Below, in pieces: positions 1-64,000 of a stretch of 64,000 nt of DNA (positions are counted from its first letter, which is position 1; the number at the start of each line of letters is the position of its first letter). The translations under genes were made by a program, and so were the position numbers. The notes under the pieces are model-generated. The model did not search any database, was not told the DNA's origin, and worked only from the letters and a program-made list of their open reading frames with translations. The DNA lies in the IMG/VR virus record IMGVR_UViG_3300028920_000043, positions 47,211 through 111,210 of that record; one strand, written 5' to 3'. The DNA comes from a virus.

Positions 1-1383
1 CAGAGATCCTAAATAATCATAAGATATCTCTCCGTCTTCCTCAAGCTCTATAGAATAAGGCTCAGTTGATGGAGTAAAGCTTGCGATATGACGAGCGATT
101 CCATTGGAGAATCTAATCTCGTCATAGAATCCATCCATGGCTGAAAGCACTCCACCGTCAGATGTGGTGATGTTTGGAAATCTAAACTCGCCTGAGAAGT
201 TAGAAAATGTTATAGAGAGTGGTGCCGTTCCAAGAAGATCACCATCCTTGAAAGCATACACAGTATTTCCAAACCGACAGATTTCAAAATGTACCCACTC
301 TTCTCCTGATCCAAACCCTGGTGACCAATCAATGCCCACTCCGAAAGGCGTATCCGCGGATTCTCCGTTTACAAAAATATCAGAATTGCCACCAGCATTA
401 TAAGGGTAAACATAAATATAATTAGCAGCATCTTGTCTTTGGCTGAAGCCTGCCACTCTATCATCAGTTGAGTACAATGGGTAGAACCAAAAATCAATCG
501 TCCAGTCACCATTCAAAAACCAATCATCAGAATCTGGAATAGCAAAATACGAAACACTGTCAAAGCGTTTCCATAGGGATCCAAGTCCAAACTTCTTCAC
601 ACTCTTAATCAGTTTGGCTTGAGGTAATCCTGATGAAGTAAATACGTGTCCGGTATCATCCGTAAATGGAGTCGGATTGTCTGTTGTTTTTGGCTGGACT
701 AAAACTTTTGTATTTCCATCAACCGTGAACTTCGTAGTCGGCTTGGAAAAGTTTGTGGTGTATCGAGCATTATCACTAATCCGCAGAACTGCCATATGTC
801 CTTGCCAGGGTCTTACAATATTCTGCTTTCTTGCAAGATGAAACGTTCCACCACTGAAACTAGGAATGGTATCGGAATCCGTAGCCGTTCCAATGCTCGT
901 ACCATCCACAAACATTTCATAAGACGTTCCTTGCTTCACTACTGCCAAATGATAATACGTGAACTGATTCAAGCTAGTTGCTTTTGAGATATCTATGATT
1001 GTTGCACCACCGCTGACCACCGTGAATCTCAGATTAGCCCCATCATACCAAAAGCCCCAAGCATTGTTGTCATCAATTCTATATCCACAGATGCCATTAT
1101 CAACCGGCCACGAAATCGGATTGTAATTGTTGAACACGTAAGTCTCAACCGTAAAGTCTGTTCCGGTGAGATCAAAATCAGAATCGGAAGGAGAGTTGAA
1201 TCTATAACCACTGCTGAAGTACAGAATCCCTTCACCGTCCGTGAACGGATGGCGATATGCAGCGCACTGATTTTGACAAGTGACAGCATGATCCGAAGTA
1301 CTGAAATCTTTCAGACTCTGTTGCTTATCGTCTTCATCACAATGAAGAATCAGTTTGGTATATTCATCAATTCCGCCAGCCAT
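1..1383 (-). CDS. LamG/concanavalin-A-like domain tail fibre or receptor-binding protein (3'-truncated by the window edge; absent from the ORF track)
   Basis: Manual translation from the ATG at 1383 gives MAGGIDEYTKLILH...DFTVETY...YHLAVVKQG...MFVDG...DWTIDFWFYP...DEIRFSNGIARH, open to base 1. Paralogous to 2563..6288 (MPVGIDEYTKLL). Confidence 0.85.
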   Translation of the reverse strand, partial: MAGGIDEYTKLILHCDEDDKQQSLKDFSTSDHAVTCQNQCAAYRHPFTDGEGILYFSSGYRFNSPSDSDFDLTGTDFTVETYVFNNYNPISWPVDNGICGYRIDDNNAWGFWYDGANLRFTVVSGGATIIDISKATSLNQFTYYHLAVVKQGTSYEMFVDGTSIGTATDSDTIPSFSGGTFHLARKQNIVRPWQGHMAVLRISDNARYTTNFSKPTTKFTVDGNTKVLVQPKTTDNPTPFTDDTGHVFTSSGLPQAKLIKSVKKFGLGSLWKRFDSVSYFAIPDSDDWFLNGDWTIDFWFYPLYSTDDRVAGFSQRQDAANYIYVYPYNAGGNSDIFVNGESADTPFGVGIDWSPGFGSGEEWVHFEICRFGNTVYAFKDGDLLGTAPLSITFSNFSGEFRFPNITTSDGGVLSAMDGFYDEIRFSNGIARHIASFTPSTEPYSIELEEDGEISYDYLGSL

Positions 1384-2014
1384 CGTCTACTACCTCTTGG
1401 AATGCTGTATTAATAACAGAAGCATAAGCCTTTTCTATCTGAACTCCTGTCGGATTCAATTTCAAAAACTTAACTATTCTGTCAATTTCATATTTCTTAT
1501 TTCTCAATATTCTCTCGAAACTGCAATGGAGCACTGGATAAGCTCCATCATTCTCTCGTACCCAATTTATTATCTCCGTATAATCCCTCAAGCGATTGAG
1601 CATCGTCCCACTCAATGGAGCATCGTCAGCGTCTCGGTAGTGTATGGATTGCGCCATTGCAAACACATCTCTCCAGACACAGATGACATAAGGATTCCTC
1701 ACTGATGAAATAATCTGCTCTATGTAAGTATAGAGTAACTGATCCTTCCAGCCCCATACGTTGTAAGTTTTGTTTCTTTCTTCAATAATCGGTTTTATCT
1801 TATCACCGATCTCGCTGTGCTTGCCTTCAAAAGCCAATGGGTAACTCTCCCGAGTAAACGTCCAGTCCTCATAATCGTAACCAAACCAGGACGGCTCGAA
1901 CTCTTCAGTCTTTCCCATGAAGATTCCGAGATGATCCATGATCTTCGCCACGCTGGACGTTCCACCCCTACCCAGCCCCATTACTAATATAGTCTGACAG
2001 TTTGTATTTTCCAT
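1367..2014 (-). CDS. sulfotransferase family protein
   Basis: ILVMGLGRGGTSS (PAPS-binding PSB loop), WGWKD, VICVWRD and SFERIL motifs. Start moved to the ATG at 2014 (MENTNCQ). Confidence 0.75.
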   Translation of the reverse strand: MENTNCQTILVMGLGRGGTSSVAKIMDHLGIFMGKTEEFEPSWFGYDYEDWTFTRESYPLAFEGKHSEIGDKIKPIIEERNKTYNVWGWKDQLLYTYIEQIISSVRNPYVICVWRDVFAMAQSIHYRDADDAPLSGTMLNRLRDYTEIINWVRENDGAYPVLHCSFERILRNKKYEIDRIVKFLKLNPTGVQIEKAYASVINTAFQEVVDDGWRN

Positions 2015-2573
2015 TATCGAAATCAACCAATCTCTTTCTGTTGAACCCAACCAATGCCTTCTCAACTCTACTCTCATCAATATCCAAAAACGCCAACATC
2101 TTTTCAACTTCTCGTTTCGGATTCCGTATTAAGCGCTCGAAGCTCAATAGTAAAAATGGATACGAACTTTCAGAAATGAAATCCAAAATCTTTTGATATA
2201 TTACCAAACGACTTCGGATGAACGATTTTGGAACATACTTAACCTTGTCTCTGTTTGTAACCGAATCAAATGCCGCTATAGGATCTCTGAATACAAAAAT
2301 CAATCTTGGGTTTCTAATCTCGTGAATAATCTCCAATCGATTAACCAAGAACGGATCCTTCCAACCCCAAATGTCAAACTGTTTATTCCGCTCTTCAATC
2401 TTAACGCGCATCTCATCCAGACTCTTTCCTACAAAATCTATATCCTCGAAATTTCCAGCCTCCTTGAATTGATAACCAAAGAATAATCCGGCACTGATGA
2501 GTATGCTGGCAATGGCAGAAGTGCCACCTCTTGCCGTTCCAAGAATAACAATTGTCTTTTCGTTAGTCAACAT
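1968..2573 (-). CDS. sulfotransferase family protein
   Basis: IVILGTARGGTS, WGWKDP, IFVFRDP and SFERLIRNP motifs; paralog of the neighbouring gene. Confidence 0.8.
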   Translation of the reverse strand: MLTNEKTIVILGTARGGTSAIASILISAGLFFGYQFKEAGNFEDIDFVGKSLDEMRVKIEERNKQFDIWGWKDPFLVNRLEIIHEIRNPRLIFVFRDPIAAFDSVTNRDKVKYVPKSFIRSRLVIYQKILDFISESSYPFLLLSFERLIRNPKREVEKMLAFLDIDESRVEKALVGFNRKRLVDFDNGKYKLSDYISNGAG

Positions 2574-5500
2574 TTACCAATACATCATCCAATAAAACAT
2601 CAGGCGTTCCCCCTTGTCCCTGATCCCAATAAATACGATACTTAACAACATCCCCGGAATTAGATCCTTGCCACGTCAGAAATGCTTTATCACCCACTTG
2701 AGAATAATCGAAAGTTCTGGTACTCCAGGTAAACGGTTTGGCAATTACATCTATAATATACTTGCCTCCGCGTGCCATGCCTCCTATTACTCGTCTGAAA
2801 TCATCTTCCTCTTTTATGTTCTCTGCATACAGCGCACCATTCCGATACACGTCAAATAATACTTGCCCTGCATACCCCGCTGGCTTGCTCGTGTAGTCCC
2901 AGGTTGCTATTACTGAATCTTGCGAAGCAGGATGTTGAATTACTTTTATCCAATCCATCCACTCCTCTATCATATCATACACGAAAGAACCGTCCTTCAC
3001 CGCGGACTGATTGTACTGATACAGCAAGTTTCCATCTTTGTAAAGGGGCCCAGTATACATGTAAAAGATCGGACCGTCTACCTGTAATAATTGAATCAAC
3101 TGATAGGCAAATGCTCCATTCTTCGCCACATCCAGAACTGTATCGTACACGATAGAACCATCTTTTATCAACGTCCCCTTGTAGGCATATGCTATATTGC
3201 CATCGATCTCGAACCGGTTGATTATATCATATAGAATTCCACCATCTTTTTTGATGTCATTTAGAATTCTATAGAGTACTTGCGCGTCTTTGATGGGAAC
3301 GCCTGAATATCGATATAATAGACTTCCATCTTTCACCACTGACTTAACATAATCATAAAGTACTTGTCCATCCTTCAGGTACTCATTAATATACTTGTAA
3401 AGAATTCCTCCATCGGCATGTGGGTATTGTTGATAGTAGTCATAGACAACTTCAGCATCCTTTACCAAATTGGAAAGATAATCATAAACAACTTGACCGT
3501 CCTTACTTAATTCTTTTAGAATCTCATATAGTATATCGGAATCTTTTGAAAGCTTAGAATGATAGTCATATAGAATTGGTCCATCTGATTTTATCTTCCC
3601 ATCGTAACCATATAAGATATCTCCATCACTTCCTATGAAGACATCCCCAATAGCGTAAGTAATAGGACCATCCGATGTCCACTCTTTTGTGTATTCAGAA
3701 TTCGGTGGCGTAAAATCGGAAGTCCATCGGGCGATCCCTTTGCTGATCCGCGGTTCGTCTATCCTTCCAGCCAAATAATTCCCATCCCAGCGTCTGCCGT
3801 AGTAAACACCATTCATATCCACGCTGTTCGAATTCGACCAGTTGGATCCCTTCTGCACGCCATCCACAAAGAATTTAACGGTGCCGCTGGTCCTTATCAT
3901 CGCCATGTGCATCCATTCGCCTATTTTTATATCTGAATCAGAAAACTTTGTTGACGATCCTCCCAGCATAACATCCCACCGATTACCCGCCTTGAATGGT
4001 TGAATATAAAGTTGATTGCTGGTAATAGAACTGATGAACATATCAGTGGCGGCTTGGGCGTCCAAAAGTAGCCACCCTTCAACTGTGAAATCTCCTGTTC
4101 CAAAATTCCAATCATCGTGGTCGGCAATAGAAAGATAATCGGTGGTGCCATCAAATATACACGATCCTCTCCCAAATCTTCCGCAGGTTCTTACTTTTAC
4201 ATTTCCATAAGGTCTCAATGCTCGATTGCTGCTAGAGCTATCAATTACACCGCCACCATGTATTAATAACTTTGTGTAGGAATCAGCAGTGTACTTTGAT
4301 GTTTCTGGTGTAAAGCCTGAAGTCCATCTGGCTATCCCTCTTGAGACTCTAAACTCCGTAATTCTGCCGGTCAAATCCATCGTACCGTTTCCCCACTCTC
4401 CTATTTTCTTTGCTTCATCCTTAGTCACGATACTACCAGAAACAGTAATATCAATATCCTTAACCCCGTTTATGAACGTCATCCAATTATTACCGTTTCT
4501 AACAGCGGCGAAATGATTCCAAGTATTCAAGGTTAAGGAGGTAGACCCTATACCATTACCGCCCGGATCCGCATTTATTAAATTCCATGAACTCCCGTTA
4601 CCAGATACCCAAAGATTAATATTTCGCGTTCCTTGATAATGATAGTCAAATCCAAACCAGTAATCTGTCGATCCAGCAAATAGAGCGAATCTGCCTTCTA
4701 CCGTTGGATAAAACCAGAAATCAACGGTTAAGTCGTCTGATCCAAAATCAAAATCAGGAAAGTTTCTTATGGACAAATAATCATTGGATCCGCTAAAAAT
4801 CATCTCCCATTGATTATCCACTAGAGGCTTCGTTACTTTTACATAAGCATCTCCGGAACCAGTAATCGTATGGGAAGACCCTGATGAATCTTCCGGTGTC
4901 GTATCGCCTTCCACATCGTTGGCGTGGATTAATAGTTTTGTGTAAGAATCAGAAGAATATTGAGTGGACTGTGGTGTAAATGCGGAAGTCCACCTAGCCA
5001 CTCCTTTGGAAATTCTTATCTCGGTCAGATACCCTTTGAATACTCTGGAGGAATAATACGCGTCCCTACCAATCCCTAATAAGCTGTTTGGATCGTTTAC
5101 AGAACTGCTTCCAATATCTGAAGAAGCACTTCCCGTTCCCATAGCAACGCCATTCAGGTAAGCCGTAACGGTGGAGCCATTTCTTACCAGAGCTATGTGG
5201 CTCCAAGCATCGAAAGTGACATTCTCTGCATCATAGGATCCGTAATCATCGGATCCAGAAAAGACAACCACTCTCCATTTACTTGAAGTATGTCCTATAA
5301 AAATTCCTATAGTTGTATTACCAGAACCGGATCGAGTAGTAAGAATGTACGGATCGGATGCCCCCGATATAGGATATACCAAGAAATCTAAAGTGAAATC
5401 ACCTGAACCCAATTCCCAATCTGCCGAATCTGGTGTAGTAAAATAATCTCCAGTTCCATCAAAAACCAGTATCCCTTTACCATCATTTAGCGGATGTGTT

Positions 5501-6288
5501 TTATCTGAATAAACATCTCCAACGGTTGTTACAAAATGTCCAGAATCACTTTCGTCTTTTGCGGCAACTGTCAGGTCTGGTTCATCAGTATGGATTAATA
5601 GTAGTGTATTGGCATCTTCTGCATACTGTGAAGTCTCTGGAGTGAAACCAGACGTCCAACGGGCTATATCGGAAATTCGCATTTCCGTGATATACCCTTT
5701 ATAATATCCATTTCCGCCATCCCATGTAGCCCATCCAAGTCTAACAGAACCACCATAAGCCAAATCCAAATCGGTCGAAATACTAGAATCAGAATCTTCC
5801 AAAGTACCATCTACAAATAGGTAAAGATTACTTCCACTCCTTACCACTGCCACATGATGCCAAGTCCCAGTAGCGAAAGTATTCGTTGATGTTAAAATTG
5901 GGTCACCTTCTGGTTGCCAATGAACACTTACCTTTTGAGCTTGTCCAACATTATTGTATCGAATAGCAAACCCATTAGCCCAACCGCCTTGAGTTGCTAT
6001 AAAACTAGGATAGTTTGCAGAAGATCCATCGTCCTTAAACCAAAAGTCAATCGTAAAGGCATTGCTTCCAAAATTAAAATCATCCGAATCTGGTATGTGA
6101 AGATAGTCACCGGACCCATCAAAGTACAAAGCACCCCTCCCGTCCAATAAAGGATGGGAGAAGTGCTGTGCATCTCCATTTGCAGTTATGGTATGATTTT
6201 GTCCCGAGTAGTCTTGGAAATTCTGACCAGCGTCGGGACCATTGAAATGATCAAGAAGTTTCGTGTATTCATCGATTCCTACAGGCAT
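2563..6288 (-). CDS. multi-LamG tail fibre/adhesin with a 14-aa repeat stalk and a C-terminal FN3-like region
   Basis: Four repeats of FDGxGDY..D..DF.FG...FT(I/V)DFW...W.H.A.VR.G...F..G...G.I.E.RIS..ARWTS.FTP, then ~17 (K)DGxx(L/V)Y repeats, then LTWQ...VVKYRIYW. Confidence 0.85.
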   Translation of the reverse strand: MPVGIDEYTKLLDHFNGPDAGQNFQDYSGQNHTITANGDAQHFSHPLLDGRGALYFDGSGDYLHIPDSDDFNFGSNAFTIDFWFKDDGSSANYPSFIATQGGWANGFAIRYNNVGQAQKVSVHWQPEGDPILTSTNTFATGTWHHVAVVRSGSNLYLFVDGTLEDSDSSISTDLDLAYGGSVRLGWATWDGGNGYYKGYITEMRISDIARWTSGFTPETSQYAEDANTLLLIHTDEPDLTVAAKDESDSGHFVTTVGDVYSDKTHPLNDGKGILVFDGTGDYFTTPDSADWELGSGDFTLDFLVYPISGASDPYILTTRSGSGNTTIGIFIGHTSSKWRVVVFSGSDDYGSYDAENVTFDAWSHIALVRNGSTVTAYLNGVAMGTGSASSDIGSSSVNDPNSLLGIGRDAYYSSRVFKGYLTEIRISKGVARWTSAFTPQSTQYSSDSYTKLLIHANDVEGDTTPEDSSGSSHTITGSGDAYVKVTKPLVDNQWEMIFSGSNDYLSIRNFPDFDFGSDDLTVDFWFYPTVEGRFALFAGSTDYWFGFDYHYQGTRNINLWVSGNGSSWNLINADPGGNGIGSTSLTLNTWNHFAAVRNGNNWMTFINGVKDIDITVSGSIVTKDEAKKIGEWGNGTMDLTGRITEFRVSRGIARWTSGFTPETSKYTADSYTKLLIHGGGVIDSSSSNRALRPYGNVKVRTCGRFGRGSCIFDGTTDYLSIADHDDWNFGTGDFTVEGWLLLDAQAATDMFISSITSNQLYIQPFKAGNRWDVMLGGSSTKFSDSDIKIGEWMHMAMIRTSGTVKFFVDGVQKGSNWSNSNSVDMNGVYYGRRWDGNYLAGRIDEPRISKGIARWTSDFTPPNSEYTKEWTSDGPITYAIGDVFIGSDGDILYGYDGKIKSDGPILYDYHSKLSKDSDILYEILKELSKDGQVVYDYLSNLVKDAEVVYDYYQQYPHADGGILYKYINEYLKDGQVLYDYVKSVVKDGSLLYRYSGVPIKDAQVLYRILNDIKKDGGILYDIINRFEIDGNIAYAYKGTLIKDGSIVYDTVLDVAKNGAFAYQLIQLLQVDGPIFYMYTGPLYKDGNLLYQYNQSAVKDGSFVYDMIEEWMDWIKVIQHPASQDSVIATWDYTSKPAGYAGQVLFDVYRNGALYAENIKEEDDFRRVIGGMARGGKYIIDVIAKPFTWSTRTFDYSQVGDKAFLTWQGSNSGDVVKYRIYWDQGQGGTPDVLLDDVLVNVD

Positions 6289-6327
6289 CGTGACTCTCTC
6301 CTACGTCATCAGTTTGCTTCCGGATGT

Positions 6328-6843
6328 TTATGACCCGGCTGTCTGGCCTTTAAGTCTCAATGTCGCCGGAACTGACGCGTCTGCCTGAGTACCTGCTGGA
6401 ATCGTTTGCTTCAACCAAACTCCTTGTGCTGATCCGGCAGTCAAGCTGCCACTGTTGGCAACATCGATTGCCGCGCCTTCTGATGGAGCGTCAGCAAATA
6501 CGATGTCACTGGGTGCAGTGAGCGGATTGGGAATACTCTTGGTATCATCGAGTGACGATGCCAATCCGATCTGAATCTGCCCAGCGTGCTCTTGTGCCTG
6601 AATCCAAACCTTCGATGCTGTGAGCGGTGTGGTTGCGTTCTTGTTCTTTGCGAATACCTTCTGGAACCGAATCACATCCGAACCGCCTGCTTCTTGTGCT
6701 GCGACTGTATAGAACACCTGACCCAATGTTCCATCCAGCTCTGTCTCTGAACCGTCTTCTCCGCCACCTGCCGGTGCACCATCACTGGGCGCCATCATTG
6801 ACGAAAGAATCCACAATAGATCACTTGCGACTACTGGAGACAT
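6328..6843 (-). CDS. putative tail-associated structural protein
   Basis: AGGAGG RBS before the ATG at 6843; beta-rich, with LTAGSAQGVWLKQTIPAG; lies in the tail module. Confidence 0.55.
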   Translation of the reverse strand: MSPVVASDLLWILSSMMAPSDGAPAGGGEDGSETELDGTLGQVFYTVAAQEAGGSDVIRFQKVFAKNKNATTPLTASKVWIQAQEHAGQIQIGLASSLDDTKSIPNPLTAPSDIVFADAPSEGAAIDVANSGSLTAGSAQGVWLKQTIPAGTQADASVPATLRLKGQTAGS

Positions 6844-8749
6844 TCGTTTCCTCCTTTCCAAGTTCTGTCAAACTTTTCACCTTGATATTGGGGCCATATA
6901 AAATTCCCGCATCGGTGATATTAAAAAACTCAATTTGCTTATAAGCGCTTGTCAATTCTACCAAGGTTTCTCGCATCTCGTTATAGAGCAGATTGGTAAT
7001 TACTGCTCCGTCTTTAACATCCTTGGCAATCAATAAACCTTCTTTCTGAATATCCTCATATCTTATCGTCTCATCGTAATACTTTTTACCGCCGGTGTAT
7101 GCCAAATCAACTCCACCAATAAGAATCTTTTTGCAACCCATACCGATCAAACAACTGATACCGGTAAATACAACGGATAAGGCAGATCCGAGAATCGTCA
7201 GTTTAACTTCATCCAGTATGTTAGGATGTACCGATCCAATTCCCATAGTATGGAAAAATCTCTTCTTACCCTTCCACGCTTTAATCACTTCAGGGTGAAG
7301 TACTGACGACGCCAGCATCTCATGCTTCGATGTATCCACTCCATCAAAATGCCTTACCACATTATCCTCTGGATGGATTGCAATAAAGTAGTCTGGCTCT
7401 ATACCCCACTCACACATAATCCTGAAACCTGAATTAGCACCTATTACTATGCGCTTGGTTCTTCCCATCCCCAGAAATCCCTTCAAATCGTCTTTAATAT
7501 TATTAACTGATGGTGCGGAGGAGATCAATACTCCCACCTTATCCTCAGACGATTTGAATAGATCATCCAGAGTTTTCGATTTGGAAAGCTCAGGTTTATT
7601 CCTCTTGAAGTTTTCTGCCCAAACATTCTTCCACGTATTCATGGTTAAATCATTCACCGCTTCTCTTGCATTTCCCAACGTAACTGGTACCATAACTCTA
7701 TTCTCATCAGCGCCAGTAAACTTCAAAACATCTTTGGCTCTGTTTTCATAAGTATGATTTTTTAGAACGTGACTTCTTGCTCGTGCAATCAACTGCTCAC
7801 GTTCTTTTCTGTTCTTCATGTAGTGCTCTATGATCTTCGGTATCTCGTCTATCTCATCATAAAGTGCTACAATATCATCCGGAAATAGCTCCTTGACTGC
7901 TTCACGCTTTTTCCATGTCAGCAATAATGCTCCTGCCGCGGGCACTTCAAATACTCTCGGAGATACCGTGGTAGATAAAATCCCCGGATTGGTTCTTCCG
8001 TATTCAGAAACCATTTCGTTTCTGGGAATATCCAATGCTATCTTTGTACCGGCATCGAACTTCGCCATTTCTTCTATTGATACGCTTCCCCTTCTCCAAA
8101 TAGAATTCAAATAATCCGACTTGAAATTTCTTCTTGAGTTTCCAACGATCTTCAAGCGGTACCGTTTCAATTCCTTTTCTAGCTTATCCAGTGCATCCAT
8201 TCTTTCCGCGAATAATGATCCGCCAATTAAGACATCAGACAAATAGTTTCTGGGAACGCGGCGTGGGTAAAATACATTAGGATCCACAGCAGTGGGTAAG
8301 TACATCGTCTTATCTTCACCATGTACTTTTACTGTATTCTTTTCATTGGTAAAGACATAATCATAGTAAGGCGTGAATTCTTTTGAAACATTTACCTGCT
8401 GAGGCTCATCTGTCAAATATACTGCTGTTTTGATTCCAAGCTTCTTTACATTGGTTATTATCCCAGTATGAATATTGGCACCATGAATGACAAAGACAAA
8501 ATCTATTGCATACCTCACGCAATAGTTCAAGATGCCTTGAGCAATAAGCTCAAAGAAATCATTCTTGGACATATTCAATTCTGGATCGAATATCGAGTTT
8601 ACTTGAATCGCTTTTTGAAAGAAATCCAAAACCCGATTGGTTTCATAATCCCAGACAGTATGCCCAAGACGCCGAAATGCTTCTGAAAAGCCTTCACCAA
8701 CATCCTTCGTACTAAACGCAAATCCACTACCCACCATTAAAATATTCAT
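6821..8749 (-). CDS. glycosyltransferase fusion: CgeB-like GT-B domain plus Maf/DUF115 (MAF_flag10-like) domain
   Basis: N-terminal half: YLTDEP, YLPTAVDP..FYP, RVFEVPAAG, HTYENRA. C-terminal half: LISSAPSV, IGANSG...GIEPDY, GCKKILIGGVDLAY. Confidence 0.75.
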   Translation of the reverse strand: MNILMVGSGFAFSTKDVGEGFSEAFRRLGHTVWDYETNRVLDFFQKAIQVNSIFDPELNMSKNDFFELIAQGILNYCVRYAIDFVFVIHGANIHTGIITNVKKLGIKTAVYLTDEPQQVNVSKEFTPYYDYVFTNEKNTVKVHGEDKTMYLPTAVDPNVFYPRRVPRNYLSDVLIGGSLFAERMDALDKLEKELKRYRLKIVGNSRRNFKSDYLNSIWRRGSVSIEEMAKFDAGTKIALDIPRNEMVSEYGRTNPGILSTTVSPRVFEVPAAGALLLTWKKREAVKELFPDDIVALYDEIDEIPKIIEHYMKNRKEREQLIARARSHVLKNHTYENRAKDVLKFTGADENRVMVPVTLGNAREAVNDLTMNTWKNVWAENFKRNKPELSKSKTLDDLFKSSEDKVGVLISSAPSVNNIKDDLKGFLGMGRTKRIVIGANSGFRIMCEWGIEPDYFIAIHPEDNVVRHFDGVDTSKHEMLASSVLHPEVIKAWKGKKRFFHTMGIGSVHPNILDEVKLTILGSALSVVFTGISCLIGMGCKKILIGGVDLAYTGGKKYYDETIRYEDIQKEGLLIAKDVKDGAVITNLLYNEMRETLVELTSAYKQIEFFNITDAGILYGPNIKVKSLTELGKEETNVSSSRK

Positions 8750-8792
8750 CCTAATCTTCTCCTAGAAACTCAATTGCCAATTATCCTAATCT

Positions 8793-9173
8793 TCACGCAA
8801 TCGATCTTAAAAAGTTAGCACTGAATGTAGCCCAATGCCTGTCTTCAGTGCCGTAAGACAAGCCCTGAAAAAAACAATTAGAATATTCATAGGTAAAATC
8901 ATACAAGGATGCCGGAGCTGATACCGCCGATAGCTGTTCCAGTAACTGCTGTAAGTAGGCTATCAATGTCATCCTGCTCCGAGTCTCTTGGGTGATCCAA
9001 CCCGCCACTGAAAGAGACTGTTGACCCCCTCCGAGATCTTTAATATAAACTCCTTCGGCTCTCGGTATTTGTTCCGTCAGCAAATTACGCTCAACATTAG
9101 GAACAGCATAAGAATGAGTTCCAATCTTTACTGTTCCAAACGTAACTACCGAACCGTGTTGAAGTATTGCCAT
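8793..9173 (-). CDS. putative distal tail (Dit-like) protein
   Basis: Directly follows the tape measure gene; IPRAEG...DLGG...LSVAGWI...FSANF pattern. Confidence 0.5.
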   Translation of the reverse strand: MAILQHGSVVTFGTVKIGTHSYAVPNVERNLLTEQIPRAEGVYIKDLGGGQQSLSVAGWITQETRSRMTLIAYLQQLLEQLSAVSAPASLYDFTYEYSNCFFQGLSYGTEDRHWATFSANFLRSIA

Positions 9174-11575
9174 TATCCGCTCCAGTAAGCTCTGCGTTCA
9201 CTCAATGACGTTTGTCCGGATCCCTCAACTTCAAACTGACGTAACCGAACTTGAATAGCACCCAGAGCTTTTCGTTCTGCTTCGGTATTAATATACTGCT
9301 TCTGTTGATCAATGAGATCTAAAAATCCCTTATATGTTTCTTCTTTCATTGTACGCGACTTGCCCAGCAACTCGCGCAGCAGTTTTACCTGTGATAGTAA
9401 TTGTGGTACTACATTTCTGTCCTCAACCACTGCCTCTCCCCCAGTCTTTGCTTCCTTAGGCGCTACTGCTTTCTTTGCTTCGACCGACGCTGCTTTCATT
9501 CGAGAGCCAGCCTCTTTTGCAATACCAGCACCGAAAGGCTGTCCCTTTCCTACATCGGATACCTTCTTCCAAAGATTACCAATTTCTTGTTGCATCAAAG
9601 GAGTAATTCCCTTAACTTTGTTCCGCATATCATCAATCTTAGACTGAGGAATGAGATCCGGCGCTTTGGTTTCGATAATTTGCCGGAGACCCTCATTTAT
9701 GGTCTCACCAGCTTTCTTAGCTTGAATCTTTGCTATCTTGGAAGAGTCACCTAGAAAATCAACCTTTCTTACCTTGATTACTTTTTCCAAACGCAAAGCA
9801 TAAATGGTCTGCTGTGCCTTCTTAATAAAAAAATTCAAGGCATTGTTTAACGATGTAGTAATAGCGGCTGACATTTTCCAAAACATTTGCTGAGCAGTTC
9901 CTGATACTACCTTAAACATTCCAATCATTCTTCCCTTGAAGCTCGCCATCTGTTGCCAAATCCAATTTATTGCTTCGGCAACTTGAGTAGCCATGCTCCA
10001 GAAGGCTACTTGTACCGTTGGTATTGCAGCCTTGATTAATTGAATTCCGATTATGATTCCTTCATAAATTTTCTTTCCTACCCACATTGCCGCAGAACCA
10101 ATTCCTCTTATGGTAGAAGTAATGGAACTGATTACTTCTTTGTTCTTTGCTAAATCCTGCAACTTCAAACCAAGCTGAGTAACCCCTTCTACAAAAGCAC
10201 TACCTGACTCTTTTGCAGGACCAAACAAGTCGATACCAATAGCTCCGACCATATCGATTATTCCGCGTGCCAATGAAGAAACCGCTACCCATATTTTATT
10301 CACCATGGTTCTGAAAGTTTCTGAAGTTCTGACAGACTTCGCCACGGCGCCTATCCAGGCTGCGGTTCTTCTTATGATATTTGACAGCTTCTGGGAATAC
10401 GTCTCGAATACTTCAATGGAAAGAGCCTGCATTGCCGACTTGAGAATATGCAAAGCAGGAAACAATCCTTTATCCATTTCCTTCTGCATTGAAATTGTTC
10501 TTCCTTCAATACCCTGCAATCCTGCTTGATATTTTTTGATTGCTACCGATCCTTTATCCAGTAGCGCCTTTACTGCTGGACCACCACGTTCACCAAACAA
10601 CTCGAAAGCTGTTGCCGAATCCAATCCGGCCTTCTCCATCTTCTGAATGATCTCGGTGAGCGAATTGGTTTTGGGATCGAGATCCGCAACCTCAAGGCCG
10701 TACTTCTTCAATGCCTTGGTCAATGCGGGAGAGGCCTTATACAAAGCTGAAAACATTCTCCTCAAACCTGTGCCGGCCATGCCTCCCTTCAAACCTGACT
10801 CCGCAAGAACGTCCAATGCCGCGGCGGCTTCTTTCACGCTTGTCTTCGCTGTTGTGATTGCCGGAGCCACGAACTTAAATGCTTCCTTCATTTCCATTAT
10901 ATTGGTATTGGCTTGCGCTGAAGCAACAGTAACAATATCCATTACTTCTCCAGCATCCTTCACTTTCTTTGCCAATGGGCCATAAATACGAGCAACGATA
11001 TCCGCAGAATCCGCTAATGCTATATTATTCGCTTGTGCTCCTGCAAGTACCGTACTCATAGCACCAATTGTTTTATCCGCATTGAATCCAGCACGAGTCA
11101 ATAACTCCATACCATCCGCGGCTTCTTTAGCAGTGAACTTTGTAGTCGCTCCTAGATCTTTCGCTTTTGCCCTCATTCTATCCAGAGCTTCCGCAGTATA
11201 ATTTCCTGCGCCGACCATTACTCCTTTTATAATGTTCATCTGCTTTTCAAATGTACCACCTACATAGGTCATTCCGGCAAATGCTATGGTTCCGATTGTC
11301 CCCATTCTCTTTGCCGCTCGACCCAAGCCCTGCACTCCATTGGCGGCCGCTGTTATTCCCTTACTCAATCCTGCAAACGAAACCGCTGCAACCTTTCTCA
11401 TGGATGCCGCCATGAGTGTAAGCGATTTAGAAGCAACTGAAGCAGAGGCAGCAACAGTCCGTGCCATTCCGGATAGTGACGCCAACTTTGCCGCCGCCAT
11501 TCTTATGCCAGTATTGAATTTCCTTACATTGGCAGAAACACGAACTGAAAGATCACCAATCACTTGTGCAGGCAT
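9173..11575 (-). CDS. tail tape measure protein (TP901-type core)
   Basis: IGDLSVRVSA N-terminus; AKDLGATTKFTAKEAADGM, ANTNIMEMKEAFKFVAP and GLKGGMAGTGLR motifs; Ala-rich, 800 aa. Confidence 0.95.
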   Translation of the reverse strand: MPAQVIGDLSVRVSANVRKFNTGIRMAAAKLASLSGMARTVAASASVASKSLTLMAASMRKVAAVSFAGLSKGITAAANGVQGLGRAAKRMGTIGTIAFAGMTYVGGTFEKQMNIIKGVMVGAGNYTAEALDRMRAKAKDLGATTKFTAKEAADGMELLTRAGFNADKTIGAMSTVLAGAQANNIALADSADIVARIYGPLAKKVKDAGEVMDIVTVASAQANTNIMEMKEAFKFVAPAITTAKTSVKEAAAALDVLAESGLKGGMAGTGLRRMFSALYKASPALTKALKKYGLEVADLDPKTNSLTEIIQKMEKAGLDSATAFELFGERGGPAVKALLDKGSVAIKKYQAGLQGIEGRTISMQKEMDKGLFPALHILKSAMQALSIEVFETYSQKLSNIIRRTAAWIGAVAKSVRTSETFRTMVNKIWVAVSSLARGIIDMVGAIGIDLFGPAKESGSAFVEGVTQLGLKLQDLAKNKEVISSITSTIRGIGSAAMWVGKKIYEGIIIGIQLIKAAIPTVQVAFWSMATQVAEAINWIWQQMASFKGRMIGMFKVVSGTAQQMFWKMSAAITTSLNNALNFFIKKAQQTIYALRLEKVIKVRKVDFLGDSSKIAKIQAKKAGETINEGLRQIIETKAPDLIPQSKIDDMRNKVKGITPLMQQEIGNLWKKVSDVGKGQPFGAGIAKEAGSRMKAASVEAKKAVAPKEAKTGGEAVVEDRNVVPQLLSQVKLLRELLGKSRTMKEETYKGFLDLIDQQKQYINTEAERKALGAIQVRLRQFEVEGSGQTSLSERRAYWSG

Positions 11576-11576
11576 A

Positions 11577-11912
11577 TCAACTCCTTGCTTTCGCTTTCGC
11601 TACATTCAAACACGCTTGCCGAGTGTCCATGACTATTGAACCATCCTGCTTATCCGGATCAACTCCATGCAGAATGAACCACGCTCTCAATCCGTCTTCG
11701 GAATCGCAGTCTATAACATCCTTTCTTTTTGATGAAGGCAAAGAATCAGGATGTTCTGATAATGCCAATTCCAAATCTTCTTGATCTTCTCCTATCCGTT
11801 TGAGAAGCTCAAAAGCCATAGTAGAATCCAGGCTCTCGATATACTCAATGGACCATCCATAGGACGTAGCAAGTCTATGGATTAAATCGACAAGGTTTAT
11901 TCCGAAGGGTTT
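11577..11912 (-). CDS. tail assembly chaperone T segment, expressed as a G-T fusion by -1 frameshift
   Basis: The -1 frame is open from the heptamer A AAC CCT through INLVDLIHRLATSYGWSIEYIESL into ORF 11577..11819; lies between chaperone G and tape measure. Confidence 0.75.
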   Translation of the reverse strand, partial: KPFGINLVDLIHRLATSYGWSIEYIESLDSTMAFELLKRIGEDQEDLELALSEHPDSLPSSKRKDVIDCDSEDGLRAWFILHGVDPDKQDGSIVMDTRQACLNVAKAKARS

Positions 11913-12232
11913 TCAGCTTCTGAATCTCCTTCGTTCTGTTTGGGCATTTTTCCCGAAATCAAGTCGGTAATTATTTCAACGTCTCCCATATCCACGACTT
12001 TACTCACCCTCTCTTCAGTTATATCTGAATGAGTACGCCGTGCTGATGCCGTGAACAAACGAAGGATTAACTGCCACTGTTCGATGATAGGCGTTTGATC
12101 TCCTTCTGCGTTCAACTTCATCAGCTTTTCCAGATCTTCACCATGCTGCATCATCTGCTCTATGGTGTACGGGCGAAACGTTACTTGCTCACTACCATCC
12201 TCCGACTTCAATACTACCCTTACCTTACTCAT
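11897..12232 (-). CDS. tail assembly chaperone (lambda gpG analogue)
   Basis: Acidic 111-aa protein between tail tube and tape measure, ending in a slippery site. Confidence 0.8.
   Translation of the reverse strand: MSKVRVVLKSEDGSEQVTFRPYTIEQMMQHGEDLEKLMKLNAEGDQTPIIEQWQLILRLFTASARRTHSDITEERVSKVVDMGDVEIITDLISGKMPKQNEGDSEAENPSE
11906..11912 (-). other. programmed -1 ribosomal frameshift heptamer A AAC CCT
   Basis: X XXY YYZ pattern in frame, three codons before the G stop; a TGA in the -1 frame lies immediately upstream. Confidence 0.7.
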
Positions 12233-12273
12233 AATAATCCTCTCCTTCGTTAAAAATGAAACATGCTACTTGC

Positions 12274-12672
12274 TTATGACGTTTGCTTCGTCATATCACT
12301 TCCCGGATCGATCTGCCGGAAGGTAAATGTACCGGTGACATAATCGGTCTGGGCTGAACTGATTTCGTGAGAAACCAATTTGCATCCCGCGATAGTACCG
12401 ACCAAGCCACCACTGTTCTTTCCAACACCCAGAACCACATCGACCTTAGCACCATCCAAGATATCCTGGATATTGCCATACGTGTTGATTCTGATTGCCG
12501 TTGCTGTGATCTCAACCGACATATCGCCGAGTTCGATTGCCAAGGGTAAACGATAATCTCCACCGCGCAGTTCTTCCGGCGAACCATCATAGCTCACAGT
12601 GCAATCTTGCAGGGTACCGATGTCATTGCCACCCATCTGCAATGTTCCAACTGAAAAACGATACTTAGCCAT
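12274..12672 (-). CDS. tail tube (major tail) protein
   Basis: IGTLQDCTVSYD...ELRG....P.AI......EITA pattern; position upstream of the chaperones. Confidence 0.7.
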   Translation of the reverse strand: MAKYRFSVGTLQMGGNDIGTLQDCTVSYDGSPEELRGGDYRLPLAIELGDMSVEITATAIRINTYGNIQDILDGAKVDVVLGVGKNSGGLVGTIAGCKLVSHEISSAQTDYVTGTFTFRQIDPGSDMTKQTS

Positions 12673-12693
12673 TTATAATCTCCTTCTCAAAGA

Positions 12694-13956
12694 TTAAGTT
12701 AACAAAGAGCTGACTGTCTCAATCCTAGAATCCCATGAGCATTCAAGAACTTCTTTATACAGATTTTCAGCTCTTAAATTTCTTTCAGAGCTATCTCGCT
12801 CTACTGCTTTCATTTTATCAACCAAATCATCCTCATCTACAACTGCAAATTCTTCTCCTTTATAATAATCAGAAGTACCCAAATAAAGATCTTTATCCGC
12901 TTCCCGAAATCCTTTCACGCGCACCAAATAAGAATTGCCGTGGTTCAAATAGTCTCGGAATCCACCCCAATCTGTTTGAATCACTGGCTTCTTCATAGCA
13001 CCGAATTGCAATCCGGGCAACCATGTACTTTCTCCCTTGGAAGCGCCGATACCACAATCCATTCTTGCCATGAGATGCGGCATTAAATTCGGATGAAGCG
13101 AAACATCACAGATCTTTATTGTAGGAATCTGTGAGTTAAGGAAATCAGACGTTATATCAGAATACTCTTTTTGTATCGTCCAATGATCCTTTATGAATCT
13201 CTTCCAACCATAAGGCCGATTTGAATACTTGGCAAACATTAAAAGAGCCACGTCCTTCCGGCCTTCAAAAGCACGAATAAAACTTCTTACTATTTCCTTC
13301 ACTCCTTTTCTCGCATTCCATGATCCAACGAATCCAAAAACAAACTTATCCTGCAATCCTTCAATCTTCATGGGTTCCACGTTTGGATTATACTTGTTAA
13401 TATCGACACCCAAACGAACTACCTTTACCGAGCATCCGGTTACTTTCAAATACTCGAATCTCACCTTGTCCAATGGCGTAGGCATCCAAACTTCGTCCAC
13501 CTGATCAAACCATTTCTTCATATACTTTGGAAACTTTCGGCTCTCCGTCATCGTCCACGCTATTTTTGTTTTTACTTTCCGCTTCCTTTCATGCCACATC
13601 CAACCAGGGCCGGCAATCAATAGCATAGTAGCCTTTTTTGGATTGACTCTCCGGAATGTATAGCGTAGAATTCGCTGATACTCAAATGGATCCAGATCTA
13701 TCAGCGATGGTATTTTCTCAAGCTGTATGTGAAACTTATGACTCTCATCCAATCGTGTCAATACTTCTCTCGTATGCTCCGCATATCCTCCAAGAAAATC
13801 AGTGAAGCCTTTTATCAATAATGGAGTGCTGTCAATATTAGACAATGAAAAGAAATTAAATGTCCGATCATTACAAGTCACGGATTCCAAGCTCTCTGGA
13901 TTGAGCGTTGGAAAATCAGACTTCTTTTGGTTTACTTTTCTTGTATCTAACTTCAT
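12694..13956 (-). CDS. glycosyltransferase family 4 (GT-B)
   Basis: GYAEH, WTMTE, LGVD...YNP, FVFGFVGSWNARKG, SKGESTWLP and KPVIQTDWGG motifs. Confidence 0.9.
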   Translation of the reverse strand: MKLDTRKVNQKKSDFPTLNPESLESVTCNDRTFNFFSLSNIDSTPLLIKGFTDFLGGYAEHTREVLTRLDESHKFHIQLEKIPSLIDLDPFEYQRILRYTFRRVNPKKATMLLIAGPGWMWHERKRKVKTKIAWTMTESRKFPKYMKKWFDQVDEVWMPTPLDKVRFEYLKVTGCSVKVVRLGVDINKYNPNVEPMKIEGLQDKFVFGFVGSWNARKGVKEIVRSFIRAFEGRKDVALLMFAKYSNRPYGWKRFIKDHWTIQKEYSDITSDFLNSQIPTIKICDVSLHPNLMPHLMARMDCGIGASKGESTWLPGLQFGAMKKPVIQTDWGGFRDYLNHGNSYLVRVKGFREADKDLYLGTSDYYKGEEFAVVDEDDLVDKMKAVERDSSERNLRAENLYKEVLECSWDSRIETVSSLLT

Positions 13957-14438
13957 TTCATCTTATACACTTTCTTGAACCGACTCAATAATACGCGCTC
14001 ACCATATTTGATTGCCGGCCTCATAAACGGTTGTTTCTTTTGTCCTTTGACCCTCTTTCTTACTATCTCTGTTCCATCCGGCAACTCAAATGCCATTGCT
14101 TCCTGCGTCTTCGGATAGATCCATTGCTTCTTCGGACCGTACATTCCAGTTCCATACTCAACAAAGTACGCATAAGGAATATCTGTCTTTCCTTGCATCC
14201 GTGTTCCAACATAACCCTCAAAAACATGAGGACCGCTTTTGGTCATCCAACTCTCAATGCTTGCTGCCAAAGCACCTGATTCACCAACCGGAGCTTTTTC
14301 AGTTGCTCGCGTCTCCACCGCCAGCAGTATTTGCTGAAATGCCATCTTTGCTTCCAATTGCTTTTGTTTGCGAACCATTGCAAACTTCCGCATGAGGCTT
14401 GGAAGCCCGATGACTTTTATCTCTACTACGCCTGCCAT
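13953..14438 (-). CDS. HK97 gp10-family neck/tail-completion protein
   Basis: APVGESGALAASI, YAYFVEYGTG and QPFMRPA motifs. Confidence 0.9.
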   Translation of the reverse strand: MAGVVEIKVIGLPSLMRKFAMVRKQKQLEAKMAFQQILLAVETRATEKAPVGESGALAASIESWMTKSGPHVFEGYVGTRMQGKTDIPYAYFVEYGTGMYGPKKQWIYPKTQEAMAFELPDGTEIVRKRVKGQKKQPFMRPAIKYGERVLLSRFKKVYKMK

Positions 14439-14785
14439 CAGTCGTTCTCGTCATCAGTATGCTGAATCTCATCAGCAAGAATTTCCAAATGATGTCCTTG
14501 TCCACCTGCATCGTGAGGCTTAATTATTTTATACCTATCCGAGTTGACCCAGATCTCGTAGTTATTTTTTACTGGCGCATTGATAGAAGCGAAGATAACC
14601 ACATCGGCATTTGTAACTTCACCAAACTCCTCCTGCTCCTCCTTAGCGCTTATGGGCTGAACTCGAACTCTAACCTCTGATGCTATGATCTGCAGAACAT
14701 TCTTGGACTCACCGAACTCGTTTACCGATCCAGCAGTCCATTTCTTAATAACGGCCGTAGTATTCAATAAAGAACTGAAAGACAT
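14438..14785 (-). CDS. head-tail adaptor/head closure protein (SPP1 gp16-like)
   Basis: NEFGE...VRVQP...YKII...GHHLEI pattern; position in the neck module. Confidence 0.8.
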   Translation of the reverse strand: MSFSSLLNTTAVIKKWTAGSVNEFGESKNVLQIIASEVRVRVQPISAKEEQEEFGEVTNADVVIFASINAPVKNNYEIWVNSDRYKIIKPHDAGGQGHHLEILADEIQHTDDEND

Positions 14786-14802
14786 TTCTGATTCCTCAAG
14801 AC

Positions 14803-15237
14803 TTATGGATCGTTGTTTGCTGGATCTTCCTCATACACCGTGTCAAAGTTTATTGGGTATGACCATATATCCAGATCAGAATCATATACCGCGAATCCTC
14901 CTCCCGACTTTACAAACAAGTTTACTACCAAGCCACCGGTGCTCAGTGCTACATTCTGTTTGTTTAGTAAGGTAATCAATCGCTCACCAATATCACTCAC
15001 CAATGTCTTGTAAGGCTGATCATCCGACCCCTTGACCCACGCAGTAATTATTATGGTGTCGCTTGCTGATGGAAATACAGCATGGCTCTCGCCAGGCGTC
15101 TCGCGTATAGTGATCATCGGATAAGTCATGTCCTTCTCAGGATCGACCCATCCGGTTTTGACTTTCTTAACAGGACTGGGATAGAGCTGGTTGTCCTGCA
15201 TTATTCGCGTCAGGATATTTGGAATTAACAATGGCAT
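14803..15237 (-). CDS. putative tail terminator
   Basis: YPMITI...IITAW pattern; neck module. Confidence 0.55.
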   Translation of the reverse strand: MPLLIPNILTRIMQDNQLYPSPVKKVKTGWVDPEKDMTYPMITIRETPGESHAVFPSASDTIIITAWVKGSDDQPYKTLVSDIGERLITLLNKQNVALSTGGLVVNLFVKSGGGFAVYDSDLDIWSYPINFDTVYEEDPANNDP

Positions 15238-15887
15238 TATATTGCCTCCCCTACTATATCACCCGCACCACCATACCGAGACATGATGTCATCCATCTCC
15301 TCTTCGATGACTTGCTTGGGCGATAACGTTTCACCGGTTGACTTTTTCTTGTAGGAGTATCGACCAATCGTCTCGGCTATGATGTCACCGGTTGCTTCTC
15401 CTCCTTTGAACGTCAACGCTTTCTTGACCACAAACAAAGTGGCGAGTGCTATAATATCATTCGGAACTGTTGGCCATCCGAATATGCCAGTGATCTCGAT
15501 ATTCAACAGTCCGCGTTTCTCCGGGGAGTAATCAGGGCTTATCGTCCTGACGTAAGAACCGTCCACTTGCAAGTCCGAAAGATCATCCGCCCAACTGGTC
15601 AGGCGGATGTATCCTTCTGAAGTGTAGATCTTCATATTTGCAGCATCAACTTCGTTGCCATCAATCTTCAGACTGGAAATAGATTGGATCGGACCATGGG
15701 TCTCTCGCTGATTGATGTCGATGAAGTTCGAGTCAATCGAATCTATCTCTATTGTTTCTGATTCGGTATTGCCGAACTTTCCAAGATTAGAATTCACAAA
15801 ATCATCTGCTTCTTGGATCCATGTATCCGGAATATCCGCTTCGGCAATGCCATACTCTGTTACTTTTGTTTTATTTGTATATGGCAT
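15237..15887 (-). CDS. head-tail connector (gp6/gp15-like)
   Basis: MPYT.....Y...I.EA...VN, GWPTVPNDI...A and ETIGRYSY motifs. Confidence 0.8.
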   Translation of the reverse strand: MPYTNKTKVTEYGIAEADIPDTWIQEADDFVNSNLGKFGNTESETIEIDSIDSNFIDINQRETHGPIQSISSLKIDGNEVDAANMKIYTSEGYIRLTSWADDLSDLQVDGSYVRTISPDYSPEKRGLLNIEITGIFGWPTVPNDIIALATLFVVKKALTFKGGEATGDIIAETIGRYSYKKKSTGETLSPKQVIEEEMDDIMSRYGGAGDIVGEAI

Positions 15888-15898
15888 TTCCTATCTCC

Positions 15899-16936
15899 TC
15901 AAAAAATATCACCGCACTCCGCAAAAAAGCTTTCCATATCTTTCATCAGGTTCAGAAACTTTATGTTGTAATATTTTGGATTGAGAAGATCAGAACGATC
16001 TGGAAACTCACTCATCAACTGTTTCCACAATGTCTGTACCGTTTCAATCACTCCCGTCTTTGGCGCATCGAATCCAATTAACTGTTTAAGCCTCTCTCCT
16101 GATATACTGTAACTTCTGACTTCCCTGCTGTCGTAGTCCGGAATCACTTCTATAGGAATATCCGGCTCTACTGTATGTATGCAATGCCGAACATAATTTC
16201 CAAGCTCAGAAATACGGTAGTTCTTATGCATTACATTTACTGTCTGATACTTTATATTATCTATCGGCATTTCCAGTAGCTTTGTCCAAACTTTCGCCAC
16301 GTCTACAACGTTCACCAATGGACGCCAACACTCCCCTCCGGCTACCAACAAAATCCGACCAAGAAGTAATGCGTCCTTGACCATCGTATTCACCACCAGA
16401 TCAAACCGCGGCCGGATAGATGCACCCATCACTGTCGCTTGCCGAAGCAATGTAGGTTTGAGTGTTCCGTGCTCCGCGATCTTTAACATTCCGCATTCCG
16501 CATTGTACTTTGCTTCCGCGTAGAATGATTTAGGATCTACAGGACTTTCTTCCGTGAGAATATTCGTATCCTGGAATCCATACACTGCGGCAGAAGACGC
16601 AAAGATGAAACGCTCAATTCCAGCCTTCGCGCACTCCTCCGCGAACTTCACAGCACCAACATTGTTTATGGCATCGTTGGCCTCCGGATTAAAATTCGCC
16701 ATTGGATCGTTTGACAATCCAGCAAGATGGCAAACGGCATCAAAGCCTTTCAAATCCTCAGCGGTGAATGATCTGAAATCCTTTCGGATGAACTCAGGCC
16801 GACCACTCAGCTCATTTAGATATTCTGTTCCGAACATTCCTTTATCCACAATCGTTATGGCATAGCCTTCGCCAAGAAGAATGTCAGACAGCACTGTACC
16901 AATATATCCTAGACCACCTGTTACCAAAATCTTCAT
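15899..16936 (-). CDS. NAD-dependent NDP-sugar epimerase/dehydratase (extended SDR)
   Basis: TGGLGYIG, HLAGLSNDP, ASSAAVYG, YAEAK and RFDLVVN motifs. Confidence 0.92.
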   Translation of the reverse strand: MKILVTGGLGYIGTVLSDILLGEGYAITIVDKGMFGTEYLNELSGRPEFIRKDFRSFTAEDLKGFDAVCHLAGLSNDPMANFNPEANDAINNVGAVKFAEECAKAGIERFIFASSAAVYGFQDTNILTEESPVDPKSFYAEAKYNAECGMLKIAEHGTLKPTLLRQATVMGASIRPRFDLVVNTMVKDALLLGRILLVAGGECWRPLVNVVDVAKVWTKLLEMPIDNIKYQTVNVMHKNYRISELGNYVRHCIHTVEPDIPIEVIPDYDSREVRSYSISGERLKQLIGFDAPKTGVIETVQTLWKQLMSEFPDRSDLLNPKYYNIKFLNLMKDMESFFAECGDIF

Positions 16937-16952
16937 TTCCTGATCCGTCCTC

Positions 16953-17228
16953 TCATTTTGAATAGAATTCTTTTTCCTTCTCGTCAGAAGTACGTTTCCC
17001 TAATCCCGACACTCGCTCATTCTCAGCAGAGTTGAACCAGCGTCTCGATTTCTTTTCCCACGTCCAAGGACCATTGACATTAGAGTCCTTAAACAACACT
17101 TGAGGATTTCCGATCTTGCGTTCCATCTTGTGCTTGCACTTCGGACACGCAACAAGCGGATTCTCCTTCATAGAGTGAGTCACTTCTTTCTCGAAGTTGC
17201 ATACCGGACAGTAATAATCATACCGCAT
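16953..17228 (-). CDS. FmdB-family zinc-ribbon protein
   Basis: YDYYCPVC..EKEV.HSM.E......CPKC...MER.I pattern. Confidence 0.85.
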   Translation of the reverse strand: MRYDYYCPVCNFEKEVTHSMKENPLVACPKCKHKMERKIGNPQVLFKDSNVNGPWTWEKKSRRWFNSAENERVSGLGKRTSDEKEKEFYSK

Positions 17229-17254
17229 GAATTCCGCCTCCGCGCGGCTTCCTG

Positions 17255-17272
17255 GCTTTCACGCATGAAAGC
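17255..17272. repeat. palindromic element, copy 1 (GCTTTCACGCATGAAAGC)
   Basis: Exact 18-bp match to the copies at 45.3 and 63 kb; 27 bp upstream of the FmdB-like gene. Confidence 0.9.
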
Positions 17273-17447
17273 CGCATAAATCGATAGGTTTCTCCGCACA
17301 TACCTAAGAAAACCTATACTATTTCCACATCAACCGAATATATGACGCTCTCAGACCGCGCTGAGCGCTCCGGTATACGCCATATGATAAATCACTCATG
17401 CCCTTACATTTCAGTAAGGAATAGCGTAGGATTTCGCAGTGTCCTGA

Positions 17448-17942
17448 TTATTTGAACTGTATATCCCACACGTCCTTTCCCAGGACATCCCAAGAAATGC
17501 GTTCTTCATCAGGATTCTTTTTATTATATATCTCTGATCCGGTCGAGCAGAGAATAGTGTTCTGTTCCAAACTCATCCAGCCATGCCAGATTGTGGGAGG
17601 CACCACAAGCAGTTTCGGAGTTCTCGCGTGAATGTTGAAAATCTTCACCCGGTCCATATTGATATCCGGATCCCCAGACTTAGCCACCAATTCTGCTCCC
17701 GGGATATTATCTATCAATATGAACTTCGCGGATCCGTTGACAATGCAAAAGTAATCCCAGAGAATCCGGTGACGATGAAACGCCCTGACCGTCATCGATT
17801 GCATATCGCCTACCATATAGACCTGACCAAACTTCTCAAAGAACTCATCAGTCTCGTGGACGATTTCAAACAACCAACCGCGGTCATCCTCCATGACCTT
17901 CAAATCCACAAGCTTAACTCTATCCCACAAATCCATTTCCAT
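17448..17942 (-). CDS. rmlC: dTDP-4-dehydrorhamnose 3,5-epimerase-like cupin
   Basis: DDRGWLFE, FGQVY, VRAFHRH and LLVVPPTIWHGW motifs. Confidence 0.85.
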   Translation of the reverse strand: MEMDLWDRVKLVDLKVMEDDRGWLFEIVHETDEFFEKFGQVYMVGDMQSMTVRAFHRHRILWDYFCIVNGSAKFILIDNIPGAELVAKSGDPDINMDRVKIFNIHARTPKLLVVPPTIWHGWMSLEQNTILCSTGSEIYNKKNPDEERISWDVLGKDVWDIQFK

Positions 17943-17962
17943 TCTCCTTACAAAAAATTATC

Positions 17963-19060
17963 CTAGAACTTCCTTCCTATAAAATAATGCAACCAAGTAT
18001 TATCTCCCACCGCGAACTTTGCATTATCGTACTCAATAAAGTAACGCTTGAGTATCGACAAAGCAAACTTGGGCGGGAAGAAATATTGGATCTCGTGCGG
18101 AATATAATCAACTGCTTCCGCTGCCCAGAAAATCAATCCCAGTACTCCGCCGGGTTTGAGTACTCTATTGTATTCACTTATTGCTGATTCTATTTCCTCC
18201 GGATGTATATGATCCAACGTTGACAGATCTAACACCAAATCGAATTTACCATACCAATCTTTTTTCAAGAACCTGACGTCTCCCACTTCCGCATGGATAT
18301 CTGAGAAGTCCGCCTCATTGAATACATCAATATAATACTTTTCAATATCAATAGTATACTTCTCTCCGGTACATTTCAAACGTGGGAAAACACCTCCGGG
18401 CGGGAATCCCATTATCTCGTTATATACGTCTGTCTTCAATACTGTTGGAAGAGCCTTTGAAATGTTCACGCAGTACTGACTGAACCAAATATACTCCTCC
18501 GTAATTCCTTGGCGCCATTTATGTGTTGCGAATACCTGCTTAGTCAATTCATAAATCTGATAATGACGTTTTCCAATAAACGAATCCTCTACCGTTATTG
18601 ATTCTTCCCTTACTAGAGTGTACCATGGGAGCTCTTTTTCAAGACGAGTAAAAAATCCATAGTGCTCTTGCCATGCTATAATTGACTCCACCGCGATATA
18701 CCTAGGACGGAAGCGCCGTACCAGATCTAAGAACGCAAGGTAACCGTATTCACTTTCGTCTTCGTTCTTTGTGAAGTAGCCACCACCCGCACCGATATAT
18801 AAAAGAATATCGCATTGCGTTACTTCTTTAACAAACTCACCATCTGTCTGGCATTTGAAATCAATATCTTCTCTGCAATCAAGATCTCGCGTATCATTTC
18901 CAATATACGCTTTGAAATCATCATCCAGATATTTATGAAGACGCGCAGAGCCACAGTTCAAATCAATAATGACTTTGTTCTTCGTCTTGTCTTTCAAATA
19001 ATTAGCAATGGGAATGAATCTCTCATCCCATTTCTCAGTATCAAGATATTCCCAAGCCAT
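17963..19060 (-). CDS. SAM-dependent methyltransferase, apparently two MTase-like domains
   Basis: IIDLNCG in the N-terminal half; GDVRFL...FDLVLDLSTLDHI...EYNRVLKPGG in the C-terminal half. Confidence 0.8.
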   Translation of the reverse strand: MAWEYLDTEKWDERFIPIANYLKDKTKNKVIIDLNCGSARLHKYLDDDFKAYIGNDTRDLDCREDIDFKCQTDGEFVKEVTQCDILLYIGAGGGYFTKNEDESEYGYLAFLDLVRRFRPRYIAVESIIAWQEHYGFFTRLEKELPWYTLVREESITVEDSFIGKRHYQIYELTKQVFATHKWRQGITEEYIWFSQYCVNISKALPTVLKTDVYNEIMGFPPGGVFPRLKCTGEKYTIDIEKYYIDVFNEADFSDIHAEVGDVRFLKKDWYGKFDLVLDLSTLDHIHPEEIESAISEYNRVLKPGGVLGLIFWAAEAVDYIPHEIQYFFPPKFALSILKRYFIEYDNAKFAVGDNTWLHYFIGRKF

Positions 19061-19771
19061 TTATCCCACCCTCAATCCTCTCCACTTACTACTATCCAAA
19101 GACGTATCGGGAGGAACATTGAATTGGACATCTTGTATTGACATTTCTTTTACTTCCGGAGATAATCTCTTTGCCAGATCATAAAAGGATTTTCTTGTGG
19201 TACCTATATGAATAAGTCCTAATATATCTTTCCTCACCGCTTTGATAATCTCCTTAGCAATAACATCCACGGTATCGAAGGATGTAAACTTATCAATGAA
19301 TGCTCCCGGATAAGGCCATTTATCTTTAGAACAAAAAGATGTCCTAATAATTAAACCATTCGGATAATTCTCTACTGCTACTTCTCCCAATCTTTTTGTC
19401 ACTGCATAAAAATTAACTGGATGAGGTAAGTCATTTTCTTTATACATCCCTCCTTCTTTTAATCCATCGAAGACATAATCAGTAGATATATAGATCAATG
19501 GAATATCATATGCCGAACAAATCTTGACCAGATTTTCGGTACCGACTTTATTTACTTGAATTGCCGCATCTTTGTTCTGATCACACACCGGAGGAGACGT
19601 AAGAGCAGCACAATGCAAAACCTTATCAGGTTTATGCATTACTATCTCCTTCTTTGCTTTGTCAAAGTTGGTAACATCCAGTATAGAACGTGCTGGATAG
19701 TACCATTCGGAACGCTGAGCTTTCAGCTCTGTTCCCAATAATCCTGAACCACCGGTTACTAAGACTTTCAT
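19061..19771 (-). CDS. rmlD: dTDP-4-dehydrorhamnose reductase-like SDR
   Basis: TGGSGLLG, HCAALT, YISTDYVFDG, P.N.YAVTK and IIRTS motifs. Confidence 0.9.
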   Translation of the reverse strand: MKVLVTGGSGLLGTELKAQRSEWYYPARSILDVTNFDKAKKEIVMHKPDKVLHCAALTSPPVCDQNKDAAIQVNKVGTENLVKICSAYDIPLIYISTDYVFDGLKEGGMYKENDLPHPVNFYAVTKRLGEVAVENYPNGLIIRTSFCSKDKWPYPGAFIDKFTSFDTVDVIAKEIIKAVRKDILGLIHIGTTRKSFYDLAKRLSPEVKEMSIQDVQFNVPPDTSLDSSKWRGLRVG

Positions 19772-19775
19772 GGCA

Positions 19776-20336
19776 TTATCTCACTCTATGTTTTGCTATA
19801 CTGCCTATGAATCCTACTTCATGTACTATATTGAATAAATGCTTTCTGGCAAACTCCAGAGTTATATTCATAGGCCCCAATTCATTTCTTAAGGTTGCAG
19901 GACTCTTGACATAGTGATACTCAAATCTTTCCAGAACGAAAGGTAAAGTACCCGCCGTAAACCATGCGTCTGAAAAGTTACAAGAAATATGCTCAAATAC
20001 AGTTTCCGAGAGTGCATACTTATGACCAGGACAAAGTGCCATATCATTTCGCGCACATGGTACCCAAAGTTCCAAACGAGCTCTATCTCTGCATACTCTC
20101 ACTATCTCATGGAGTATAGGTTGAAGAGGATCGATATGCTCCAGAAAGTGAGAAGAATAAATCTCACCAACACAGTTATCTGGCAGTGGTATTCCCTTTG
20201 TCAAATCACAAACATGATCCACTCCTGGAAGTTGGCAAAAATCGAATCCGAAATAGCCTTCACGTTTTTTGCTACCGCATCCCAAATCTATCTTTTCTAC
20301 ATTATGCTCTTTCGGATCTATAAACCCTGATGGCAT
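19776..20336 (-). CDS. SAM-dependent methyltransferase (type 11-like)
   Basis: IDLGCG.KK..GY.G.D, DLTKGIPLPDN...IYSSHFLEH and EIVRV motifs. Confidence 0.88.
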   Translation of the reverse strand: MPSGFIDPKEHNVEKIDLGCGSKKREGYFGFDFCQLPGVDHVCDLTKGIPLPDNCVGEIYSSHFLEHIDPLQPILHEIVRVCRDRARLELWVPCARNDMALCPGHKYALSETVFEHISCNFSDAWFTAGTLPFVLERFEYHYVKSPATLRNELGPMNITLEFARKHLFNIVHEVGFIGSIAKHRVR

Positions 20337-23044
20337 TCTCTGATCCTCTCTCTTGATTGTTTTCTTGTATTCAATTGCTTCTCCCATCTCTTTCGGAATA
20401 TCAATGCATCAGAATCCGACTGCAGTCCCGAACGACTAAGAGACTCAAAATGAAATCCCTTAGACCAGGGAGTATACATAATCTTATATCCTTTTGATTT
20501 TGCTTTCATGCAGAAGTCAATATCGTTGAACTCAATCGCCATCTTCTCATCGAGTACAACTCCATCTTCCAATACTTTTATATTGATTAATGCACAAGCA
20601 AACGTAACAGCGTCCACCTCCCTTACAAAGTTAACGGCTGAAGAATTACAATCGAATTGGTAGTAATCGTGAATAGCACCTATATCCGATACCAAGCTGA
20701 CTCCTGCATGCTGAATTCTATAACCATTCAGTATCCATGAGAAGTTAAAGAACATAGGCGCTCCTAAAGAATGCTTCAAAGGATATAATAATTGAGATCC
20801 GACTATGCCCACTTTCTCATCTTGTGTTACAATAGATAAGAGTTCATACAACCAACCTGGTCCAACTATCACGTCATCATTAAGCAACACCACATGAGTA
20901 TAGCCCTTGGGGATATTATCTAGCAAGAAATTATTCATCTTCGAATAATTGAACTGCTCCTTCCATTCCCAATTAGTATATCCATTTGCTTCGATGATCT
21001 TATGGTTCGCCATCGTTCCGGGTGAGTCGTCAATATGATGGTGCATAACAAAGACATGATAATCCAATCCGACCGTTTCACGTTGAACCGAATCCAAACA
21101 CGCTTTGAAATGCTGCGTCTTGTCCTTCGTCAAGATAAGTATGGCTACTTTTGGCTTTCCAATCACATCTCGATAGACGCGATAGAATCCGGCAGTCGAT
21201 GTAGGCAAAAGTGATCCCTTGAAGTTGACTCGCTTCATAGAATCACGAACTGCTTTCTTTGCAAACTCATGAGCAAGCAGTTGTGGTTCGGCGCGCCCTG
21301 ACGATGTATTGCTTCCGTGTATTCGCCAGTCAACCAATATCTTTGGAATGTGTCCGATCTCGTTGTCCTTCAGTGCTTCGGTTATCCTCAAGATGAAATC
21401 ATAGTCTTGAGATCCTTCATACTCCGGCCGCGGATAACCTACTTTCTTGATTAACTTTCGGTCAAAGCATTTGAAGTGATTAATAAACATTCCTTGCCAA
21501 AAGAAATCACGATTCCAATCCGGCTTCAATACCTTCTCGAATACCTTACCGGATGCATCTATCTTCTGCTCGTTTGTATAAATCAAACGGTACCGCGGAT
21601 TGTCCTCAGCAAACTTCTCTATGCTCGCGAGTAAATTGGTATGTGCAATGTCATCCGAATCCAGGAATCCAATGAAATCGCCAGTTGCTTCTTCCAATGC
21701 TTTCTTCGTTGCAACAGGTATGCCTGAATTCTTTTTCAGATTGAATAACTTTATCCGTTCATCCTTCTCACTTATATGCTCTAGCAAATCCGAAGTGGAT
21801 TTATTTGAACCATCATTTACTATTATCAACTCCCAATTAGTATAGGTTTGATCCAATACGGAATTGACCATATCACGCAAATACTTTTCCGGAGTGTTGT
21901 AACAAGGAGTGATTATAGAAAACTTAAGATCGCCCGACCTCTTTTCTGGTTCATTGGATATAAAAGCCGTATCCACATTCTCAACTAAATCCACTACCGG
22001 TTTGCATCTATCCGCATAATCAAAGAATGAAAAGCGTTTGGCGAATCTGGCGCTTATTTCCGCTTGTGTAGGATCGTCCGGAGCATTTAATACTTTATTT
22101 ACTTTATCCGCCAATATCTCAAAATCTTTTAAGGGTGCATAAGTTACCAATCCCCCAAATACTTCCTGATACACAGGCAGATCAAATGCAACCACCGGTG
22201 TTCCACAATACAACGCTTCCGCCACTGTCAATCCAAACCCTTCAAAGCACGATGGTGCAGCAAATACCTTTGCGCGCTTCAATGCTTTGAACTTATCTGC
22301 ATCATTGCTACCATCAAAGTATCTGACTTCATATCCTTTTGACTGCGCCGCCGCCTCTATTGCTTCGCGCTCTCCATTGGCCATCTGAGTCGTAAAGATA
22401 TCAAGATACGTCTGATCCTCTACACGTTTAAGGGATCTCACCAATTTCTGGAAGCCTTTGTGCGCCGCACTCCTTCCAACCATGAGAATGCTATTATCGC
22501 GTTTCTTGGGTTTTGGTGCCTTGTCTGCGGCTAAAGAATTGATTGCTGGAGGAATGATAAGCTGAGTAGCTTTAGATTCTGAATACCACTCATTAAAATA
22601 CTTCTTACCTTCCTCTGTGGAATGAATAATTACTGAGGCATCACTGAGAGCATTTCTCGTACCCTTCCAGAAATCATCTACCGTGTCATATCCTTCTCCA
22701 CGATACTCACGCATCCAATTAGGAGTATCAAAGAATAAGGCTACTAATGGTATTTGCTTGGAACGGGCGAAGTATGAAGCGTGCTCAAGGCCTTTGTATG
22801 GAGTTCCAATTACAAAGTCAAACTCATGGAAAAGAAATTCCTTTCCCCAATTTTCTCCTTCTATCCATGAGATTCTTCTTACCGCTTCATACCCAAAGAA
22901 GTCGGAATGAAAGGATGGCATTAAGTTAGTTACATAGAAAACATCAATTCCACTGTTTGCCAATGACAATGCAAACAGTAAAGCATGATAACGCCCTCCG
23001 GTATACTTGCCCCGGAAGTTCTCGGAAAATAAGATCGCTTTCAT
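20318..23044 (-). CDS. tri-domain glycosyltransferase (GT4 + GT2 + GT2)
   Basis: GT4: HKG...PS.FEGFGL..AEAL..GTPVVAFD. First GT2: SIITPCYNT..WELIIVNDGS..FLDSDD..GSQDYD. Second GT2: AILILTKD..FNYS..LLNDD..AVTFAC..NDIDFC. Confidence 0.93.
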   Translation of the reverse strand: MKAILFSENFRGKYTGGRYHALLFALSLANSGIDVFYVTNLMPSFHSDFFGYEAVRRISWIEGENWGKEFLFHEFDFVIGTPYKGLEHASYFARSKQIPLVALFFDTPNWMREYRGEGYDTVDDFWKGTRNALSDASVIIHSTEEGKKYFNEWYSESKATQLIIPPAINSLAADKAPKPKKRDNSILMVGRSAAHKGFQKLVRSLKRVEDQTYLDIFTTQMANGEREAIEAAAQSKGYEVRYFDGSNDADKFKALKRAKVFAAPSCFEGFGLTVAEALYCGTPVVAFDLPVYQEVFGGLVTYAPLKDFEILADKVNKVLNAPDDPTQAEISARFAKRFSFFDYADRCKPVVDLVENVDTAFISNEPEKRSGDLKFSIITPCYNTPEKYLRDMVNSVLDQTYTNWELIIVNDGSNKSTSDLLEHISEKDERIKLFNLKKNSGIPVATKKALEEATGDFIGFLDSDDIAHTNLLASIEKFAEDNPRYRLIYTNEQKIDASGKVFEKVLKPDWNRDFFWQGMFINHFKCFDRKLIKKVGYPRPEYEGSQDYDFILRITEALKDNEIGHIPKILVDWRIHGSNTSSGRAEPQLLAHEFAKKAVRDSMKRVNFKGSLLPTSTAGFYRVYRDVIGKPKVAILILTKDKTQHFKACLDSVQRETVGLDYHVFVMHHHIDDSPGTMANHKIIEANGYTNWEWKEQFNYSKMNNFLLDNIPKGYTHVVLLNDDVIVGPGWLYELLSIVTQDEKVGIVGSQLLYPLKHSLGAPMFFNFSWILNGYRIQHAGVSLVSDIGAIHDYYQFDCNSSAVNFVREVDAVTFACALINIKVLEDGVVLDEKMAIEFNDIDFCMKAKSKGYKIMYTPWSKGFHFESLSRSGLQSDSDALIFRKRWEKQLNTRKQSRERIRECHQGL

Positions 23045-23082
23045 TTAATATTATCCTTGTCTTCATTTTAGCAATCCAACAT

Positions 23083-23125
23083 AAAAGAAAAACGAAAGGA
23101 GAGCGGCTGGTGAGGGCCGCTCCCC
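23083..23125 (-). terminator. intrinsic terminator downstream of the major capsid gene
   Basis: Minus strand reads GGGGAGCGGC-cctcacca-GCCGCTCTCC followed by a T-rich tract. Confidence 0.8.
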
Positions 23126-23150
23126 TTCCTAGAGGCGGAACAGAATCCTA

Positions 23151-24122
23151 TTAGGATGCTGAGGGCTGTTCCAGACTGTCGACCAGGCACAATGCGTCCT
23201 GCCACCTGACCACGAAGTCCAGGCGCTCAGAAACCACATAGCGCATCTGATCTGTTGCGATCTCCTCATCCGAACGAATCTTGATGAGGCGCCGATCACC
23301 AATAACCGGCGATTCTTTCAGAAGGACAATTGCTTTTCCTTCCGGAGCGAAACCACTCTCGACTACGGGCACGCCGTAGACGTTTGTGATCTGGCCGGTG
23401 GTGATTGTTGCTGCCGGGCCGTACTTGTCGACCGTGTTGATCTTGCTGTCTTCGCGCAACTGGTACGCGGAGTAGCTGTTCACAACACAAACCAGCCGAC
23501 CTTTGTTCCGGCCGTACTTGCCGAGACGATAGATCGCCTCATTGATATGGCTTGTGGTCATGGGATTGCCACCCGCATCCACCGGCGTTGCGGCACCAGC
23601 TTCACCTGCATAGGTGAAAATACCTTTGAAGGCCAGCCGTGCATCTTTGCTGTACCACGTGGTACTGGTAGCCGCGCTCTCATCATTGGTGAGAGGCGTG
23701 TGGGACGGATCGCCTTCCATGAAAGCCATCTCTTCAGCTTCCGCTGCCGCCAGCGAAAACTCTTCCAGGATGATATCCACAATATCAGGCTGGGAATCTT
23801 CAATCAGCTCTGTATCCAGGAGAACCTGAGACATGAGCTTCTTGGCAATCATCTGAACCGTGCCAGATGTGATACCGGTCTCAACTGCCGTGCTGCCTTC
23901 AGTTGCATAGTACACCTTGGCGCCTGAGGTCTTCTTCGGCAGATTGAAAGTCTTGGCCGGCATCTTGATTTCCCGGAACAACTGCCGTCCGAAATTGAGA
24001 TCTCGGATATTGTCAATGATTTCCATTGCCAACGGGGTCGGCAGGAAATCCGGCAGATCCGAAGTGCCAAGAGCCTTCTGAAGAACCATATCAGACTGGC
24101 TCGCTTTTTTCTTGCGCTTCAT
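23151..24122 (-). CDS. major capsid protein, HK97 fold
   Basis: LPTPLAMEII, EGSTAVE, AKKL....L..ELIEDS, AEE.AF.EGD, GQITNVYGVPV and ERLDF motifs; GC3-rich codon usage typical of a highly expressed gene. Confidence 0.95.
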   Translation of the reverse strand: MKRKKKASQSDMVLQKALGTSDLPDFLPTPLAMEIIDNIRDLNFGRQLFREIKMPAKTFNLPKKTSGAKVYYATEGSTAVETGITSGTVQMIAKKLMSQVLLDTELIEDSQPDIVDIILEEFSLAAAEAEEMAFMEGDPSHTPLTNDESAATSTTWYSKDARLAFKGIFTYAGEAGAATPVDAGGNPMTTSHINEAIYRLGKYGRNKGRLVCVVNSYSAYQLREDSKINTVDKYGPAATITTGQITNVYGVPVVESGFAPEGKAIVLLKESPVIGDRRLIKIRSDEEIATDQMRYVVSERLDFVVRWQDALCLVDSLEQPSAS

Positions 24123-24229
24123 CGAATGATACCTCCGTCTTGGTTAAAAAAGGTTTTGAAATAATGACCAACTACAATCACTTACTTACCGTTTTGTTTT
24201 TCAGCCTCCGCTTTTATTTAACGTTTGGC

Positions 24230-25615
24230 TTATTCGCCACGGTGTCCGGTGATATAGCTGTCCATCATTTTCTTCTTGAAAGCCTTCTGTTTGCTTTCGT
24301 CCATTTTCTTGAACTCGTCGGACTCCACAAACTCCTGTGCATCCTCCCAGCTCATTTCTTCATCGGAGTCATCTTCTTCGTCCTCTGCATCCTCTGACTT
24401 GTTGATCTCCGACTTGCGAATCCGACCCTTGCGATCCGGAACGATCTGGAGTTTCTTGCACATCTTTTCACTGACCATGTCTGCCAGCTTCTCCATGTCA
24501 AGCTCTTCCTTCTCGTCACCGGCTTCAGATTTCTTGATCTTCTTGTCCTTTTTGGACTTTGAAGATTTCTTGACGGATTTCTTGTCCTTCTCGTCATCAT
24601 CTCCATCTTCCAGGCCAACAAGAAGGTTTGTCAGATTCTGAAGCTCCTTGCGGGCTTCTTTATCCTTAACCATTCCCATCAGCTTGCCAACGGACATGAG
24701 AGATTTGGACAGAGTAGAAAGACCTTTCTCAACATCATCTTTCTCGTCCTTGTCGTCATCTGACTCCTCATCGTCCGATGAATCATCATCCGATGAATCA
24801 TCTTCCTCAGAGTCATCTGAATCTTCCTCATCCGAATCATCGGAATCGTCTTCCTCATCATCCGAGTCATCGTCTTCCTCCTCTTCATCACCGGCCTTCT
24901 CATCATCTTCCTTCTTCGCGTCATCGTCACCGGCTTTGTCATCGTCCTTCTCGTCCTCTTTCTCTTCGTCCTCTTTCTTTTTGTCCTTCTCGTCCTTCTC
25001 GTCCTCTTCCTGCTTCTTGAGGTCTTTCTTTTTCTGCTCCTCATCCTCCTCATTCTTCTGTTTGATCTGCTTGCGAACTTCGCTGATCTTGCCTGCCATG
25101 AGTGTACCTCCTTCTTCCTTCCAATCAGTAATGGCTTTTTCGATATACCAGCGAATACTTTTGGCTTTAGGATTCGCTGGAACGGATACAAGTGAAACCT
25201 CGGTCAAGTACATCTCCTTGATGACCTGAATGACCTTCTTTGCTTCTTCGATATATTCCTCAGCGGCGTCAAGAACTTTTCCCTTGATGGAGAACTTGTT
25301 AAGAACTCCTTCTGTAATCTTTTTCCAGATTGCGGGAACAGTTTTGGAGATTAAAACCTTGATCCACAAACCATTATCCTTGACCTTGCTCTTCAAAACC
25401 TTACCAATTTCCTCATCAAGGTTATGGTTTCTCAAGACCGTAGAATTGTGTTCAAGATCTTTCTCGGAATTCTTGAGCGCCTCTTTGAGAATCTTATCTC
25501 CCTGAAGGTCGATGTCCGTGGTAGCCGCGTAGCCTTCAATAATCCAAAGCCCTTCTTCGTCTTCATAAGACTTAATGATGTTTAGATCAACATCAAAAGG
25601 GATTGCTACCTTCAT
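24230..25615 (-). CDS. prohead maturation protease (HK97/S78-type) fused to an acidic scaffold-like region
   Basis: IEGYAAT..IDLQGD, LRNH....IGKV, FSIKG and EVSLVSVPANP motifs, then a long D/E/K/S low-complexity tail. Confidence 0.92.
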   Translation of the reverse strand: MKVAIPFDVDLNIIKSYEDEEGLWIIEGYAATTDIDLQGDKILKEALKNSEKDLEHNSTVLRNHNLDEEIGKVLKSKVKDNGLWIKVLISKTVPAIWKKITEGVLNKFSIKGKVLDAAEEYIEEAKKVIQVIKEMYLTEVSLVSVPANPKAKSIRWYIEKAITDWKEEGGTLMAGKISEVRKQIKQKNEEDEEQKKKDLKKQEEDEKDEKDKKKEDEEKEDEKDDDKAGDDDAKKEDDEKAGDEEEEDDDSDDEEDDSDDSDEEDSDDSEEDDSSDDDSSDDEESDDDKDEKDDVEKGLSTLSKSLMSVGKLMGMVKDKEARKELQNLTNLLVGLEDGDDDEKDKKSVKKSSKSKKDKKIKKSEAGDEKEELDMEKLADMVSEKMCKKLQIVPDRKGRIRKSEINKSEDAEDEEDDSDEEMSWEDAQEFVESDEFKKMDESKQKAFKKKMMDSYITGHRGE

Positions 25616-25712
25616 CTTAACCTCCTTAAAAACTTTTGAACCACAAGAGTTCTCGGCGTCGCTCGATTAAAAATAAGAGTTCTCGATTTCTTCAATTCAA
25701 AATCCTATATTA

Positions 25713-27197
25713 TCATTTCGTAATATTGCCCGAGATTCTTAAATCTATCTCTCGGTTCTTTATTAAATCCAGCAGACGTTTGCGAATATCCAACTGCTCA
25801 GATCCTGATAGTCTCCAATATTCATAGCCTTCCGGAATTCGTTTTTTGATCTCACTGGGTAGTGCGGAAACGCCAAGAGGCGTAGTATACTCTTTATCTA
25901 TTACTGACTGTGTCAGTATTGAAGGCATTTGGTCGATGGGTTTCACTGCTAACCATAATGGTCCGCGTATATGATTGCAACTCGGAAGTGCCTGTTCCTT
26001 CCGCAGAAATGAGAATAACTTGCTTTCCAAAACATCCAAGGTCAGCTCTGTTATCTCTTGTTTCTGGAACCACATCTCGAATTGAATAGTATTACTTCCC
26101 AACCGTCTGTCTACATATCCTGAAATCGTTCCTAACAGATCATATAAGGAAGAAACACCTGTCTCACTGTAAAGAGTTTCTTTATCAAATGTACTTGCTA
26201 AGCCCTCCTCTCTTTCTCGTTGTTCTAACATGGCATCAAATGCTTGATAGCCTATTATAGGTTTACACAATTTATAAAAAGATTTCAGTGCTTCAGTACC
26301 AACAGTTATCCTTCTCAGGATAATGCGAAAGTTCAAAGCACTGCCCTTTAAGAAATACTCATGAGAAAGGAATTGTTGAATACCAAAGTCTATTGATCCA
26401 GAATCCACTACTGAAATGATTCCGGCAGTCTTATCTTCAGCATCAATAAATCCCTCATGCTTCATGGTGTCGATAGATTCTGGGATTCCTTTTTGAGCAA
26501 AGACCGATGTATTTATGACTCCGGATTGACTTGTTTCCGAAATCCATTTCCCACTCTCCCAATCTATCCTCCAATTATCAGAATCCAAATCGTTCTGTTT
26601 TGCACGTTCAAGCGTATCGGTAGGCTTTTCAAAGGAAAGACGTTTCTGATCCTCCAATTTCCAGCATAAGCATTTCTTGCTGTCCTTGGATGTGATTTTA
26701 AGATATGATTTAACTGAAGCATCTTTATAGATATGATGAACGCAAAAAAGAAAGTCATTCGATTCCGATGGATATTGAGAATACAAATCTCCTGCTTTTG
26801 CAAAATCTAAATCCCCCGGATTCCGCAGATCGATCTCAAAACCTTTTTCCGATACATACGAATAATTCAGAAGCTTTCGATATAGAATCATATTGCTAAT
26901 TATTCGATCTGATGCCGCTATGATATATCTGCCTGCTTTATCTATCTCGAGAGCTCCTGTTACCACGCGCTTTACAGCATCAAGAGATTTCGCTTTTATA
27001 ATGAGTGAGGGCCCCTTCGCTGTTTGTTTTAGAATCAAAAACTCTTGACTATCGTAAGGCTTTGAATCCCCACGCCCATTGGACATTGCAGTAAGTTGAG
27101 TAATGGCAGTGTCTTCATTGGATCCGAGACTTTTTATCGTACCATCCGGTTGCAATGTCAAATAATTATTACTTGCAAGGGCAACCTCTACACCCAT
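25713..27197 (-). CDS. hypothetical head-module protein, possibly with a degenerate LigD phosphoesterase-like domain
   Basis: 494-aa ORF; weak pattern FCVHH....SV..YLKI...W.L and VVDSG....G....HEYFLKG..L..RI.LRR. Confidence 0.5.
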   Translation of the reverse strand: MGVEVALASNNYLTLQPDGTIKSLGSNEDTAITQLTAMSNGRGDSKPYDSQEFLILKQTAKGPSLIIKAKSLDAVKRVVTGALEIDKAGRYIIAASDRIISNMILYRKLLNYSYVSEKGFEIDLRNPGDLDFAKAGDLYSQYPSESNDFLFCVHHIYKDASVKSYLKITSKDSKKCLCWKLEDQKRLSFEKPTDTLERAKQNDLDSDNWRIDWESGKWISETSQSGVINTSVFAQKGIPESIDTMKHEGFIDAEDKTAGIISVVDSGSIDFGIQQFLSHEYFLKGSALNFRIILRRITVGTEALKSFYKLCKPIIGYQAFDAMLEQREREEGLASTFDKETLYSETGVSSLYDLLGTISGYVDRRLGSNTIQFEMWFQKQEITELTLDVLESKLFSFLRKEQALPSCNHIRGPLWLAVKPIDQMPSILTQSVIDKEYTTPLGVSALPSEIKKRIPEGYEYWRLSGSEQLDIRKRLLDLIKNREIDLRISGNITK

Positions 27198-27214
27198 GAT
27201 TATTCCTCAAATTA

Positions 27215-27319
27215 TTCAAATTGAGCTAGTTCATTAGCTTTCATGCGTGAAAGCTTTTGAACTGGCTCTGTCCGAAACTTTCAAATTGGCCTAGTTCATT
27301 AGCTTTCATGCGTGAAAGC
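27215..27319. repeat. palindromic element pair, copies 2-3 (cores 27237-27254 and 27302-27319), 65-bp period
   Basis: Direct repeat ttcaaattg..ctagttcattaGCTTTCATGCGTGAAAGC, twice. Confidence 0.92.
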
Positions 27320-27381
27320 CAGTAATCTGGGAATCTTTGTGTTTATATCTTAATCGAACAGTCCCAGGTTATTCTTAAATT

Positions 27382-27552
27382 TTATCCTTCAGTCTCTTCG
27401 CCAAATTCCTTAGGACGTTTTTTTCTACGTTTTAAGAGCCAAAGCTGAGACTCATCAGACGAATCCAATAAACCTACAACTCCTGGTTCCCGTTCTTTCT
27501 CATACTTCAACTGATCTTGATACATCTCATCAAACTTTTTCTTTGCCATCAT
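27382..27552 (-). CDS. 56-aa protein downstream of the MuF-ART gene (candidate immunity/partner protein; absent from the ORF track)
   Basis: MMAKKKFDEMYQDQLKYEKEREPGVVGLLDSSDESQLWLLKRRKKRPKEFGEETEG; starts 14 nt after the MuF stop, preceded by AGGA. Confidence 0.5.
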   Translation of the reverse strand: MMAKKKFDEMYQDQLKYEKEREPGVVGLLDSSDESQLWLLKRRKKRPKEFGEETEG

Positions 27553-27566
27553 AGATTTCCTATAGA

Positions 27567-29876
27567 TTAAGGCTGCGTCAAAGATAATACCTTCAATGCT
27601 TTCTTACCCAAAAGAACGAACTCCTGCTCACCACTGTATCCAATACCCATCGGAGCTAATGCTCCCACTTCAGAGGCCGGAACCTCAACTTTCAAAACCA
27701 TTCCATGAGCATCCTCAGCAAAACTCTTTGCTACACTCCTTGTCTGTGAAAAGCTGGATCCGGGAGATACTGCTAACTTCTTTCCTTCCAGCTTAGAAAG
27801 CGCTTGTACGACACCTCCAGGAGTCTTACCATAGGGAGATTGCTCAATAAGAGTAACCAATTCGTTATTCCCCAATCCCCTATAGAGTGTTATGGACTTC
27901 TTTCCACCCACTTTCAACAATTCTTTTGTGCCAGCTTCAGCGTAGTTTATAATGGAATTCAAGGTTGTCTCTACTTCTTCTTTAGTGAGATTATATTTAC
28001 GCATACTATCCTCAATAAATCTCTCATAGAAACCCTCAAATTTCTGTAGCTGTCCTTTATCCTTATCAATAAATCCAGTCATCTTTGAATGAAATACAGG
28101 CCTCTTTGCTTTTAATGACATTGCTTTTCTCAGCATTAATTGTTGAGGCTCTTGGAAGCGCGTCCAATTAACAATAATCTCATGAGAAAATCCAGACATG
28201 CTTCTTGCTTTGTTAGGATCAATTCCTGCTTTAACGTAATAATCAAATAACTCCTTACTGGTACTCTTTGCTGCTTCTCTATAATCCACAGGTGTCAGGG
28301 CTCTAGAAACAAAACTTTTGCTTACTCCTTGCTTTGCTATGGTATCAGCAATAGTCTGTTCCAAAGTTCTCTTCGGTTTCGGTTTTGCCTTTGGTTTCGG
28401 CTTGGGTTTCGGTTTTGGTTTTGGAACCACGTTTGCTTTAGGAATAACAACAGTGCTTCCTTGTCCCTTCTGGTACCCTGGTGGTATTATATTCTTATCA
28501 GCAAACTGATATGGAACCCAAGTACAACGGCAACGAGTATGTAAAGGTAATTGACCATAAGCTTTATTAATATCATAAATAGTATTTGCTTTTGGTTTGC
28601 AATACTTACAAGTCCGCTCATCCCAATGAATCAGCCACCGGACTTTAGTGACCCCCATTTTCTTATAACGATAAAGCTTCCCTTCATTACTGGCACGTAA
28701 GACTTCTGTACGAGCAACACGTCCCGCCCAGTCCTTGTTGGTTATCGTATATGGTGCGGAGCCATCCTTCGGAACCACGCGCAATGGAGCATTATATACT
28801 TCTTGAATTCTTTTCTTTAATTGTGGTACCGTCTCCCCCAGACGAATACCATCAATTAATTGAACCTTCAACCGTGAGTTTATATCTGCTGCTACTTTAG
28901 TTGATATAGCCGCGGATCTAGCACGAATAAAACGCAGTTCATTAGATGCTGGTGCTTTCCAAACAACCTTCAAACGTCCTTCGGCAATTGCCTTCTTATC
29001 CCCCTTAACAAATGCCTTGGCGGAATTCGCTGTAATGACCTTCTCCATCTCTTTCGGATTGATAGTGGAAATAACTTCAATATCCGAAAGCTTCGCCTTT
29101 TTCAACTCTGCTGGTAGCTTGAAATCCTTATATAAGTATCCGTCATCCTCTCTCCATGTGTAAGATACAAAGAACTCCTTGCCTTTTATAGAATCGATTA
29201 TCTTATCCAAATCATCCTTTAATGATTTTCTGAATAGCCGCTCCAATGTAGCAATCGATTCTCTTTCCCACTTACGAAGTACGCGCTGAATCTGATCGGA
29301 TGTCTTTTCTTCTAAATCTTCAGTTTCTGCAAAGTAAAGATCATAATCCTTGGGCTTCTCTCCTTCCAATACCAATTCGGTATCGTCTTGCTTCTTTATT
29401 GATTTTTTCTTATCACTTATCAACATCAATTTAGCAAGATTCGGAAGATCGGTATACTTTATCTCTTTATCTGCGATCTGAATCCGTGAGGATGATTTCA
29501 ATCCAACGGTATGCAAACCCATAAGTGCTTTTATTGTTTTCCGAAACTCAGCACTTTCCGTGAGAGAAAGCATACTATCATATTCCGGAAAAGAATTCAG
29601 AACCTGAAGAACTCCTGAGTTACTGAGTTTACATTTTATCCACGTCTGTTCTGGATTGAGTTTCCAGTTTCGCATTAATGAAAAAATACTATCGAATTTA
29701 CTGGAGCCCAAAACTATAGAAAAGTTATCAGGATTAATAACAATCAAGTCCGCCGGACCCGTATCGTATTCCCAATCCTCTACAGACTTGGAAAACTCGG
29801 ATGAACGATAGCACAGATCCTGTCCTATCCCTACCGTACCATCGTTCCAAGGATTATTGAGTAAAGTATATTTCAT
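27567..29876 (-). CDS. MuF/SPP1 gp7 minor head protein with a C-terminal R-S-E ADP-ribosyltransferase domain
   Basis: gp7: ARTEVLRASNEG, W....DERTCKYC, HTRCRC. A (PK)n linker follows. ART: TLYRGL, SSFSQTRSVAKSFA, EQEFVL. Confidence 0.88.
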   Translation of the reverse strand: MKYTLLNNPWNDGTVGIGQDLCYRSSEFSKSVEDWEYDTGPADLIVINPDNFSIVLGSSKFDSIFSLMRNWKLNPEQTWIKCKLSNSGVLQVLNSFPEYDSMLSLTESAEFRKTIKALMGLHTVGLKSSSRIQIADKEIKYTDLPNLAKLMLISDKKKSIKKQDDTELVLEGEKPKDYDLYFAETEDLEEKTSDQIQRVLRKWERESIATLERLFRKSLKDDLDKIIDSIKGKEFFVSYTWREDDGYLYKDFKLPAELKKAKLSDIEVISTINPKEMEKVITANSAKAFVKGDKKAIAEGRLKVVWKAPASNELRFIRARSAAISTKVAADINSRLKVQLIDGIRLGETVPQLKKRIQEVYNAPLRVVPKDGSAPYTITNKDWAGRVARTEVLRASNEGKLYRYKKMGVTKVRWLIHWDERTCKYCKPKANTIYDINKAYGQLPLHTRCRCTWVPYQFADKNIIPPGYQKGQGSTVVIPKANVVPKPKPKPKPKPKAKPKPKRTLEQTIADTIAKQGVSKSFVSRALTPVDYREAAKSTSKELFDYYVKAGIDPNKARSMSGFSHEIIVNWTRFQEPQQLMLRKAMSLKAKRPVFHSKMTGFIDKDKGQLQKFEGFYERFIEDSMRKYNLTKEEVETTLNSIINYAEAGTKELLKVGGKKSITLYRGLGNNELVTLIEQSPYGKTPGGVVQALSKLEGKKLAVSPGSSFSQTRSVAKSFAEDAHGMVLKVEVPASEVGALAPMGIGYSGEQEFVLLGKKALKVLSLTQP

Positions 29877-29897
29877 TGATCTTCTTCGAGTAATAGA

Positions 29898-30359
29898 TTA
29901 CTGAGCAGAGTAAATAATTGTTTCCGTAACTGCCTCAGAGCTATTATTGTTTTTTCTCTTAAGTGTCAGATGAGAATATCCTTCCAACTTGACACTCTGA
30001 ATAACTGTGGCACCCCCTGCTTGATTAAAAGTCAATGTTGCCAGGGCTGTAACATTGTCAACAGTGGTACCTCCATCCGAAGAATTCCAGACTTCAATTA
30101 CATAAGTACCATCTGGAGAAGAACCAAAGACTGCTTTTCCTTGAATAACAATTGAGTCTATTCCCAGTTCCGCACAGTCAATTTCTGCCAAGGCTTCAGC
30201 GCCCGCGGCAAGAGCATTTTCTGCTACTGCGGATTGATTGATTCTGTGCTTTCCTTTCGAGTAACGTTTAGAATGTGATTGCGGATTCCAAACATCCTTC
30301 TCAACTACGTCCTGTCCTGCTACCGGCTTATTTTGAAGATCAAGATCGCTCAAGTCCAC
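29898..30359 (-). CDS. hypothetical structural protein
   Basis: GGAG RBS with a GTG start; beta-rich; lies in the structural block. Confidence 0.55.
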   Translation of the reverse strand: MDLSDLDLQNKPVAGQDVVEKDVWNPQSHSKRYSKGKHRINQSAVAENALAAGAEALAEIDCAELGIDSIVIQGKAVFGSSPDGTYVIEVWNSSDGGTTVDNVTALATLTFNQAGGATVIQSVKLEGYSHLTLKRKNNNSSEAVTETIIYSAQ

Positions 30360-30377
30360 AATAATCTCCTTTCCACA

Positions 30378-30662
30378 TTAAATATGTTTATTGATTTCTT
30401 TAGTTGCCTCTTCTCCGCGTCCTTTCCATCCAGGCATTTCAACATATACCTGAAAGCGCCAAGTTCCAGATATATCCAAATCATTTTCTTCAGTGATATA
30501 ATAGACATAAGACGTATTTTCTATAGTACCATCCCATATCACTTCAATACCATTTGGCTTTCTTACGTAGATCTTGGTGACTGTTGCTCCGCATGCCACC
30601 AAATCATGCTCAGTATCCAAAGTAAATTTAGTACCGATGTCGCCAACAAATACTTCACCCAT
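30378..30662 (-). CDS. small Ig-like (BppU N-terminal-like) structural protein
   Basis: GDIGT.F..D...IYVRKPNG...W.G....V.Y....DLDISG.W..Q.YVE pattern. Confidence 0.6.
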   Translation of the reverse strand: MGEVFVGDIGTKFTLDTEHDLVACGATVTKIYVRKPNGIEVIWDGTIENTSYVYYITEENDLDISGTWRFQVYVEMPGWKGRGEEATKEINKHI

Positions 30663-30678
30663 GGTATAATCCTCTCAC

Positions 30679-30855
30679 TTAATTGTCATTGAATATTCTT
30701 GATCTTAACTCAACAAGAGTAGTGATTATAGAATCATCTGAAACTTCTGTAGTAATGACAGATTTCAATGGAACCTCCAGAGTTATTTCGCTTTCCAAGT
30801 CTACTTCAAAAGTTAAACGGCTTTTTAATGACACTATCTCTTTGCATACGGTCAT
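30679..30855 (-). CDS. 58-aa repeat protein (absent from the ORF track)
   Basis: TAATG coupling to the upstream stop; MTVCKEIVSLKSRLTFEVDLESEITLEVPLKSVITTEVSDDSIITTLVELRSRIFNDN. Confidence 0.6.
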   Translation of the reverse strand: MTVCKEIVSLKSRLTFEVDLESEITLEVPLKSVITTEVSDDSIITTLVELRSRIFNDN

Positions 30856-32486
30856 TAGAATATCCTTGATTTCAATACAATCACTTCTCTACATACAACT
30901 CCACCTTCATAATCATAAAGGATATTTCCATCCTTCTGTACTTCTGGTGCTCCTTCATAATCATAAAGGATATTGGCGTCCTTTATTGTTGGCTCTATCG
31001 GTATTAAAATTGTTATCTGCCGATGCTGAGTATGCCCATCGACAGTAAGCCAAATATCGTATACTCCTGACTTATAAAAGATAACTGTGAGTTCATTCTC
31101 ATTTCCCGTCTTGACTGTCTGACCCAACCAATCTTTAACTACCCACGAATAAGTCGAGCCTTCATCATCTGTCTGGAACGTCACTTGTTCCGCGGTAATC
31201 GTGAACTCGTCCCACGTAAACATCAACCGAACTATTTTTTCCAGCTCAGTTGTTTGTGGAGCGAATCCATCGTTCCAATGAACAAGTTGCTTTATGTTGT
31301 AATACTCATGATCTTCACTGAATACATACTGCCATGTATCCGTCTTGCTCAACCCGGATTCAACTACCACATTATCAATCTTATAATCTACTGACGTTAC
31401 TCGATTATTCGGATCAACTATGTCCGGTATAAAAGTAACGAGATCGCCAGCGAACGGATCAACAGGTAACCAATCGAATCCAGGAGTAACTGACCATGTT
31501 TGCTGTGTAACTGTCCTCTCTTTATAATCTGTCTGAAAAGCAAAACCATCCCACCACTTGACTTCAATCCGCACCGTATGTGGTCCTGGTGTTACAAACG
31601 TCCACTTAAACAGTGCTGACCAGCTCGTATTCCAATCTACTTTTACATCACCGTCCACCAACCACCGCACTTCTGAATCCACCGGGTTCTCTGGATCGGT
31701 GTCGGTCGATGTATTAGTAAACGTGACTTCCTGTCCCGGATTCGGATTATAGTCGTCTGCAACAAAATCCGCATCCGCAGGATTCCAATATACTGCTATC
31801 CCCCACTCCTCATAATCATCCGCATTGGACTTGTCAAATGCATATGCTCGGATAGTATAATTTCCACCACCAAGCCAATACGAAGAATACCCAACGAAAT
31901 TAGTCTTCCCCATATATTCTGTATATTCGGCAGGATGTCCTACAAAATCTAAATAGTACCGAACTTTCAGAATATCATTTATGGCATTTATTGTTTGCCC
32001 ATAACGTACCAACCATTGATATATCGTTATTCCATGAGCAACCCAACTATGCACGTCATTTAATGACGCGGCGCCAATGGTTATGTTCTCCTCAAAGAAA
32101 GGAGTAAGGTCAGGATCGACAAAGTTAGCATTCGGCGGGAAGTTAACCTTGATCTGAAAATCTTGAACATAAACATCCGCCGCAGTGAGAACAATCTCAA
32201 TGGCACCCCATTCAGTTAATGAAAGACTATTTCTATCCGAATCTCCTTTCCAAGCAACTATAAGTATCTTGTCACCAGCCGCCGCGCTTCCACTCTGGGT
32301 TAGGAAATCGGCATCACCCAGGTTGAAGGAATAGTAACCGCCGGAAGCGGTCTGGCGGACATTGTTCCACTTGGACGAAGAAGACGTTGGGTTGACCTTG
32401 TAGAAGAAAGCCTGATAATATATCCCGTCTTCGACAACATCCGCATTGTTATATGTAAAGCCAGCAAAGCTGATATTGAGCGCCAC
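30855..32486 (-). CDS. PKD/Ig-like domain structural protein
   Basis: P.A.F....P..GQEVTFTNTS.D..., W.F.TPG.HTV.I and YSW....F.KSGVYDI.LTV motifs. Confidence 0.7.
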   Translation of the reverse strand: MALNISFAGFTYNNADVVEDGIYYQAFFYKVNPTSSSSKWNNVRQTASGGYYSFNLGDADFLTQSGSAAAGDKILIVAWKGDSDRNSLSLTEWGAIEIVLTAADVYVQDFQIKVNFPPNANFVDPDLTPFFEENITIGAASLNDVHSWVAHGITIYQWLVRYGQTINAINDILKVRYYLDFVGHPAEYTEYMGKTNFVGYSSYWLGGGNYTIRAYAFDKSNADDYEEWGIAVYWNPADADFVADDYNPNPGQEVTFTNTSTDTDPENPVDSEVRWLVDGDVKVDWNTSWSALFKWTFVTPGPHTVRIEVKWWDGFAFQTDYKERTVTQQTWSVTPGFDWLPVDPFAGDLVTFIPDIVDPNNRVTSVDYKIDNVVVESGLSKTDTWQYVFSEDHEYYNIKQLVHWNDGFAPQTTELEKIVRLMFTWDEFTITAEQVTFQTDDEGSTYSWVVKDWLGQTVKTGNENELTVIFYKSGVYDIWLTVDGHTQHRQITILIPIEPTIKDANILYDYEGAPEVQKDGNILYDYEGGVVCREVIVLKSRIF

Positions 32487-32490
32487 ACTC

Positions 32491-32838
32491 TTAACCCCAA
32501 GGCAGAATCATTACTGAACCGTATACGTTCTTGATCCAGTAAGCAGTGTATTCATAATAAATCCCGTCGATGTAAATCAATTCAAAATTATTCGGACTGG
32601 CCGGCGGCGTCACACCCGGTATATAAGTCTTGAACGCGCCTTCCCCGCCGAAATACGTGTTGGCAACTTCAACGCAACCCGGGGCATATGTCGCTTCCAA
32701 ATAGTCGATGATGCTTTTTATTCTCTGGCCGGTCACCGGCGTCGAAATAAGCTGCCAGTCAACGTCTATCTCGACCACACCCGCCGGCGCGCCGCCGCTT
32801 TTCGGCATTGCCCCCATTACTGGCGCTATTGTTTGCAT
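32491..32838 (-). CDS. hypothetical protein
   Basis: Tightly packed, co-oriented ORF. Confidence 0.6.
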   Translation of the reverse strand: MQTIAPVMGAMPKSGGAPAGVVEIDVDWQLISTPVTGQRIKSIIDYLEATYAPGCVEVANTYFGGEGAFKTYIPGVTPPASPNNFELIYIDGIYYEYTAYWIKNVYGSVMILPWG

Positions 32839-32847
32839 AATTCACCA

Positions 32848-34815
32848 TTATATTTTCGTGCTCAATCTTCTTACTACCAAGTCAGTTTCAGCATCAACAG
32901 GGACCGTCCCGTCATCTTTGTATAACCATTTTCTGGCAATTACAACTGAAGTGTCCTTCCTATAATAAATCTCACTCCAGTGGTTTGGGTCGGTAGTTTT
33001 ATCCAAAACAATATCAATATCCCGAAGGTCCGTGGTGTATCCAAGATTCTGTGTTGTTATGTCGGTAATATTCAGCTGGGATACATATGGCTCTTTATAC
33101 TGAAGTGGCAGTCTCAATCTTGTAAAATAAATTGGATTTGCACCGCCTACCTCTGATAAGCGGACAGCGATAACCTCTGTACCAAATCCCATAAACACGC
33201 CCTCTGCCGCCCAGTTTGCATCGTTCAATGTCTTCCACGCTCCCCACGTCACACCGCCATCCTCTGAAACTCTGAATTCATATAGGGAAGTACCACTCCC
33301 AGACTCCTCAGCATAAAAACCAGTCAACCCATTTACAAAAGATATTGGTTGAGCCAGCATAATAATAGAACCGTTTGGATCTATTCTTAACCTACCGGGA
33401 CCAAAAGTGGTGATTTCAAATTCAGCATCCGTAAGAATAAAAGAATTGGTATCATCCCTGTTAGCCGGATATTGAAAATCCCATTGGAGTATTCCTTCAT
33501 ATAACAATTCATCCGTAGAATAGAGCATTGGTTCATTCTGGTTGAATTGGTTATCCAAAAAGAACTTTCTATTGGATTCATTTATAAATATTTGGTTAGT
33601 GGTCATTGTAAAAGAATTAACACGCTCAGGACTGGCTCCCAAATAAACATCTTCTGGATCGGTTAGCGTTCCACTCACCCTACAACGGAATCCAGAAAGT
33701 GGATTGAACCACATATAGGTACTCGGTCCCCATTGAAGGACTAGCAACCTCTTGGAATTCCGACATTCAATTTCTAAATCTCCACCAGACTCCCATACCC
33801 CTTGCATGTACGCGGCTACTGATCCATCATCCAAAAGACGGTAATAATGATTTGAATAGCCATAGGCATTAATCACAGTTATCTTTTGGTATATGTCCAT
33901 CCTCAATATAGACCTGTCCAAAGTATGCACTGCTGAATTTAACCCGCAGACACCTTTTAGAGTTGCTCGAGCTTTTGAATCATCGTCTATGAGTTCAATC
34001 TCAACTTCCCCGTAGATATAAACATTGCCTCCAAATAATCCGTTTGATTGAGCACCTGTCCAATCCGATAAATCAACGGTAATTTTTCCAAGTCCCATTA
34101 TTTCCATATTGGTAAACCCTACAGTGTTTGTCGGCAGGGTTGTCGGCTTCTGGAAAGTAATCAGAGTATCAGCGTGAAGGTGCATTGATTCACTATTCTG
34201 CATACAGTACCCGGTCCATTCTTCGACCGTTATTTGATAAAGATGTAAAGCGTAATCCCCTAACTCTGGACGATACTTATTGGTGAGTCTAGTACACATT
34301 GAGCTACCGTTATCTATTCTTGATATGTATAAATTACCAATCTCACCAACACATCTATAAAAATAAATATAGGTCCAATTCACTCCAACGCCGCTGGTTG
34401 TTATTTTTATAGGTTCTGCCCCAACTGCATAATCCCCACTGCCTCCTATTTCCACATAGGTAAACTGACGCATATAAAAAGTGGATCCATCGGTGTGTAG
34501 TATAATCTGCGCCCCATTCCCAGCGCCGTCCTCATCCATTATTAATCTGGCGCCAAGGCTATAGTAAGCACCTCCCTGATTGCCTGTAAAGTTTCCATAT
34601 AAATCTAAAACACCACCGCTACCCATATGTAGTGTAGCATCATTATTAATCGTCATTGTCTTTGCATCGTTGCCGGAAGCTTGACTGATTAATACTTCAT
34701 TCCCAGTGGTCGTTGCAATTACAACATCATCCCCAGAAGTTGGAACGATCCCTCCTGTCCATGTCGTACCTTGATGATATAATCCACCAGCGGCGGTTGA
34801 TATTACTGTCGGCAT
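32848..34815 (-). CDS. putative fibre/spike-like structural protein (paralog A)
   Basis: N-terminal TWTGGIVPTSGDDVVI motif; beta-rich; homologous to 34816..36705. Confidence 0.65.
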   Translation of the reverse strand: MPTVISTAAGGLYHQGTTWTGGIVPTSGDDVVIATTTGNEVLISQASGNDAKTMTINNDATLHMGSGGVLDLYGNFTGNQGGAYYSLGARLIMDEDGAGNGAQIILHTDGSTFYMRQFTYVEIGGSGDYAVGAEPIKITTSGVGVNWTYIYFYRCVGEIGNLYISRIDNGSSMCTRLTNKYRPELGDYALHLYQITVEEWTGYCMQNSESMHLHADTLITFQKPTTLPTNTVGFTNMEIMGLGKITVDLSDWTGAQSNGLFGGNVYIYGEVEIELIDDDSKARATLKGVCGLNSAVHTLDRSILRMDIYQKITVINAYGYSNHYYRLLDDGSVAAYMQGVWESGGDLEIECRNSKRLLVLQWGPSTYMWFNPLSGFRCRVSGTLTDPEDVYLGASPERVNSFTMTTNQIFINESNRKFFLDNQFNQNEPMLYSTDELLYEGILQWDFQYPANRDDTNSFILTDAEFEITTFGPGRLRIDPNGSIIMLAQPISFVNGLTGFYAEESGSGTSLYEFRVSEDGGVTWGAWKTLNDANWAAEGVFMGFGTEVIAVRLSEVGGANPIYFTRLRLPLQYKEPYVSQLNITDITTQNLGYTTDLRDIDIVLDKTTDPNHWSEIYYRKDTSVVIARKWLYKDDGTVPVDAETDLVVRRLSTKI

Positions 34816-36705
34816 TTATTTAACCCTGTCCCAAATTCGTCTCAGAAGGTTATAAAGTGAATCGACACGGAAGCCGGTTCTGGCTGAAACAGCGGCATCA
34901 GCGGCTATGTCGTTCACAAGTTTTCCAAAAGTACCTCCGGCAACATGCTCTAGGTTTGGTTCCTCCCAAATACGATCTGGCTGGTCAACAGTAAGCCCTA
35001 ATGTCTGAGTTCCCATCTGCGTCAATGATAACTGGGACGTATAGAGGTCTCTGTACTCAATTGGCAATCTCAATTCAGAAATAGATGCTGCTGAACCTGC
35101 TGTCTCTTTTACTCGTATATTTATAGACTCATTTCCAAATCCTTGATATCCAGATTCCGCTCCCCAGTTTGCATCATTTAGTGTCTTGAACGGTGACCAG
35201 GTTACTCCCCCGTCTTGTGATATGGAATATTCTAACGTAACTGTTCCGGTCGTACTCGACACTATTCCGGCAATTCCCGCCACAAAAGAAACAGGTTGAA
35301 CAAAAAGCATTGCCGTTCCATATGGATCAATATCAATTCTTAAATTACTGAGGCTCCATTGAGCATTGGTCAGTTCAAAGAAATCAGGATCATCTCGATT
35401 ATACGGATACTTGAATGACCAATAAATCTGCGCTTCTTTTAGACCTTCATCTGTTGCATAAATCACCGGATCATATTGATTGATTGGCTCATTAATGTCT
35501 AGATCAGTTCCAGTTTCATTTACAATAAGAAAATCTGCCTTCATGCTGAAATCATTAACGAAATCTCCACTAGAATCTAACCTAACATCTCCCGTACAGG
35601 TTCCGGTAAGATATAATCTGAATCCGTCTTTCTGTACCCAATGATTCCGCATGAGATTAATATAAGAAGTATCTCCAGCAGGATCGCAAAAGATCTGAAC
35701 TATTCCAGCGCTATACCAATAAATATTCAAGTTTATATAATCGGGTACACCATTCAAAGTATGTCTGAAGATTAAACTGGAATCATCATAAAATGATGAA
35801 TAAATTGCTTTCTGTGTTTCAATATCATAGGTAGCTTGCTCATGGCAACGGAGATCAGCACCCGGATTTGAGTCATAGGTAAAAGAAGGTGTTGCTGGAT
35901 TAATATCAACATCAATATATACTGAACCAAATATACCAAAGGATACAATTAAATAATTGGTGGGCGCGCCGGTATATCCAGTATAATCGAGATGAACTTT
36001 TCCCTCCCCAAAAAGATTTCCAACATATAAACCATGCTGGTCCGATAATGATACCGGATTTCTATAGGTCAGCAAAGTATCAGCGTGGAGATAAGCTTGC
36101 CCGCGCCAAGCACGCCTTTGCCAATACTCCATAGTAATCTGACCCAAGTGCATCGGATAATCAGCCAGGTCATCCTGGTAAAGATTACTTACATATAAAA
36201 CTCCTGAAGCGTGTCTGACGTTATGAATTCTGACATTGTGGATTTCTCCGACAACGTTAATACACCAGACATATTCCAGATACCCTGCTGAACTGTGAAT
36301 CCAGATTGGTTCGTTAGAAACTGTGTATGCTCCGGGTCCAGTCCAATCTACTTCTGAATATACATCCATTTCAAAAGTAGCAGGACTCACTTTGAAATCC
36401 AATTCAAACCCATTACCAAATCCATCCTCTACCATTTCAAACCGACTTCCTGTATTCGTCCAGCTGACCCCGGCGACTCCTAAAAAGTTTCCATACATTT
36501 CAAGCTTACCGGTTGAATCTCCTCTTAAAATAGCGCCTAGATTTATAGTTAAGTTTTTGGCTTGACGAGTGTCCGTAATAACAACTTTATTTCCCCCAGT
36601 CGTTGCTATCACCACATCGTCCGAAGAGAGTGGGACAATACCCCCTATCCAGGTACCCCCAACTCCATAATCACCACCAGAAGATGTTGAAATAATAGTT
36701 CCCAT
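34816..36705 (-). CDS. putative fibre/spike-like structural protein (paralog B)
   Basis: TWIGGIVPLSSDDVVI; shares LHADTL, F.YP.NRDD, QP.SFV.G and S.DGGVTW..KTLNDANW with paralog A. Confidence 0.65.
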   Translation of the reverse strand: MGTIISTSSGGDYGVGGTWIGGIVPLSSDDVVIATTGGNKVVITDTRQAKNLTINLGAILRGDSTGKLEMYGNFLGVAGVSWTNTGSRFEMVEDGFGNGFELDFKVSPATFEMDVYSEVDWTGPGAYTVSNEPIWIHSSAGYLEYVWCINVVGEIHNVRIHNVRHASGVLYVSNLYQDDLADYPMHLGQITMEYWQRRAWRGQAYLHADTLLTYRNPVSLSDQHGLYVGNLFGEGKVHLDYTGYTGAPTNYLIVSFGIFGSVYIDVDINPATPSFTYDSNPGADLRCHEQATYDIETQKAIYSSFYDDSSLIFRHTLNGVPDYINLNIYWYSAGIVQIFCDPAGDTSYINLMRNHWVQKDGFRLYLTGTCTGDVRLDSSGDFVNDFSMKADFLIVNETGTDLDINEPINQYDPVIYATDEGLKEAQIYWSFKYPYNRDDPDFFELTNAQWSLSNLRIDIDPYGTAMLFVQPVSFVAGIAGIVSSTTGTVTLEYSISQDGGVTWSPFKTLNDANWGAESGYQGFGNESINIRVKETAGSAASISELRLPIEYRDLYTSQLSLTQMGTQTLGLTVDQPDRIWEEPNLEHVAGGTFGKLVNDIAADAAVSARTGFRVDSLYNLLRRIWDRVK

Positions 36706-37134
36706 TTATCTTAATCTCTTCCAGATATTTCTTACATAAGTATAAACACTCAAAACGCGAGAGAGTACCAATGGAATATCACTTGCATGAGCTCCCGTCT
36801 GATTTATCACTCCGCCGAATGATCCGCCAATCTGATGATCTACGGTAGGCTCATCCCAAATCTCGTTCGGCATATCTTCTATCTTCAAAGCAGTTTCAGT
36901 AGAGCCGTAAACATAGCGCTCTCCACCCATTAAACTCGCCCCACCATCCGCTGTAAAAACATAAGTAATACTAGCATCCAAAGCAGTGGCATTATAAAAA
37001 TAATGTCCACCATCTATTTCGGTCATGGCAACGGCAGTCAAAACTTGGGTCCCATCTGTTTGCCAAGCGTCAAGCGTAGGAGATAATCCTGTCTTTGGTG
37101 ATCCGTTCTCTGTAAAGAATGCCGTTATGTGCAT
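36706..37134 (-). CDS. putative structural protein
   Basis: FTENGSPKTGLSPT...MTEIDGG.Y.Y pattern; IWDEP..H..GGSFG motif shared with the adjacent gene. Confidence 0.6.
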   Translation of the reverse strand: MHITAFFTENGSPKTGLSPTLDAWQTDGTQVLTAVAMTEIDGGHYFYNATALDASITYVFTADGGASLMGGERYVYGSTETALKIEDMPNEIWDEPTVDHQIGGSFGGVINQTGAHASDIPLVLSRVLSVYTYVRNIWKRLR

Positions 37135-37650
37135 CTAAAATATCCTTGATAGATTCGGATCCGTTAGTATATGTTCTGCCACTGTATTATCTGGAAATTC
37201 TCCTCCGATCTTCAATCCTACTTTATGATAACACACAGAAACAAACTCCGTACAAACATGCTTTGCCGGATCGTCATTCATTGGCGCTTTTCCCAAAGTT
37301 CCAAGAATTATTCTCCATAGATAATTTACTATATGAAAATAATCATAGCCCTTGCCAATGAATGTTTCAGCAAGAGCAATAATCTTCTCGGCTTTCTTTT
37401 TTGAAAGCTTGGAACGCATACAAGCAACACGGCGTCCAAGCCCTGTTACCTTTTTAAGCGAATACTTTTTTATTCCCATTAAATGCGCACCAATACAAAA
37501 TCCATCTCCCACATAAATTTCAGCGTGAGAGAATTTCGATCTGGTCACCAATTGAATAATAACCGACAATGGAATCCACCAAGAACCGGTTAAAAGAATA
37601 TCTCCCGGTTTCAATAAATCTTCCTGTTCCTTAGTTATCATAATCCACAC
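37135..37650 (-). CDS. permuted papain-like NlpC/P60 (YaeF/YiiX-type) amidase
   Basis: LKPGDILL, SHAEIYVG, GKGYD and CTEFV..CY..VG, with His before Cys. Confidence 0.85.
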   Translation of the reverse strand: MWIMITKEQEDLLKPGDILLTGSWWIPLSVIIQLVTRSKFSHAEIYVGDGFCIGAHLMGIKKYSLKKVTGLGRRVACMRSKLSKKKAEKIIALAETFIGKGYDYFHIVNYLWRIILGTLGKAPMNDDPAKHVCTEFVSVCYHKVGLKIGGEFPDNTVAEHILTDPNLSRIF

Positions 37651-37654
37651 TCCT

Positions 37655-38749
37655 TTAGCATGTATCTTCCCTATGCATAGTAAGCGCGCAACTCACTTTC
37701 CATGCATGATCCTCTCCATGAGTTTCTGCCGTTGCCTTCAACCGCATCCCCTGTCCTATTCTAGCGGTATCAGCAGATTGTAACATCTCGAATCCCCAGC
37801 CTAATAAATGGACATGGTTGACAAATCTACCGAATACTATCTCGCTGGTAAACATATTGTAGCGCCCCTGTGCCTGAGCATTCGCTGCTATATTCTCGAA
37901 TGCTTTGGATGTTGAATTCCAATCCGCATCCCAATAAGCAACCGGAGGTACTCCCAAATCCGTATCGGGTATATAAATCAATCCATCTCTTGGATCGGTC
38001 ATGTCGTTTGTTGGCTGTATAGTTCCGTCTCCAGCGGCTGGCACAATAAGATATCCCCCATATAAATTATAATAAGTATTTTCTCCAGCAGAGTAGGGGG
38101 TTAAAATCGGAACCATCTCAAGAGTGATAGAATCAAACTCGGCATCCCTCCAAATAATGTATCCTTCGTGAATCCACGTTTCGTTTTCTATTATATTGAA
38201 ATCAAGATAGCAGTGTTGTTTCCAAATAAATACGGAACCACTTGAAGATTTTTCGGACTCATCATCTCCCGTATTAGACACCGTAAATGAAGTGGTGCCG
38301 GGCATTGATAAAACAACTGCCGTTTCAACATCGTAAGCATTATCAGCACAATCTATGACTACTATATCACCAACTCTTAATTTGGTTTCCTTATCACATT
38401 TTATAGTAGCAATATTTGAAGCCCTGGAAACGTGAGTGATGGATATGTCAGCAATATGCTCTATGATAAAATCATCACCACCGCCTTTTTTGGTTATGTC
38501 AGATATATCATCCGCCTGTCCTGTGAAGTATGTTTCTAATCCCAATGGACGAGATGTTTCGTGAATCCTCATCTTATTAGAAGAGTCCCGCGGATCTTCA
38601 TCAGTTACCGTACCTATAGCAACTATGCTTTCCGAATTAATAGAATGTTCATTATTATTCGGGCATACGGTAGGGGCTTCTTCTCGGTAATCTGTTTCAA
38701 CATTGGCCGCTTCCGTATTACAGTATAGTCTATATTTTTTCAATTCCAT
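37655..38749 (-). CDS. hypothetical structural protein
   Basis: 364-aa acidic, beta-rich ORF in the structural block. Confidence 0.6.
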   Translation of the reverse strand: MELKKYRLYCNTEAANVETDYREEAPTVCPNNNEHSINSESIVAIGTVTDEDPRDSSNKMRIHETSRPLGLETYFTGQADDISDITKKGGGDDFIIEHIADISITHVSRASNIATIKCDKETKLRVGDIVVIDCADNAYDVETAVVLSMPGTTSFTVSNTGDDESEKSSSGSVFIWKQHCYLDFNIIENETWIHEGYIIWRDAEFDSITLEMVPILTPYSAGENTYYNLYGGYLIVPAAGDGTIQPTNDMTDPRDGLIYIPDTDLGVPPVAYWDADWNSTSKAFENIAANAQAQGRYNMFTSEIVFGRFVNHVHLLGWGFEMLQSADTARIGQGMRLKATAETHGEDHAWKVSCALTMHREDTC

Positions 38750-38759
38750 GGTTTCAATC

Positions 38760-40499
38760 CTATACGATCTTAAAAGAATGAAGAGCAGATTTACTGCCTG
38801 TAGTTTTTACCTGTATTTCAATAATAGCTGGATCTACCGGAAGATTGGAGATGTCTGAAGTTTCATATATCGCCTTTTCTTCTGCGGTGTAAATTATCTT
38901 TGCTATTTCTAAGCTGTTGTCCAAGTCCCACAGTCTTACTTCCGCTTGTCCGGATGTACTTGACCTGCTTCCGACTATTCTGAATGCTTGAATAGCGGCT
39001 ACAGCCGTCCCATCATAAATCTGAGAAGATATAACCTGCCAACTTGATGAAGTCCATTCCAACTTATCTTCTTTGGTACTGGTATTGAAATATGAAAAGT
39101 TAGAATAGACACCGGACAGTTTTCCCAGAATAAATTCCAGCGGCGTTTCTTCTTTGTTGAATGGAGCCACGCGCAGCACGTGTCTCAATGCCGCCTTCGG
39201 GGTATTGGAATAGGAACTCTTTGTTTCAAAAGTCAACCGATACAAAACACGAATTTCTTGGAATGGTAAATTGGTTGTGTCCAATCCAGCAAAGCTGTTA
39301 GTGAGAATCGCGCCAACCAATGAATCGTGATACCGTTCTCCAAGTATAACAAACACCGGTTCGGAAGTGCATGTTGACGCGCAAATCCAAACTGCCGTGA
39401 ATCCATCCGATGGAACATCTTCCAGAGACCACGTGCCGCCGGTATCTTTGTTGTATTGAATTCTGGACGTTCCCTCTTTCAACGGGAATGCCGTGGCGTC
39501 CGCCCTTCTCCAATCTGGACTTGAACCCGATTTGTAAAATACCGGGGCATATAGTACCGTGGATAATTTCTGTTCAAAGGGTTCTGTTGGTGTCGCATCA
39601 TTAACAATAGATATTCTTATATCTTCATCAGCCAGCACTCCGTCCGTCAAGGACATCTGAGCATCTGAATCCGTTGTTCCATCTCCTCCTGTTGTATAGT
39701 TTCCTATCTCTAATCCAGATTCAAGCCACGCGCCTCTTGTCAAGTGCAAATATTTATGAGTTGCCCATGACATTACAAGTCCGTGCCGTTCCTCAGCAAT
39801 AAACAAGGATTCATTTGCTGTGGCGTTCCAATAAACAAGGGCTACTTGAGCGGTCGATCCTATATCCCAAACTGTTTGGCTTGCCGTCAATACTGCTGAA
39901 CTGTTATAATAAATAAACCAAAGTCCTTCCGTATCATCTATAACAACATTTTCACTTGATTCTTTTGTATAACGTTCTCCCATTAAAAAGACATCGAAAC
40001 TGGAATCTGTTGGAGAAATTGTGAATGTTCTTGAACCATCATTAAAAGAAATTTGGGAATCCGTTCTATTCGGAAATCCCATCGGTTCATCATCCGGATG
40101 TAATTCTCCGATAACGTCTGCTTCTATTTCAAACCAAACTGCGGATGCTGTAGTATTAACAAAACAAATAAAGAACTTTTTACTATCAGAGTTTAACCAT
40201 AAGTTTCCTACTTTGAAAGTTCTGTCAATGTTTGCTGTATCCACGCCATCATTGTTTGCCGTTGGATTTGACGTTGTTACATAAGGATTATCAGCAATAG
40301 GGCTCCATGCTTTATTATCATCGTCATACTTTCTCCATATTCTAGATTCACCGGAGGCGGGAATTTCCACAAGAATAGAACCCTTTGGTGCAGGTTCACC
40401 GCCTCCGGTAGTCGGGTCTGTGGCAGAGTAGAAAATACCAAATACATCATCTACTGCCAATCCCACGTCAACACTAAAAGCATCATTTATGTCAGGCAT
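38760..40499 (-). CDS. putative fibre/structural protein
   Basis: PT.NND....FKVG.LW.N....FIC.....A.W module typical of fibre N-termini. Confidence 0.6.
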   Translation of the reverse strand: MPDINDAFSVDVGLAVDDVFGIFYSATDPTTGGGEPAPKGSILVEIPASGESRIWRKYDDDNKAWSPIADNPYVTTSNPTANNDGVDTANIDRTFKVGNLWLNSDSKKFFICFVNTTASAVWFEIEADVIGELHPDDEPMGFPNRTDSQISFNDGSRTFTISPTDSSFDVFLMGERYTKESSENVVIDDTEGLWFIYYNSSAVLTASQTVWDIGSTAQVALVYWNATANESLFIAEERHGLVMSWATHKYLHLTRGAWLESGLEIGNYTTGGDGTTDSDAQMSLTDGVLADEDIRISIVNDATPTEPFEQKLSTVLYAPVFYKSGSSPDWRRADATAFPLKEGTSRIQYNKDTGGTWSLEDVPSDGFTAVWICASTCTSEPVFVILGERYHDSLVGAILTNSFAGLDTTNLPFQEIRVLYRLTFETKSSYSNTPKAALRHVLRVAPFNKEETPLEFILGKLSGVYSNFSYFNTSTKEDKLEWTSSSWQVISSQIYDGTAVAAIQAFRIVGSRSSTSGQAEVRLWDLDNSLEIAKIIYTAEEKAIYETSDISNLPVDPAIIEIQVKTTGSKSALHSFKIV

Positions 40500-40538
40500 T
40501 AAAATCTTCTTTTCAAAATCTTAAACGGAGTTAAGATT

Positions 40539-42392
40539 TTATTCAGCGTTTGCTATTCTCGTACCTCTCCAGTCGATGTTCTCTGTAGCGGTAACTCGTA
40601 AACGCATATTCCCACCACTGACATCGACTGAAATAGAAAGTCCAGAAATACTGGAACCTGTTTTCAATTTGGCATACTGGGTTGAATCCACTGACCCGGA
40701 TCCATCGTGCAAGGCATGAACTTCATATGCTTCACGTTTCGTTCCGGTTGCATTGGACATTACTGTGACAAGCCACCACGCCTCACAGTAACTTGCTGTG
40801 GCAACCTGATCCATTGTCAATCCAGAAGAAGCGTCCTGATTGTCTGCGCTGAACTTCTTTGGAGCGTTGATAGTAACATCCAACTCGGTGTCACCAATAC
40901 TGCCTGCCTTGACGTAAAGCTGATTGGATCCATTCTCACCAATCGTATCATCGTCAATCTTAACGGCAACACCGTTTGAGGTCACACTAATAACAGTAGC
41001 CAGGTTCACCCCACCAGTCGCATCAGGCTTCACCTGAAGATCATCTGATCCATTATCCTCCAGACCATTACCAGCGAAGTCTGCCGGTTCAATATCCAAC
41101 AGATAAGAACTAACTCCGTTCTGCTTCAGACCGTCACCGGCAATCTCACTTGCATCAATCTCAAGATCATCAGCATTGACTTGAACACCCTTGTTTGCAT
41201 CGCCAACATTGATAGTATTACCACTCTTGGTAAGACCGGCGCCGGCGATAACCTGACCCGCTCCAGAGAACTGAACCCATGTAATATTGGTTGTACCAAC
41301 TGTTATGGGCTCGTCCGTAGTACACAGATAACCATTATCAGCTTGAGTAGTGCCTTCTTCCACAAACGTATAGGCTGCCGCGAACTCGTCTGCTTCGTCA
41401 TTATCCGTTGCTCTTGTCAATTGCCATGGAGTACCACCATCACCAACAGTGGTCAGGACATAAATACCATTATACGGGGCATTACCCCCAGTTTCATTCT
41501 TGATCAGAACGCGGTCACCCTGTACCAGGGTAATGTCATCCTGCGAAGGGAAAGCACCGTTGGTGTTTTTAGTAAGGGTAGCGCCAACACCTAATGTTCC
41601 ATTGTTATAGGTATATGCATCTACCAATGCCGCAGTCGTTGCTGCCCTTGAGGATCCTTTACCGTGTAAGCCTTGCGCTATATTATCAACGTAGAGTTTA
41701 TTTGCCACATCGGTGTCGCTGGTTGGCGCATCGACCACCGTCATAGCACCGCCAGTCTCAACGTTGATAGCACCACCGGATTGAATCGTTATTGTTCCGT
41801 TGGTTTGACCATCCTGCTGAACAACTGCATCCAAATCCGTTTGGTGTGGATTCGTTGTATCATCAGCGTGAGTTTTCAAAGCGCCATCAAGATCTGACGC
41901 CTTGGCCATTACCGTACTGTCAACGGAAATATAATTCGTATTTGATACATCTGAATCAGCACCAATGGCATCATCTAACGCTTCAATGTTGTCATTGACA
42001 TCCTCTCCGGCAACAATCGGATTGTTTGTACGAGAATTGGCAGCGGGGTCAGCACCAATTTCGGCATCAAGTTTTCCGGCGGCAGTTTCAAGAGAATCAT
42101 CATTGGCAATATGATGAGTACTTGAATAACTGGGCAAAACATTCCCGGTTGAATCCTTGCCCATGAAAGTATTCTGATAGCCATCTTCAAGACTGGCACC
42201 AGAGCTGTCAACGATCAAGGTCCAATCCGTATTCCCTGCACCTGTCTTATGGTATGTGGATCCATTAGTTCTCAGGTACAGAGATCCGATAGGTGCTTCA
42301 ACTCCTCCTCCTGATGTTGGATCATCTACACCATCAAGAACCTCAACATCATTTTCTAAAATTAGGCCTTCGCCTATTTTGAACTTACCCAT
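40539..42392 (-). CDS. putative fibre protein
   Basis: APIGSLYLRT, DVANKLYVD, RAATT, GDRVLIKN...NGIY, LTRATD, WVQFSGAG and AG.GL repeats. Confidence 0.75.
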   Translation of the reverse strand: MGKFKIGEGLILENDVEVLDGVDDPTSGGGVEAPIGSLYLRTNGSTYHKTGAGNTDWTLIVDSSGASLEDGYQNTFMGKDSTGNVLPSYSSTHHIANDDSLETAAGKLDAEIGADPAANSRTNNPIVAGEDVNDNIEALDDAIGADSDVSNTNYISVDSTVMAKASDLDGALKTHADDTTNPHQTDLDAVVQQDGQTNGTITIQSGGAINVETGGAMTVVDAPTSDTDVANKLYVDNIAQGLHGKGSSRAATTAALVDAYTYNNGTLGVGATLTKNTNGAFPSQDDITLVQGDRVLIKNETGGNAPYNGIYVLTTVGDGGTPWQLTRATDNDEADEFAAAYTFVEEGTTQADNGYLCTTDEPITVGTTNITWVQFSGAGQVIAGAGLTKSGNTINVGDANKGVQVNADDLEIDASEIAGDGLKQNGVSSYLLDIEPADFAGNGLEDNGSDDLQVKPDATGGVNLATVISVTSNGVAVKIDDDTIGENGSNQLYVKAGSIGDTELDVTINAPKKFSADNQDASSGLTMDQVATASYCEAWWLVTVMSNATGTKREAYEVHALHDGSGSVDSTQYAKLKTGSSISGLSISVDVSGGNMRLRVTATENIDWRGTRIANAE

Positions 42393-42402
42393 TGGATGTC
42401 TC

Positions 42403-42750
42403 CTATAACATAAATCGTAAAAATTTTACTGTTATGGTTACCCCTTCATTATTGGTTATTGTCAACGTCATATCAGATCCATCACTTGTTACCACCAGGT
42501 CATAGTCAATATCCTCTCCAGCTATAGAATATCTGGAGTAATCACAACTGGTAGAACGTGCTCTCGCCAAAACTTCTAATGATTGAGACTTCAAACCCCC
42601 ATTATCAATATTGATAATCCACTTTATAGTTTTAGACAGAGATAAGGATACGGTGTCCACATCCTCCGTTCCTGAAGCGGCAATATTAACCGTTCCACGG
42701 ATTCCTGCACCGCCACCGCCGACTTGTCTAAGCTGAACATTTATTCCCAT
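42403..42750 (-). CDS. small structural protein resembling the C-terminal domain of 40539..42392
   Basis: D.V......KW.I......S.EV.A......DYS.Y, versus D.V......WW.V......AYEV.A......DS..Y in the neighbour. Confidence 0.55.
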   Translation of the reverse strand: MGINVQLRQVGGGGAGIRGTVNIAASGTEDVDTVSLSLSKTIKWIINIDNGGLKSQSLEVLARARSTSCDYSRYSIAGEDIDYDLVVTSDGSDMTLTITNNEGVTITVKFLRFML

Positions 42751-42767
42751 CTAACTCACCAATACTG

Positions 42768-42998
42768 TTATGGCTGGGCGTCAATGTATGCTTGCAAGGC
42801 GGCACCGTCTGTAATAATATTGGAAATTGCCGTCTGTTCCGATTCTGGGATCTTCGACTGAATGATCCCATAGATGTTGGCATCGTTCAAAACTGCAAGC
42901 CCGCTGAACAATGAATTCCGAATTCCGTTGATAGCGTTCTCACACTGTTCCGCAAGTAATTTCTCATCGTCTGTCAAACCACTCTTGTCAATAGTCAT
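42768..42998 (-). CDS. hypothetical protein
   Basis: GAGGA RBS; co-oriented. Confidence 0.55.
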   Translation of the reverse strand: MTIDKSGLTDDEKLLAEQCENAINGIRNSLFSGLAVLNDANIYGIIQSKIPESEQTAISNIITDGAALQAYIDAQP

Positions 42999-43039
42999 TT
43001 TTGTTTATCCTCGGCACTGATAGTCCTTTTTCTGTTTGT

Positions 43040-43393
43040 TTATAAATCAGCTCCGGTAAGATCCTTCAACTCTCTCCGAAGTAATTTTACTGCTGTTGGA
43101 TTGACCGCATCATCCGGAATAGTCTTGCACATCTCTTCCAACTTCAAATCGATTTCTGCTTGAGTGGGAGTTTTGCCACTCTTATTAGTTTGACGAATGA
43201 CCCACTCACGAAGAGAAAACATCACTTTCTTGAGTTTCTTTTCGAGTGCTTCTTGATCCACGACTTTCTTTATGCCGGGATATTTTACATAAAGCCAATC
43301 AACCGCTTTCCCCAAAAGCCAAAGCAAAATCATAAATGCAAATGTTATTACTGCCGGCTGAGACACCAATGATTTCAAAAACTCAACCATCAC
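43040..43393 (-). CDS. putative holin-like membrane protein
   Basis: One N-terminal transmembrane segment and a charged C-terminus. Confidence 0.45.
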   Translation of the reverse strand: MMVEFLKSLVSQPAVITFAFMILLWLLGKAVDWLYVKYPGIKKVVDQEALEKKLKKVMFSLREWVIRQTNKSGKTPTQAEIDLKLEEMCKTIPDDAVNPTAVKLLRRELKDLTGADL

Positions 43394-43412
43394 TCCACCT
43401 CCATTAAAAAAA

Positions 43413-43724
43413 TTAGGCTTTCTTGCCGTTCAAACTTCGTAGAATAGATATCTGCTCATCTGCCTTAAGCAGCATCTTCAAATGCTCTTCCTTCTGAAAC
43501 TTATGCGCTTCAGCATGGCGCTCATCTGCCTTCTCTATTCTTATGTGTAACTCATTAAGAGATTTTGTATGCTCTCCCAAGGACTCTGTGTTCTTTTCAA
43601 GTTGTTTGGTCATATTGGTAATAATATGCTTTACCATCCAGACGCAAAGCAAGAAAATTCCGACTGATAGCGCCATACCCAGGCCTACATCCTTAACAGC
43701 CTGGTATATCGACAGTCCATCCAT
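43413..43724 (-). CDS. putative holin-like protein (TM + coiled coil)
   Basis: VGLGMALSVGIFLLCVWMV transmembrane segment followed by a heptad-like region. Confidence 0.5.
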   Translation of the reverse strand: MDGLSIYQAVKDVGLGMALSVGIFLLCVWMVKHIITNMTKQLEKNTESLGEHTKSLNELHIRIEKADERHAEAHKFQKEEHLKMLLKADEQISILRSLNGKKA

Positions 43725-43740
43725 TGGTTCTCCTTTCAGA

Positions 43741-45288
43741 TTAAGCTACATCATTGAATAAACTGGAAAGTAAGTATTCCATCTCTCGTGGATCCACATC
43801 AAAATCCATGAAAAGTTTTTCACCATCCATACTAATAATATCCTTCATCTTATCCTCAGCCGTCACCGATGGCTTGACAGCTGGTTGAGATTGAACGGGC
43901 TTAATCGGATTTCCACCTTGCGTCTGCTGTCCGGGAACGAAAGGAGCATCTCCCCACGGTACAGGTCCAAGTCCCTTCAATGCTCGAACTTCATTAATGG
44001 TATTGACCGCGTTCTGCACATAAGTCTTATCTATATTTGCTTGCGTTTCTACATCAGCGCGGTCAATATCATCAAAATCCGCTACCACATCATAAATACC
44101 AAGACCATCCTGAACGATCTCTTTGGTATATGTATAGGATTCCAAGGCTAAAATAGGCTTGATTGCGTTTGCTTTGAATACTTCAATCTGCTGAACTGAA
44201 TTGAGACGCCCAGTTCCCACATCTCTTATTCCAAGAACAATCGGTTGCATGGAATAACATGACATAACTTTCTGAAGCAACCATCTTGCATACTCCATGA
44301 ACTCCATGTCTTTATTCTTGCCCGTTAGATCGAGAAATTCTGGTTTAGTTCCCACAAATGCCATTTTATGAGAGCGCCCTTTGAATTGAGCCCTCCACCA
44401 ATCGGCAAAACGTTTCAGTGCCGGCTTCTTCATTCCTCCCAAACCAACAATGCCGGACGGCATTGCATTGTTCTGAAAGAACTCGAGATTGTGGCGATCA
44501 GCAAACAGATCGGCAGCGATTGTTTGCTTCAATGATTCCAGGGGTGACAATCCATAAACTGATCCGGGTTGCGGATATTGGATCATGTAGATCAGTTCAT
44601 CCTTTTGAAACTCTGCGGCAGGTTCTCTGGGATTTTCAGGAAGGTATTGTAGATATGCCCGATTCGGAATAAGATTGCCATGCTTGTTTATATTTTTTCG
44701 TATGTATCTTGATTCTTGATTATAGATCTCTGCCAACTTTCCGGTTGTATCTTTTACTTTCTCCATGCACCCAGAATCCGATACCAATAAATCCAGTATC
44801 GTCTTCTTTCTGATATCCATGAAGCTTTCTTTTTCGAGATTAGGATCTTCAAAGAAGTCCATAACCGCATCCATATTTCTCTTGGTCTTATCCGGAATGC
44901 CTGTTGCTTCAGGACGCTTGGGACGGACCCTTACATGGACTGCTGTTGCCGTCTTTACTATGAGATCAATTATTGCACGAGACCAGGAATGGCTCCGATA
45001 GACTCCCCACATGAGATCAAGGGAGACCAAAGGTTCTCTAGGTACCCCATTTCTTCCCCCGTACCCCATTGCAGTCCGTAACTGCTGATTAATCGTTCCG
45101 CGCCGATTGCTCGAATCTCCTCGGGGCTTACCAAAATCGGGTCCGGTATCATTGTCGTCCGCCTTTATCATCTCTGCCTTTCTTTCGATATGAACAGCAG
45201 GCACCGGCAAGACTTTTGTTTCCTCAGCTTCTGTTTCTGATCCAGGAGATGATCCCAGACGCTTGAAGAATGTAATAATTTTACTCAT
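43741..45288 (-). CDS. portal protein (HK97-type)
   Basis: DLLVSDSG, YGLSPLESL, FFQNNAMPSG, DMEF.E and TINEVR...GLGPVPWGD motifs. Confidence 0.95.
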   Translation of the reverse strand: MSKIITFFKRLGSSPGSETEAEETKVLPVPAVHIERKAEMIKADDNDTGPDFGKPRGDSSNRRGTINQQLRTAMGYGGRNGVPREPLVSLDLMWGVYRSHSWSRAIIDLIVKTATAVHVRVRPKRPEATGIPDKTKRNMDAVMDFFEDPNLEKESFMDIRKKTILDLLVSDSGCMEKVKDTTGKLAEIYNQESRYIRKNINKHGNLIPNRAYLQYLPENPREPAAEFQKDELIYMIQYPQPGSVYGLSPLESLKQTIAADLFADRHNLEFFQNNAMPSGIVGLGGMKKPALKRFADWWRAQFKGRSHKMAFVGTKPEFLDLTGKNKDMEFMEYARWLLQKVMSCYSMQPIVLGIRDVGTGRLNSVQQIEVFKANAIKPILALESYTYTKEIVQDGLGIYDVVADFDDIDRADVETQANIDKTYVQNAVNTINEVRALKGLGPVPWGDAPFVPGQQTQGGNPIKPVQSQPAVKPSVTAEDKMKDIISMDGEKLFMDFDVDPREMEYLLSSLFNDVA

Positions 45289-45304
45289 TGAAGATCCCCA
45301 AATA

Positions 45305-45417
45305 TTCAAGCAGAGCTAGTTCAAAAGCTTTCACGCATGAAAGCTAACCATCCAGTCCAATTTGAAACTTTCAAGCAGAGCTAGTTCAAAAGCTTTCACG
45401 CATGAAAGCTAATGAAC
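45305..45417. repeat. palindromic element pair, copies 4-5 (cores 45327-45344 and 45392-45409), 65-bp period
   Basis: ttcaagcagagctagttcaaaaGCTTTCACGCATGAAAGCtaa, twice; inverted copy of the 27.2-kb pair. Confidence 0.92.
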
Positions 45418-45448
45418 CGGTTAAAAATCTTATATAATTCTTATATAA

Positions 45449-45637
45449 TTATGATCGATCAGACCCAGGAGAATCCTTAAACTTATCCTTAAGGGATTCC
45501 ACAAGATCTTTAAGCTCAATAAGGTTCTGATGAAAACCTCTCAATTCTATTATGACTATCAGCCCCAAGAGAGCATTAAGAAACCAAAAAATCAAAAAGC
45601 ATGTAAAGAATAAAGCATTCATATTAAGCAAATCCAA
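45449..45637 (-). CDS. small membrane protein
   Basis: Hydrophobic N-terminal half; between terminase and portal. Confidence 0.45.
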   Translation of the reverse strand: MDLLNMNALFFTCFLIFWFLNALLGLIVIIELRGFHQNLIELKDLVESLKDKFKDSPGSDRS

Positions 45638-47288
45638 TATCCGATCCGGACTCCGTTATGACATCATAAATAGAACCACTTACTGCGTCCCATACATCCT
45701 TAGTTCCTTTAGAGCCATCTTCAAAGCGCTTAGGATGATCTACTTTCTTTCCCCCTTTATCTTCTAACCCTTTCGCTTCTTTAACCAAAACAGGATGGTA
45801 TGGAATCAAGGCACGGTTATCTAGTATGCAAGCCTGTACTTCCTCAAAAACAGTCAAGCCTCTATCAACAGATAATAAATCGACATCGTAACCGCGTTCC
45901 TCTAACTGTTGTCTGGTATCTAAAGATAATGCTTGGTCAAATGTTATTACTCCAAACTGCATACCCAAACCGGATAGCTGATAGATAAGCTCTCGCACCA
46001 CTCGAAGTTTTACATTCTTATTGGGTTCGGGCTTCCACCATGCTATTATATCCGTCTGAATTATCGGCTCTTCCCAGTCCTCTTCCTCTTCATCGTCCTT
46101 CCTCTTCTTACCTGTTACGCTTTTCCAACCCTCCAGATGTGAAACAGCAAAAGCACAAGGATCTTTTATTGATCCCAGGTCACCATGGGCACAATAAATA
46201 GTTCCGCGTTGAGGTCTGAAATTTGGATCCAACTGCTTCTTAGTAATACTGAAATTATAAGACAAATCTTTTCTAAAATATTCGTCCAAGCTCTCTACTT
46301 GCTCTTCTGTTCCCCAAACCGAATTAACTGATCTGGTGGGAATGGCAGCAAAGTTTCGCCTGGCTTTGATTGGATTCTTTTTGAATTCTGATTTGAAATC
46401 ATCCTTGGATACCTTCTCATTTATTTCCCATGTAGCTTTCTGAGACACAAAAGCAGAATCTTTCTCTTTTCTTAACTCCTCAAACTTTTGCATCTCAAAA
46501 CCATCAACCGATCTTGGTGAGGTAATGCCGATGAGTTTATAATGATTTGGAAAACGTGTGAAGCATGAGTCATAAAACGTATCCCAGCATGCCTCCGCGT
46601 TTGGCTTGTCATTTACATCCGTGAAATATGCAAGCTCATCCAGTATACCAACTCTAACAGCATACCCCAACCAAGAAATCGATCTTGAGTTACCAGATAA
46701 TACAAAGAGATTCTTATTGAATCTAATCTCTCCCCCGAATGGTAAAAACTCACCGAGATCCAACCCTTTGAATGAGTGCTCGACTTGTCTGAACCATTCA
46801 GAATGTTTTAACCGATTAACTGTAGAACCAAAGACAACATCCTGGGCTTGGCGACCGGCAGTCGATGTATTTATATAAAATATGGGATCACCGGGCGCCA
46901 AACCATAAAAGGATTGAGGACTTCTGTAGCCCAAATCAATATAGGCCTGACGAGCCATAATACAAGCAACGGCAAAACTTTTACCACTCCCCTTTCCCCA
47001 TAATAAAACAGCCTGTCTCACATTTGGCTGATCAATGGCTATAAGGGTATCCAAAACTTTATTGAAAATCTTGCCGCCCTTCGCCGGTGGGAATAAAGGC
47101 TTACTCCAACGTTCCAAGGCCATAAATTCCCTTCCGAGATAAAACTCTTCAGCGTCAACTGGATACTCCTCATAAACGCCTTGTTCTTCTTTTATTCCCG
47201 TGGCGATTTGAGAGAGCATCCAACTAGGACTTACACGCTTCTCTTCTCGGCGTTTTTGTGCTGTAGGCCTATCCTGCAGAATTCCCAT
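45624..47288 (-). CDS. terL: terminase large subunit
   Basis: Walker A LWGKGSGKS, Walker B GILDEL, coupling motif ITSPR; RNase H-like HGDLG..KD and KVDHP...TKDVWDAV. Confidence 0.93.
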   Translation of the reverse strand: MGILQDRPTAQKRREEKRVSPSWMLSQIATGIKEEQGVYEEYPVDAEEFYLGREFMALERWSKPLFPPAKGGKIFNKVLDTLIAIDQPNVRQAVLLWGKGSGKSFAVACIMARQAYIDLGYRSPQSFYGLAPGDPIFYINTSTAGRQAQDVVFGSTVNRLKHSEWFRQVEHSFKGLDLGEFLPFGGEIRFNKNLFVLSGNSRSISWLGYAVRVGILDELAYFTDVNDKPNAEACWDTFYDSCFTRFPNHYKLIGITSPRSVDGFEMQKFEELRKEKDSAFVSQKATWEINEKVSKDDFKSEFKKNPIKARRNFAAIPTRSVNSVWGTEEQVESLDEYFRKDLSYNFSITKKQLDPNFRPQRGTIYCAHGDLGSIKDPCAFAVSHLEGWKSVTGKKRKDDEEEEDWEEPIIQTDIIAWWKPEPNKNVKLRVVRELIYQLSGLGMQFGVITFDQALSLDTRQQLEERGYDVDLLSVDRGLTVFEEVQACILDNRALIPYHPVLVKEAKGLEDKGGKKVDHPKRFEDGSKGTKDVWDAVSGSIYDVITESGSDIGFA

Positions 47289-47290
47289 GA

Positions 47291-48535
47291 TTACTCCTTA
47301 GCAGATGTCGACTCCGGTTCCTTTTCTTTTTCTTTCTCTGGCTCTTTGGTTTTGCTTGGTTTCTTCTTCAAATCCTTATCGAAGAATATTTGACCTGCTT
47401 GATACTGCTCAGCAGAGAAAGTACAGATTCTCTCGAGAATCTTAACCGCCCTCTTTCCCGTATCTTCAAGAGAGAGTGTGGTTTTCAATTTAGAAAGCTT
47501 ATCAGCTTTCTGTTTCTGCGCTTTCTTATCCTTGCCGTCTGATTCCGATGCCACTATAACTTCAATGGCTTTCTTTATGTAATCGCTCTCATCTCCCCAC
47601 TTAGCATAGGTAAGAAGATCCCCATACGTTTCCCGAAGTACCGGAAGATCGTAAGCGATACAAGGCTTATCAAGGCATAATGCCTCTCCCGGTGGCATAC
47701 CAAATCCCTCAAACGATGACGGAAATAGTAATGCCTTTGATTCTGCCAGATGATGAAACTTAGCCTCATCCCCAATCTCATCGATAAGGGAAATCTTCAC
47801 ATCCGACTTTCTTGCCAGGGATTCCAATGAACTTCGGATTTCAGGTTTCAGAAATCCACCGATCATTACCAACTCAAAATCCTTTCCCTGGCGCTTGAGC
47901 TCCGCGGCTACCCTTACAGGGGTCTTATAATTCTTATGCTCGATGAATCTGGAAATAAAGATGAGCTTGTCTTTTTCCTGCACATCCTTTATTTCCGAAA
48001 TGATTTTGGAATTGAGCGGGGTATTGAGAACGTAAAATGTCATCGGATTGGCCTCATCCAAATATTCCACCGCATACTTTTTACCGATCTCGGTGGAACA
48101 GAATATTCCGGAACAGCCCATTGCGGAAAACTTGATACCGCGCCATTGCTGTTCAACGTGCTTTGGAATATCACCGTTATACTTAACGCTGTATTCCCAG
48201 TTCGGAACATCAAAGATGAGAAGTAGCAGATGCTTCAGAAAGCGCTTTGCAAAGAACTTCGCACGTTCCGCGGCATCGAATGGAACTCCCATGACAAAAT
48301 CATAGTCATTGACTCGATTCTCAATCTGCTTTTCCCACTTCTCTGAGGTTACCACGCCAACGCTGGAATCCAACACACTCAGTACCGGTGATGGTCTTTC
48401 CGTCAAGACATCAACTCCAATACCCTGACCTACCAGAGCATTAGCAAGAAGACATGCATGATATTTTCCACCGGCATAGAACTTATAGTTACTGTTCATA
48501 AATAGGGCTACTTTACCCTTTTTGCCGAAACCCAT
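47291..48535 (-). CDS. glycosyltransferase family 4
   Basis: YAGGKYHA, FISRFIEHKN, FPSSFEGFGMPPGEAL and IAYDLPVLRE motifs. Confidence 0.9.
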   Translation of the reverse strand: MGFGKKGKVALFMNSNYKFYAGGKYHACLLANALVGQGIGVDVLTERPSPVLSVLDSSVGVVTSEKWEKQIENRVNDYDFVMGVPFDAAERAKFFAKRFLKHLLLLIFDVPNWEYSVKYNGDIPKHVEQQWRGIKFSAMGCSGIFCSTEIGKKYAVEYLDEANPMTFYVLNTPLNSKIISEIKDVQEKDKLIFISRFIEHKNYKTPVRVAAELKRQGKDFELVMIGGFLKPEIRSSLESLARKSDVKISLIDEIGDEAKFHHLAESKALLFPSSFEGFGMPPGEALCLDKPCIAYDLPVLRETYGDLLTYAKWGDESDYIKKAIEVIVASESDGKDKKAQKQKADKLSKLKTTLSLEDTGKRAVKILERICTFSAEQYQAGQIFFDKDLKKKPSKTKEPEKEKEKEPESTSAKE

Positions 48536-48536
48536 T

Positions 48537-49103
48537 CTAATCCTCCTCATACCTAAATGGTTTCAACTCGTCAATAATCTTCAGACGTATCTTGTAATTA
48601 GAATATTTCTTTCCTATTAACTTTATCTTCTTTAGACGCCTAACCTCCTCTGTTATGTTTGACTGCCCTTTGAATACACGCCGAGCAGATGAGCGTGCCA
48701 ATCTCCTTTCCTTTACCGGCCAGTCAGGTGTTACCGGCCATTCATTATGCTTTTTAACTAACGCATAAATCTCTGTCCGTTTCCAATCCTTATACTGTGC
48801 CAGTACGTCAAGAAAATTGATAATCCTGTCAAACTCCTGTTGAGACTCCGGAATAAGCATGTTGTATCCGGTACTAGACGAACTACGAATTGGAGGACGA
48901 GTCGAGAGTTTCTCACTACCATTATCCTCTCCCGAAAGTCCTTTCTTTCTCCAACGATTATAGCACCGGGTACACATACCGCGGGCTTGCATATGGCATA
49001 TAATTCCTTGATATCTTTTCCCGAACTTTCTTCGGCACCTTATGCAGGTAGTACGCTTCCGCTTGTTTATTTTTCGCTTCCGTGTACCGCCCATGTATGT
49101 CAC
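48537..49103 (-). CDS. basic hypothetical protein with a CxxC...CxxC motif
   Basis: CIRC...H..ARGMCTRCY. Confidence 0.55.
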   Translation of the reverse strand: MTYMGGTRKRKINKRKRTTCIRCRRKFGKRYQGIICHMQARGMCTRCYNRWRKKGLSGEDNGSEKLSTRPPIRSSSSTGYNMLIPESQQEFDRIINFLDVLAQYKDWKRTEIYALVKKHNEWPVTPDWPVKERRLARSSARRVFKGQSNITEEVRRLKKIKLIGKKYSNYKIRLKIIDELKPFRYEED

Positions 49104-49115
49104 CCAAAAGAAGAG

Positions 49116-49286
49116 TTATTTATGTTTACTCGGCCTCCCCTCTCTTGGAATAAAATCTGTTTCATCGTTATAAAACTTCTTTCGTTTATTCTTCCTATCT
49201 TTGTGAAGTTGCCTTACTACCGGGATTAGTAAAGCAATCAAAAGAAGAACAAACAGAACAACAGAAAAATATACATAGGATGGCAT
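49116..49286 (-). CDS. small membrane protein (56 aa; absent from the ORF track)
   Basis: AGGAGG RBS; MPSYVYFSVVLFVLLLIALLIPVVRQ... Confidence 0.5.
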   Translation of the reverse strand: MPSYVYFSVVLFVLLLIALLIPVVRQLHKDRKNKRKKFYNDETDFIPREGRPSKHK

Positions 49287-49423
49287 ATTAGCCTCCTTTT
49301 CTTATCTCCTCCTTTTTCTGTTTGGTTTCAGAATCAAGAGGATGTTTCCGCTTTTCATTCTTGAATGCTGCTGTCTTGACATCCTTCGTCTTTTTTATCC
49401 TTATCTTTTCCACGTATAGCTCC

Positions 49424-49633
49424 TTATGCCAAGATATTTATATTTTTTCCCAAATGAGGATATACTGACTCTTCTTGGACCAATGATTCGGCAATCAATT
49501 TCATTTCGTTTTCTGGATTTATCTTTACTCGTCTTCGGCGTACTCTATCTGCTTTCATCATTTTTTGAACTTCTCTTATCCAATACTGCTGAGTTATTGG
49601 ATCCACTGATGAAGATATTCTTCCTACTCTCAT
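49424..49633 (-). CDS. hypothetical protein with a YjfB-like C-terminus
   Basis: Ends SVYPHLGKNINILA. Confidence 0.45.
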   Translation of the reverse strand: MRVGRISSSVDPITQQYWIREVQKMMKADRVRRRRVKINPENEMKLIAESLVQEESVYPHLGKNINILA

Positions 49634-49880
49634 ATCCTAATCCTCTAAGAATGTAATGAGTACTTTTCCATACCAAATAAAAAATAAATCCGAATAAACG
49701 AAGTATGAGCAAAAATGGTCCACCTATCAAGAGAACTGCTATAAGGACACAAGCCTTCTGCAGATTCTCTATACAAAATACATAGGCACCGTCCGCTTTT
49801 TTAGCGAACCAGTGATCTATTTCTTCAAAGGACATTGGATCCGTTGAGATCCAAATGAAGAATAAAGATCTATTTTAATA

Positions 49881-50093
49881 TTAGGCAATAGCTACCTCCT
49901 TAAAGATTTCTTTAAGATCGCGAATATTCAATAACCGGAAATTCCTACAACAACAAAAGCACTCTCCGGATACTGTCGTTTCCGATCTCTGTTCCAAAGA
50001 TATCGGTCCATTGCAACTAGGACACTTACAAAAGAAGCCCAGTCTTTTAGCGTTATATACAGGAAGCTTCTGGCACTTAAAAGTACCTGACAT
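49881..50093 (-). CDS. zinc-ribbon hypothetical protein
   Basis: CPSC...CFCC; start inferred at MSGTFK. Confidence 0.45.
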   Translation of the reverse strand: MSGTFKCQKLPVYNAKRLGFFCKCPSCNGPISLEQRSETTVSGECFCCCRNFRLLNIRDLKEIFKEVAIA

Positions 50094-50130
50094 TCCCGAT
50101 TCTTGTGATTGGCTTGTCTGGATTTTGAAA

Positions 50131-50850
50131 TTAAACTTTCCCAGACTCTGATAAATTGGGCTGTCCCAAATGTTTTGGCGTTTCACGCCCTCCTGGCAAT
50201 CCAACACGCTTTTTATTCCTCCTTTCGAGAATCTCAATGATTACTTTGTTTTTGTCAGCCTCATTACTCAATACCGGACAGTTCGTTTTATCCTTCATGC
50301 AGTCTTCGTATTGAGGACAATTAACCGTATACTCAAAACTGTATCCTAATGCTTGTCGTTTATCTGGAACGTCATCCCGAATATTCATCTCCAGATGCTT
50401 CACGATAACTTCTACTTTCTTCTTGCTGGTGCTACAAACAATCTCGACTACCGTTTCTTCTTCAACCGTTTCTATCATCTTCTTAATCTCCTCATACTCT
50501 TCCAACAGTCGAAGTTGGTTAACCTCATCCGCAACTGCTTCTAATCGTCTTGCTTTTTGAAGCCGCCGTGGCATCATATATTGCCGAACAATCTCCTTTC
50601 TCGCCGCCTTCGACCGCATGACATAGCAGACCTTTCCGATCTCAGCACACCGAGAACAATTAATCAAACCCTTCGGCAAATAATCGAGAGCTCTATAATC
50701 CCGTGTCGTTTCAATAAACGAGTCACCAACATCCATCAGTATTTCCTTGTTGACAACAGGACACCAAAACTTAATGGCTCTCGGGGCCATGGATGCTTCG
50801 ATGGCTTCCAACTGCTTCATCTTATCCTTTGGTCTTATTATGTCCGCCAT
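50131..50850 (-). CDS. hypothetical protein, Cys-containing
   Basis: 239-aa co-oriented ORF. Confidence 0.6.
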   Translation of the reverse strand: MADIIRPKDKMKQLEAIEASMAPRAIKFWCPVVNKEILMDVGDSFIETTRDYRALDYLPKGLINCSRCAEIGKVCYVMRSKAARKEIVRQYMMPRRLQKARRLEAVADEVNQLRLLEEYEEIKKMIETVEEETVVEIVCSTSKKKVEVIVKHLEMNIRDDVPDKRQALGYSFEYTVNCPQYEDCMKDKTNCPVLSNEADKNKVIIEILERRNKKRVGLPGGRETPKHLGQPNLSESGKV

Positions 50851-50851
50851 A

Positions 50852-51058
50852 TCAGTTCTCTCTACTTATTTGTTTTAGAGATTTAATCTCAATCCTATTA
50901 CCACAATTGAAACACTTACCATACCGCGTTCCATCATTTCTTTGCTTCAACTGTCCCCATCTAATAAACGCTTGGCATTTATCACAATGAACATACAACC
51001 GGCCCTGTGGTTCCGGACCGTTCTCCTTCAAAGACTTTTGTCTTTTGCGCTTTGCCAT
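50852..51058 (-). CDS. zinc-ribbon hypothetical protein
   Basis: GGAGG RBS; CDKC...CFNC. Confidence 0.6.
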   Translation of the reverse strand: MAKRKRQKSLKENGPEPQGRLYVHCDKCQAFIRWGQLKQRNDGTRYGKCFNCGNRIEIKSLKQISREN

Positions 51059-51522
51059 GTTACGCCTCCTTTCGGCAACACGTCAAGAAGCGCTTCCCCT
51101 TTCCTCCCTTCTATGTTTCAATATCATCTGCCTAACCGTCTGACCTATGATAATATCGGAATAGCGAGTTCTTTCTTCCTCAGACGGTATGTTCTGAGAT
51201 CTTCGTTCTTGTTTCCGCCTTTGCTTCTCCAAACGCTTTCGCTTACTCTTACTTTTAATCTTCTCCATCTTTTTCCTTCTTATCCACTATCAAAACGGTA
51301 TGAGTGAGCCCCAGCTTCTCGTAAGTCTCCATCCGGATAGAAATCCTGAACTTGTCGTTCTTGCAGTGAGGACAATATTCACAGACCCATTCATATGGAG
51401 GCACCTGAACGAACTCCTCACCAACTGCCAAAAAACCTTCGCACGATGGGCAAAGGGATCCCCAGCGGCATGTGCTTTCATCGATCTCCTGCCCTTCCGG
51501 AGTGTTCTTCAGCTCTACAGTG

Positions 51523-51774
51523 CTAAACAGACTCTGAGGAAGTTTGGTCTTTATTGTCATCGTCCTCACCTCCCGTCTCTGATATTGGTACCGGCTTACC
51601 ATCGATCCAAGCGTTGGAGGTTGTTACGATCTTGCATGAGATTCCGTCATCCACTTCCTTCCTCTCGCGCTTAATCATAAGATGATGCCATTTACCTTCC
51701 GGATCGAACTTGATCCATGAATCAACATCGATACCAAAACCAAATCCACTGGGAGATTGCCTTATAATTATCAT
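51523..51774 (-). CDS. small protein with a LamG-like fragment
   Basis: DSWIK...GKWHHLMI.R...WIDGK. Confidence 0.45.
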   Translation of the reverse strand: MIIIRQSPSGFGFGIDVDSWIKFDPEGKWHHLMIKRERKEVDDGISCKIVTTSNAWIDGKPVPISETGGEDDDNKDQTSSESV

Positions 51775-51998
51775 TTCTTTTTCCGCCTTTCCTTGAAGAC
51801 ACACTTGCATGTCTGATAAAGGCCAGTATCCCTATTCCGTCCTGTCCAACCTCTACCAAAACATTTCGGGCAACCAGGAATGGCATCCTGTTTTAATTTT
51901 ATTAATAAAGCCTCACCCCTAGTTGCCCGATCTTCGTTTATACTATCAACTTCTTTATCCGTCATCCTGTGTATTTTTCCCGTATTAGGATCCATCAT
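51771..51998 (-). CDS. hypothetical protein
   Basis: MDPNTGKI...CPKCFGRG....CKCV. Confidence 0.6.
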   Translation of the reverse strand: MMDPNTGKIHRMTDKEVDSINEDRATRGEALLIKLKQDAIPGCPKCFGRGWTGRNRDTGLYQTCKCVFKERRKKK

Positions 51999-52006
51999 AT
52001 CACCTG

Positions 52007-52561
52007 CTAATGAAGTCCATGTTTAGTCTTTATGTTGTCAATCACATTTCTTACTGTACCGTAATGGGAATTACCGACATTCTTAGCGACCTCCGCTATA
52101 CAATCAGTAACAGATGAGCCCTCCGACCCATTACGGTGTTTCTCAACACCTTTGGTCACTGTCTCCAATACTTTATTTACCACAGTAAATCTTGATCCAA
52201 ATACTGCCGTTCCCACAAATCCGAGTCCTGTTAGTATCCAATGCCACCATGGAGTTTTCTGTAATACTTTTTCGTGTTCTTCTTGATCTCTTTTGACTGC
52301 CACTGGATCATCAATATTAGTTCTTTCTTTTGGGGAACCGAGAGTTCTCTCATTCAATTCTGAATCAGTAACTTGATTCTCAAAATCTTCTTTCTTATTT
52401 TCTATTCCTGCCTTTTTCTTTGCCAGCATCTTTCTACTTCTGTCGGTCAGTCTACCTCCGGTCTTTTTTTCCGGTTCCTTGATCTGTTTCCATCCACACC
52501 CGCTGAAGGTCATCCATGAAAATAATAGCACCACAAAAATAACGAAGAACTTTTTCATCAT
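52007..52561 (-). CDS. putative lipoprotein with a second hydrophobic segment
   Basis: MKK + hydrophobic stretch + FSGC lipobox; WWHWILTGLGFVGTAVFG. Confidence 0.6.
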   Translation of the reverse strand: MMKKFFVIFVVLLFSWMTFSGCGWKQIKEPEKKTGGRLTDRSRKMLAKKKAGIENKKEDFENQVTDSELNERTLGSPKERTNIDDPVAVKRDQEEHEKVLQKTPWWHWILTGLGFVGTAVFGSRFTVVNKVLETVTKGVEKHRNGSEGSSVTDCIAEVAKNVGNSHYGTVRNVIDNIKTKHGLH

Positions 52562-52657
52562 CTTCTCCTTGCTTAGTAAATATTACGCCGATGCCAAATG
52601 CATCATACAATCATGGCCAGTGCTTTTAGTAACGATCTCTGTTTTCCAAAGGCAATG

Positions 52658-52948
52658 TCAGCTTTTCGTTCCTTTGGCCGGCTCCATCTTGACATACTTG
52701 ATATTATGATCCTTCACCCACTTCTTGACCTTCGTATAAGTCCATTTGCTTTTTGGAAAACGAAGTGCCTGTGGAATAACAGGATCGCTTGGAGCGGCGC
52801 GTCCTTTCAACTTGCCCCATATAACGCTCACCGTGGATGGAACACGGACACTTCCATAAATAGTCCCTCCTTTCGTTCTACGAAAAGTCTTACCCTCAAA
52901 ATCACCAGGATCTCTCAACCGTACAGCATGCTCATTCGGATACGGCAT
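52658..52948 (-). CDS. conserved phage protein (PYPNEH motif)
   Basis: GGAG RBS; MPYPNEHAVRLRDP..F...FRR...IWGKLK...QALRFP..KWT...EPA. Confidence 0.65.
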   Translation of the reverse strand: MPYPNEHAVRLRDPGDFEGKTFRRTKGGTIYGSVRVPSTVSVIWGKLKGRAAPSDPVIPQALRFPKSKWTYTKVKKWVKDHNIKYVKMEPAKGTKS

Positions 52949-53204
52949 TATCTTCTCCTTTCTTAAAAAGTTTAATATACGAGACAGGCGGTTCTGGAAG
53001 TTCAACGTAACCGATCGCTTTGAGTACGAAGAACTCGCAACCTTCTTTCTTGGCCAAGCGTTTGGCTTCTTCAATGGCCGCGGCTTCGGTTTCGTGGCGT
53101 TTGGTCGGCATTGTGTCGTAACCATTGCACTGCTCGGAACGCATTACCATCCAGAACTCGGTATTGGTCAGATATTCCTTTTCTTCCAAATACTCATCCG
53201 CCAT
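52932..53204 (-). CDS. hypothetical protein
   Basis: FWMV...PT.RH...A..EA.RLA....FFVLKA pattern, common in phages. Confidence 0.6.
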   Translation of the reverse strand: MADEYLEEKEYLTNTEFWMVMRSEQCNGYDTMPTKRHETEAAAIEEAKRLAKKEGCEFFVLKAIGYVELPEPPVSYIKLFKKGEDNAVSE

Positions 53205-53424
53205 AACCCTGCCTCCTGTCCAATTCCTTGACCAGTTTCATTATTGCGACCGCCTCTCCAAGAGATATGTTGGAACGGCCGGCAACATCAATTGCCAAGC
53301 GTGTTGCATCGACCGAGTCAAGACGCATATACGCTGCCTTTATTTCACTGAACTGATACGGCATATGCTGCGCCAAGACAAACAGCATGCGCTCGGTAAT
53401 TTTATCAATGTCTTTTACTACCAT
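53194..53424 (-). CDS. hypothetical protein
   Basis: GAGGA RBS; co-oriented. Confidence 0.5.
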   Translation of the reverse strand: MVVKDIDKITERMLFVLAQHMPYQFSEIKAAYMRLDSVDATRLAIDVAGRSNISLGEAVAIMKLVKELDRRQGYGG

Positions 53425-53433
53425 TGGACGTCC

Positions 53434-53841
53434 TCACTTCTTTTTTGTTTTCATTTGTATGAACCGGTTTACTTCGTGCTTTTGCTGTTGCGGCGGTTCG
53501 TACCGCTTTTGTTTTATATCGTCAAATATCTTTTTGATGTCCAATGTTGCATGGGGCCTGGGTGAGTCTCCTCCCTCTTCGAGTTCCGGCACTTGCATGC
53601 CGCGCAATCGCTCCAACACGCTCACGCGGACGCGAAGCTCTATGGTGTCATCCGTGACTGCCTTGATTGCTTCCCATTGCGCTCGATCCTGACGCATCTT
53701 GCTTTCCAATACGGCCAAGTCCGCATTGGTATTCCACACCCAGCCGGCGAGCGCCATGAGCATGACCGGCGTAACCGCCTTCAAAATGCTGGTGGCGAAT
53801 TTATTGTTCTGAAACAATCCGGTAATTGTGTCTCGCGTCAT
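53434..53841 (-). CDS. membrane-anchored coiled-coil protein
   Basis: Transmembrane segment VTPVMLMALAGWVW followed by heptads. Confidence 0.55.
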   Translation of the reverse strand: MTRDTITGLFQNNKFATSILKAVTPVMLMALAGWVWNTNADLAVLESKMRQDRAQWEAIKAVTDDTIELRVRVSVLERLRGMQVPELEEGGDSPRPHATLDIKKIFDDIKQKRYEPPQQQKHEVNRFIQMKTKKK

Positions 53842-54292
53842 TATTCTTTCTCCGGAATTCGTGAATGAAACACAGGCGCTTGAATCATAAACTTAAGCGT
53901 CTGAAGCGTCAGGTTTTGATTGACCAGTATTCTGTCCAGCATGTCCGGGACTTTTGTCAGGTTCTGCAGGCCGTGCAACTTCGCCAGGCATTTCTCGGTG
54001 CTCTGGTGCGCGCTGTCCAGCCTTTCCAGGAGTGCCTTGCGTTCTACCGCCAGGTCGTTCATCTTTCTTTCCTTTCCGCTGTGCATACAGTTTTATTGAC
54101 TCGAAAGTAACTGCCGGGATTAACCGGAACATCAATATTACCACGGCGATCATCAACCAGAACCCGTAAGTCTCGCTGTCCTTTGCCACCAATGCCAGGA
54201 CGGACAACAAGAACGCGAACTGCATCCAGTCAAACTTCATTATAACCGTTGGCGTCTCCTGAGAAGCTTGAACCATTCGTTGCTGCTGTGCT

Positions 54293-54640
54293 CTACGAAT
54301 CATTGCTTCCCTCATCTTTTCGTTCTGTTTCATTTTTCTCGATCTCCAACTTTCCAAGTTTAGGATCGTATTTGAAATTGAAAGAAGGCAGGGGTTCACC
54401 ACTTCCCAATCTGTAATGATACCACCCAATTCCCAATTTATTTTTGATCCGGTCTATTATCCGTCTCCACCATGGTCTCGGTTTTGGTTGCCAGCTACTA
54501 AAATCTATATTGACTATCTCACCATCCTTTGTGCAAAAAAATCCCTCAATACAGAAGTCACCATCGAGATTAAAATCTTCGTCATCTGATATTTCCAGAT
54601 AATCACCTTTACCATCGAATTTCAGATTCTTCTCTTTCAT
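54293..54640 (-). CDS. small protein beginning with a LamG-type N-terminal motif
   Basis: GGAG RBS; LKFDGKGDYLEISDDEDFNLDGDFCIEGFF. Confidence 0.55.
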   Translation of the reverse strand: MKEKNLKFDGKGDYLEISDDEDFNLDGDFCIEGFFCTKDGEIVNIDFSSWQPKPRPWWRRIIDRIKNKLGIGWYHYRLGSGEPLPSFNFKYDPKLGKLEIEKNETERKDEGSNDS

Positions 54641-54843
54641 AGTATCTCCTTTACTTCCTCCCAACAATCAGGACAATAGTGCATCCACGCATCTCCGATC
54701 TTTCGGATGACCCATCCGTCCGCTTTTAAGCCTTCGATAAACTCATAGAAATCCCCATCGGTATCATACCATTCACTTTCGGTATCACATCGAGTACAAT
54801 GAGTCCTGAAGGCACCGTCTTCCTTTTCGATATTATCCGACAT
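54637..54843 (-). CDS. zinc-finger hypothetical protein
   Basis: CTRC...GW.I......HYCPDC. Confidence 0.55.
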   Translation of the reverse strand: MSDNIEKEDGAFRTHCTRCDTESEWYDTDGDFYEFIEGLKADGWVIRKIGDAWMHYCPDCWEEVKEIL

Positions 54844-55400
54844 CTTTCTCGTCTCCCGGATGCTTACTAATTTCTGTTCCGATCTCGGTGAGCATGGTAT
54901 CAAGCACGTCCGCGGCTGTTCTACGCAGCCTCAGTAACTCATCGGCCTTTACCAAGCCATTCTCGGGCTCAAACGTCACTATATCGGTCAGTAACGTCAT
55001 AAGCTCCAGCTCCCTTTCCTGCAATAATGTTCTCACTTTCCGCCTCCTTAAAATAAATCCTGTGCTCATTCCCAACAATGGCACTCACTTCGTTTCCTGT
55101 CCCAACAATGCGGACAAATATCGCCGATGGTTTCCAACACTACTGCGACCATCTTATCCGCATCTTTCACGCATGGAACGACCACGAACTTTTCCCTCAG
55201 CTTTCGGATGAGTAAGCAATTTGTTGTGGTACTATTCCTGCTTGCCCATTCCGTCAGGCGTTCTCGTCCTGTCTTTTCCCTGTTCATCATTCTCCACCGG
55301 GCACGGAATGGTTGGAATCATATTCGATGTAGCCATTCCGCGCTTTTTCAATGCTTCGATGACTTTCGGATGCAAGAATATCTTACCAAATGGCGATTCC

Positions 55401-56060
55401 TTATCCGTCATCGTTATCCTCACCTCCAATACTCGATACTGAATCCCGTTTGCACTTTCGCTTCTTTCGATACTCCGCATAGGTCGCCGCGTCCATGATC
55501 TGATCATCTCGACACTTCGGACAGGTCAATGGAAATTCATTGCGTGAGCCTTCGAAGTCACAAGTATCACAATATAGAATCTCCTCACCACGTCTCAAAG
55601 TCTCTCGCATATTAAATGAAGTGCGCTTTGCTGACTCTACTGCCTCCGCGAACTCCCGGTTGAGTTTATCTTGATCTGCAACAAACACAAACCGGTAGCC
55701 TTTGACGTTCATGCCAAAAACAAAAAGCTGTGAATTAGATGGCGCGTCACTTCTCGCTTTCTTTACTACCTCACGCACTATCTGCCGCGTCCACATCTTT
55801 CCTTCTTCCGGACATAATATGATGATCTTGTCCAGAATGTCCTTCGTTATCATCACCGGATCATGTTGAATTGTGATCTTCTTTTCTGTCTCGTCCACCT
55901 CAATGATTTCATAAGGACGCGCCGCCGGCACCAACTGCGATCTCAAGAATTCGATTTCTCGCTTCGCCGCGTGCTCATACACTGTCTTCGGTCGGCGTGG
56001 ATCCATCAGCTTTTTAATCAGTGACTCATGCTTCTCTGCTTTGCTCCCTCTCTCACTCAC
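55401..56060 (-). CDS. hypothetical protein with a C-terminal zinc ribbon
   Basis: CDTC...CPKC. Confidence 0.6.
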   Translation of the reverse strand: MSERGSKAEKHESLIKKLMDPRRPKTVYEHAAKREIEFLRSQLVPAARPYEIIEVDETEKKITIQHDPVMITKDILDKIIILCPEEGKMWTRQIVREVVKKARSDAPSNSQLFVFGMNVKGYRFVFVADQDKLNREFAEAVESAKRTSFNMRETLRRGEEILYCDTCDFEGSRNEFPLTCPKCRDDQIMDAATYAEYRKKRKCKRDSVSSIGGEDNDDG

Positions 56061-56096
56061 TGCCTACTCACCTCCTTTCTCACCAATCACCAATAA

Positions 56097-57242
56097 TCAA
56101 ACACCAATAATCAAATCGCTTCCTTTCTCTTTCCATCCTTTGAGTTCTCTGGTTATCAGATTGCATTGCTTACACCGATCAACCATATCAACTCCTTCCC
56201 CTCCGAACTCGCACGTTTCACAGCTCTTCTTCAATGTGCTGACCATCTTGACTTCTTTTTCCATAATGCTTTCCACCGCGGATCTATAATTTGCAAACCA
56301 ACCGACCATAAGCGCTTCATCAATGTCAGCAATGGTCCAGTTATTGCGTTTGATATGCGCCATGAACTCACGAGCCCATACCATTGCATCATTCGACTGA
56401 GTAAACGGCATCGGCTCCTCTTTCTTAGAGTGTACCGAATTGTTGCACGGTAGATTCTGATCGGATGTTCCATAACCGTCACAGTCCGGACAGTCTATTT
56501 TTTCTGGCTCTTCTTTTGGATAAACTTCAGAAAATGGTTTCTGAAGTTCCTTTTGCTTCCAATTAGGAAAGTTGCCTCCTTTCCTGTTTGCATCCTTGCA
56601 ACTGATACAGAGACAAGAGTCTTTATCAATTTTTTCATATCGGCAAGTTTTGCATCCTCTGTCATTCCTTAAGATATCCTCGGGCACATCAATACTTACT
56701 TCAGGCGCGGCCCTAATAATCAACTTCTTTCCAATCCAGTCCCCCACTCGAAATCCCTCAATATCCAGATTATAATAATATTTTCCTTTTAATTGCTCCA
56801 ACTGATATATTATGTTCTCTACTCTTTCATCTTGTGTAAACTTAAACTCAACTACCCCCAATGGATTTACCTCATCTTCTCTGAAACCATCCGGAGCATT
56901 CTTTGGTAAGAATACCCAGGCCTGCTTCAGTAACTCATCCACATCATCCGTCCACTTCGTTCCGACACCACAGTTCTTTTCGTTCGGCGTGCATCCACTG
57001 CAGTATCCGGTTTGCTTGTCCTCAAATACGCAACCCTCACACTTAATCTTCTTTCGTTGGGCCAATATATTCAGATGATCCCCTAGATCATCAGTCGTCT
57101 TAATAGTTCCCGGTTTCGGTTTCAGCAATTCATATATCTCAATCAAATCATCAATGTCTCGAACACTGACATCCGAGTACCTCTTATTCAGAATCTCCTG
57201 AACTCGTGCTTCCATTCCTTCATTAGTTATTGGCGCGTTCAT
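56097..57242 (-). CDS. multi-module Cys-rich hypothetical protein
   Basis: Several CxxC..CxxC..W modules and a DA.VWA.EF...DE..M.GWFAN segment. Confidence 0.65.
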   Translation of the reverse strand: MNAPITNEGMEARVQEILNKRYSDVSVRDIDDLIEIYELLKPKPGTIKTTDDLGDHLNILAQRKKIKCEGCVFEDKQTGYCSGCTPNEKNCGVGTKWTDDVDELLKQAWVFLPKNAPDGFREDEVNPLGVVEFKFTQDERVENIIYQLEQLKGKYYYNLDIEGFRVGDWIGKKLIIRAAPEVSIDVPEDILRNDRGCKTCRYEKIDKDSCLCISCKDANRKGGNFPNWKQKELQKPFSEVYPKEEPEKIDCPDCDGYGTSDQNLPCNNSVHSKKEEPMPFTQSNDAMVWAREFMAHIKRNNWTIADIDEALMVGWFANYRSAVESIMEKEVKMVSTLKKSCETCEFGGEGVDMVDRCKQCNLITRELKGWKEKGSDLIIGV

Positions 57243-57272
57243 TTCTAAATCCTCCGCCGGATCATAATAATA

Positions 57273-57518
57273 CTACTTTTCAGTTTTCTTGAGTAGCTCT
57301 TCCACTCGCTCCAAAGTCTCTTTCATATGTTTATGATGATCCATGATATTTCTCATATGCTTATGGCACTGCGTTTCTTTTTCCTCATGGCGTTTTAACA
57401 GCTTCTTTATTCTTGCAGTATCCATAAAGCTTAAAACATAATGCAATACTTCTATTACTATATGAACCACCAAAACAATAGTAAGTACTGCGCTTAATAT
57501 CGTTGAATAATCGCTCAT
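57273..57518 (-). CDS. small membrane protein
   Basis: N-terminal transmembrane segment. Confidence 0.55.
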   Translation of the reverse strand: MSDYSTILSAVLTIVLVVHIVIEVLHYVLSFMDTARIKKLLKRHEEKETQCHKHMRNIMDHHKHMKETLERVEELLKKTEK

Positions 57519-57536
57519 GGTATCCTACTCTCTTTG

Positions 57537-57572
57537 AAAAAAGGTGGCGGTGCCGTGGTCAACACCGCCACC
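57537..57572 (-). terminator. intrinsic terminator
   Basis: 10-bp stem GGTGGCGGTG/CACCGCCACC followed by T6 on the minus strand. Confidence 0.85.
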
Positions 57573-57583
57573 AACTGGTTACT

Positions 57584-57718
57584 CTACTTCTTTTTCGGCT
57601 GTCTCGATGTTCCGCGGTTTCCAACACCGCCGCCGCTTCCGTCCCTCCTGCGGGTTCCGCCACAGGCACCACGGTCTCCGCGTCCGGCGTTTCCACGAGA
57701 TGTGGCTTTCTTAGCCAT
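57584..57718 (-). CDS. 44-aa Gly/Arg-rich basic peptide (absent from the ORF track)
   Basis: GGAGGTGA RBS; MAKKATSRGNAGRGDRGACGGTRRRDGSGGGVGNRGTSRQPKKK; followed by a terminator. Confidence 0.7.
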   Translation of the reverse strand: MAKKATSRGNAGRGDRGACGGTRRRDGSGGGVGNRGTSRQPKKK

Positions 57719-58107
57719 GTCTTACTCACCTCCTTTCTGTTTCCATAAATTGTATTTCTTGAGATTCTGCTACTTTCTTTTTTAAGGCGTTCATAATTAT
57801 CTCGCGTTTCTTTTCTTCACTGATCATAACCGGTTTGATTTTCTTGAGCTCCTCATCCAGCTTATCGTGATCCGTATGGATGCAATAGTAACAGATGCTT
57901 CCGTACTTCGTGCTGTATATCTCGCGCACACGAAAGTGCCAACAATACCTACAGTAAAACGCGAAACCGCGCAAGTACGCCGCATACCCGAGTGGATCTT
58001 TGATCACTGCTTTAATGAAACCGACCGTTCTGTTTTTCATTATTGAATCCCCACCCATATTAGAAATAGCCAATACAAAAAGATATATAATAATCCTTCA
58101 AGCATTC

Positions 58108-58374
58108 TCATTTCTTATTCCTGTATCGTTTCAAAGTTTCGTCTGCTTGTTCATCCGTGAGCATGACAACATTGGTCCGATCTTCCAGCAACACACTGCC
58201 CGGCATCTTACCATGACCGCAACACGAAGCAACCGGACGAAACCCACCGGCTTCCAATGCGGCCACCAATCGAGCAATGCAATAATCAACATACACTACC
58301 CGACCGTTCACTGCCATAGGTACGCAGTGCTCATAAGTTCCACAATTACAGCATCTATCTGGCTTGTCCAACAC
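58108..58374 (-). CDS. hypothetical protein
   Basis: VDYCIA.LV.AL...G.R..ASCCGHG, a recurrent phage motif. Confidence 0.6.
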   Translation of the reverse strand: MLDKPDRCCNCGTYEHCVPMAVNGRVVYVDYCIARLVAALEAGGFRPVASCCGHGKMPGSVLLEDRTNVVMLTDEQADETLKRYRNKK

Positions 58375-58378
58375 TTCA

Positions 58379-58657
58379 TCAATCCTCTAATTCAAATTCA
58401 AAAACATCCCACGCCGCAAACTGCGCATAATTCTTATAATCGTCTTGCATGAATCTATCCACCACGCGCTCACCATCGTCCAACACTACCACTTCAATCT
58501 TCTTGAACTTCTTTCTCGCTTCCATTGCATCCTTGACCAATTCTTTTCTGTGTTTCAATATCGCGCGCCATGCATTCTTCCGCGTCTTGTGCAAACTCAA
58601 GACACCATAAGCACTTTCAAACGTCATAGGATTATACATGGCGGCATATATCTTCAT
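58379..58657 (-). CDS. hypothetical protein
   Basis: Y....YN....ESA...LSLH.T..A pattern. Confidence 0.6.
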   Translation of the reverse strand: MKIYAAMYNPMTFESAYGVLSLHKTRKNAWRAILKHRKELVKDAMEARKKFKKIEVVVLDDGERVVDRFMQDDYKNYAQFAAWDVFEFELED

Positions 58658-58662
58658 TCCGC

Positions 58663-59139
58663 TTATCCATTGTTTTCGAGTTTTTTGACCTGCGCGTAAG
58701 TATTTATTAAAATCGCTTTGATCTCATCCGAATATTCGAACCGCTCTTGATTTTGTTTGATACTATTCATCATATTCCCGTCTTCGTGTCTCTTCGTTGC
58801 GGCCATCCAATCACAAAACATTTCCAGCAGATCAATCAATGACATTCCACTGATGCCATTCACGAAGTGTTCCGGATGATGACGATTGATCAAGTAGTGG
58901 TGTTGCAATGCCGGCTCCATTCGCTTCATGCACTCCTTATACTCGTCTGATCCATACGTCATTTGCCACAGCTTCAGCGTGTATTCGGCAAACACGTCAA
59001 ACTCCTCATCTCCCAGCTTGGAATCATCGTGCTTGGAAGCCCGTTCGGCAAGCTCTTTAACGCATAATGCCAGTAACCGTCCCACTTCCATCTTATGCAA
59101 CAAAGTCTTCTTTATGCAATTCACTTTTTTCTTATCCAA
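58663..59139 (-). CDS. DUF5662-like HD-related protein
   Basis: HDDSKL...HHY..NRHHPEHF..GI..M.LIDL.EM.CDW.AA. Confidence 0.75.
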   Translation of the reverse strand: MDKKKVNCIKKTLLHKMEVGRLLALCVKELAERASKHDDSKLGDEEFDVFAEYTLKLWQMTYGSDEYKECMKRMEPALQHHYLINRHHPEHFVNGISGMSLIDLLEMFCDWMAATKRHEDGNMMNSIKQNQERFEYSDEIKAILINTYAQVKKLENNG

Positions 59140-59153
59140 TTCCTTCTCCTTTC

Positions 59154-60080
59154 TTATTCCTTTTCATCCACCAACTTTTTGAAAAACTTCATGGCTTCCC
59201 TGGCATATTTTTTATCGTATCGATAACTGGGACTTCTCTTCTTCAATATCTTGAATAGATCGTGCAGTATCGGATACAAATCTTTTTCGTCTGTCGATCC
59301 GTACCGATCCAATATAAAATGCCCGTCTTCGTTGGTATTGGTAAGTAGGTGACACGCCAATGGAAATATCTTCACCAAGAACTTCTGAAACGCCTCCCGG
59401 GTGCCTACCATGCATTGTCTTATCTGTTCTATATTTTCTTGTTGCGCTTTATCCGGACTGGCCGTATTCAAATCACTTTCTATTTCGTCCACCGTTTTAT
59501 CATAAGGATACCAATGCTTGTGCCCGTTCCTGTGAAGATATTTCTTAACGGCAGTAAACACTCTCATCTTTTCTTTATAATCGTCTCCGTTCCGTATTTC
59601 ATTAATCAAGTTCTTTCTTTTAAGCCCGGTGGCATTGAAACAAGAACGCACTATGGACGCCCAGAACATATCGTCAGCCTTTACCCTTCTTTTTATCTTC
59701 GCGTGCTTCTTGATCACCAAGCGCTTTCCACGCATGACCATCCATCCGCACCCCTCCGGTATTTCGTCTTCCGACTTCACCACGTCTTTGGCAGTGGCAT
59801 ACCAAAACTCGTGGCAACACTTCTTGAAGAATTCGTTCTTCCCTCCTTTTTTCAATTCACTGATGAAGTCTCCCCTACTGATCTTTATTTCAAATGCCGA
59901 TCTGATCAATCCGTCCGATGGCCACAGACTGATTACCAATGCGTCTATCCAGGAACGACCGCGGTACCCGGTCCCTTCGTTCACTTCCCTCAACACGGCA
60001 AAGCGTTGAGGATCATCGAACTTACTTTCGATGGCATTGAATACGTCTTCTGCTGTAATCGGTTTCTTTTCTTTTACCAT
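59154..60080 (-). CDS. PD-(D/E)xK nuclease-like protein (MmcB-like)
   Basis: EV...G....IDA.....WPS....AFEIKISRGDF..E and EIPEGCG.M motifs. Confidence 0.7.
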   Translation of the reverse strand: MVKEKKPITAEDVFNAIESKFDDPQRFAVLREVNEGTGYRGRSWIDALVISLWPSDGLIRSAFEIKISRGDFISELKKGGKNEFFKKCCHEFWYATAKDVVKSEDEIPEGCGWMVMRGKRLVIKKHAKIKRRVKADDMFWASIVRSCFNATGLKRKNLINEIRNGDDYKEKMRVFTAVKKYLHRNGHKHWYPYDKTVDEIESDLNTASPDKAQQENIEQIRQCMVGTREAFQKFLVKIFPLACHLLTNTNEDGHFILDRYGSTDEKDLYPILHDLFKILKKRSPSYRYDKKYAREAMKFFKKLVDEKE

Positions 60081-60086
60081 TCCACG

Positions 60087-60659
60087 TTACTTTCTTGCAT
60101 CGGTCTTATATTCCTCCTTGCTTTTCCAGTTTCTGTAAAGACCCGACTGATGGTCGCAGTCTTTACAAGGATTTCCTCCTTTCAATTCTTCGCGCTCCCA
60201 CGATCCCATTTCAGCAAACCGGCAAGTGTTGCAACACTTTTCCTTCCAAGCTAACTGCTCTTCAATCGTCTGCACTCCTCCATCCGCGTGCTCACCAGGA
60301 AACAATCCCATGGATATGAGTTTTGCGTCTTTGATAACACGTATCTTCTTTTCTTCGACTTCTACCAGTTCCATGCACGATCCGATCCGCATCTTCCCCA
60401 AATCGAGTTCCTCGGTATTTACGACCGTTACCGTTCCGCGTACCGCATCACCATCTATTCTCAGATCACTCACCGATCCGATTCGCTTGTTTCTTTTCGC
60501 GTCAAGATTAAACCCGAGTACCAACGGTAACACCATACCGTTCTTATTCGCTTCCGTTATCATTTCTTCCATCACTTCTTTTGTGATCAAATCACCGTTC
60601 TTGTCCACATGACCCACCCGTCCCACGCATATTCCTCTCATTTCAATCGTTTTTTCCAT
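60087..60659 (-). CDS. hypothetical protein, possibly a degenerate prohead-protease fold with a Cys-rich tail
   Basis: VDKNGDLITKE...PLV..F.....IGSV..L....D.V.G pattern. Confidence 0.45.
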   Translation of the reverse strand: MEKTIEMRGICVGRVGHVDKNGDLITKEVMEEMITEANKNGMVLPLVLGFNLDAKRNKRIGSVSDLRIDGDAVRGTVTVVNTEELDLGKMRIGSCMELVEVEEKKIRVIKDAKLISMGLFPGEHADGGVQTIEEQLAWKEKCCNTCRFAEMGSWEREELKGGNPCKDCDHQSGLYRNWKSKEEYKTDARK

Positions 60660-60739
60660 AGTATCCGCCTCCCTTGCATGTCCGCACGCTTAAAATCGCT
60701 GTCCACAGCGCTCTTTAATACATCACCATGAGGTTTGTA

Positions 60740-60985
60740 TCATGTTCCGCATTTCGAGTCCGTATTGCCGGTTATTTTGCGGCACTCACTGTCCTTGAAC
60801 GGCACCGATACTTCATAATTCCGAACTGATATTCCAGGACTCGTGATTTTGCGTCTGCACTTGCATGCCACACAAACGATAATCCACTGATAATTCGGCT
60901 TCTGTATGTAGAACTCGTCACATCCACAAAAGCACTTCAAGTTCTCGTGCTGCATCGCCAATCTCCTTTCCACGCTTTTGCTCAT
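60740..60985 (-). CDS. zinc-ribbon hypothetical protein
   Basis: CFCGC...CVAC. Confidence 0.5.
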   Translation of the reverse strand: MSKSVERRLAMQHENLKCFCGCDEFYIQKPNYQWIIVCVACKCRRKITSPGISVRNYEVSVPFKDSECRKITGNTDSKCGT

Positions 60986-60988
60986 TTC

Positions 60989-61270
60989 TCACTTCCCCGA
61001 GTATTCGGCAATCTTGTTAATCGCATAAACGATAACCCACACCGCGCAAACGAAGAAAGCGAAATACCAAAACCAATCCATTGCTTTAATATGCCACGGT
61101 CTTCCGTTGTCCTGACTGTATACCACGACTTCCGCGCCCAACTCGTCCAACTGCGCTTTGAACTTTCGCTCTATGGCATGTTTCAGATCGTCCATGCTTT
61201 CTTGTTTCATTTCTTTTTTCAGTTGCTTGATCCTCACTTCGTTTGTTTCACTTGTTTCCTTCTCGTTCAT
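60989..61270 (-). CDS. membrane protein
   Basis: C-terminal transmembrane segment. Confidence 0.55.
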   Translation of the reverse strand: MNEKETSETNEVRIKQLKKEMKQESMDDLKHAIERKFKAQLDELGAEVVVYSQDNGRPWHIKAMDWFWYFAFFVCAVWVIVYAINKIAEYSGK

Positions 61271-61469
61271 TCTTCACTCCCCTCAAGACATTCCAAGCAA
61301 ATATCGAAATCTTCATCAATGCAAAACTCGCACACCATCCTCCCGCACGCTTCGCACTTGAACCGATCATCGTCTGCCATATCGCCTTCGCATATAGGAC
61401 ACAATACAGGCCAATCCATATATCTATTCCTTTGCTGTGATCACACAGGCTGTCTACAGCGCACTTTGT

Positions 61470-61898
61470 TTACTGTTCAATGCGTTTACTTGCCAAGAAC
61501 ACTGCCTTCTTAAACAGCGTATTAAAATCGGGATGCTCATATCCCGTACCGAACCCACTCATCTGATTAGATACTTTGTTCTCTTCACAATCCAATATAG
61601 CGCGCTTCAGCACATTGACCGCATAGCTCAGACGACTCAATTCCTTCAACGCGGCATCCACCGGTGTTTCTTTAATCGCTTCATGCTCAATGTCCTGACC
61701 CATCAATCCCTTTGTCAACTTGTCCAGTTCCAGTACTGCCTTACTGCGTCCTTCATCATCCGCCATGACTGAATACGACTGTTCCATATGCTCGCACCAT
61801 TCCAACACCAAATCAATAAACTCGTCTTGTCGCCCGTTCTCCTTTGCCCGCGCCCCCAGCACTTTCAAATCGTCATACGTTATTTTCACTGTACTCAT
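61470..61898 (-). CDS. hypothetical protein
   Basis: GGAG RBS leader; co-oriented. Confidence 0.6.
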   Translation of the reverse strand: MSTVKITYDDLKVLGARAKENGRQDEFIDLVLEWCEHMEQSYSVMADDEGRSKAVLELDKLTKGLMGQDIEHEAIKETPVDAALKELSRLSYAVNVLKRAILDCEENKVSNQMSGFGTGYEHPDFNTLFKKAVFLASKRIEQ

Positions 61899-61910
61899 GG
61901 CTTGGACTCC

Positions 61911-62078
61911 TCATGCATTATTACTGAATTTATCAATATGCTTTCGTAATCTATCTCTAAATTTTAACAGCATATTCCATTCCTTATCCTTTGTTGAAAA
62001 ATAACAACTGGCTACCTGTTCACATTTACAAGCAACCTCCCTTAACTTACTCAACTGTTTTGTTGTTCTTATCTTCAT
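61911..62078 (-). CDS. hypothetical protein (55 aa; absent from the ORF track)
   Basis: MKIRTTKQLSKLREVACKCEQ...; same GGAGTCCAAGCC leader as the downstream gene. Confidence 0.55.
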   Translation of the reverse strand: MKIRTTKQLSKLREVACKCEQVASCYFSTKDKEWNMLLKFRDRLRKHIDKFSNNA

Positions 62079-62091
62079 GGCTTGGACTCCC

Positions 62092-62274
62092 TTACAATTC
62101 CTTCACGTCAATAATGTGAAGATCATACGCTATGCGTTCTTTGTATTCCGTTTTAATTCTAAAGCTACGACCGCAACATTTGGACACTCTTGTATGAATA
62201 CCGTTGTACCTCACCCGTTTGTATTTTTGACATATCGGACATTGCCACGCATATCTATGAAAGTTTATCTTCAT
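62092..62274 (-). CDS. zinc-ribbon hypothetical protein
   Basis: WQCPIC...KCCG; start placed at the repeated leader. Confidence 0.55.
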   Translation of the reverse strand: MKINFHRYAWQCPICQKYKRVRYNGIHTRVSKCCGRSFRIKTEYKERIAYDLHIIDVKEL

Positions 62275-62290
62275 GGCTTTGGATTCCTTA

Positions 62291-62527
62291 TCATTTTGTG
62301 TACTCCTTATCTCCTTCAATAGCCGCTTTCGCTTCCTTATCCTTAAACCCGCAGAACATACAATCATCATTATGTCCCACGGTCATTACATTCTCCAACG
62401 TATCCAACAGCTTCAGGTGCCGTGTTTCCAATTTCCCATACTCCGCCTTCAATTGCTCCTCCGCATCCTTCAACCGCGTTATCTCCTCAACTGCCCGCGC
62501 GCTCATACTCGAATCAATCATAACCAT
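62291..62527 (-). CDS. hypothetical protein
   Basis: GGAGG RBS; coiled coil followed by H..DC.FC. Confidence 0.55.
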   Translation of the reverse strand: MVMIDSSMSARAVEEITRLKDAEEQLKAEYGKLETRHLKLLDTLENVMTVGHNDDCMFCGFKDKEAKAAIEGDKEYTK

Positions 62528-62529
62528 AT

Positions 62530-63750
62530 CTCAATCCTCCGTACCGCGTTTCCATCAGTTCAAGACGCACAGTCCCAGTCAGTCATATGTTATACCCGGT
62601 ATTCTCAAATCTTGTACGAGAATCTCCAGCCATAGACCCGTATGTAAAAAACCGGTACTACTTGACTTTTTCCCGAGGGGGTACCCGGTGCCGTTCGATA
62701 TGCGTATATACCCGTCCATTCCCGTTGTCATACGTTCATTCCTTTCCTTTGTTTGTTCTTATTCGCCTTTACAATGCTTACTGTGCTTTGAAGGTCTCAA
62801 GTATACTGAAGCCCTGTCCGTTTATTCGCGTATATCCATTACTGTGCTTCAATGTACTTAAAGGGCTTTGAAGCCTTGTAGTCCTATCGAAGGTTTATTA
62901 TTCTATGACGACTGATTCTCCATAATACTTCGTTGTACTTGTTGCCTTCGCAAGTCCTCAAGTCGTCTGCAGTCCTGTTGCTGTTTATTCGGTATTCGTG
63001 CATAATTCTAAAAAAGGAGCCAGTTCATTAGCTTTCACGCATGAAAGCTTTTAAGCTGATGCTGTTTGAATACTCCTTATGGATTATATCGATAATCACG
63101 CCTTCATTGCCTTGTTGCCTTCACAAGTCCCATAGTCGTATCAAGGCGTATTCACGCATAATAGTTCAGAGTGGCCCAGTTCATTAGCTTTCACGCATGA
63201 AAGCTTCTGTATCTGCATATGACTCAAGTCGTGTGCAGTATTATGAAGCATACCCGGTATTCCTTGCGCTTGTGTTGTCATGCAATCGTATAGCGTGCAA
63301 TACACCTTTATAGTACTCGGTATACTTCAAAGGTCCGTAGTCGTTTGAAGTCATATGCGATAATAACGCAACAAACGTCCATATGACTTAAGTCGTATTC
63401 AGCCCTTTAAGCCCTGTTTATTCGTTATGACATTATTGAGTGATTGAAAGAAGGTTCTCCGGTACTCCATAGAGCTTTAAGCAGGCACTGTTCCAACGTA
63501 CCTCAAACCTCACTTTCTATACTGTTTTACCGGGCTGTGCATACCGGGTATATACCGTGTAAACAAATAGTAAATGTTTTATTGTGTTATCGTATGTATC
63601 TACAGCTATTCCTGTAAGTATCATGTATTATGCTATTGTATCGTTTCCTTATGCGTTATTCGTTTGAATGCCTTCCATATCCCAAAAAAAATAAGAATCC
63701 TCCTGTGGATACCCTTGTGCTTTTAGTTTTTTAGCCATATCTAACGACAC
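62530..63750. promoter_or_regulatory. long non-coding region with degenerate repeats (candidate control, origin or packaging region)
   Basis: No minus-strand ORF of 60 aa or more; repeated AGTCGT and GTTTATTCG motifs and two palindrome copies. Confidence 0.5.
63017..63204. repeat. palindromic element, copies 6-7 (cores 63031-63048 and 63187-63204), 156-bp period
   Basis: ccagttcattaGCTTTCACGCATGAAAGCtt, twice. Confidence 0.9.
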
Positions 63751-63754
63751 CACA

Positions 63755-63940
63755 TTAGGTTTCATCCTCTTTCTCCTTTTCTTCAAACTTTTTCTTAGCA
63801 ATTAGATGTCTACGCAAAGAATCATCATAATCCTTCTGCATTATTGCCTTTAATTCTTCCCACGTTTTTGGTTCATGGCAAACAATTCTAAGACTCATCC
63901 TTACCTTTCCTTCTCTTGTTCGAGTTGACATATCTCCCAT
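63755..63940 (-). CDS. hypothetical protein
   Basis: Short co-oriented ORF. Confidence 0.4.
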   Translation of the reverse strand: MGDMSTRTREGKVRMSLRIVCHEPKTWEELKAIMQKDYDDSLRRHLIAKKKFEEKEKEDET

Positions 63941-64000
63941 TGCTTATCTGCTTTATTCCTCATCGTGTCCTTCAAACGACATCTGGCAATGCGGACAACA

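Follow-up and report, generated by a model that had tools for sequence, protein, structure and literature searches.

Glycan-related enzymes interleaved with the capsid and tail genes of a marine sediment phage point to probable glycosylation of its virion

The particle of an uncultured tailed phage from marine sediment is probably coated with sugars by the phage's own enzymes, as judged from the gene content and because three of the enzyme positions are conserved in distant relatives. In the window analysed (64,000 nucleotides, positions 47,211 to 111,210 of the 111-kb genome record IMGVR_UViG_3300028920_000043), eleven genes for sugar-adding, methylating and sulfating enzymes are dispersed among the capsid and tail genes (Table 1), all on the minus strand and co-oriented with a T5-like head-to-tail gene order. 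The original prediction of eleven co-oriented glycan-related genes inside the structural operon was borne out by Pfam in coordinates and domains, and the MCP, prohead protease, portal, head completion, gp10-like, tape measure and LamG fibre genes were all confirmed as landmarks. Domain calls are weak for the 203-aa methyltransferase and the tail tube protein, and the second sulfotransferase scores below its cut-off. Gene junctions are tight or overlapping, with Shine-Dalgarno sites, and catalytic and cofactor motifs are intact. The best reading, held with moderate confidence, is that virion proteins are glycosylated in the cytoplasm by phage enzymes. Domain identities, two predicted folds, the absence of predicted membrane helices and conserved gene positions were computed, and from these we infer substrates, sugars and coat function; sulfation and sugar identity are weakly supported.

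Table 1. Structural and glycan-related features of the window, in head-to-tail order (GT, glycosyltransferase; MCP, major capsid protein)
Feature	Position	Strand	Evidence
GT4, 419 aa, directly upstream of and abutting terL	47291-48550	-	Pfam Glycos_transf_1, 64.3 bits
Large terminase terL	45624-47288	-	PHROG 2, E 4e-11; homologues adjoin portal gene in relatives
Portal protein	43741-45309	-	Pfam Phage_portal, 143 bits
HK97-fold MCP	23151-24122	-	Pfam Phage_capsid, 71 bits; 113 homologues
Strong intrinsic-terminator-like hairpin between MCP and GT genes	23094-23129	-	14-bp stem and T tract
Three-domain GT (GT4-GT2-GT2), 908 aa	20318-23044	-	Pfam GT4 73.6 bits, GT2 117 bits; NCBIfam
SAM methyltransferase, 203 aa	19776-20387	-	Motif IDLGCGS; Pfam Methyltransf_11, weak, 24.3 bits
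RmlD-like 4-ketoreductase, 236 aa	19061-19771	-	Pfam RmlD_sub_bind, 137 bits; STDYVFDG and YAVTK motifs
Methyltransferase, 365 aa, two methyltransferase-like halves	17963-19060	-	Pfam Methyltransf_11 at residues 222-307
Cupin, sugar-nucleotide isomerase or epimerase (FdtA/RmlC-like)	17448-17942	-	FHRHR motif; Pfam FdtA 33.8 bits, dTDP_sugar_isom 29.3 bits
Zinc-ribbon protein, 91 aa	16953-17228	-	Pfam Zn_ribbon_8
Extended SDR, GalE-like	15899-16936	-	Pfam Epimerase, 110 bits; NCBIfam best match GalE, below cut-off
Neck gene block	13953-15887	-	PHROG 442; Pfam Phage_HCP, HK97-gp10_like
Head-tail adaptor-like	15237-15887	-	Neck block
144-aa ORF	within 13953-15887	-	
Head completion	14438-14785	-	Neck block
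gp10-like	13953-14438	-	Neck block
GT4, 420 aa, directly before tail tube gene	12694-13956	-	Pfam Glyco_trans_1_4, 29.5 bits (cut-off 27)
Putative tail tube protein, 132 aa	12274-12672	-	Weak: Phage_tube_2, 23.4 bits, under cut-off; PHROG 290
Tape measure protein	9173-11575	-	Pfam PhageMin_Tail, 116 bits
Putative "distal tail" gene (earlier label)	8793-9173	-	
Fusion of CgeB-like GT-B (residues 1-350) and Maf/MptE-like domain (residues 360-635)	6821-8749	-	Pfam CgeB 86 bits, MptE/Maf 75.6 bits (above cut-off)
Fibre-like protein, 1241 aa, four LamG/ConA-like lectin domains	2563-6288	-	Pfam Laminin_G_3, 226 bits, 4 stretches
Sulfotransferase, 201 aa	1968-2573	-	RGGTS P-loop-like and RNP motifs; Pfam Sulfotransfer_3 30.3, Sulfotransfer_1 27.8 bits, both over cut-offs
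Second sulfotransferase, tandem paralogue	1367-2107	-	Pfam 19.2 bits, below cut-off 27; 35-39% identical to neighbour
Second LamG fibre-like protein, N-terminal part	1-1383	-	Pfam; full protein 806 aa, extends beyond window start

The largest group of enzymes follows the MCP gene, whose product ends in a Ser/Thr-containing tail (...SLEQPSAS), and the hairpin at the boundary probably keeps MCP output well above that of the enzymes. The third GT-A domain of the 908-aa GT carries the conserved motifs LLNDDV, QHAGV, AVTFA, NDIDFC and H-ES-TR in alignment. The N-terminus of the 365-aa methyltransferase is similar to that of the 203-aa enzyme, while the RmlD-like protein (TIGR01214 136 bits, below the cut-off of 224) is about 50 aa short at its C-terminus. 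The cupin scores just 20.9 bits against TIGR01221 and is, by its profile matches, equally FdtA-like and RmlC-like. In the SDR the motifs TGGLGYIG, ASSAAVYG and YAEAK are present and motif inspection found no TDE dehydratase motif. A deoxyhexose-containing coat, as originally envisaged, is therefore uncertain: neither a nucleotidyltransferase nor a 4,6-dehydratase was found in the 111-kb record (about 80% complete), to which all searches for absent genes refer, the SDR is GalE-like, and the cupin is of ambiguous type. APS kinase and CMP-sugar synthetase were likewise not found in this record.

The position of this cassette is conserved. Among 41 relatives scored (those with 2.5 kb or more of sequence downstream of the MCP gene; MCP identity 23-51%), a homologous multidomain GT starts within 200 nt of the MCP gene in 23, within 2.5 kb in 30 and anywhere in the flank in 34, and in 31 relatives the first gene after MCP has Pfam matches solely to GT families. 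A further 115 downstream ORFs include 14 CgeB-like GTs and 8 GT2s together with methyltransferases, DegT aminotransferases, pyruvyl transferases and MptE-like proteins, so that cassette content is variable while the anchor point is fixed. Retention of the post-MCP GT in 30 of 41 relatives across deep divergence, with just 6 state changes on the MCP tree, therefore indicates selection. Ser/Thr-rich MCP tails are frequent where a GT follows (35 of 43 with the GT against 3 of 11 without), but controlling for relatedness removes the significance of this association (sign test on 5-6 independent pairs, p ~0.6). The interleaving of enzymes also exceeds chance, because the T5-like phages (Demerecviridae; siphoviruses with genomes of ~110 kb), the nearest cultured relatives by MCP at ~25% identity, share the backbone order terL-portal-protease-MCP-head completion-...-tube-...-tape measure but have a structural operon without glycan enzymes.

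Two further positions, upstream of the tube gene and downstream of the tape measure gene, are still occupied in relatives whose MCP is as little as 36% identical. Relative G015 (MCP 46% identical) keeps the order MCP-GT ... GT4-tube ... tape measure-x-CgeB/Maf, and within its cassette has homologues of the 203-aa methyltransferase at the same position, of the zinc-ribbon protein at the matching site (45% identical) and of the SDR (41% identical). In the complete genome G006 (MCP 36% identical) the MCP-GT pair and the matching CgeB/Maf position are kept. A homologue of the tube-adjacent GT4 lies immediately upstream of the tube gene at 4 of the 7 loci with a detected tube gene, and this arrangement is also found in G005, G006, G011 and G013; full-length CgeB-Maf homologues occur in G006, G011 and G015, within a family of ~20 full-length representatives. 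The AF2 model of the tube-adjacent GT4 has a GT-B fold at residues 44-420, preceded by 40 disordered residues, and in the PDB it matches a chlorovirus GT best (3oy2, Z 32.4). The modelled CgeB-Maf fusion matches 2jjm (Z 26.6), its C-terminal half adopts a Maf fold (5mu5, Z 24.1, rmsd 3.0 over 239 aa), and its predicted GT-B fold resembles the T4 DNA alpha-glucosyltransferase (Z 24.6) about equally to protein and lipid GTs.

The remaining two of five enzyme positions are unique to this genome. The terL-adjacent GT4 is a paralogue of the N-terminal domain of the 908-aa GT (~30% identity, BLASTP E 1e-38), and in 27 relatives no equivalent gene precedes terL. The sulfotransferase pair, of which the 201-aa member weakly matches the human SULT1A profile (E 0.008) and the other probably starts at an ATG near 2014, returned zero detectable relatives in the homologue search, and the sole sulfotransferase seen in a complete relative sits outside recognised structural genes. 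Nor were the RmlC-like, RmlD-like and large methyltransferase proteins found in the relatives examined. Non-random gene positions among relatives are thus supported at three of five sites.

We propose that soluble cytoplasmic phage enzymes would glycosylate the phage's own structural proteins late in infection. The 908-aa GT would build a short oligosaccharide on the MCP, possibly on the Ser/Thr-bearing C-terminal tail, using host nucleotide sugars re-tailored by the phage cupin, RmlD-like reductase and GalE-like SDR, and the methyltransferases would cap the glycan. The tube-adjacent GT4 and the CgeB-Maf fusion would likewise glycosylate tail components, whereas the terL GT4 and the two sulfotransferases encoded between the lectin-like fibre genes would be lineage-specific additions, the sulfotransferases possibly adding sulfate. 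The strong terminator-like hairpin downstream of the capsid gene would hold enzyme amounts at a catalytic level. Embedding in the operon, the Maf fold, the soluble enzymes (no membrane helices predicted), the three conserved sites and the failure to detect a lipid-carrier priming enzyme, flippase, thymidylate-synthase-like enzyme or C5 DNA methylase in the 111 kb favour this reading; the unconserved terL GT4 and sulfotransferase sites weigh against it. In the original view each enzyme would also decorate the sub-assembly whose genes lie beside it, which is conjectural.

An unlikely alternative is that, late in infection, the enzymes remodel host envelope glycans (O-antigen, teichoic acid, S-layer, or flagellin/pilin receptors), keeping progeny off debris or blocking superinfection, with the late-operon siting serving timing only. 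GT4, GT2, RmlC/D-like enzymes, methyltransferases and sulfotransferases are typical of surface polysaccharides, lipid-linked intermediates are the usual substrates of peripheral soluble GTs, soluble enzymes of the GT4 and GT2 families are also capable of acting on lipid-linked glycans of the host, host flagellins are known Maf substrates, and the phage relies on host precursors. However, no priming phosphoglycosyltransferase, flippase or membrane-bound Gtr-type component was found in the 111 kb, and both the tight adjacency to MCP, tube and tape measure genes at 36-46% MCP identity and the constancy of the anchor point despite varying cassette content are unexpected for a host-directed role. 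It is less probable still that the genes are horizontally acquired morons of mixed or virion-unrelated function at permissive boundaries that act as insertion hot spots. Morons are commonly found at the boundaries after MCP and before tube, the cassettes differ greatly in content among relatives, and the terL GT4 and sulfotransferases occur in this genome only; selection on the post-MCP GT, the intact motifs and the tight, Shine-Dalgarno-bearing junctions argue against it. Hypermodification of phage DNA along the lines of T4 glucosylation or the 5hmC-glycan systems is very improbable: the GT-B resemblance to the T4 enzyme, a Pfam GT4-conflict match (48 bits) in the N-terminal domain of the 908-aa GT and a 7-deazaguanine cluster speak for it, but the 111 kb yielded no thymidylate-synthase-like hydroxymethylase or C5 DNA methylase (nor a Tet/JBP match, in a search whose positive control also gave none), the enzymes sit in the late structural operon with replication and DNA-modification genes in a separate block, and Maf, sulfotransferases and sugar methyltransferases are not known to be DNA-glycan enzymes. 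The 7-deazaguanine cluster itself marks an investment of the phage in DNA modification.

The proposed virion glycosylation has several parallels. Maf is a cytoplasmic flagellin O-glycosyltransferase (PMC3426422, PMC4065374) that acts on helical-filament subunits before assembly (PMC4065374). As in the flagellin GTs of this MptE-like/DUF115 type (Aeromonas caviae Maf1, Magnetospirillum Maf 5mu5), the phage protein has an MptE-like domain over the Pfam cut-off and matches the central domain of 5mu5, but the flanking 5mu5 domains are unmatched, the phage N-terminus is a CgeB-like GT-B, the gene follows the tape measure gene, and no nonulosonic-acid activation gene was found in 111 kb. In archaeal viruses a GT lies downstream of the MCP gene in Adnaviria, and a locus of three GTs, GMD and a methyltransferase occurs in the Asgard tailed virus GuangzhiV1 (PMC13700489). 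These cases, likewise sequence-based inferences, share with ours the capsid-adjacent GT or the GT/dehydratase/methyltransferase locus in a tailed virus and are read as virion-protein modification, but come from other lineages. In this phage the replication genes are of bacterial type (DnaB, DnaG-type primase, RecA, PolA) and the Shine-Dalgarno sites are strong.

In chlorovirus PBCV-1 the capsid glycan, which includes methylated rhamnose, is assembled in the cytoplasm by the soluble multidomain proteins A064R and A111/114R, which combine either two GTs with a methyltransferase or three GTs (PMC7826918). The phage shares virus-encoded soluble multidomain GTs with a fold-level similarity only; chloroviruses, giant viruses of eukaryotes, have N-linked glycans and a double-jelly-roll capsid, and their enzyme genes are not beside the capsid gene in an operon. 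Mycobacteriophages Che8, Corndog and Myrna encode GTs, in Corndog together with an O-methyltransferase, that modify capsid and tail-tube subunits, which carry the glycans at their C-terminal ends (Freeman et al. 2023, via PMC12619734, PMC12363180, PMC11600133). Those phages too are siphoviruses with phage-encoded GTs and methyltransferases, and here, at the level of genes, the MCP also has a Ser/Thr-bearing tail. In contrast to their single cluster, the enzymes here occupy five structural-operon positions and include sugar-nucleotide tailoring enzymes, a Maf-type domain and sulfotransferases, and none of the 72 phage records matching the 908-aa GT (E <= 1e-8) is a Mycobacterium phage. Virion glycosylation as proposed for this phage is analogous to the mycobacteriophage and chlorovirus systems, with no homology to the mycobacteriophage enzymes detected.

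The structural gene order of this phage is interspersed with enzymes for the synthesis and modification of glycans. Assignment of the gene calls with Pfam, PHROGs and NCBIfam places 11 glycan-related genes within it, as the original prediction had claimed, and those that could build a glycan coat include five GT-bearing and two methyltransferase genes. All genes in the window lie on the minus strand and are listed below in the direction of transcription; the tube assignment and the 'distal tail' label are both weak.

Features of the window, in transcription order, followed by two gene groups from the non-structural part of the genome
Feature	Position	Strand	Context
188-aa ORF		-	first in order, precedes the terL-adjacent GT4
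GT4 (terL-adjacent)	47291-48550	-	followed by terL and portal
103-aa ORF	43413-43724	-	directly after portal
117-aa ORF	43040-43393	-	directly after portal
Large-ORF block, almost no family matches	30855-42392 (about 12 kb)	-	between portal and MuF
tRNA-Ser(GCT) call by ARAGORN, probably a false positive	33687-33779	-	inside the 655-aa ORF of the 12-kb block
MuF, 494-aa ORF, prohead protease, MCP	23151-24122 (MCP)	-	in that order after the 12-kb block
Terminator-like hairpin, strong	23094-23129		between MCP and the 908-aa GT
908-aa GT4-GT2-GT2, methyltransferase, RmlD-like reductase, two-part methyltransferase, FdtA/RmlC-like cupin, Zn-ribbon protein, GalE-like SDR	20318-23044 (908-aa GT)	-	after the hairpin
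Adaptor-like protein, 144-aa ORF, head completion, gp10-like		-	after the GalE-like SDR
GT4 (tube-adjacent)	12694-13956	-	followed by putative tube, two small ORFs, tape measure and 126-aa ORF
CgeB-Maf fusion, 177-aa ORF, 4xLamG fibre, sulfotransferase, sulfotransferase, second LamG fibre	6821-8749 (fusion); 1968-2573 and 1367-2107 (sulfotransferases)	-	last in order
7-deazaguanine DNA-modification cluster: QueC, class-V aminotransferase-like protein, PRTase-FolE fusion, radical-SAM QueE-like protein	L003 (fetched sequence) 11770-16521; genome 30.7-35.5 kb
Paired MoxR-type AAA+ ATPase and VWA-domain protein	L003 1044-3547		non-structural part of the genome

The major capsid protein (MCP) has 113 database homologues, and an alignment-based MCP scan of viral contigs yields 63 related loci (a single-sequence scan yields none). 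In the 41 loci that extend at least 2.5 kb beyond the MCP gene, homologues of the window's GTs begin no more than 200 nt from that gene in 23 cases, no more than 2.5 kb away in 30 and anywhere in the flank in 34. GT presence undergoes only 6 state changes on the MCP tree. These GTs take several forms: the full GT4-GT2-GT2, an N-terminal extension and then GT4 and GT2, and a domain of about 200 aa of no known family that precedes the third GT2 domain. Among 115 other ORFs lying up to 9 kb beyond MCP, Pfam identifies 14 CgeB-like GTs, 8 GT2s, several methyltransferases, one epimerase/dehydratase, and 2 each of DegT aminotransferases, pyruvyl transferases and MptE-like proteins, indicating that the clade has a sugar-tailoring cassette whose content varies but whose place behind the capsid gene is fixed.

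Two further sites recur in the relatives. Genome G015 (MCP 46% identical) carries a GT4 immediately before the tube gene and, two genes beyond the tape measure, a CgeB-Maf fusion; G006 (complete, 109.6 kb; MCP 36% identical) keeps the GT after MCP, and its GT4 and fusion occupy corresponding positions. A tube homologue was detected in 7 loci, and in 4 of them a GT4 is the gene directly before it. The expectation that enzyme positions are non-random among relatives is therefore borne out after MCP, before tube and after the tape measure, but fails before terL, where 0 of 27 relatives have a GT homologue, and for the sulfotransferase pair, which has no detectable relatives (a word-index search with the sulfotransferase returned the query alone, and a pattern scan of viral contigs gave 0 relatives). 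The sulfotransferase of G006 is unrelated to the pair and lies outside the recognised structural genes, and genes for the RmlC-like, RmlD-like and 365-aa methyltransferase proteins were not seen among the relatives. At four loci (L005, L006, L039 and L053) a LamG-domain protein is encoded upstream of terL or portal, where the window genome has its extra GT4.

The 12-kb block is missing from G006 and G015, in which portal, protease and MCP adjoin. Its nine ORFs encode 543, 115, 655, 629, 142, 171, 364, 579 and 617 aa; the 655-aa protein has a beta-helix-like Atlas model of low confidence, the 617-aa protein matches tail-fibre and head-decoration PHROGs, the 171-aa protein resembles C92 amidases, and a homologue of the 142-aa ORF lies among the tail genes of G006. 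The tRNA call within the block is without Rfam support, and an Rfam search of the window found neither tRNA nor other RNA families. The products of the two small ORFs after portal begin with a strongly hydrophobic stretch (KD19 above 2.1) and could be membrane or internal proteins.

In the 908-aa GT, domain 2 matches Glycos_transf_2 at 117 bits with the motif FLDSDDI, and domain 3 is a genuine GT-A, with invariant N-D-D, Q-H and V-T-F positions together with conserved NDIDFC and H-ES-TR blocks in an alignment of 16 sequences. The GT4s have Glycos_transf_1-type Pfam domains above cut-off; the E-x7-E motif lies at residue 268 in the 908-aa GT, at 262 and 281 in the terL-adjacent GT4, and only at residues 397 and 405 in the tube-adjacent GT4. 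An AF2 model of the tube-adjacent enzyme (pLDDT 79) forms a complete GT-B fold of two Rossmann domains, whose best PDB match is the chlorovirus NY2A glycosyltransferase 3oy2 (Z 32.4, rmsd 3.0 over 343 residues), only just ahead of many other GT4 enzymes. Residues 1-40 of this protein form a disordered extension (pLDDT under 50) with lysines conserved among relatives, which might be a docking peptide. Searched against the PDB with phmmer, neither the third GT domain nor the 365-aa methyltransferase nor the CgeB-Maf fusion gave a useful match.

The AF2 model of the CgeB-Maf fusion (pLDDT 80) divides into a CgeB-like GT-B domain at residues 1-350 (2jjm, Z 26.6) and a second part, residues 360-635, that matches the flagellin glycosyltransferase Maf of Magnetospirillum (5mu5) in its central domain, residues 234-514, with Z 24.1 and an rmsd of 3.0 Å over 239 residues. 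In the full-length model only this central part of Maf aligns, the N-terminus of the fusion being CgeB-like GT-B instead. The MptE-like domain PF01973 scores 75.6 bits against a cut-off of 34.6 and is covered from position 2 to 170 of 171, with an additional weak match to the NCBIfam PseD domain. The full architecture occurs in about 20 representatives of 50%-identity clusters, among 1.84 billion representatives.

The sugar-nucleotide enzymes encoded after the 908-aa GT were compared with the dTDP-L-rhamnose pathway (RmlA-D). The RmlD-like protein matches RmlD_sub_bind at 137 bits and has STDYVFDG and YxxxK motifs, but reaches 136 bits against the TIGR01214 cut-off of 224 and lacks the C-terminal third. 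The cupin exceeds the Pfam cut-offs of both FdtA (33.8 bits) and dTDP_sugar_isom (29.3 bits) and scores 20.9 against 155.75 for the RmlC family TIGR01221; by these profiles it reads as equally FdtA-like and RmlC-like, and its FHRHR motif resembles the HxH motif of FdtA. The SDR has GalE-type ASSAAVYG and YAEAK motifs, and an RmlB 4,6-dehydratase was not found, the SDR being without the TDE motif and reaching 33 bits where TIGR01181 requires 365.

Of the two sulfotransferase ORFs, 1968-2573 is over both Pfam cut-offs and 1367-2107 is under them, yet the latter is a clear tandem paralogue of its neighbour, probably starting at the ATG near 2014. Both contain an RGGTS P-loop-like motif, and their RNP motif aligns to RNPKD of SULT1A, the profile match being weak (E 0.008). 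We rejected the possibility that the two are one frameshifted gene, as a P-loop-like motif stands at the N-terminus of each and neither lacks any of the shared blocks. A search of the available literature for sulfation of phage virions gave no report.

We judge it somewhat more probable than an even chance that these phage-encoded enzymes glycosylate virion proteins, with the capsid as the target that has most support. The interpretation given in the original prediction is supported in part: the enzymes are embedded in the structural operon and three of their positions are conserved, but the GT before terL and the sulfotransferase pair are unique to this genome. Modification by each enzyme of the sub-assembly encoded beside it is conjectural, as is sulfation. 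The glycan enzymes have no predicted membrane helices, and neither a priming phosphoglycosyltransferase, a MraY/WecA-type enzyme nor a Wzx flippase was found in the 111-kb record, making a phage-encoded lipid-carrier route unlikely; direct cytoplasmic transfer to the target would be the simplest reading. Donor activation is likewise missing from the record: searches found no RmlA nucleotidyltransferase (NTP_transferase), no APS kinase (APS_kinase) for PAPS supply and no CMP-sugar synthetase (CTP_transf_3) for CMP-nonulosonic acid. Activated donors must thus be host-derived, PAPS and CMP-nonulosonic acid included. The phage cupin, reductase and SDR would then re-tailor the activated sugars from the host, and the terminator after the MCP gene would keep enzyme expression low, at catalytic levels.

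The same soluble enzymes could in principle remodel the host envelope, since soluble GTs can act on lipid-linked intermediates; we consider this unlikely, as it leaves the conserved adjacency to capsid, tube and tape-measure genes unexplained. That the genes are pure morons would account for the two positions unique to this genome, though not for the three that are conserved, and is less probable still. Glycosylation of DNA by the GTs is highly improbable: neither a thymidylate-synthase-like hydroxymethylase nor a C5 methylase was found in the 111-kb record, a Tet/JBP search found nothing (its positive control was also undetected), and the DNA-modification genes sit elsewhere in the genome. 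Near the 7-deazaguanine cluster, PolA is fused to a uracil-DNA-glycosylase domain.

The proposed glycosylation of the virion has precedents. Capsid and tube subunits of mycobacteriophages bear C-terminal glycans (PMC12619734), to which the parallel here is the S/T-rich MCP tail. The MCP ends in ...LEQPSAS and the tube protein in ...MTKQTS; in most MCPs followed by a GT, a conserved 'NL' is succeeded by a short, S/T-rich C-terminal tail (in relatives, LSTTIVS and LDAPSTWS), while several MCPs without a GT end abruptly. Such tails occur in 35 of 43 GT-linked MCPs versus 3 of 11 others, an association that is not significant with the 5-6 independent contrasts available (p about 0.6). A complex prediction for the 908-aa GT with MCP residues 240-323 scored 0.00, was run without controls and carries no weight either way.

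In Che8, Corndog and Myrna, virion glycosylation works in a similar way to that proposed here, and the GTs of Corndog are accompanied by an O-methyltransferase, as GTs and methyltransferases are both phage-encoded here. A tblastn search of 50,697 phage records with the 908-aa GT gave 72 matches at E <= 1e-8, 0 of them in Mycobacterium phages; at this sensitivity and with this query the system appears not to be homologous to the mycobacteriophage enzymes. It also resembles the multidomain capsid-glycan enzymes of chloroviruses, and there are sequence-level parallels in archaeal viruses. To our knowledge, experimental proof of virion glycosylation by phage-encoded enzymes is confined to a few mycobacteriophages.

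The virus record, whose final 64 kb make up the window, is linear (111,210 bp, estimated about 80% complete) and was found in one sequencing run, of DNA from a marine sediment metagenome, probably the source sample, and in no RNA run. The same MCP (P0001) lies on a 121,302-bp contig in the protein database, about 10 kb longer than the IMG/VR record, so a more complete assembly of the phage exists. By MCP, T5-like siphoviruses with genomes of about 110 kb come closest among cultured phages, although identity is only about 25%; they share the backbone of the structural operon but are without enzymes inside it. A blastn search of the phage collection with terL and portal gave 0 matches. Elsewhere in the record are bacterial-type replication genes (DnaB, DnaG-type primase, PolA-UDG fusion, clamp-loader-like ATPase, SNF2 helicase, RecA and ParB). 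Strong Shine-Dalgarno sites precede most genes, so that a Bacteroidota-type host would be unlikely. We rejected host assignment from MAG bins because the relatives concerned (L069, L070 and L071) are binned inconsistently as Chloroherpeton, Bacteroidales, Hodarchaeota and Lokiarchaeota; the assignments are probably artefacts of binning and unfit as host calls.

In its fullest form, the proposal is that a widespread clade of distantly T5-like sediment phages of about 90-130 kb builds position-specific glycan coats, in which the MCP-adjacent GT would modify the capsid, the tube GT4 the tail tube and CgeB-Maf the distal tail or fibres, with the lectin-like fibres or their glycans sulfated in this member. 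We regard this extended version as doubtful; were it true, no earlier case would exist of a phage virion that is sulfated or of a Maf-type enzyme with a phage tail as its substrate.

If virion glycosylation itself is correct, a large group of environmental phages with no relationship to actinophages would have inherited capsid glycosylation as an ancestral trait and conserved it. The enzymes would be compact, soluble and protein-glycosylating, with a candidate substrate encoded next door, and searches for modified peptides in virome proteomics would be affected. In mycobacteriophages virion glycosylation is reported to shield particles from antibody binding (PMC12619734, PMC12363180, PMC11600133). 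Under the proposed reading, variable tailoring with methyl, amino, pyruvyl and perhaps sulfate groups would resemble the diversity of bacterial surface antigens, and the coat would affect the adhesion of phage particles to sediment, mucus or host glycans.

Follow-up and report, generated by a model that had tools for sequence, protein, structure and literature searches.

Dispersed parS-like palindromes ahead of gene blocks in a tailed phage that encodes an orphan ParB-family protein

Exact matches to the palindrome GCTTTCAYGCRTGAAAGC were found at seven positions of the window, the whole 64-kb stretch of DNA under study (17255, 27237, 27302, 45327, 45392, 63031 and 63187). None are expected by chance, with 0 matches to GCTTTCAYGCRTGAAAGC in 100 dinucleotide-preserving shuffles of the sequence. 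When the centre was left free and up to two arm mismatches were allowed, just three further matches appeared, all of them unrelated. On the + strand the centre reads CGCA at five sites and TGCG at the other two, and each of the seven sites is flanked on both sides by minus-strand ORFs. The original prediction of seven palindromes with exact arms and CGCA or TGCG centres, found only between genes, was thus confirmed at all seven positions.

The first core (GCTTTCA-CGCA-TGAAAGC, 17255..17272) is a single copy without a flanking outer motif, and lies 26 nt upstream of the minus-strand start at 17228. The gene starting there (16953..17228, minus strand) encodes a 91-aa zinc-ribbon protein with a weak FmdB-like match and heads an epimerase/glycosyltransferase block. 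The next two cores form a tandem pair, in which the proximal copy (27237..27254, + strand centre TGCG) is located 39 nt upstream of the start at 27197 and the distal copy (27302..27319) 65 bp from the proximal one. The first gene past this pair (25713..27197, minus strand) encodes a 494-aa protein without family match; it is followed by a head-protease-like gene and therefore this block was assigned to the head. A second pair with the same 65-bp spacing (proximal 45327..45344, distal 45392..45409) precedes the portal gene (43741..45309, minus strand), the likely true start of which is the ATG at 45288, 38 nt from the proximal core. Between the cores of both pairs a short everted palindrome, TTGAAAGTTTC, is present (27274..27284 and 45364..45374), which re-uses the TGAAAG half-site. 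The last two cores (63031..63048 and 63187..63204) are 156 bp apart and occupy adjacent units of a non-coding array that repeats every ~160 bp and is situated in the early region, near the contig end. This stretch is rich in repeats, and the next gene is farther off than at the other clusters of the window.

Around the core a nested palindrome of ~46 bp had been described. Its outer motif, GAGCYAGTTCA, was indeed found at six of the seven window sites, one-sided as in GGCCTAGTTCA at 27302 and GAGCTAGTTCA at 45327, but only at 27237 is it clearly two-sided (27226-27236 and 27258-27268). Intrinsic terminators, consisting of a GC-rich hairpin and a T run, were also considered; a terminator scan called none of the seven window sites and the core is not followed by a T run in this phage.

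A count over the entire viral contig (111,210 bp), which had been suggested as a check, yielded 12 exact copies and three with one mismatch. All are intergenic and they form 10 clusters, spread over 99 kb of the contig. The contig is ~80% complete. In Markov shuffles of the contig, families of 7-4-7 palindromes never exceeded a size of one. Nine of 10 clusters are followed by a minus-strand start codon after 14-54 nt, even in gaps of 180-600 bp, and tandem copies are spaced by 41-65 bp. On the sense strand the centre reads TGCG ten times and CGCA five times, meaning that the core can have either orientation with respect to transcription. The three variant copies are changed at the outermost arm position and lack a compensating change in the opposite arm, and therefore it is the sequence that is kept and not merely the pairing. 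Words resembling a half-site, TGAACTAG and TGAAAG, recur next to the cores and exclusively in intergenic DNA. Early, replication, recombination, head and tail blocks are all preceded by sites, so that the suggested role as binding sites of a late-gene regulator is too narrow.

That no cognate protein is recognisable holds for the window, but not for the contig, on which a ParB gene is located ~34 kb outside the window (contig 12052-13257, minus strand, 401 aa). The proposed search for a ParB/Noc or helix-turn-helix (HTH) gene elsewhere on the contig was thus successful: judged by its sequence, which contains a GERR CTP motif and an HTH, this protein belongs to the Spo0J/Noc type of ParB. The CTP motifs read GERRATA from residue 194 and NDAR at residue 231, and their G, RR, N and R are invariant in an alignment of the eight-member subfamily. 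The HTH_ParB domain matched with 4e-11 and the profile aligned to 4UMK with 1.7e-21. ParB_N alone remained below threshold (20.5 bits), the profile nonetheless aligning to the N-terminal domain (NTD) of ParB in the PDB. Profile matches in the PDB to Spo0J, ParB and Noc reached 1e-21, and the match to KorB was weak (1e-4). An AF2 model, with a pLDDT of 80-93 across residues 140-321, gave Noc, ParB, Spo0J and KorB as best Foldseek matches. Residues 345-398 form a conserved, subfamily-specific C-terminal domain (CTD), which was modelled as a β-hairpin and a long helix at a pLDDT of just 57-67; with this low-confidence model no match to known ParB C-terminal domains was obtained. The N-terminus is long, rich in Lys and Glu, and disordered, resulting in a predicted order of disordered N-terminus, NTD, DNA-binding HTH domain, linker and CTD.

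Two cores lie directly upstream of the operon that contains ParB, and one lies directly downstream. Upstream palindromes and a conserved three-gene module, comprising a small sigma-like protein, ParB and a 160-aa protein, are shared with a related phage, G003, an IMG/VR contig of 76 kb on which 14 genes are syntenic and the ParB is 46-47% identical. The sigma-like gene, which resembles sigma-70 region 2, adjoins ParB in both phages and is strongly diverged (29% identity), no less than ParB itself. No KorA-like match was found in either conserved neighbour of ParB, the sigma-like or the 160-aa protein.

The resemblance of the palindrome to parS, part of the original prediction, was borne out: six of eight positions are identical between half-site GCTTTCAC and that of parS, TGTTTCAC, the centre having 2 additional bp. 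The phage site is 18 bp long, with GCTTTCAY half-sites around a central GC in an 8-2-8 layout, and canonical parS is the 16-bp TGTTNCACGTGNAACA. No studied ParB is known to tolerate a centre extended by 2 bp. In G003, where the motif had also been proposed to be counted, a different palindrome, AGTTTAAC-GC-RTTAAACT, was found in 28 copies. It has the same 8-2-8 geometry, and its half-site also matches parS at six of eight bases. About 26 of the 28 copies lie in gaps just ahead of a ribosome binding site (RBS). The other phage's word, parS and NBS were sought in each of the two genomes and were absent from both.

In Caulobacter ParB, R173 reads base 1 of parS, with R pairing with G, while in Noc a Q pairs with A (PMC7383237). 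The residue equivalent to R173, the base-1 specificity position, differs between the two phage proteins: it is E269 here, where base 1 of the site is C, and K193 in G003, where base 1 is G. The E269/C and K193/G pairing fits the usual preferences of Glu for C and of Lys for G, in a covariation that comprises two phages. Site positions are conserved at just one or two homologous gene junctions between this phage and G003, and therefore sites have been gained and lost.

Within the contig, ParB is the sole recognisable sequence-specific HTH protein among ~100 ORFs scanned. Since most ORFs on the contig are without a family match, an unrecognised DNA-binding protein may be the binder. The palindromes would then be classical operators or activator sites at phage promoters, used by an unannotated dimeric regulator or by a factor acting with the sigma-70 region-2-like protein. 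The conservation of the sigma-like gene beside ParB and its strong divergence would agree with this, as would the directional outer motif, TGAACTAG and TTGAA, which is found mostly on that side of the core which faces the gene. No sigma-70-type promoter was seen beside the sites, making phage-specific promoters likely. This reading is considered unlikely, however: it leaves the parS-like half-sites and the match between ParB residue and base 1 unexplained, sigma factors have no need of two-fold symmetry in their sites, and no second HTH protein was detected. It is very unlikely that the element itself is a T7-like promoter for an RNA polymerase or sigma factor encoded by the phage, with transcription starting from its downstream edge. 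A word that is exact within a genome and different between relatives would suit such a promoter, and the 10-55 nt to the start codons leave room for a short leader with a Shine-Dalgarno sequence (SD); the absence of a host-type promoter nearby and the presence of the sigma-like gene also point this way. However, a two-fold symmetric word used in both orientations carries no direction, and tandem copies 41-65 bp apart and a G003 copy that abuts an ATG fit poorly. No T7-type RNA polymerase (PF00940) was matched on this incomplete contig, in a search that had no positive control.

Some observations hint at a strand-specific, RNA-level constraint. All nine asymmetric centres in G003 read CGCA on the sense strand, and four of six arm variants would form G-U pairs in the sense RNA. 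In most cases 2-8 nt separate the G003 element from the SD, and the TAA stop codon upstream is often inside an arm. The element might then act as a hairpin before the RBS for a sequence-specific RNA-binding or RNA-cutting protein, and control processing, stability or translation of long transcripts, all genes lying on one strand and the element sitting between stop codon and next RBS. The hairpins are stable, the fully nested copy reaching -23.7 kcal/mol (z = -8). Against this, loop and inner flanks are oriented either way in the present phage (10 vs 5), no compensatory pair change was found among 43 copies from two genomes, and the G003 stem consists of seven mostly A-U pairs worth just -7 to -10 kcal/mol. 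Furthermore, most copies in this phage are too short for RNase III, there was no Rfam match, an RNA-binding or Cas6-like protein was not recognised, and a non-coding insert into a compact genome necessarily ends up just before an RBS. An RNA-level role is accordingly given a low probability.

Other proposed roles found less agreement with the sequences. An integrase was found on neither phage contig, and the suggestion of recombinase sites was dropped as no recombinase was found. REP-like hairpins had been named as well, and more broadly the palindromes could be selfish or host-derived repeats (REPs, MITEs or recombination hotspots) without function for the phage. The copies are identical, their positions are shared with G003 at only the few junctions mentioned above, and the same 18-mer is repeated in Thermohalobaculum genomes, as would be expected of such repeats. 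Nevertheless this is highly improbable. The Y1/RAYT transposase (PF01797) is, like an integrase, absent from both contigs, placement relative to gene starts is strict, and G003 has a different word with the same geometry. A search of 596 Gb of prokaryote genomes found the 18-mer mostly as a singleton, the exception being the GC-rich Thermohalobaculum, in which it is repeated. It is a repeat in no genome of similar GC content, in no other IMG/VR phage and in no plausible host.

A parS centromere serving partition was likewise unsupported. The site has 18 bp instead of 16, and the copies do not gather near an origin but lie at gene starts genome-wide. No ParA (AAA_31 or CbiA-type) was found on either phage contig, whereas the control genomes all matched; for this phage the result covers the ~80% of the genome contained in the contig, and a ParA could lie in the missing part. 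Phage-plasmid N15 carries four centromere sites, IR1-4, which together with SopB and SopA (ParA) serve partition in a plasmid prophage lifestyle (PMC7205306). Dispersed inverted-repeat sites for a ParB-type protein are predicted for the present phage too, but SopA/ParA, a plasmid prophage lifestyle and a partition role were not found here. Compared with the ParB-parS and Noc-NBS systems (PMC7383237), the CTP motif, the HTH, six of eight half-site positions and the residue that varies in step with base 1 are shared. The two extra central base pairs, the genome-wide instead of origin-clustered copies and the missing ParA differ, and so do the Lys/Glu-rich disordered N-terminus and the subfamily-specific C-terminal domain when compared with chromosomal ParB and Noc.

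KorB of the IncP-1 plasmid RK2 is a ParB-family CTPase that controls many operons from 12 OB operators; together with IncC (ParA) it has a second task in plasmid partition, and at promoters KorA or TrbA lock it in place (PMC11790492). As in the KorB/OB network, about a dozen copies of one palindrome are scattered across non-coding parts of the replicon, close to gene starts, in this case 15 sites in 10 intergenic clusters, the ParB operon included, and the predicted domain order of the phage ParB is that of KorB. In contrast to RK2, no ParA was found and no KorA homologue was recognised, the protein is closer to chromosomal ParB/Noc than to KorB, the site is parS-derived with 18 bp where OB has 13 bp, and the replicon is a large tailed phage in which no lysogeny or plasmid genes were detected.

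The Cluster O mycobacteriophages (Corndog) are a published partial precedent. They contain 34 copies of TGTTCGG-N3-CCGAACA and a ParB-like protein, gp90; a dimeric regulator was proposed to bind, the binder was not assigned, about one third of the sites are inside genes, and the palindrome has no orientation preference and is absent from the host genome (PMC4351075). Shared with the present phage are an invariant phage-wide palindrome without preferred orientation, which often lies in short gaps between genes or close to their 5' ends, and a phage ParB-like protein. Here, however, all sites are intergenic and clearly parS-derived, and a relative has matched changes in site and ParB. For sites between a stop codon and the next RBS, the closest functional precedent is, by analogy, provided by the Cluster A stoperators. 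These are asymmetric 13-bp sites of fixed orientation for the monomeric immunity repressor of a temperate phage, and the bound protein blocks elongation (PMC9283540). Many copies of one site in short gaps between genes across the genome are common to both, but the present sites are symmetric with orientations of 10 to 5, and no repressor, integrase or lysogeny genes were detected.

The expectation that the palindromes are binding sites for one phage protein agrees with their appearance: they are parS-like, and a ParB is encoded on the same contig. Each 18-bp palindrome is probably a double-stranded DNA site for the phage's own ParB-family protein; the dimer would recognise the two arms via its HTH and then, by analogy with ParB, Noc and KorB, close as a CTP-dependent clamp. 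The sites follow the preceding gene or promoter region and come before the RBS of the first gene in each of 10 blocks, which represent every functional class and include the ParB operon. The sites, their positions, the ParB gene with its motifs and the parallel system in G003 were read directly from the genomes; we infer that ParB binds the sites, uses CTP and affects transcription. Because the sites head 10 gene blocks of every class and ParA was not found, transcription control is most likely and partition unlikely. On balance, the palindromes are probably operator or loading sites of an orphan ParB, similar to KorB/OB or stoperators, and not a centromere. Their role would be genome-wide transcription control, with ParB acting as a roadblock or silencer like KorB on RK2 or the stoperators of mycobacteriophages, and with autoregulation.

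In the late system of T4, the DNA sliding clamp gp45 activates the region-2-like sigma factor gp55. It is conceivable, although quite unlikely, that the ParB clamp is a positive, mobile transcription factor and not a repressor, which loads at the palindromes ahead of gene blocks, slides and activates the adjacent region-2-only sigma-like protein at phage promoters. If true, the phage would have an analogue of the T4 late system built on a CTP clamp, and the module of sigma-like protein, ParB and 160-aa protein would, together with the palindromes, constitute a self-contained phage transcription switch. For the preferred reading as orphan ParB sites, binding of ParB to the palindromes would mean that a plasmid-style gene-control network operates in a virus.

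An exact-match search recovered all seven copies of the palindrome GCTTTCAYGCRTGAAAGC that the original prediction had placed in the window (17255, 27237, 27302, 45327, 45392, 63031 and 63187); no matches to it were expected from dinucleotide-preserving shuffles of the window. When the 4-bp centre was freed and up to two arm mismatches were allowed, just three further matches were found in the window, all of them unrelated. The proposed genome-wide count, run on the full 111,210-bp IMG/VR record (completeness ∼80% by CheckV), resulted in 12 exact copies and three variants, each with a single mismatch at an outermost arm position. No other family of 7-4-7 palindromes on the contig had more than one member, and the largest such family in 20 Markov shuffles was 1.

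Nearly all coding capacity of the contig is located on the minus strand, and all 15 cores, grouped in 10 clusters, sit in gaps separating minus-strand ORFs, so that the intergenic placement noted for the window holds for the whole contig. In nine of the 10 clusters the gene-proximal core ends 14-54 nt ahead of a start codon; a Shine-Dalgarno sequence intervenes, and this spacing is kept even in gaps of 180-600 bp. Tandem pairs make up half of the clusters (5/10; spacings of 41, 41, 65, 65, and 156 bp). The gene blocks behind the clusters cover every functional class: early small genes, the portal, the head block, an epimerase/glycosyltransferase block, a 742-aa protein adjoining tail-fibre-like genes, a 5'-3' exonuclease with the 7-deazaguanine operon, DNA polymerase A, a MoxR/VWA pair, a sigma-like/ParB operon, and a block with RuvC and RecA at its end. 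The sigma-like/ParB operon has two cores directly upstream and one directly downstream. The exactness and spacing of the element would fit a promoter recognized by a phage polymerase or sigma factor, but its two-fold symmetry does not, and this explanation is regarded as quite improbable. Scans for sigma-70 promoters and terminators identified nothing at the sites, and no T7-type RNA polymerase was found on the ∼80% complete contig.

Outside the window, contig positions ∼30770-36750 (stretch L006) carry a 7-deazaguanine DNA-modification cluster (DpdA-like TGT, QueC, a class-V aminotransferase-like protein, FolE with a fused PRTase-like N-terminus, QueE, and QueD) followed by the 5'-3' exonuclease gene. 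The polymerase, also outside the window (contig 26866-29295, L006:6866-9295:-), belongs to family A and has a fused N-terminal domain of the uracil-DNA-glycosylase superfamily. Within the window, several glycosyltransferases, a nucleotide-sugar epimerase and a sulfotransferase-like gene lie among the structural genes (12694-23044 and 47291-48550).

The core is symmetric apart from its centre, which reads either CGCA or TGCG; CGCG and TGCA do not occur. On the sense strand TGCG occurs 10 times and CGCA five times; therefore, the core has no fixed orientation relative to transcription. The 46-bp nested palindrome described originally could be retained in part: the outer word GAGCYAGTTCA/TGAACTRGCTC accompanies most cores on a single side, mostly that facing the gene, and is clearly two-sided only at 27237. 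Exact TGAACTAG words on the contig are all intergenic (10/10). An everted TTGAAAGTTTC lies between the two cores in each 65-bp tandem pair and also adjoins the lone core at contig position 36802. Therefore, the sequence, including the extra half-site-like words, is what is kept, and not the hairpin as such.

Two non-coding elements were observed in the vicinity of cores. One of ∼200 nt is present in two diverged colinear copies (window 17273-17447; contig 45957-46180, L007:5957-6180), both just upstream of palindromes in the sense direction, which have the blocks CTGCGAAATCCTA, TGAGTGATTTRTCAT, CGGTCTGAG and ATTTATGCG in common. It has no Rfam match and may serve as a promoter/leader or represent a small RNA. 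The other, at 62700-63450 in the window near the contig end, is an array whose diverged units repeat every ∼160 bp; two of the units contain the palindrome, with TGAACT and TATGC 17 bp apart in both. This array may be a tandem early-promoter or origin region.

The original statement that no cognate protein is recognizable holds for the window but not for the contig, where a candidate is encoded on the minus strand at 12052-13257, outside the window. This 401-aa ParB matches HTH_ParB (4e-11) and, more weakly, ParB_N, and contains the motifs GERRATA at residue 194 and NDAR at residue 231. In profile alignments it matches solved structures of ParB, Spo0J and Noc, with an E-value of 1.7e-21 to 4UMK and only 1e-4 for KorB. 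In the AlphaFold model residues 1-137 form a disordered, Lys/Glu-rich N-terminus, the NTD and HTH are confidently modeled at 140-321 (pLDDT 80-93), and a linker and a small C-terminal domain follow; the best Foldseek matches are Noc, ParB, Spo0J and KorB. Among the ∼100 ORFs scanned, ParB and a small sigma-70 region-2-like protein are the sole recognizable nucleic-acid-recognition proteins besides replication enzymes. As most ORFs have no annotation, another DNA-binding protein might bind the palindromes, although this is considered unlikely. No ParA-type ATPase was found on the ∼80% complete contig, and a partition centromere was rejected, since no ParA, integrase or plasmid gene was found there. 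The recombinase options raised earlier fared no better: neither a tyrosine integrase nor a Y1 transposase was found on the contig.

An exhaustive HMMER search identified just two close homologs of this ParB (47 and 40% identity) and a handful of more distant proteins with the same C-terminal domain. The 47% homolog is encoded on IMG/VR contig 3300013103_000005 (G003; 76,116 bp, 33% GC), which is a true relative: 14 genes, including the sigma-like gene and ParB, are held in common in the same order, with identities of 63% for the clamp loader, 54% for PolA, 65% for RecA, 49% for a 160-aa protein and 54% for a 437/321-aa protein. The fusion of polymerase and uracil-DNA-glycosylase-superfamily domain is kept in G003 (54% identity over 786 aa). 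No ParA was found on G003 either.

Immediately upstream of ParB, both phages carry a gene for a ∼140-aa protein (contig 13301-13738, L005:13301-13738:-; G003 71533-71955, L020:11533-11955:+). The two proteins match each other in BLASTP (2e-10) and show sub-threshold similarity to Sigma70_r2 (15-20 bits) at the same profile positions, and adjoining clusters in a protein atlas are named 'sigma-70 family'. The protein resembles a region-2-only sigma factor such as T4 gp55. Two further neighbors, neither with a family match, are a helical 160-aa protein (contig 11512-12015, L005; homolog at L020:12936-13409, 49% identical) and a Cys-rich protein (contig 10144-11457, L005; homolog at L020:13444-14409, 54% identical over 213 aa), whose C-terminus has Lys-rich and acidic low-complexity tracts, as in the ParB N-terminus.

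In 8-2-8 form the site reads GCTTTCAC-GC-ATGAAAGC. Both half-sites agree with that of parS, TGTTTCAC, at six of eight positions, and the centre exceeds that of parS by 2 bp, which bears out the resemblance to parS proposed originally; the calculated chance that a random 8-mer matches at six or more positions is ∼0.4% per alignment register. Jalal et al. showed that G at base 1 of parS is read by R173 in Caulobacter ParB, and A by Q173 in Noc (PMC7383237). In the profile alignment this position corresponds to E269 in the ParB studied here and to K193 in that of G003, and base 1 of the site is C in this phage, as against G in G003. In protein-DNA contacts, Glu would be expected to pair with C and Lys with G. 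Across the ParB subfamily the column is variable (E, K, P, A), with P, E, P, E, A and P in six further members; in the parS-specific ParB variants selected by Jalal et al. Arg is invariant at position 173 (PMC7383237). This match of residue and base 1, which rests on two genomes, is the most specific evidence tying ParB to the sites.

G003 contains no copy of the palindrome word of this phage, but has 28 copies of a palindrome of its own, AGTTTAAC-GC-RTTAAACT, with the same 8-2-8 geometry. About 26 of these lie in gaps, ∼22 end 10-25 nt ahead of a start codon, and the TAA stop of the upstream gene is often inside the left arm. The compactness of the G003 genome may in part trivially account for the location directly ahead of the RBS; this phage has wider gaps, yet its sites are still close to the gene start. 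Site positions of the two phages agree at only one or two homologous gene junctions, so that sites are gained and lost while the word changes in concert genome-wide. Such a pattern calls for a sequence-specific trans-acting factor. The word ACGCGT is scarce on the phage contig (3 observed vs. 15.9 expected), and in G003 all 17 ACGCGT words fall within palindromes. Its depletion could explain the asymmetric centre of every core (ACGCAT, never ACGCGT), and the pattern may reflect restriction-site avoidance.

A hairpin acting at the RNA level would fit the nine asymmetric centres in G003, which all read CGCA on the sense strand, and the four of six arm variants that would be G-U pairs in the sense RNA. 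However, orientation is mixed in this phage, compensatory changes are absent among 43 copies, the G003 stem is a weak A-U stem, and no Rfam family matches the window, so that such a hairpin is a rather improbable explanation. An RNase III site was rejected, as the required stem of ∼20 bp is formed by one copy only.

A megablast search with 21 kb of sequence found nothing similar among GenBank phages, tblastn with the portal and with ParB returned very distant phages only, and single-protein locus searches with both proteins returned nothing. The exact word has three unrelated single matches across IMG/VR, and the two examined have neither further copies nor a related ParB. With a three-sequence ParB alignment, only G003 and one 29%-identical ParB were identified in IMG/VR and one 2.2-kb contig in the metagenome collection; an alignment of the neighboring 437-aa protein again recovered G003. 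No repeated palindrome was found at the loci of two weaker ParB matches (L016, L022) or at L023. The same 18-mer occurs on many contigs of the GC-rich alphaproteobacterium Thermohalobaculum (L029, L034, L043, and others), where it is apparently a repeat of that genus and is judged to have no connection with this phage (42% GC). An origin of the palindromes as selfish or host-derived repeats is very improbable, being contradicted by the 18-mer search of genomes and by the lack of a Y1 transposase hit, and on the same grounds a host REP origin was rejected.

Sequence comparison favors, by a modest margin of belief, the sites as docking or loading sites for ParB, which is the most likely reading. 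ParB would dock or load at the palindromes ahead of gene blocks and would control transcription of these blocks, including its own operon, rather than partition. The position of the sites argues for transcription control over partition: ahead of each block the sites fall between upstream sequence and the RBS of its first gene, ParB's own operon has them too, and neither ParA nor lysogeny genes were found.

CTP clamps of the ParB family are known from the segregation of chromosomes and plasmids, and their action as long-range transcription silencers (KorB) or anti-silencers (VirB) was shown only recently. Among functional precedents, the best are KorB, which has 12 operators on RK2 (PMC11790492), and the stoperators of Cluster A mycobacteriophages (PMC9283540). 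Cluster O mycobacteriophages encode a ParB-like gp90 and carry an invariant 17-bp palindrome in 34 copies, for which the authors proposed a dimeric regulator of no stated identity and doubted a transcriptional role (PMC4351075). In the libraries searched, no paper tying a phage ParB CTPase to genome-wide sites was found. ParB/KorB-type logic would here operate in a tailed phage, set apart from known ParB/KorB systems by the parS-derived 8-2-8 site, the strict gene-start placement and the conserved sigma-like neighbor. If true, a large, apparently lytic phage without ParA would extend ParB clamp control logic to viruses, with parS-derived sites ahead of every major gene block. The two phages would also provide a natural ParB/site specificity pair, Glu-C versus Lys-G at base 1 in 8-2-8 geometry, which bears on the evolution of ParB specificity and half-site spacing. 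This reading may also account for the genome-wide palindromes of Cluster O mycobacteriophages, which have no assigned binder.
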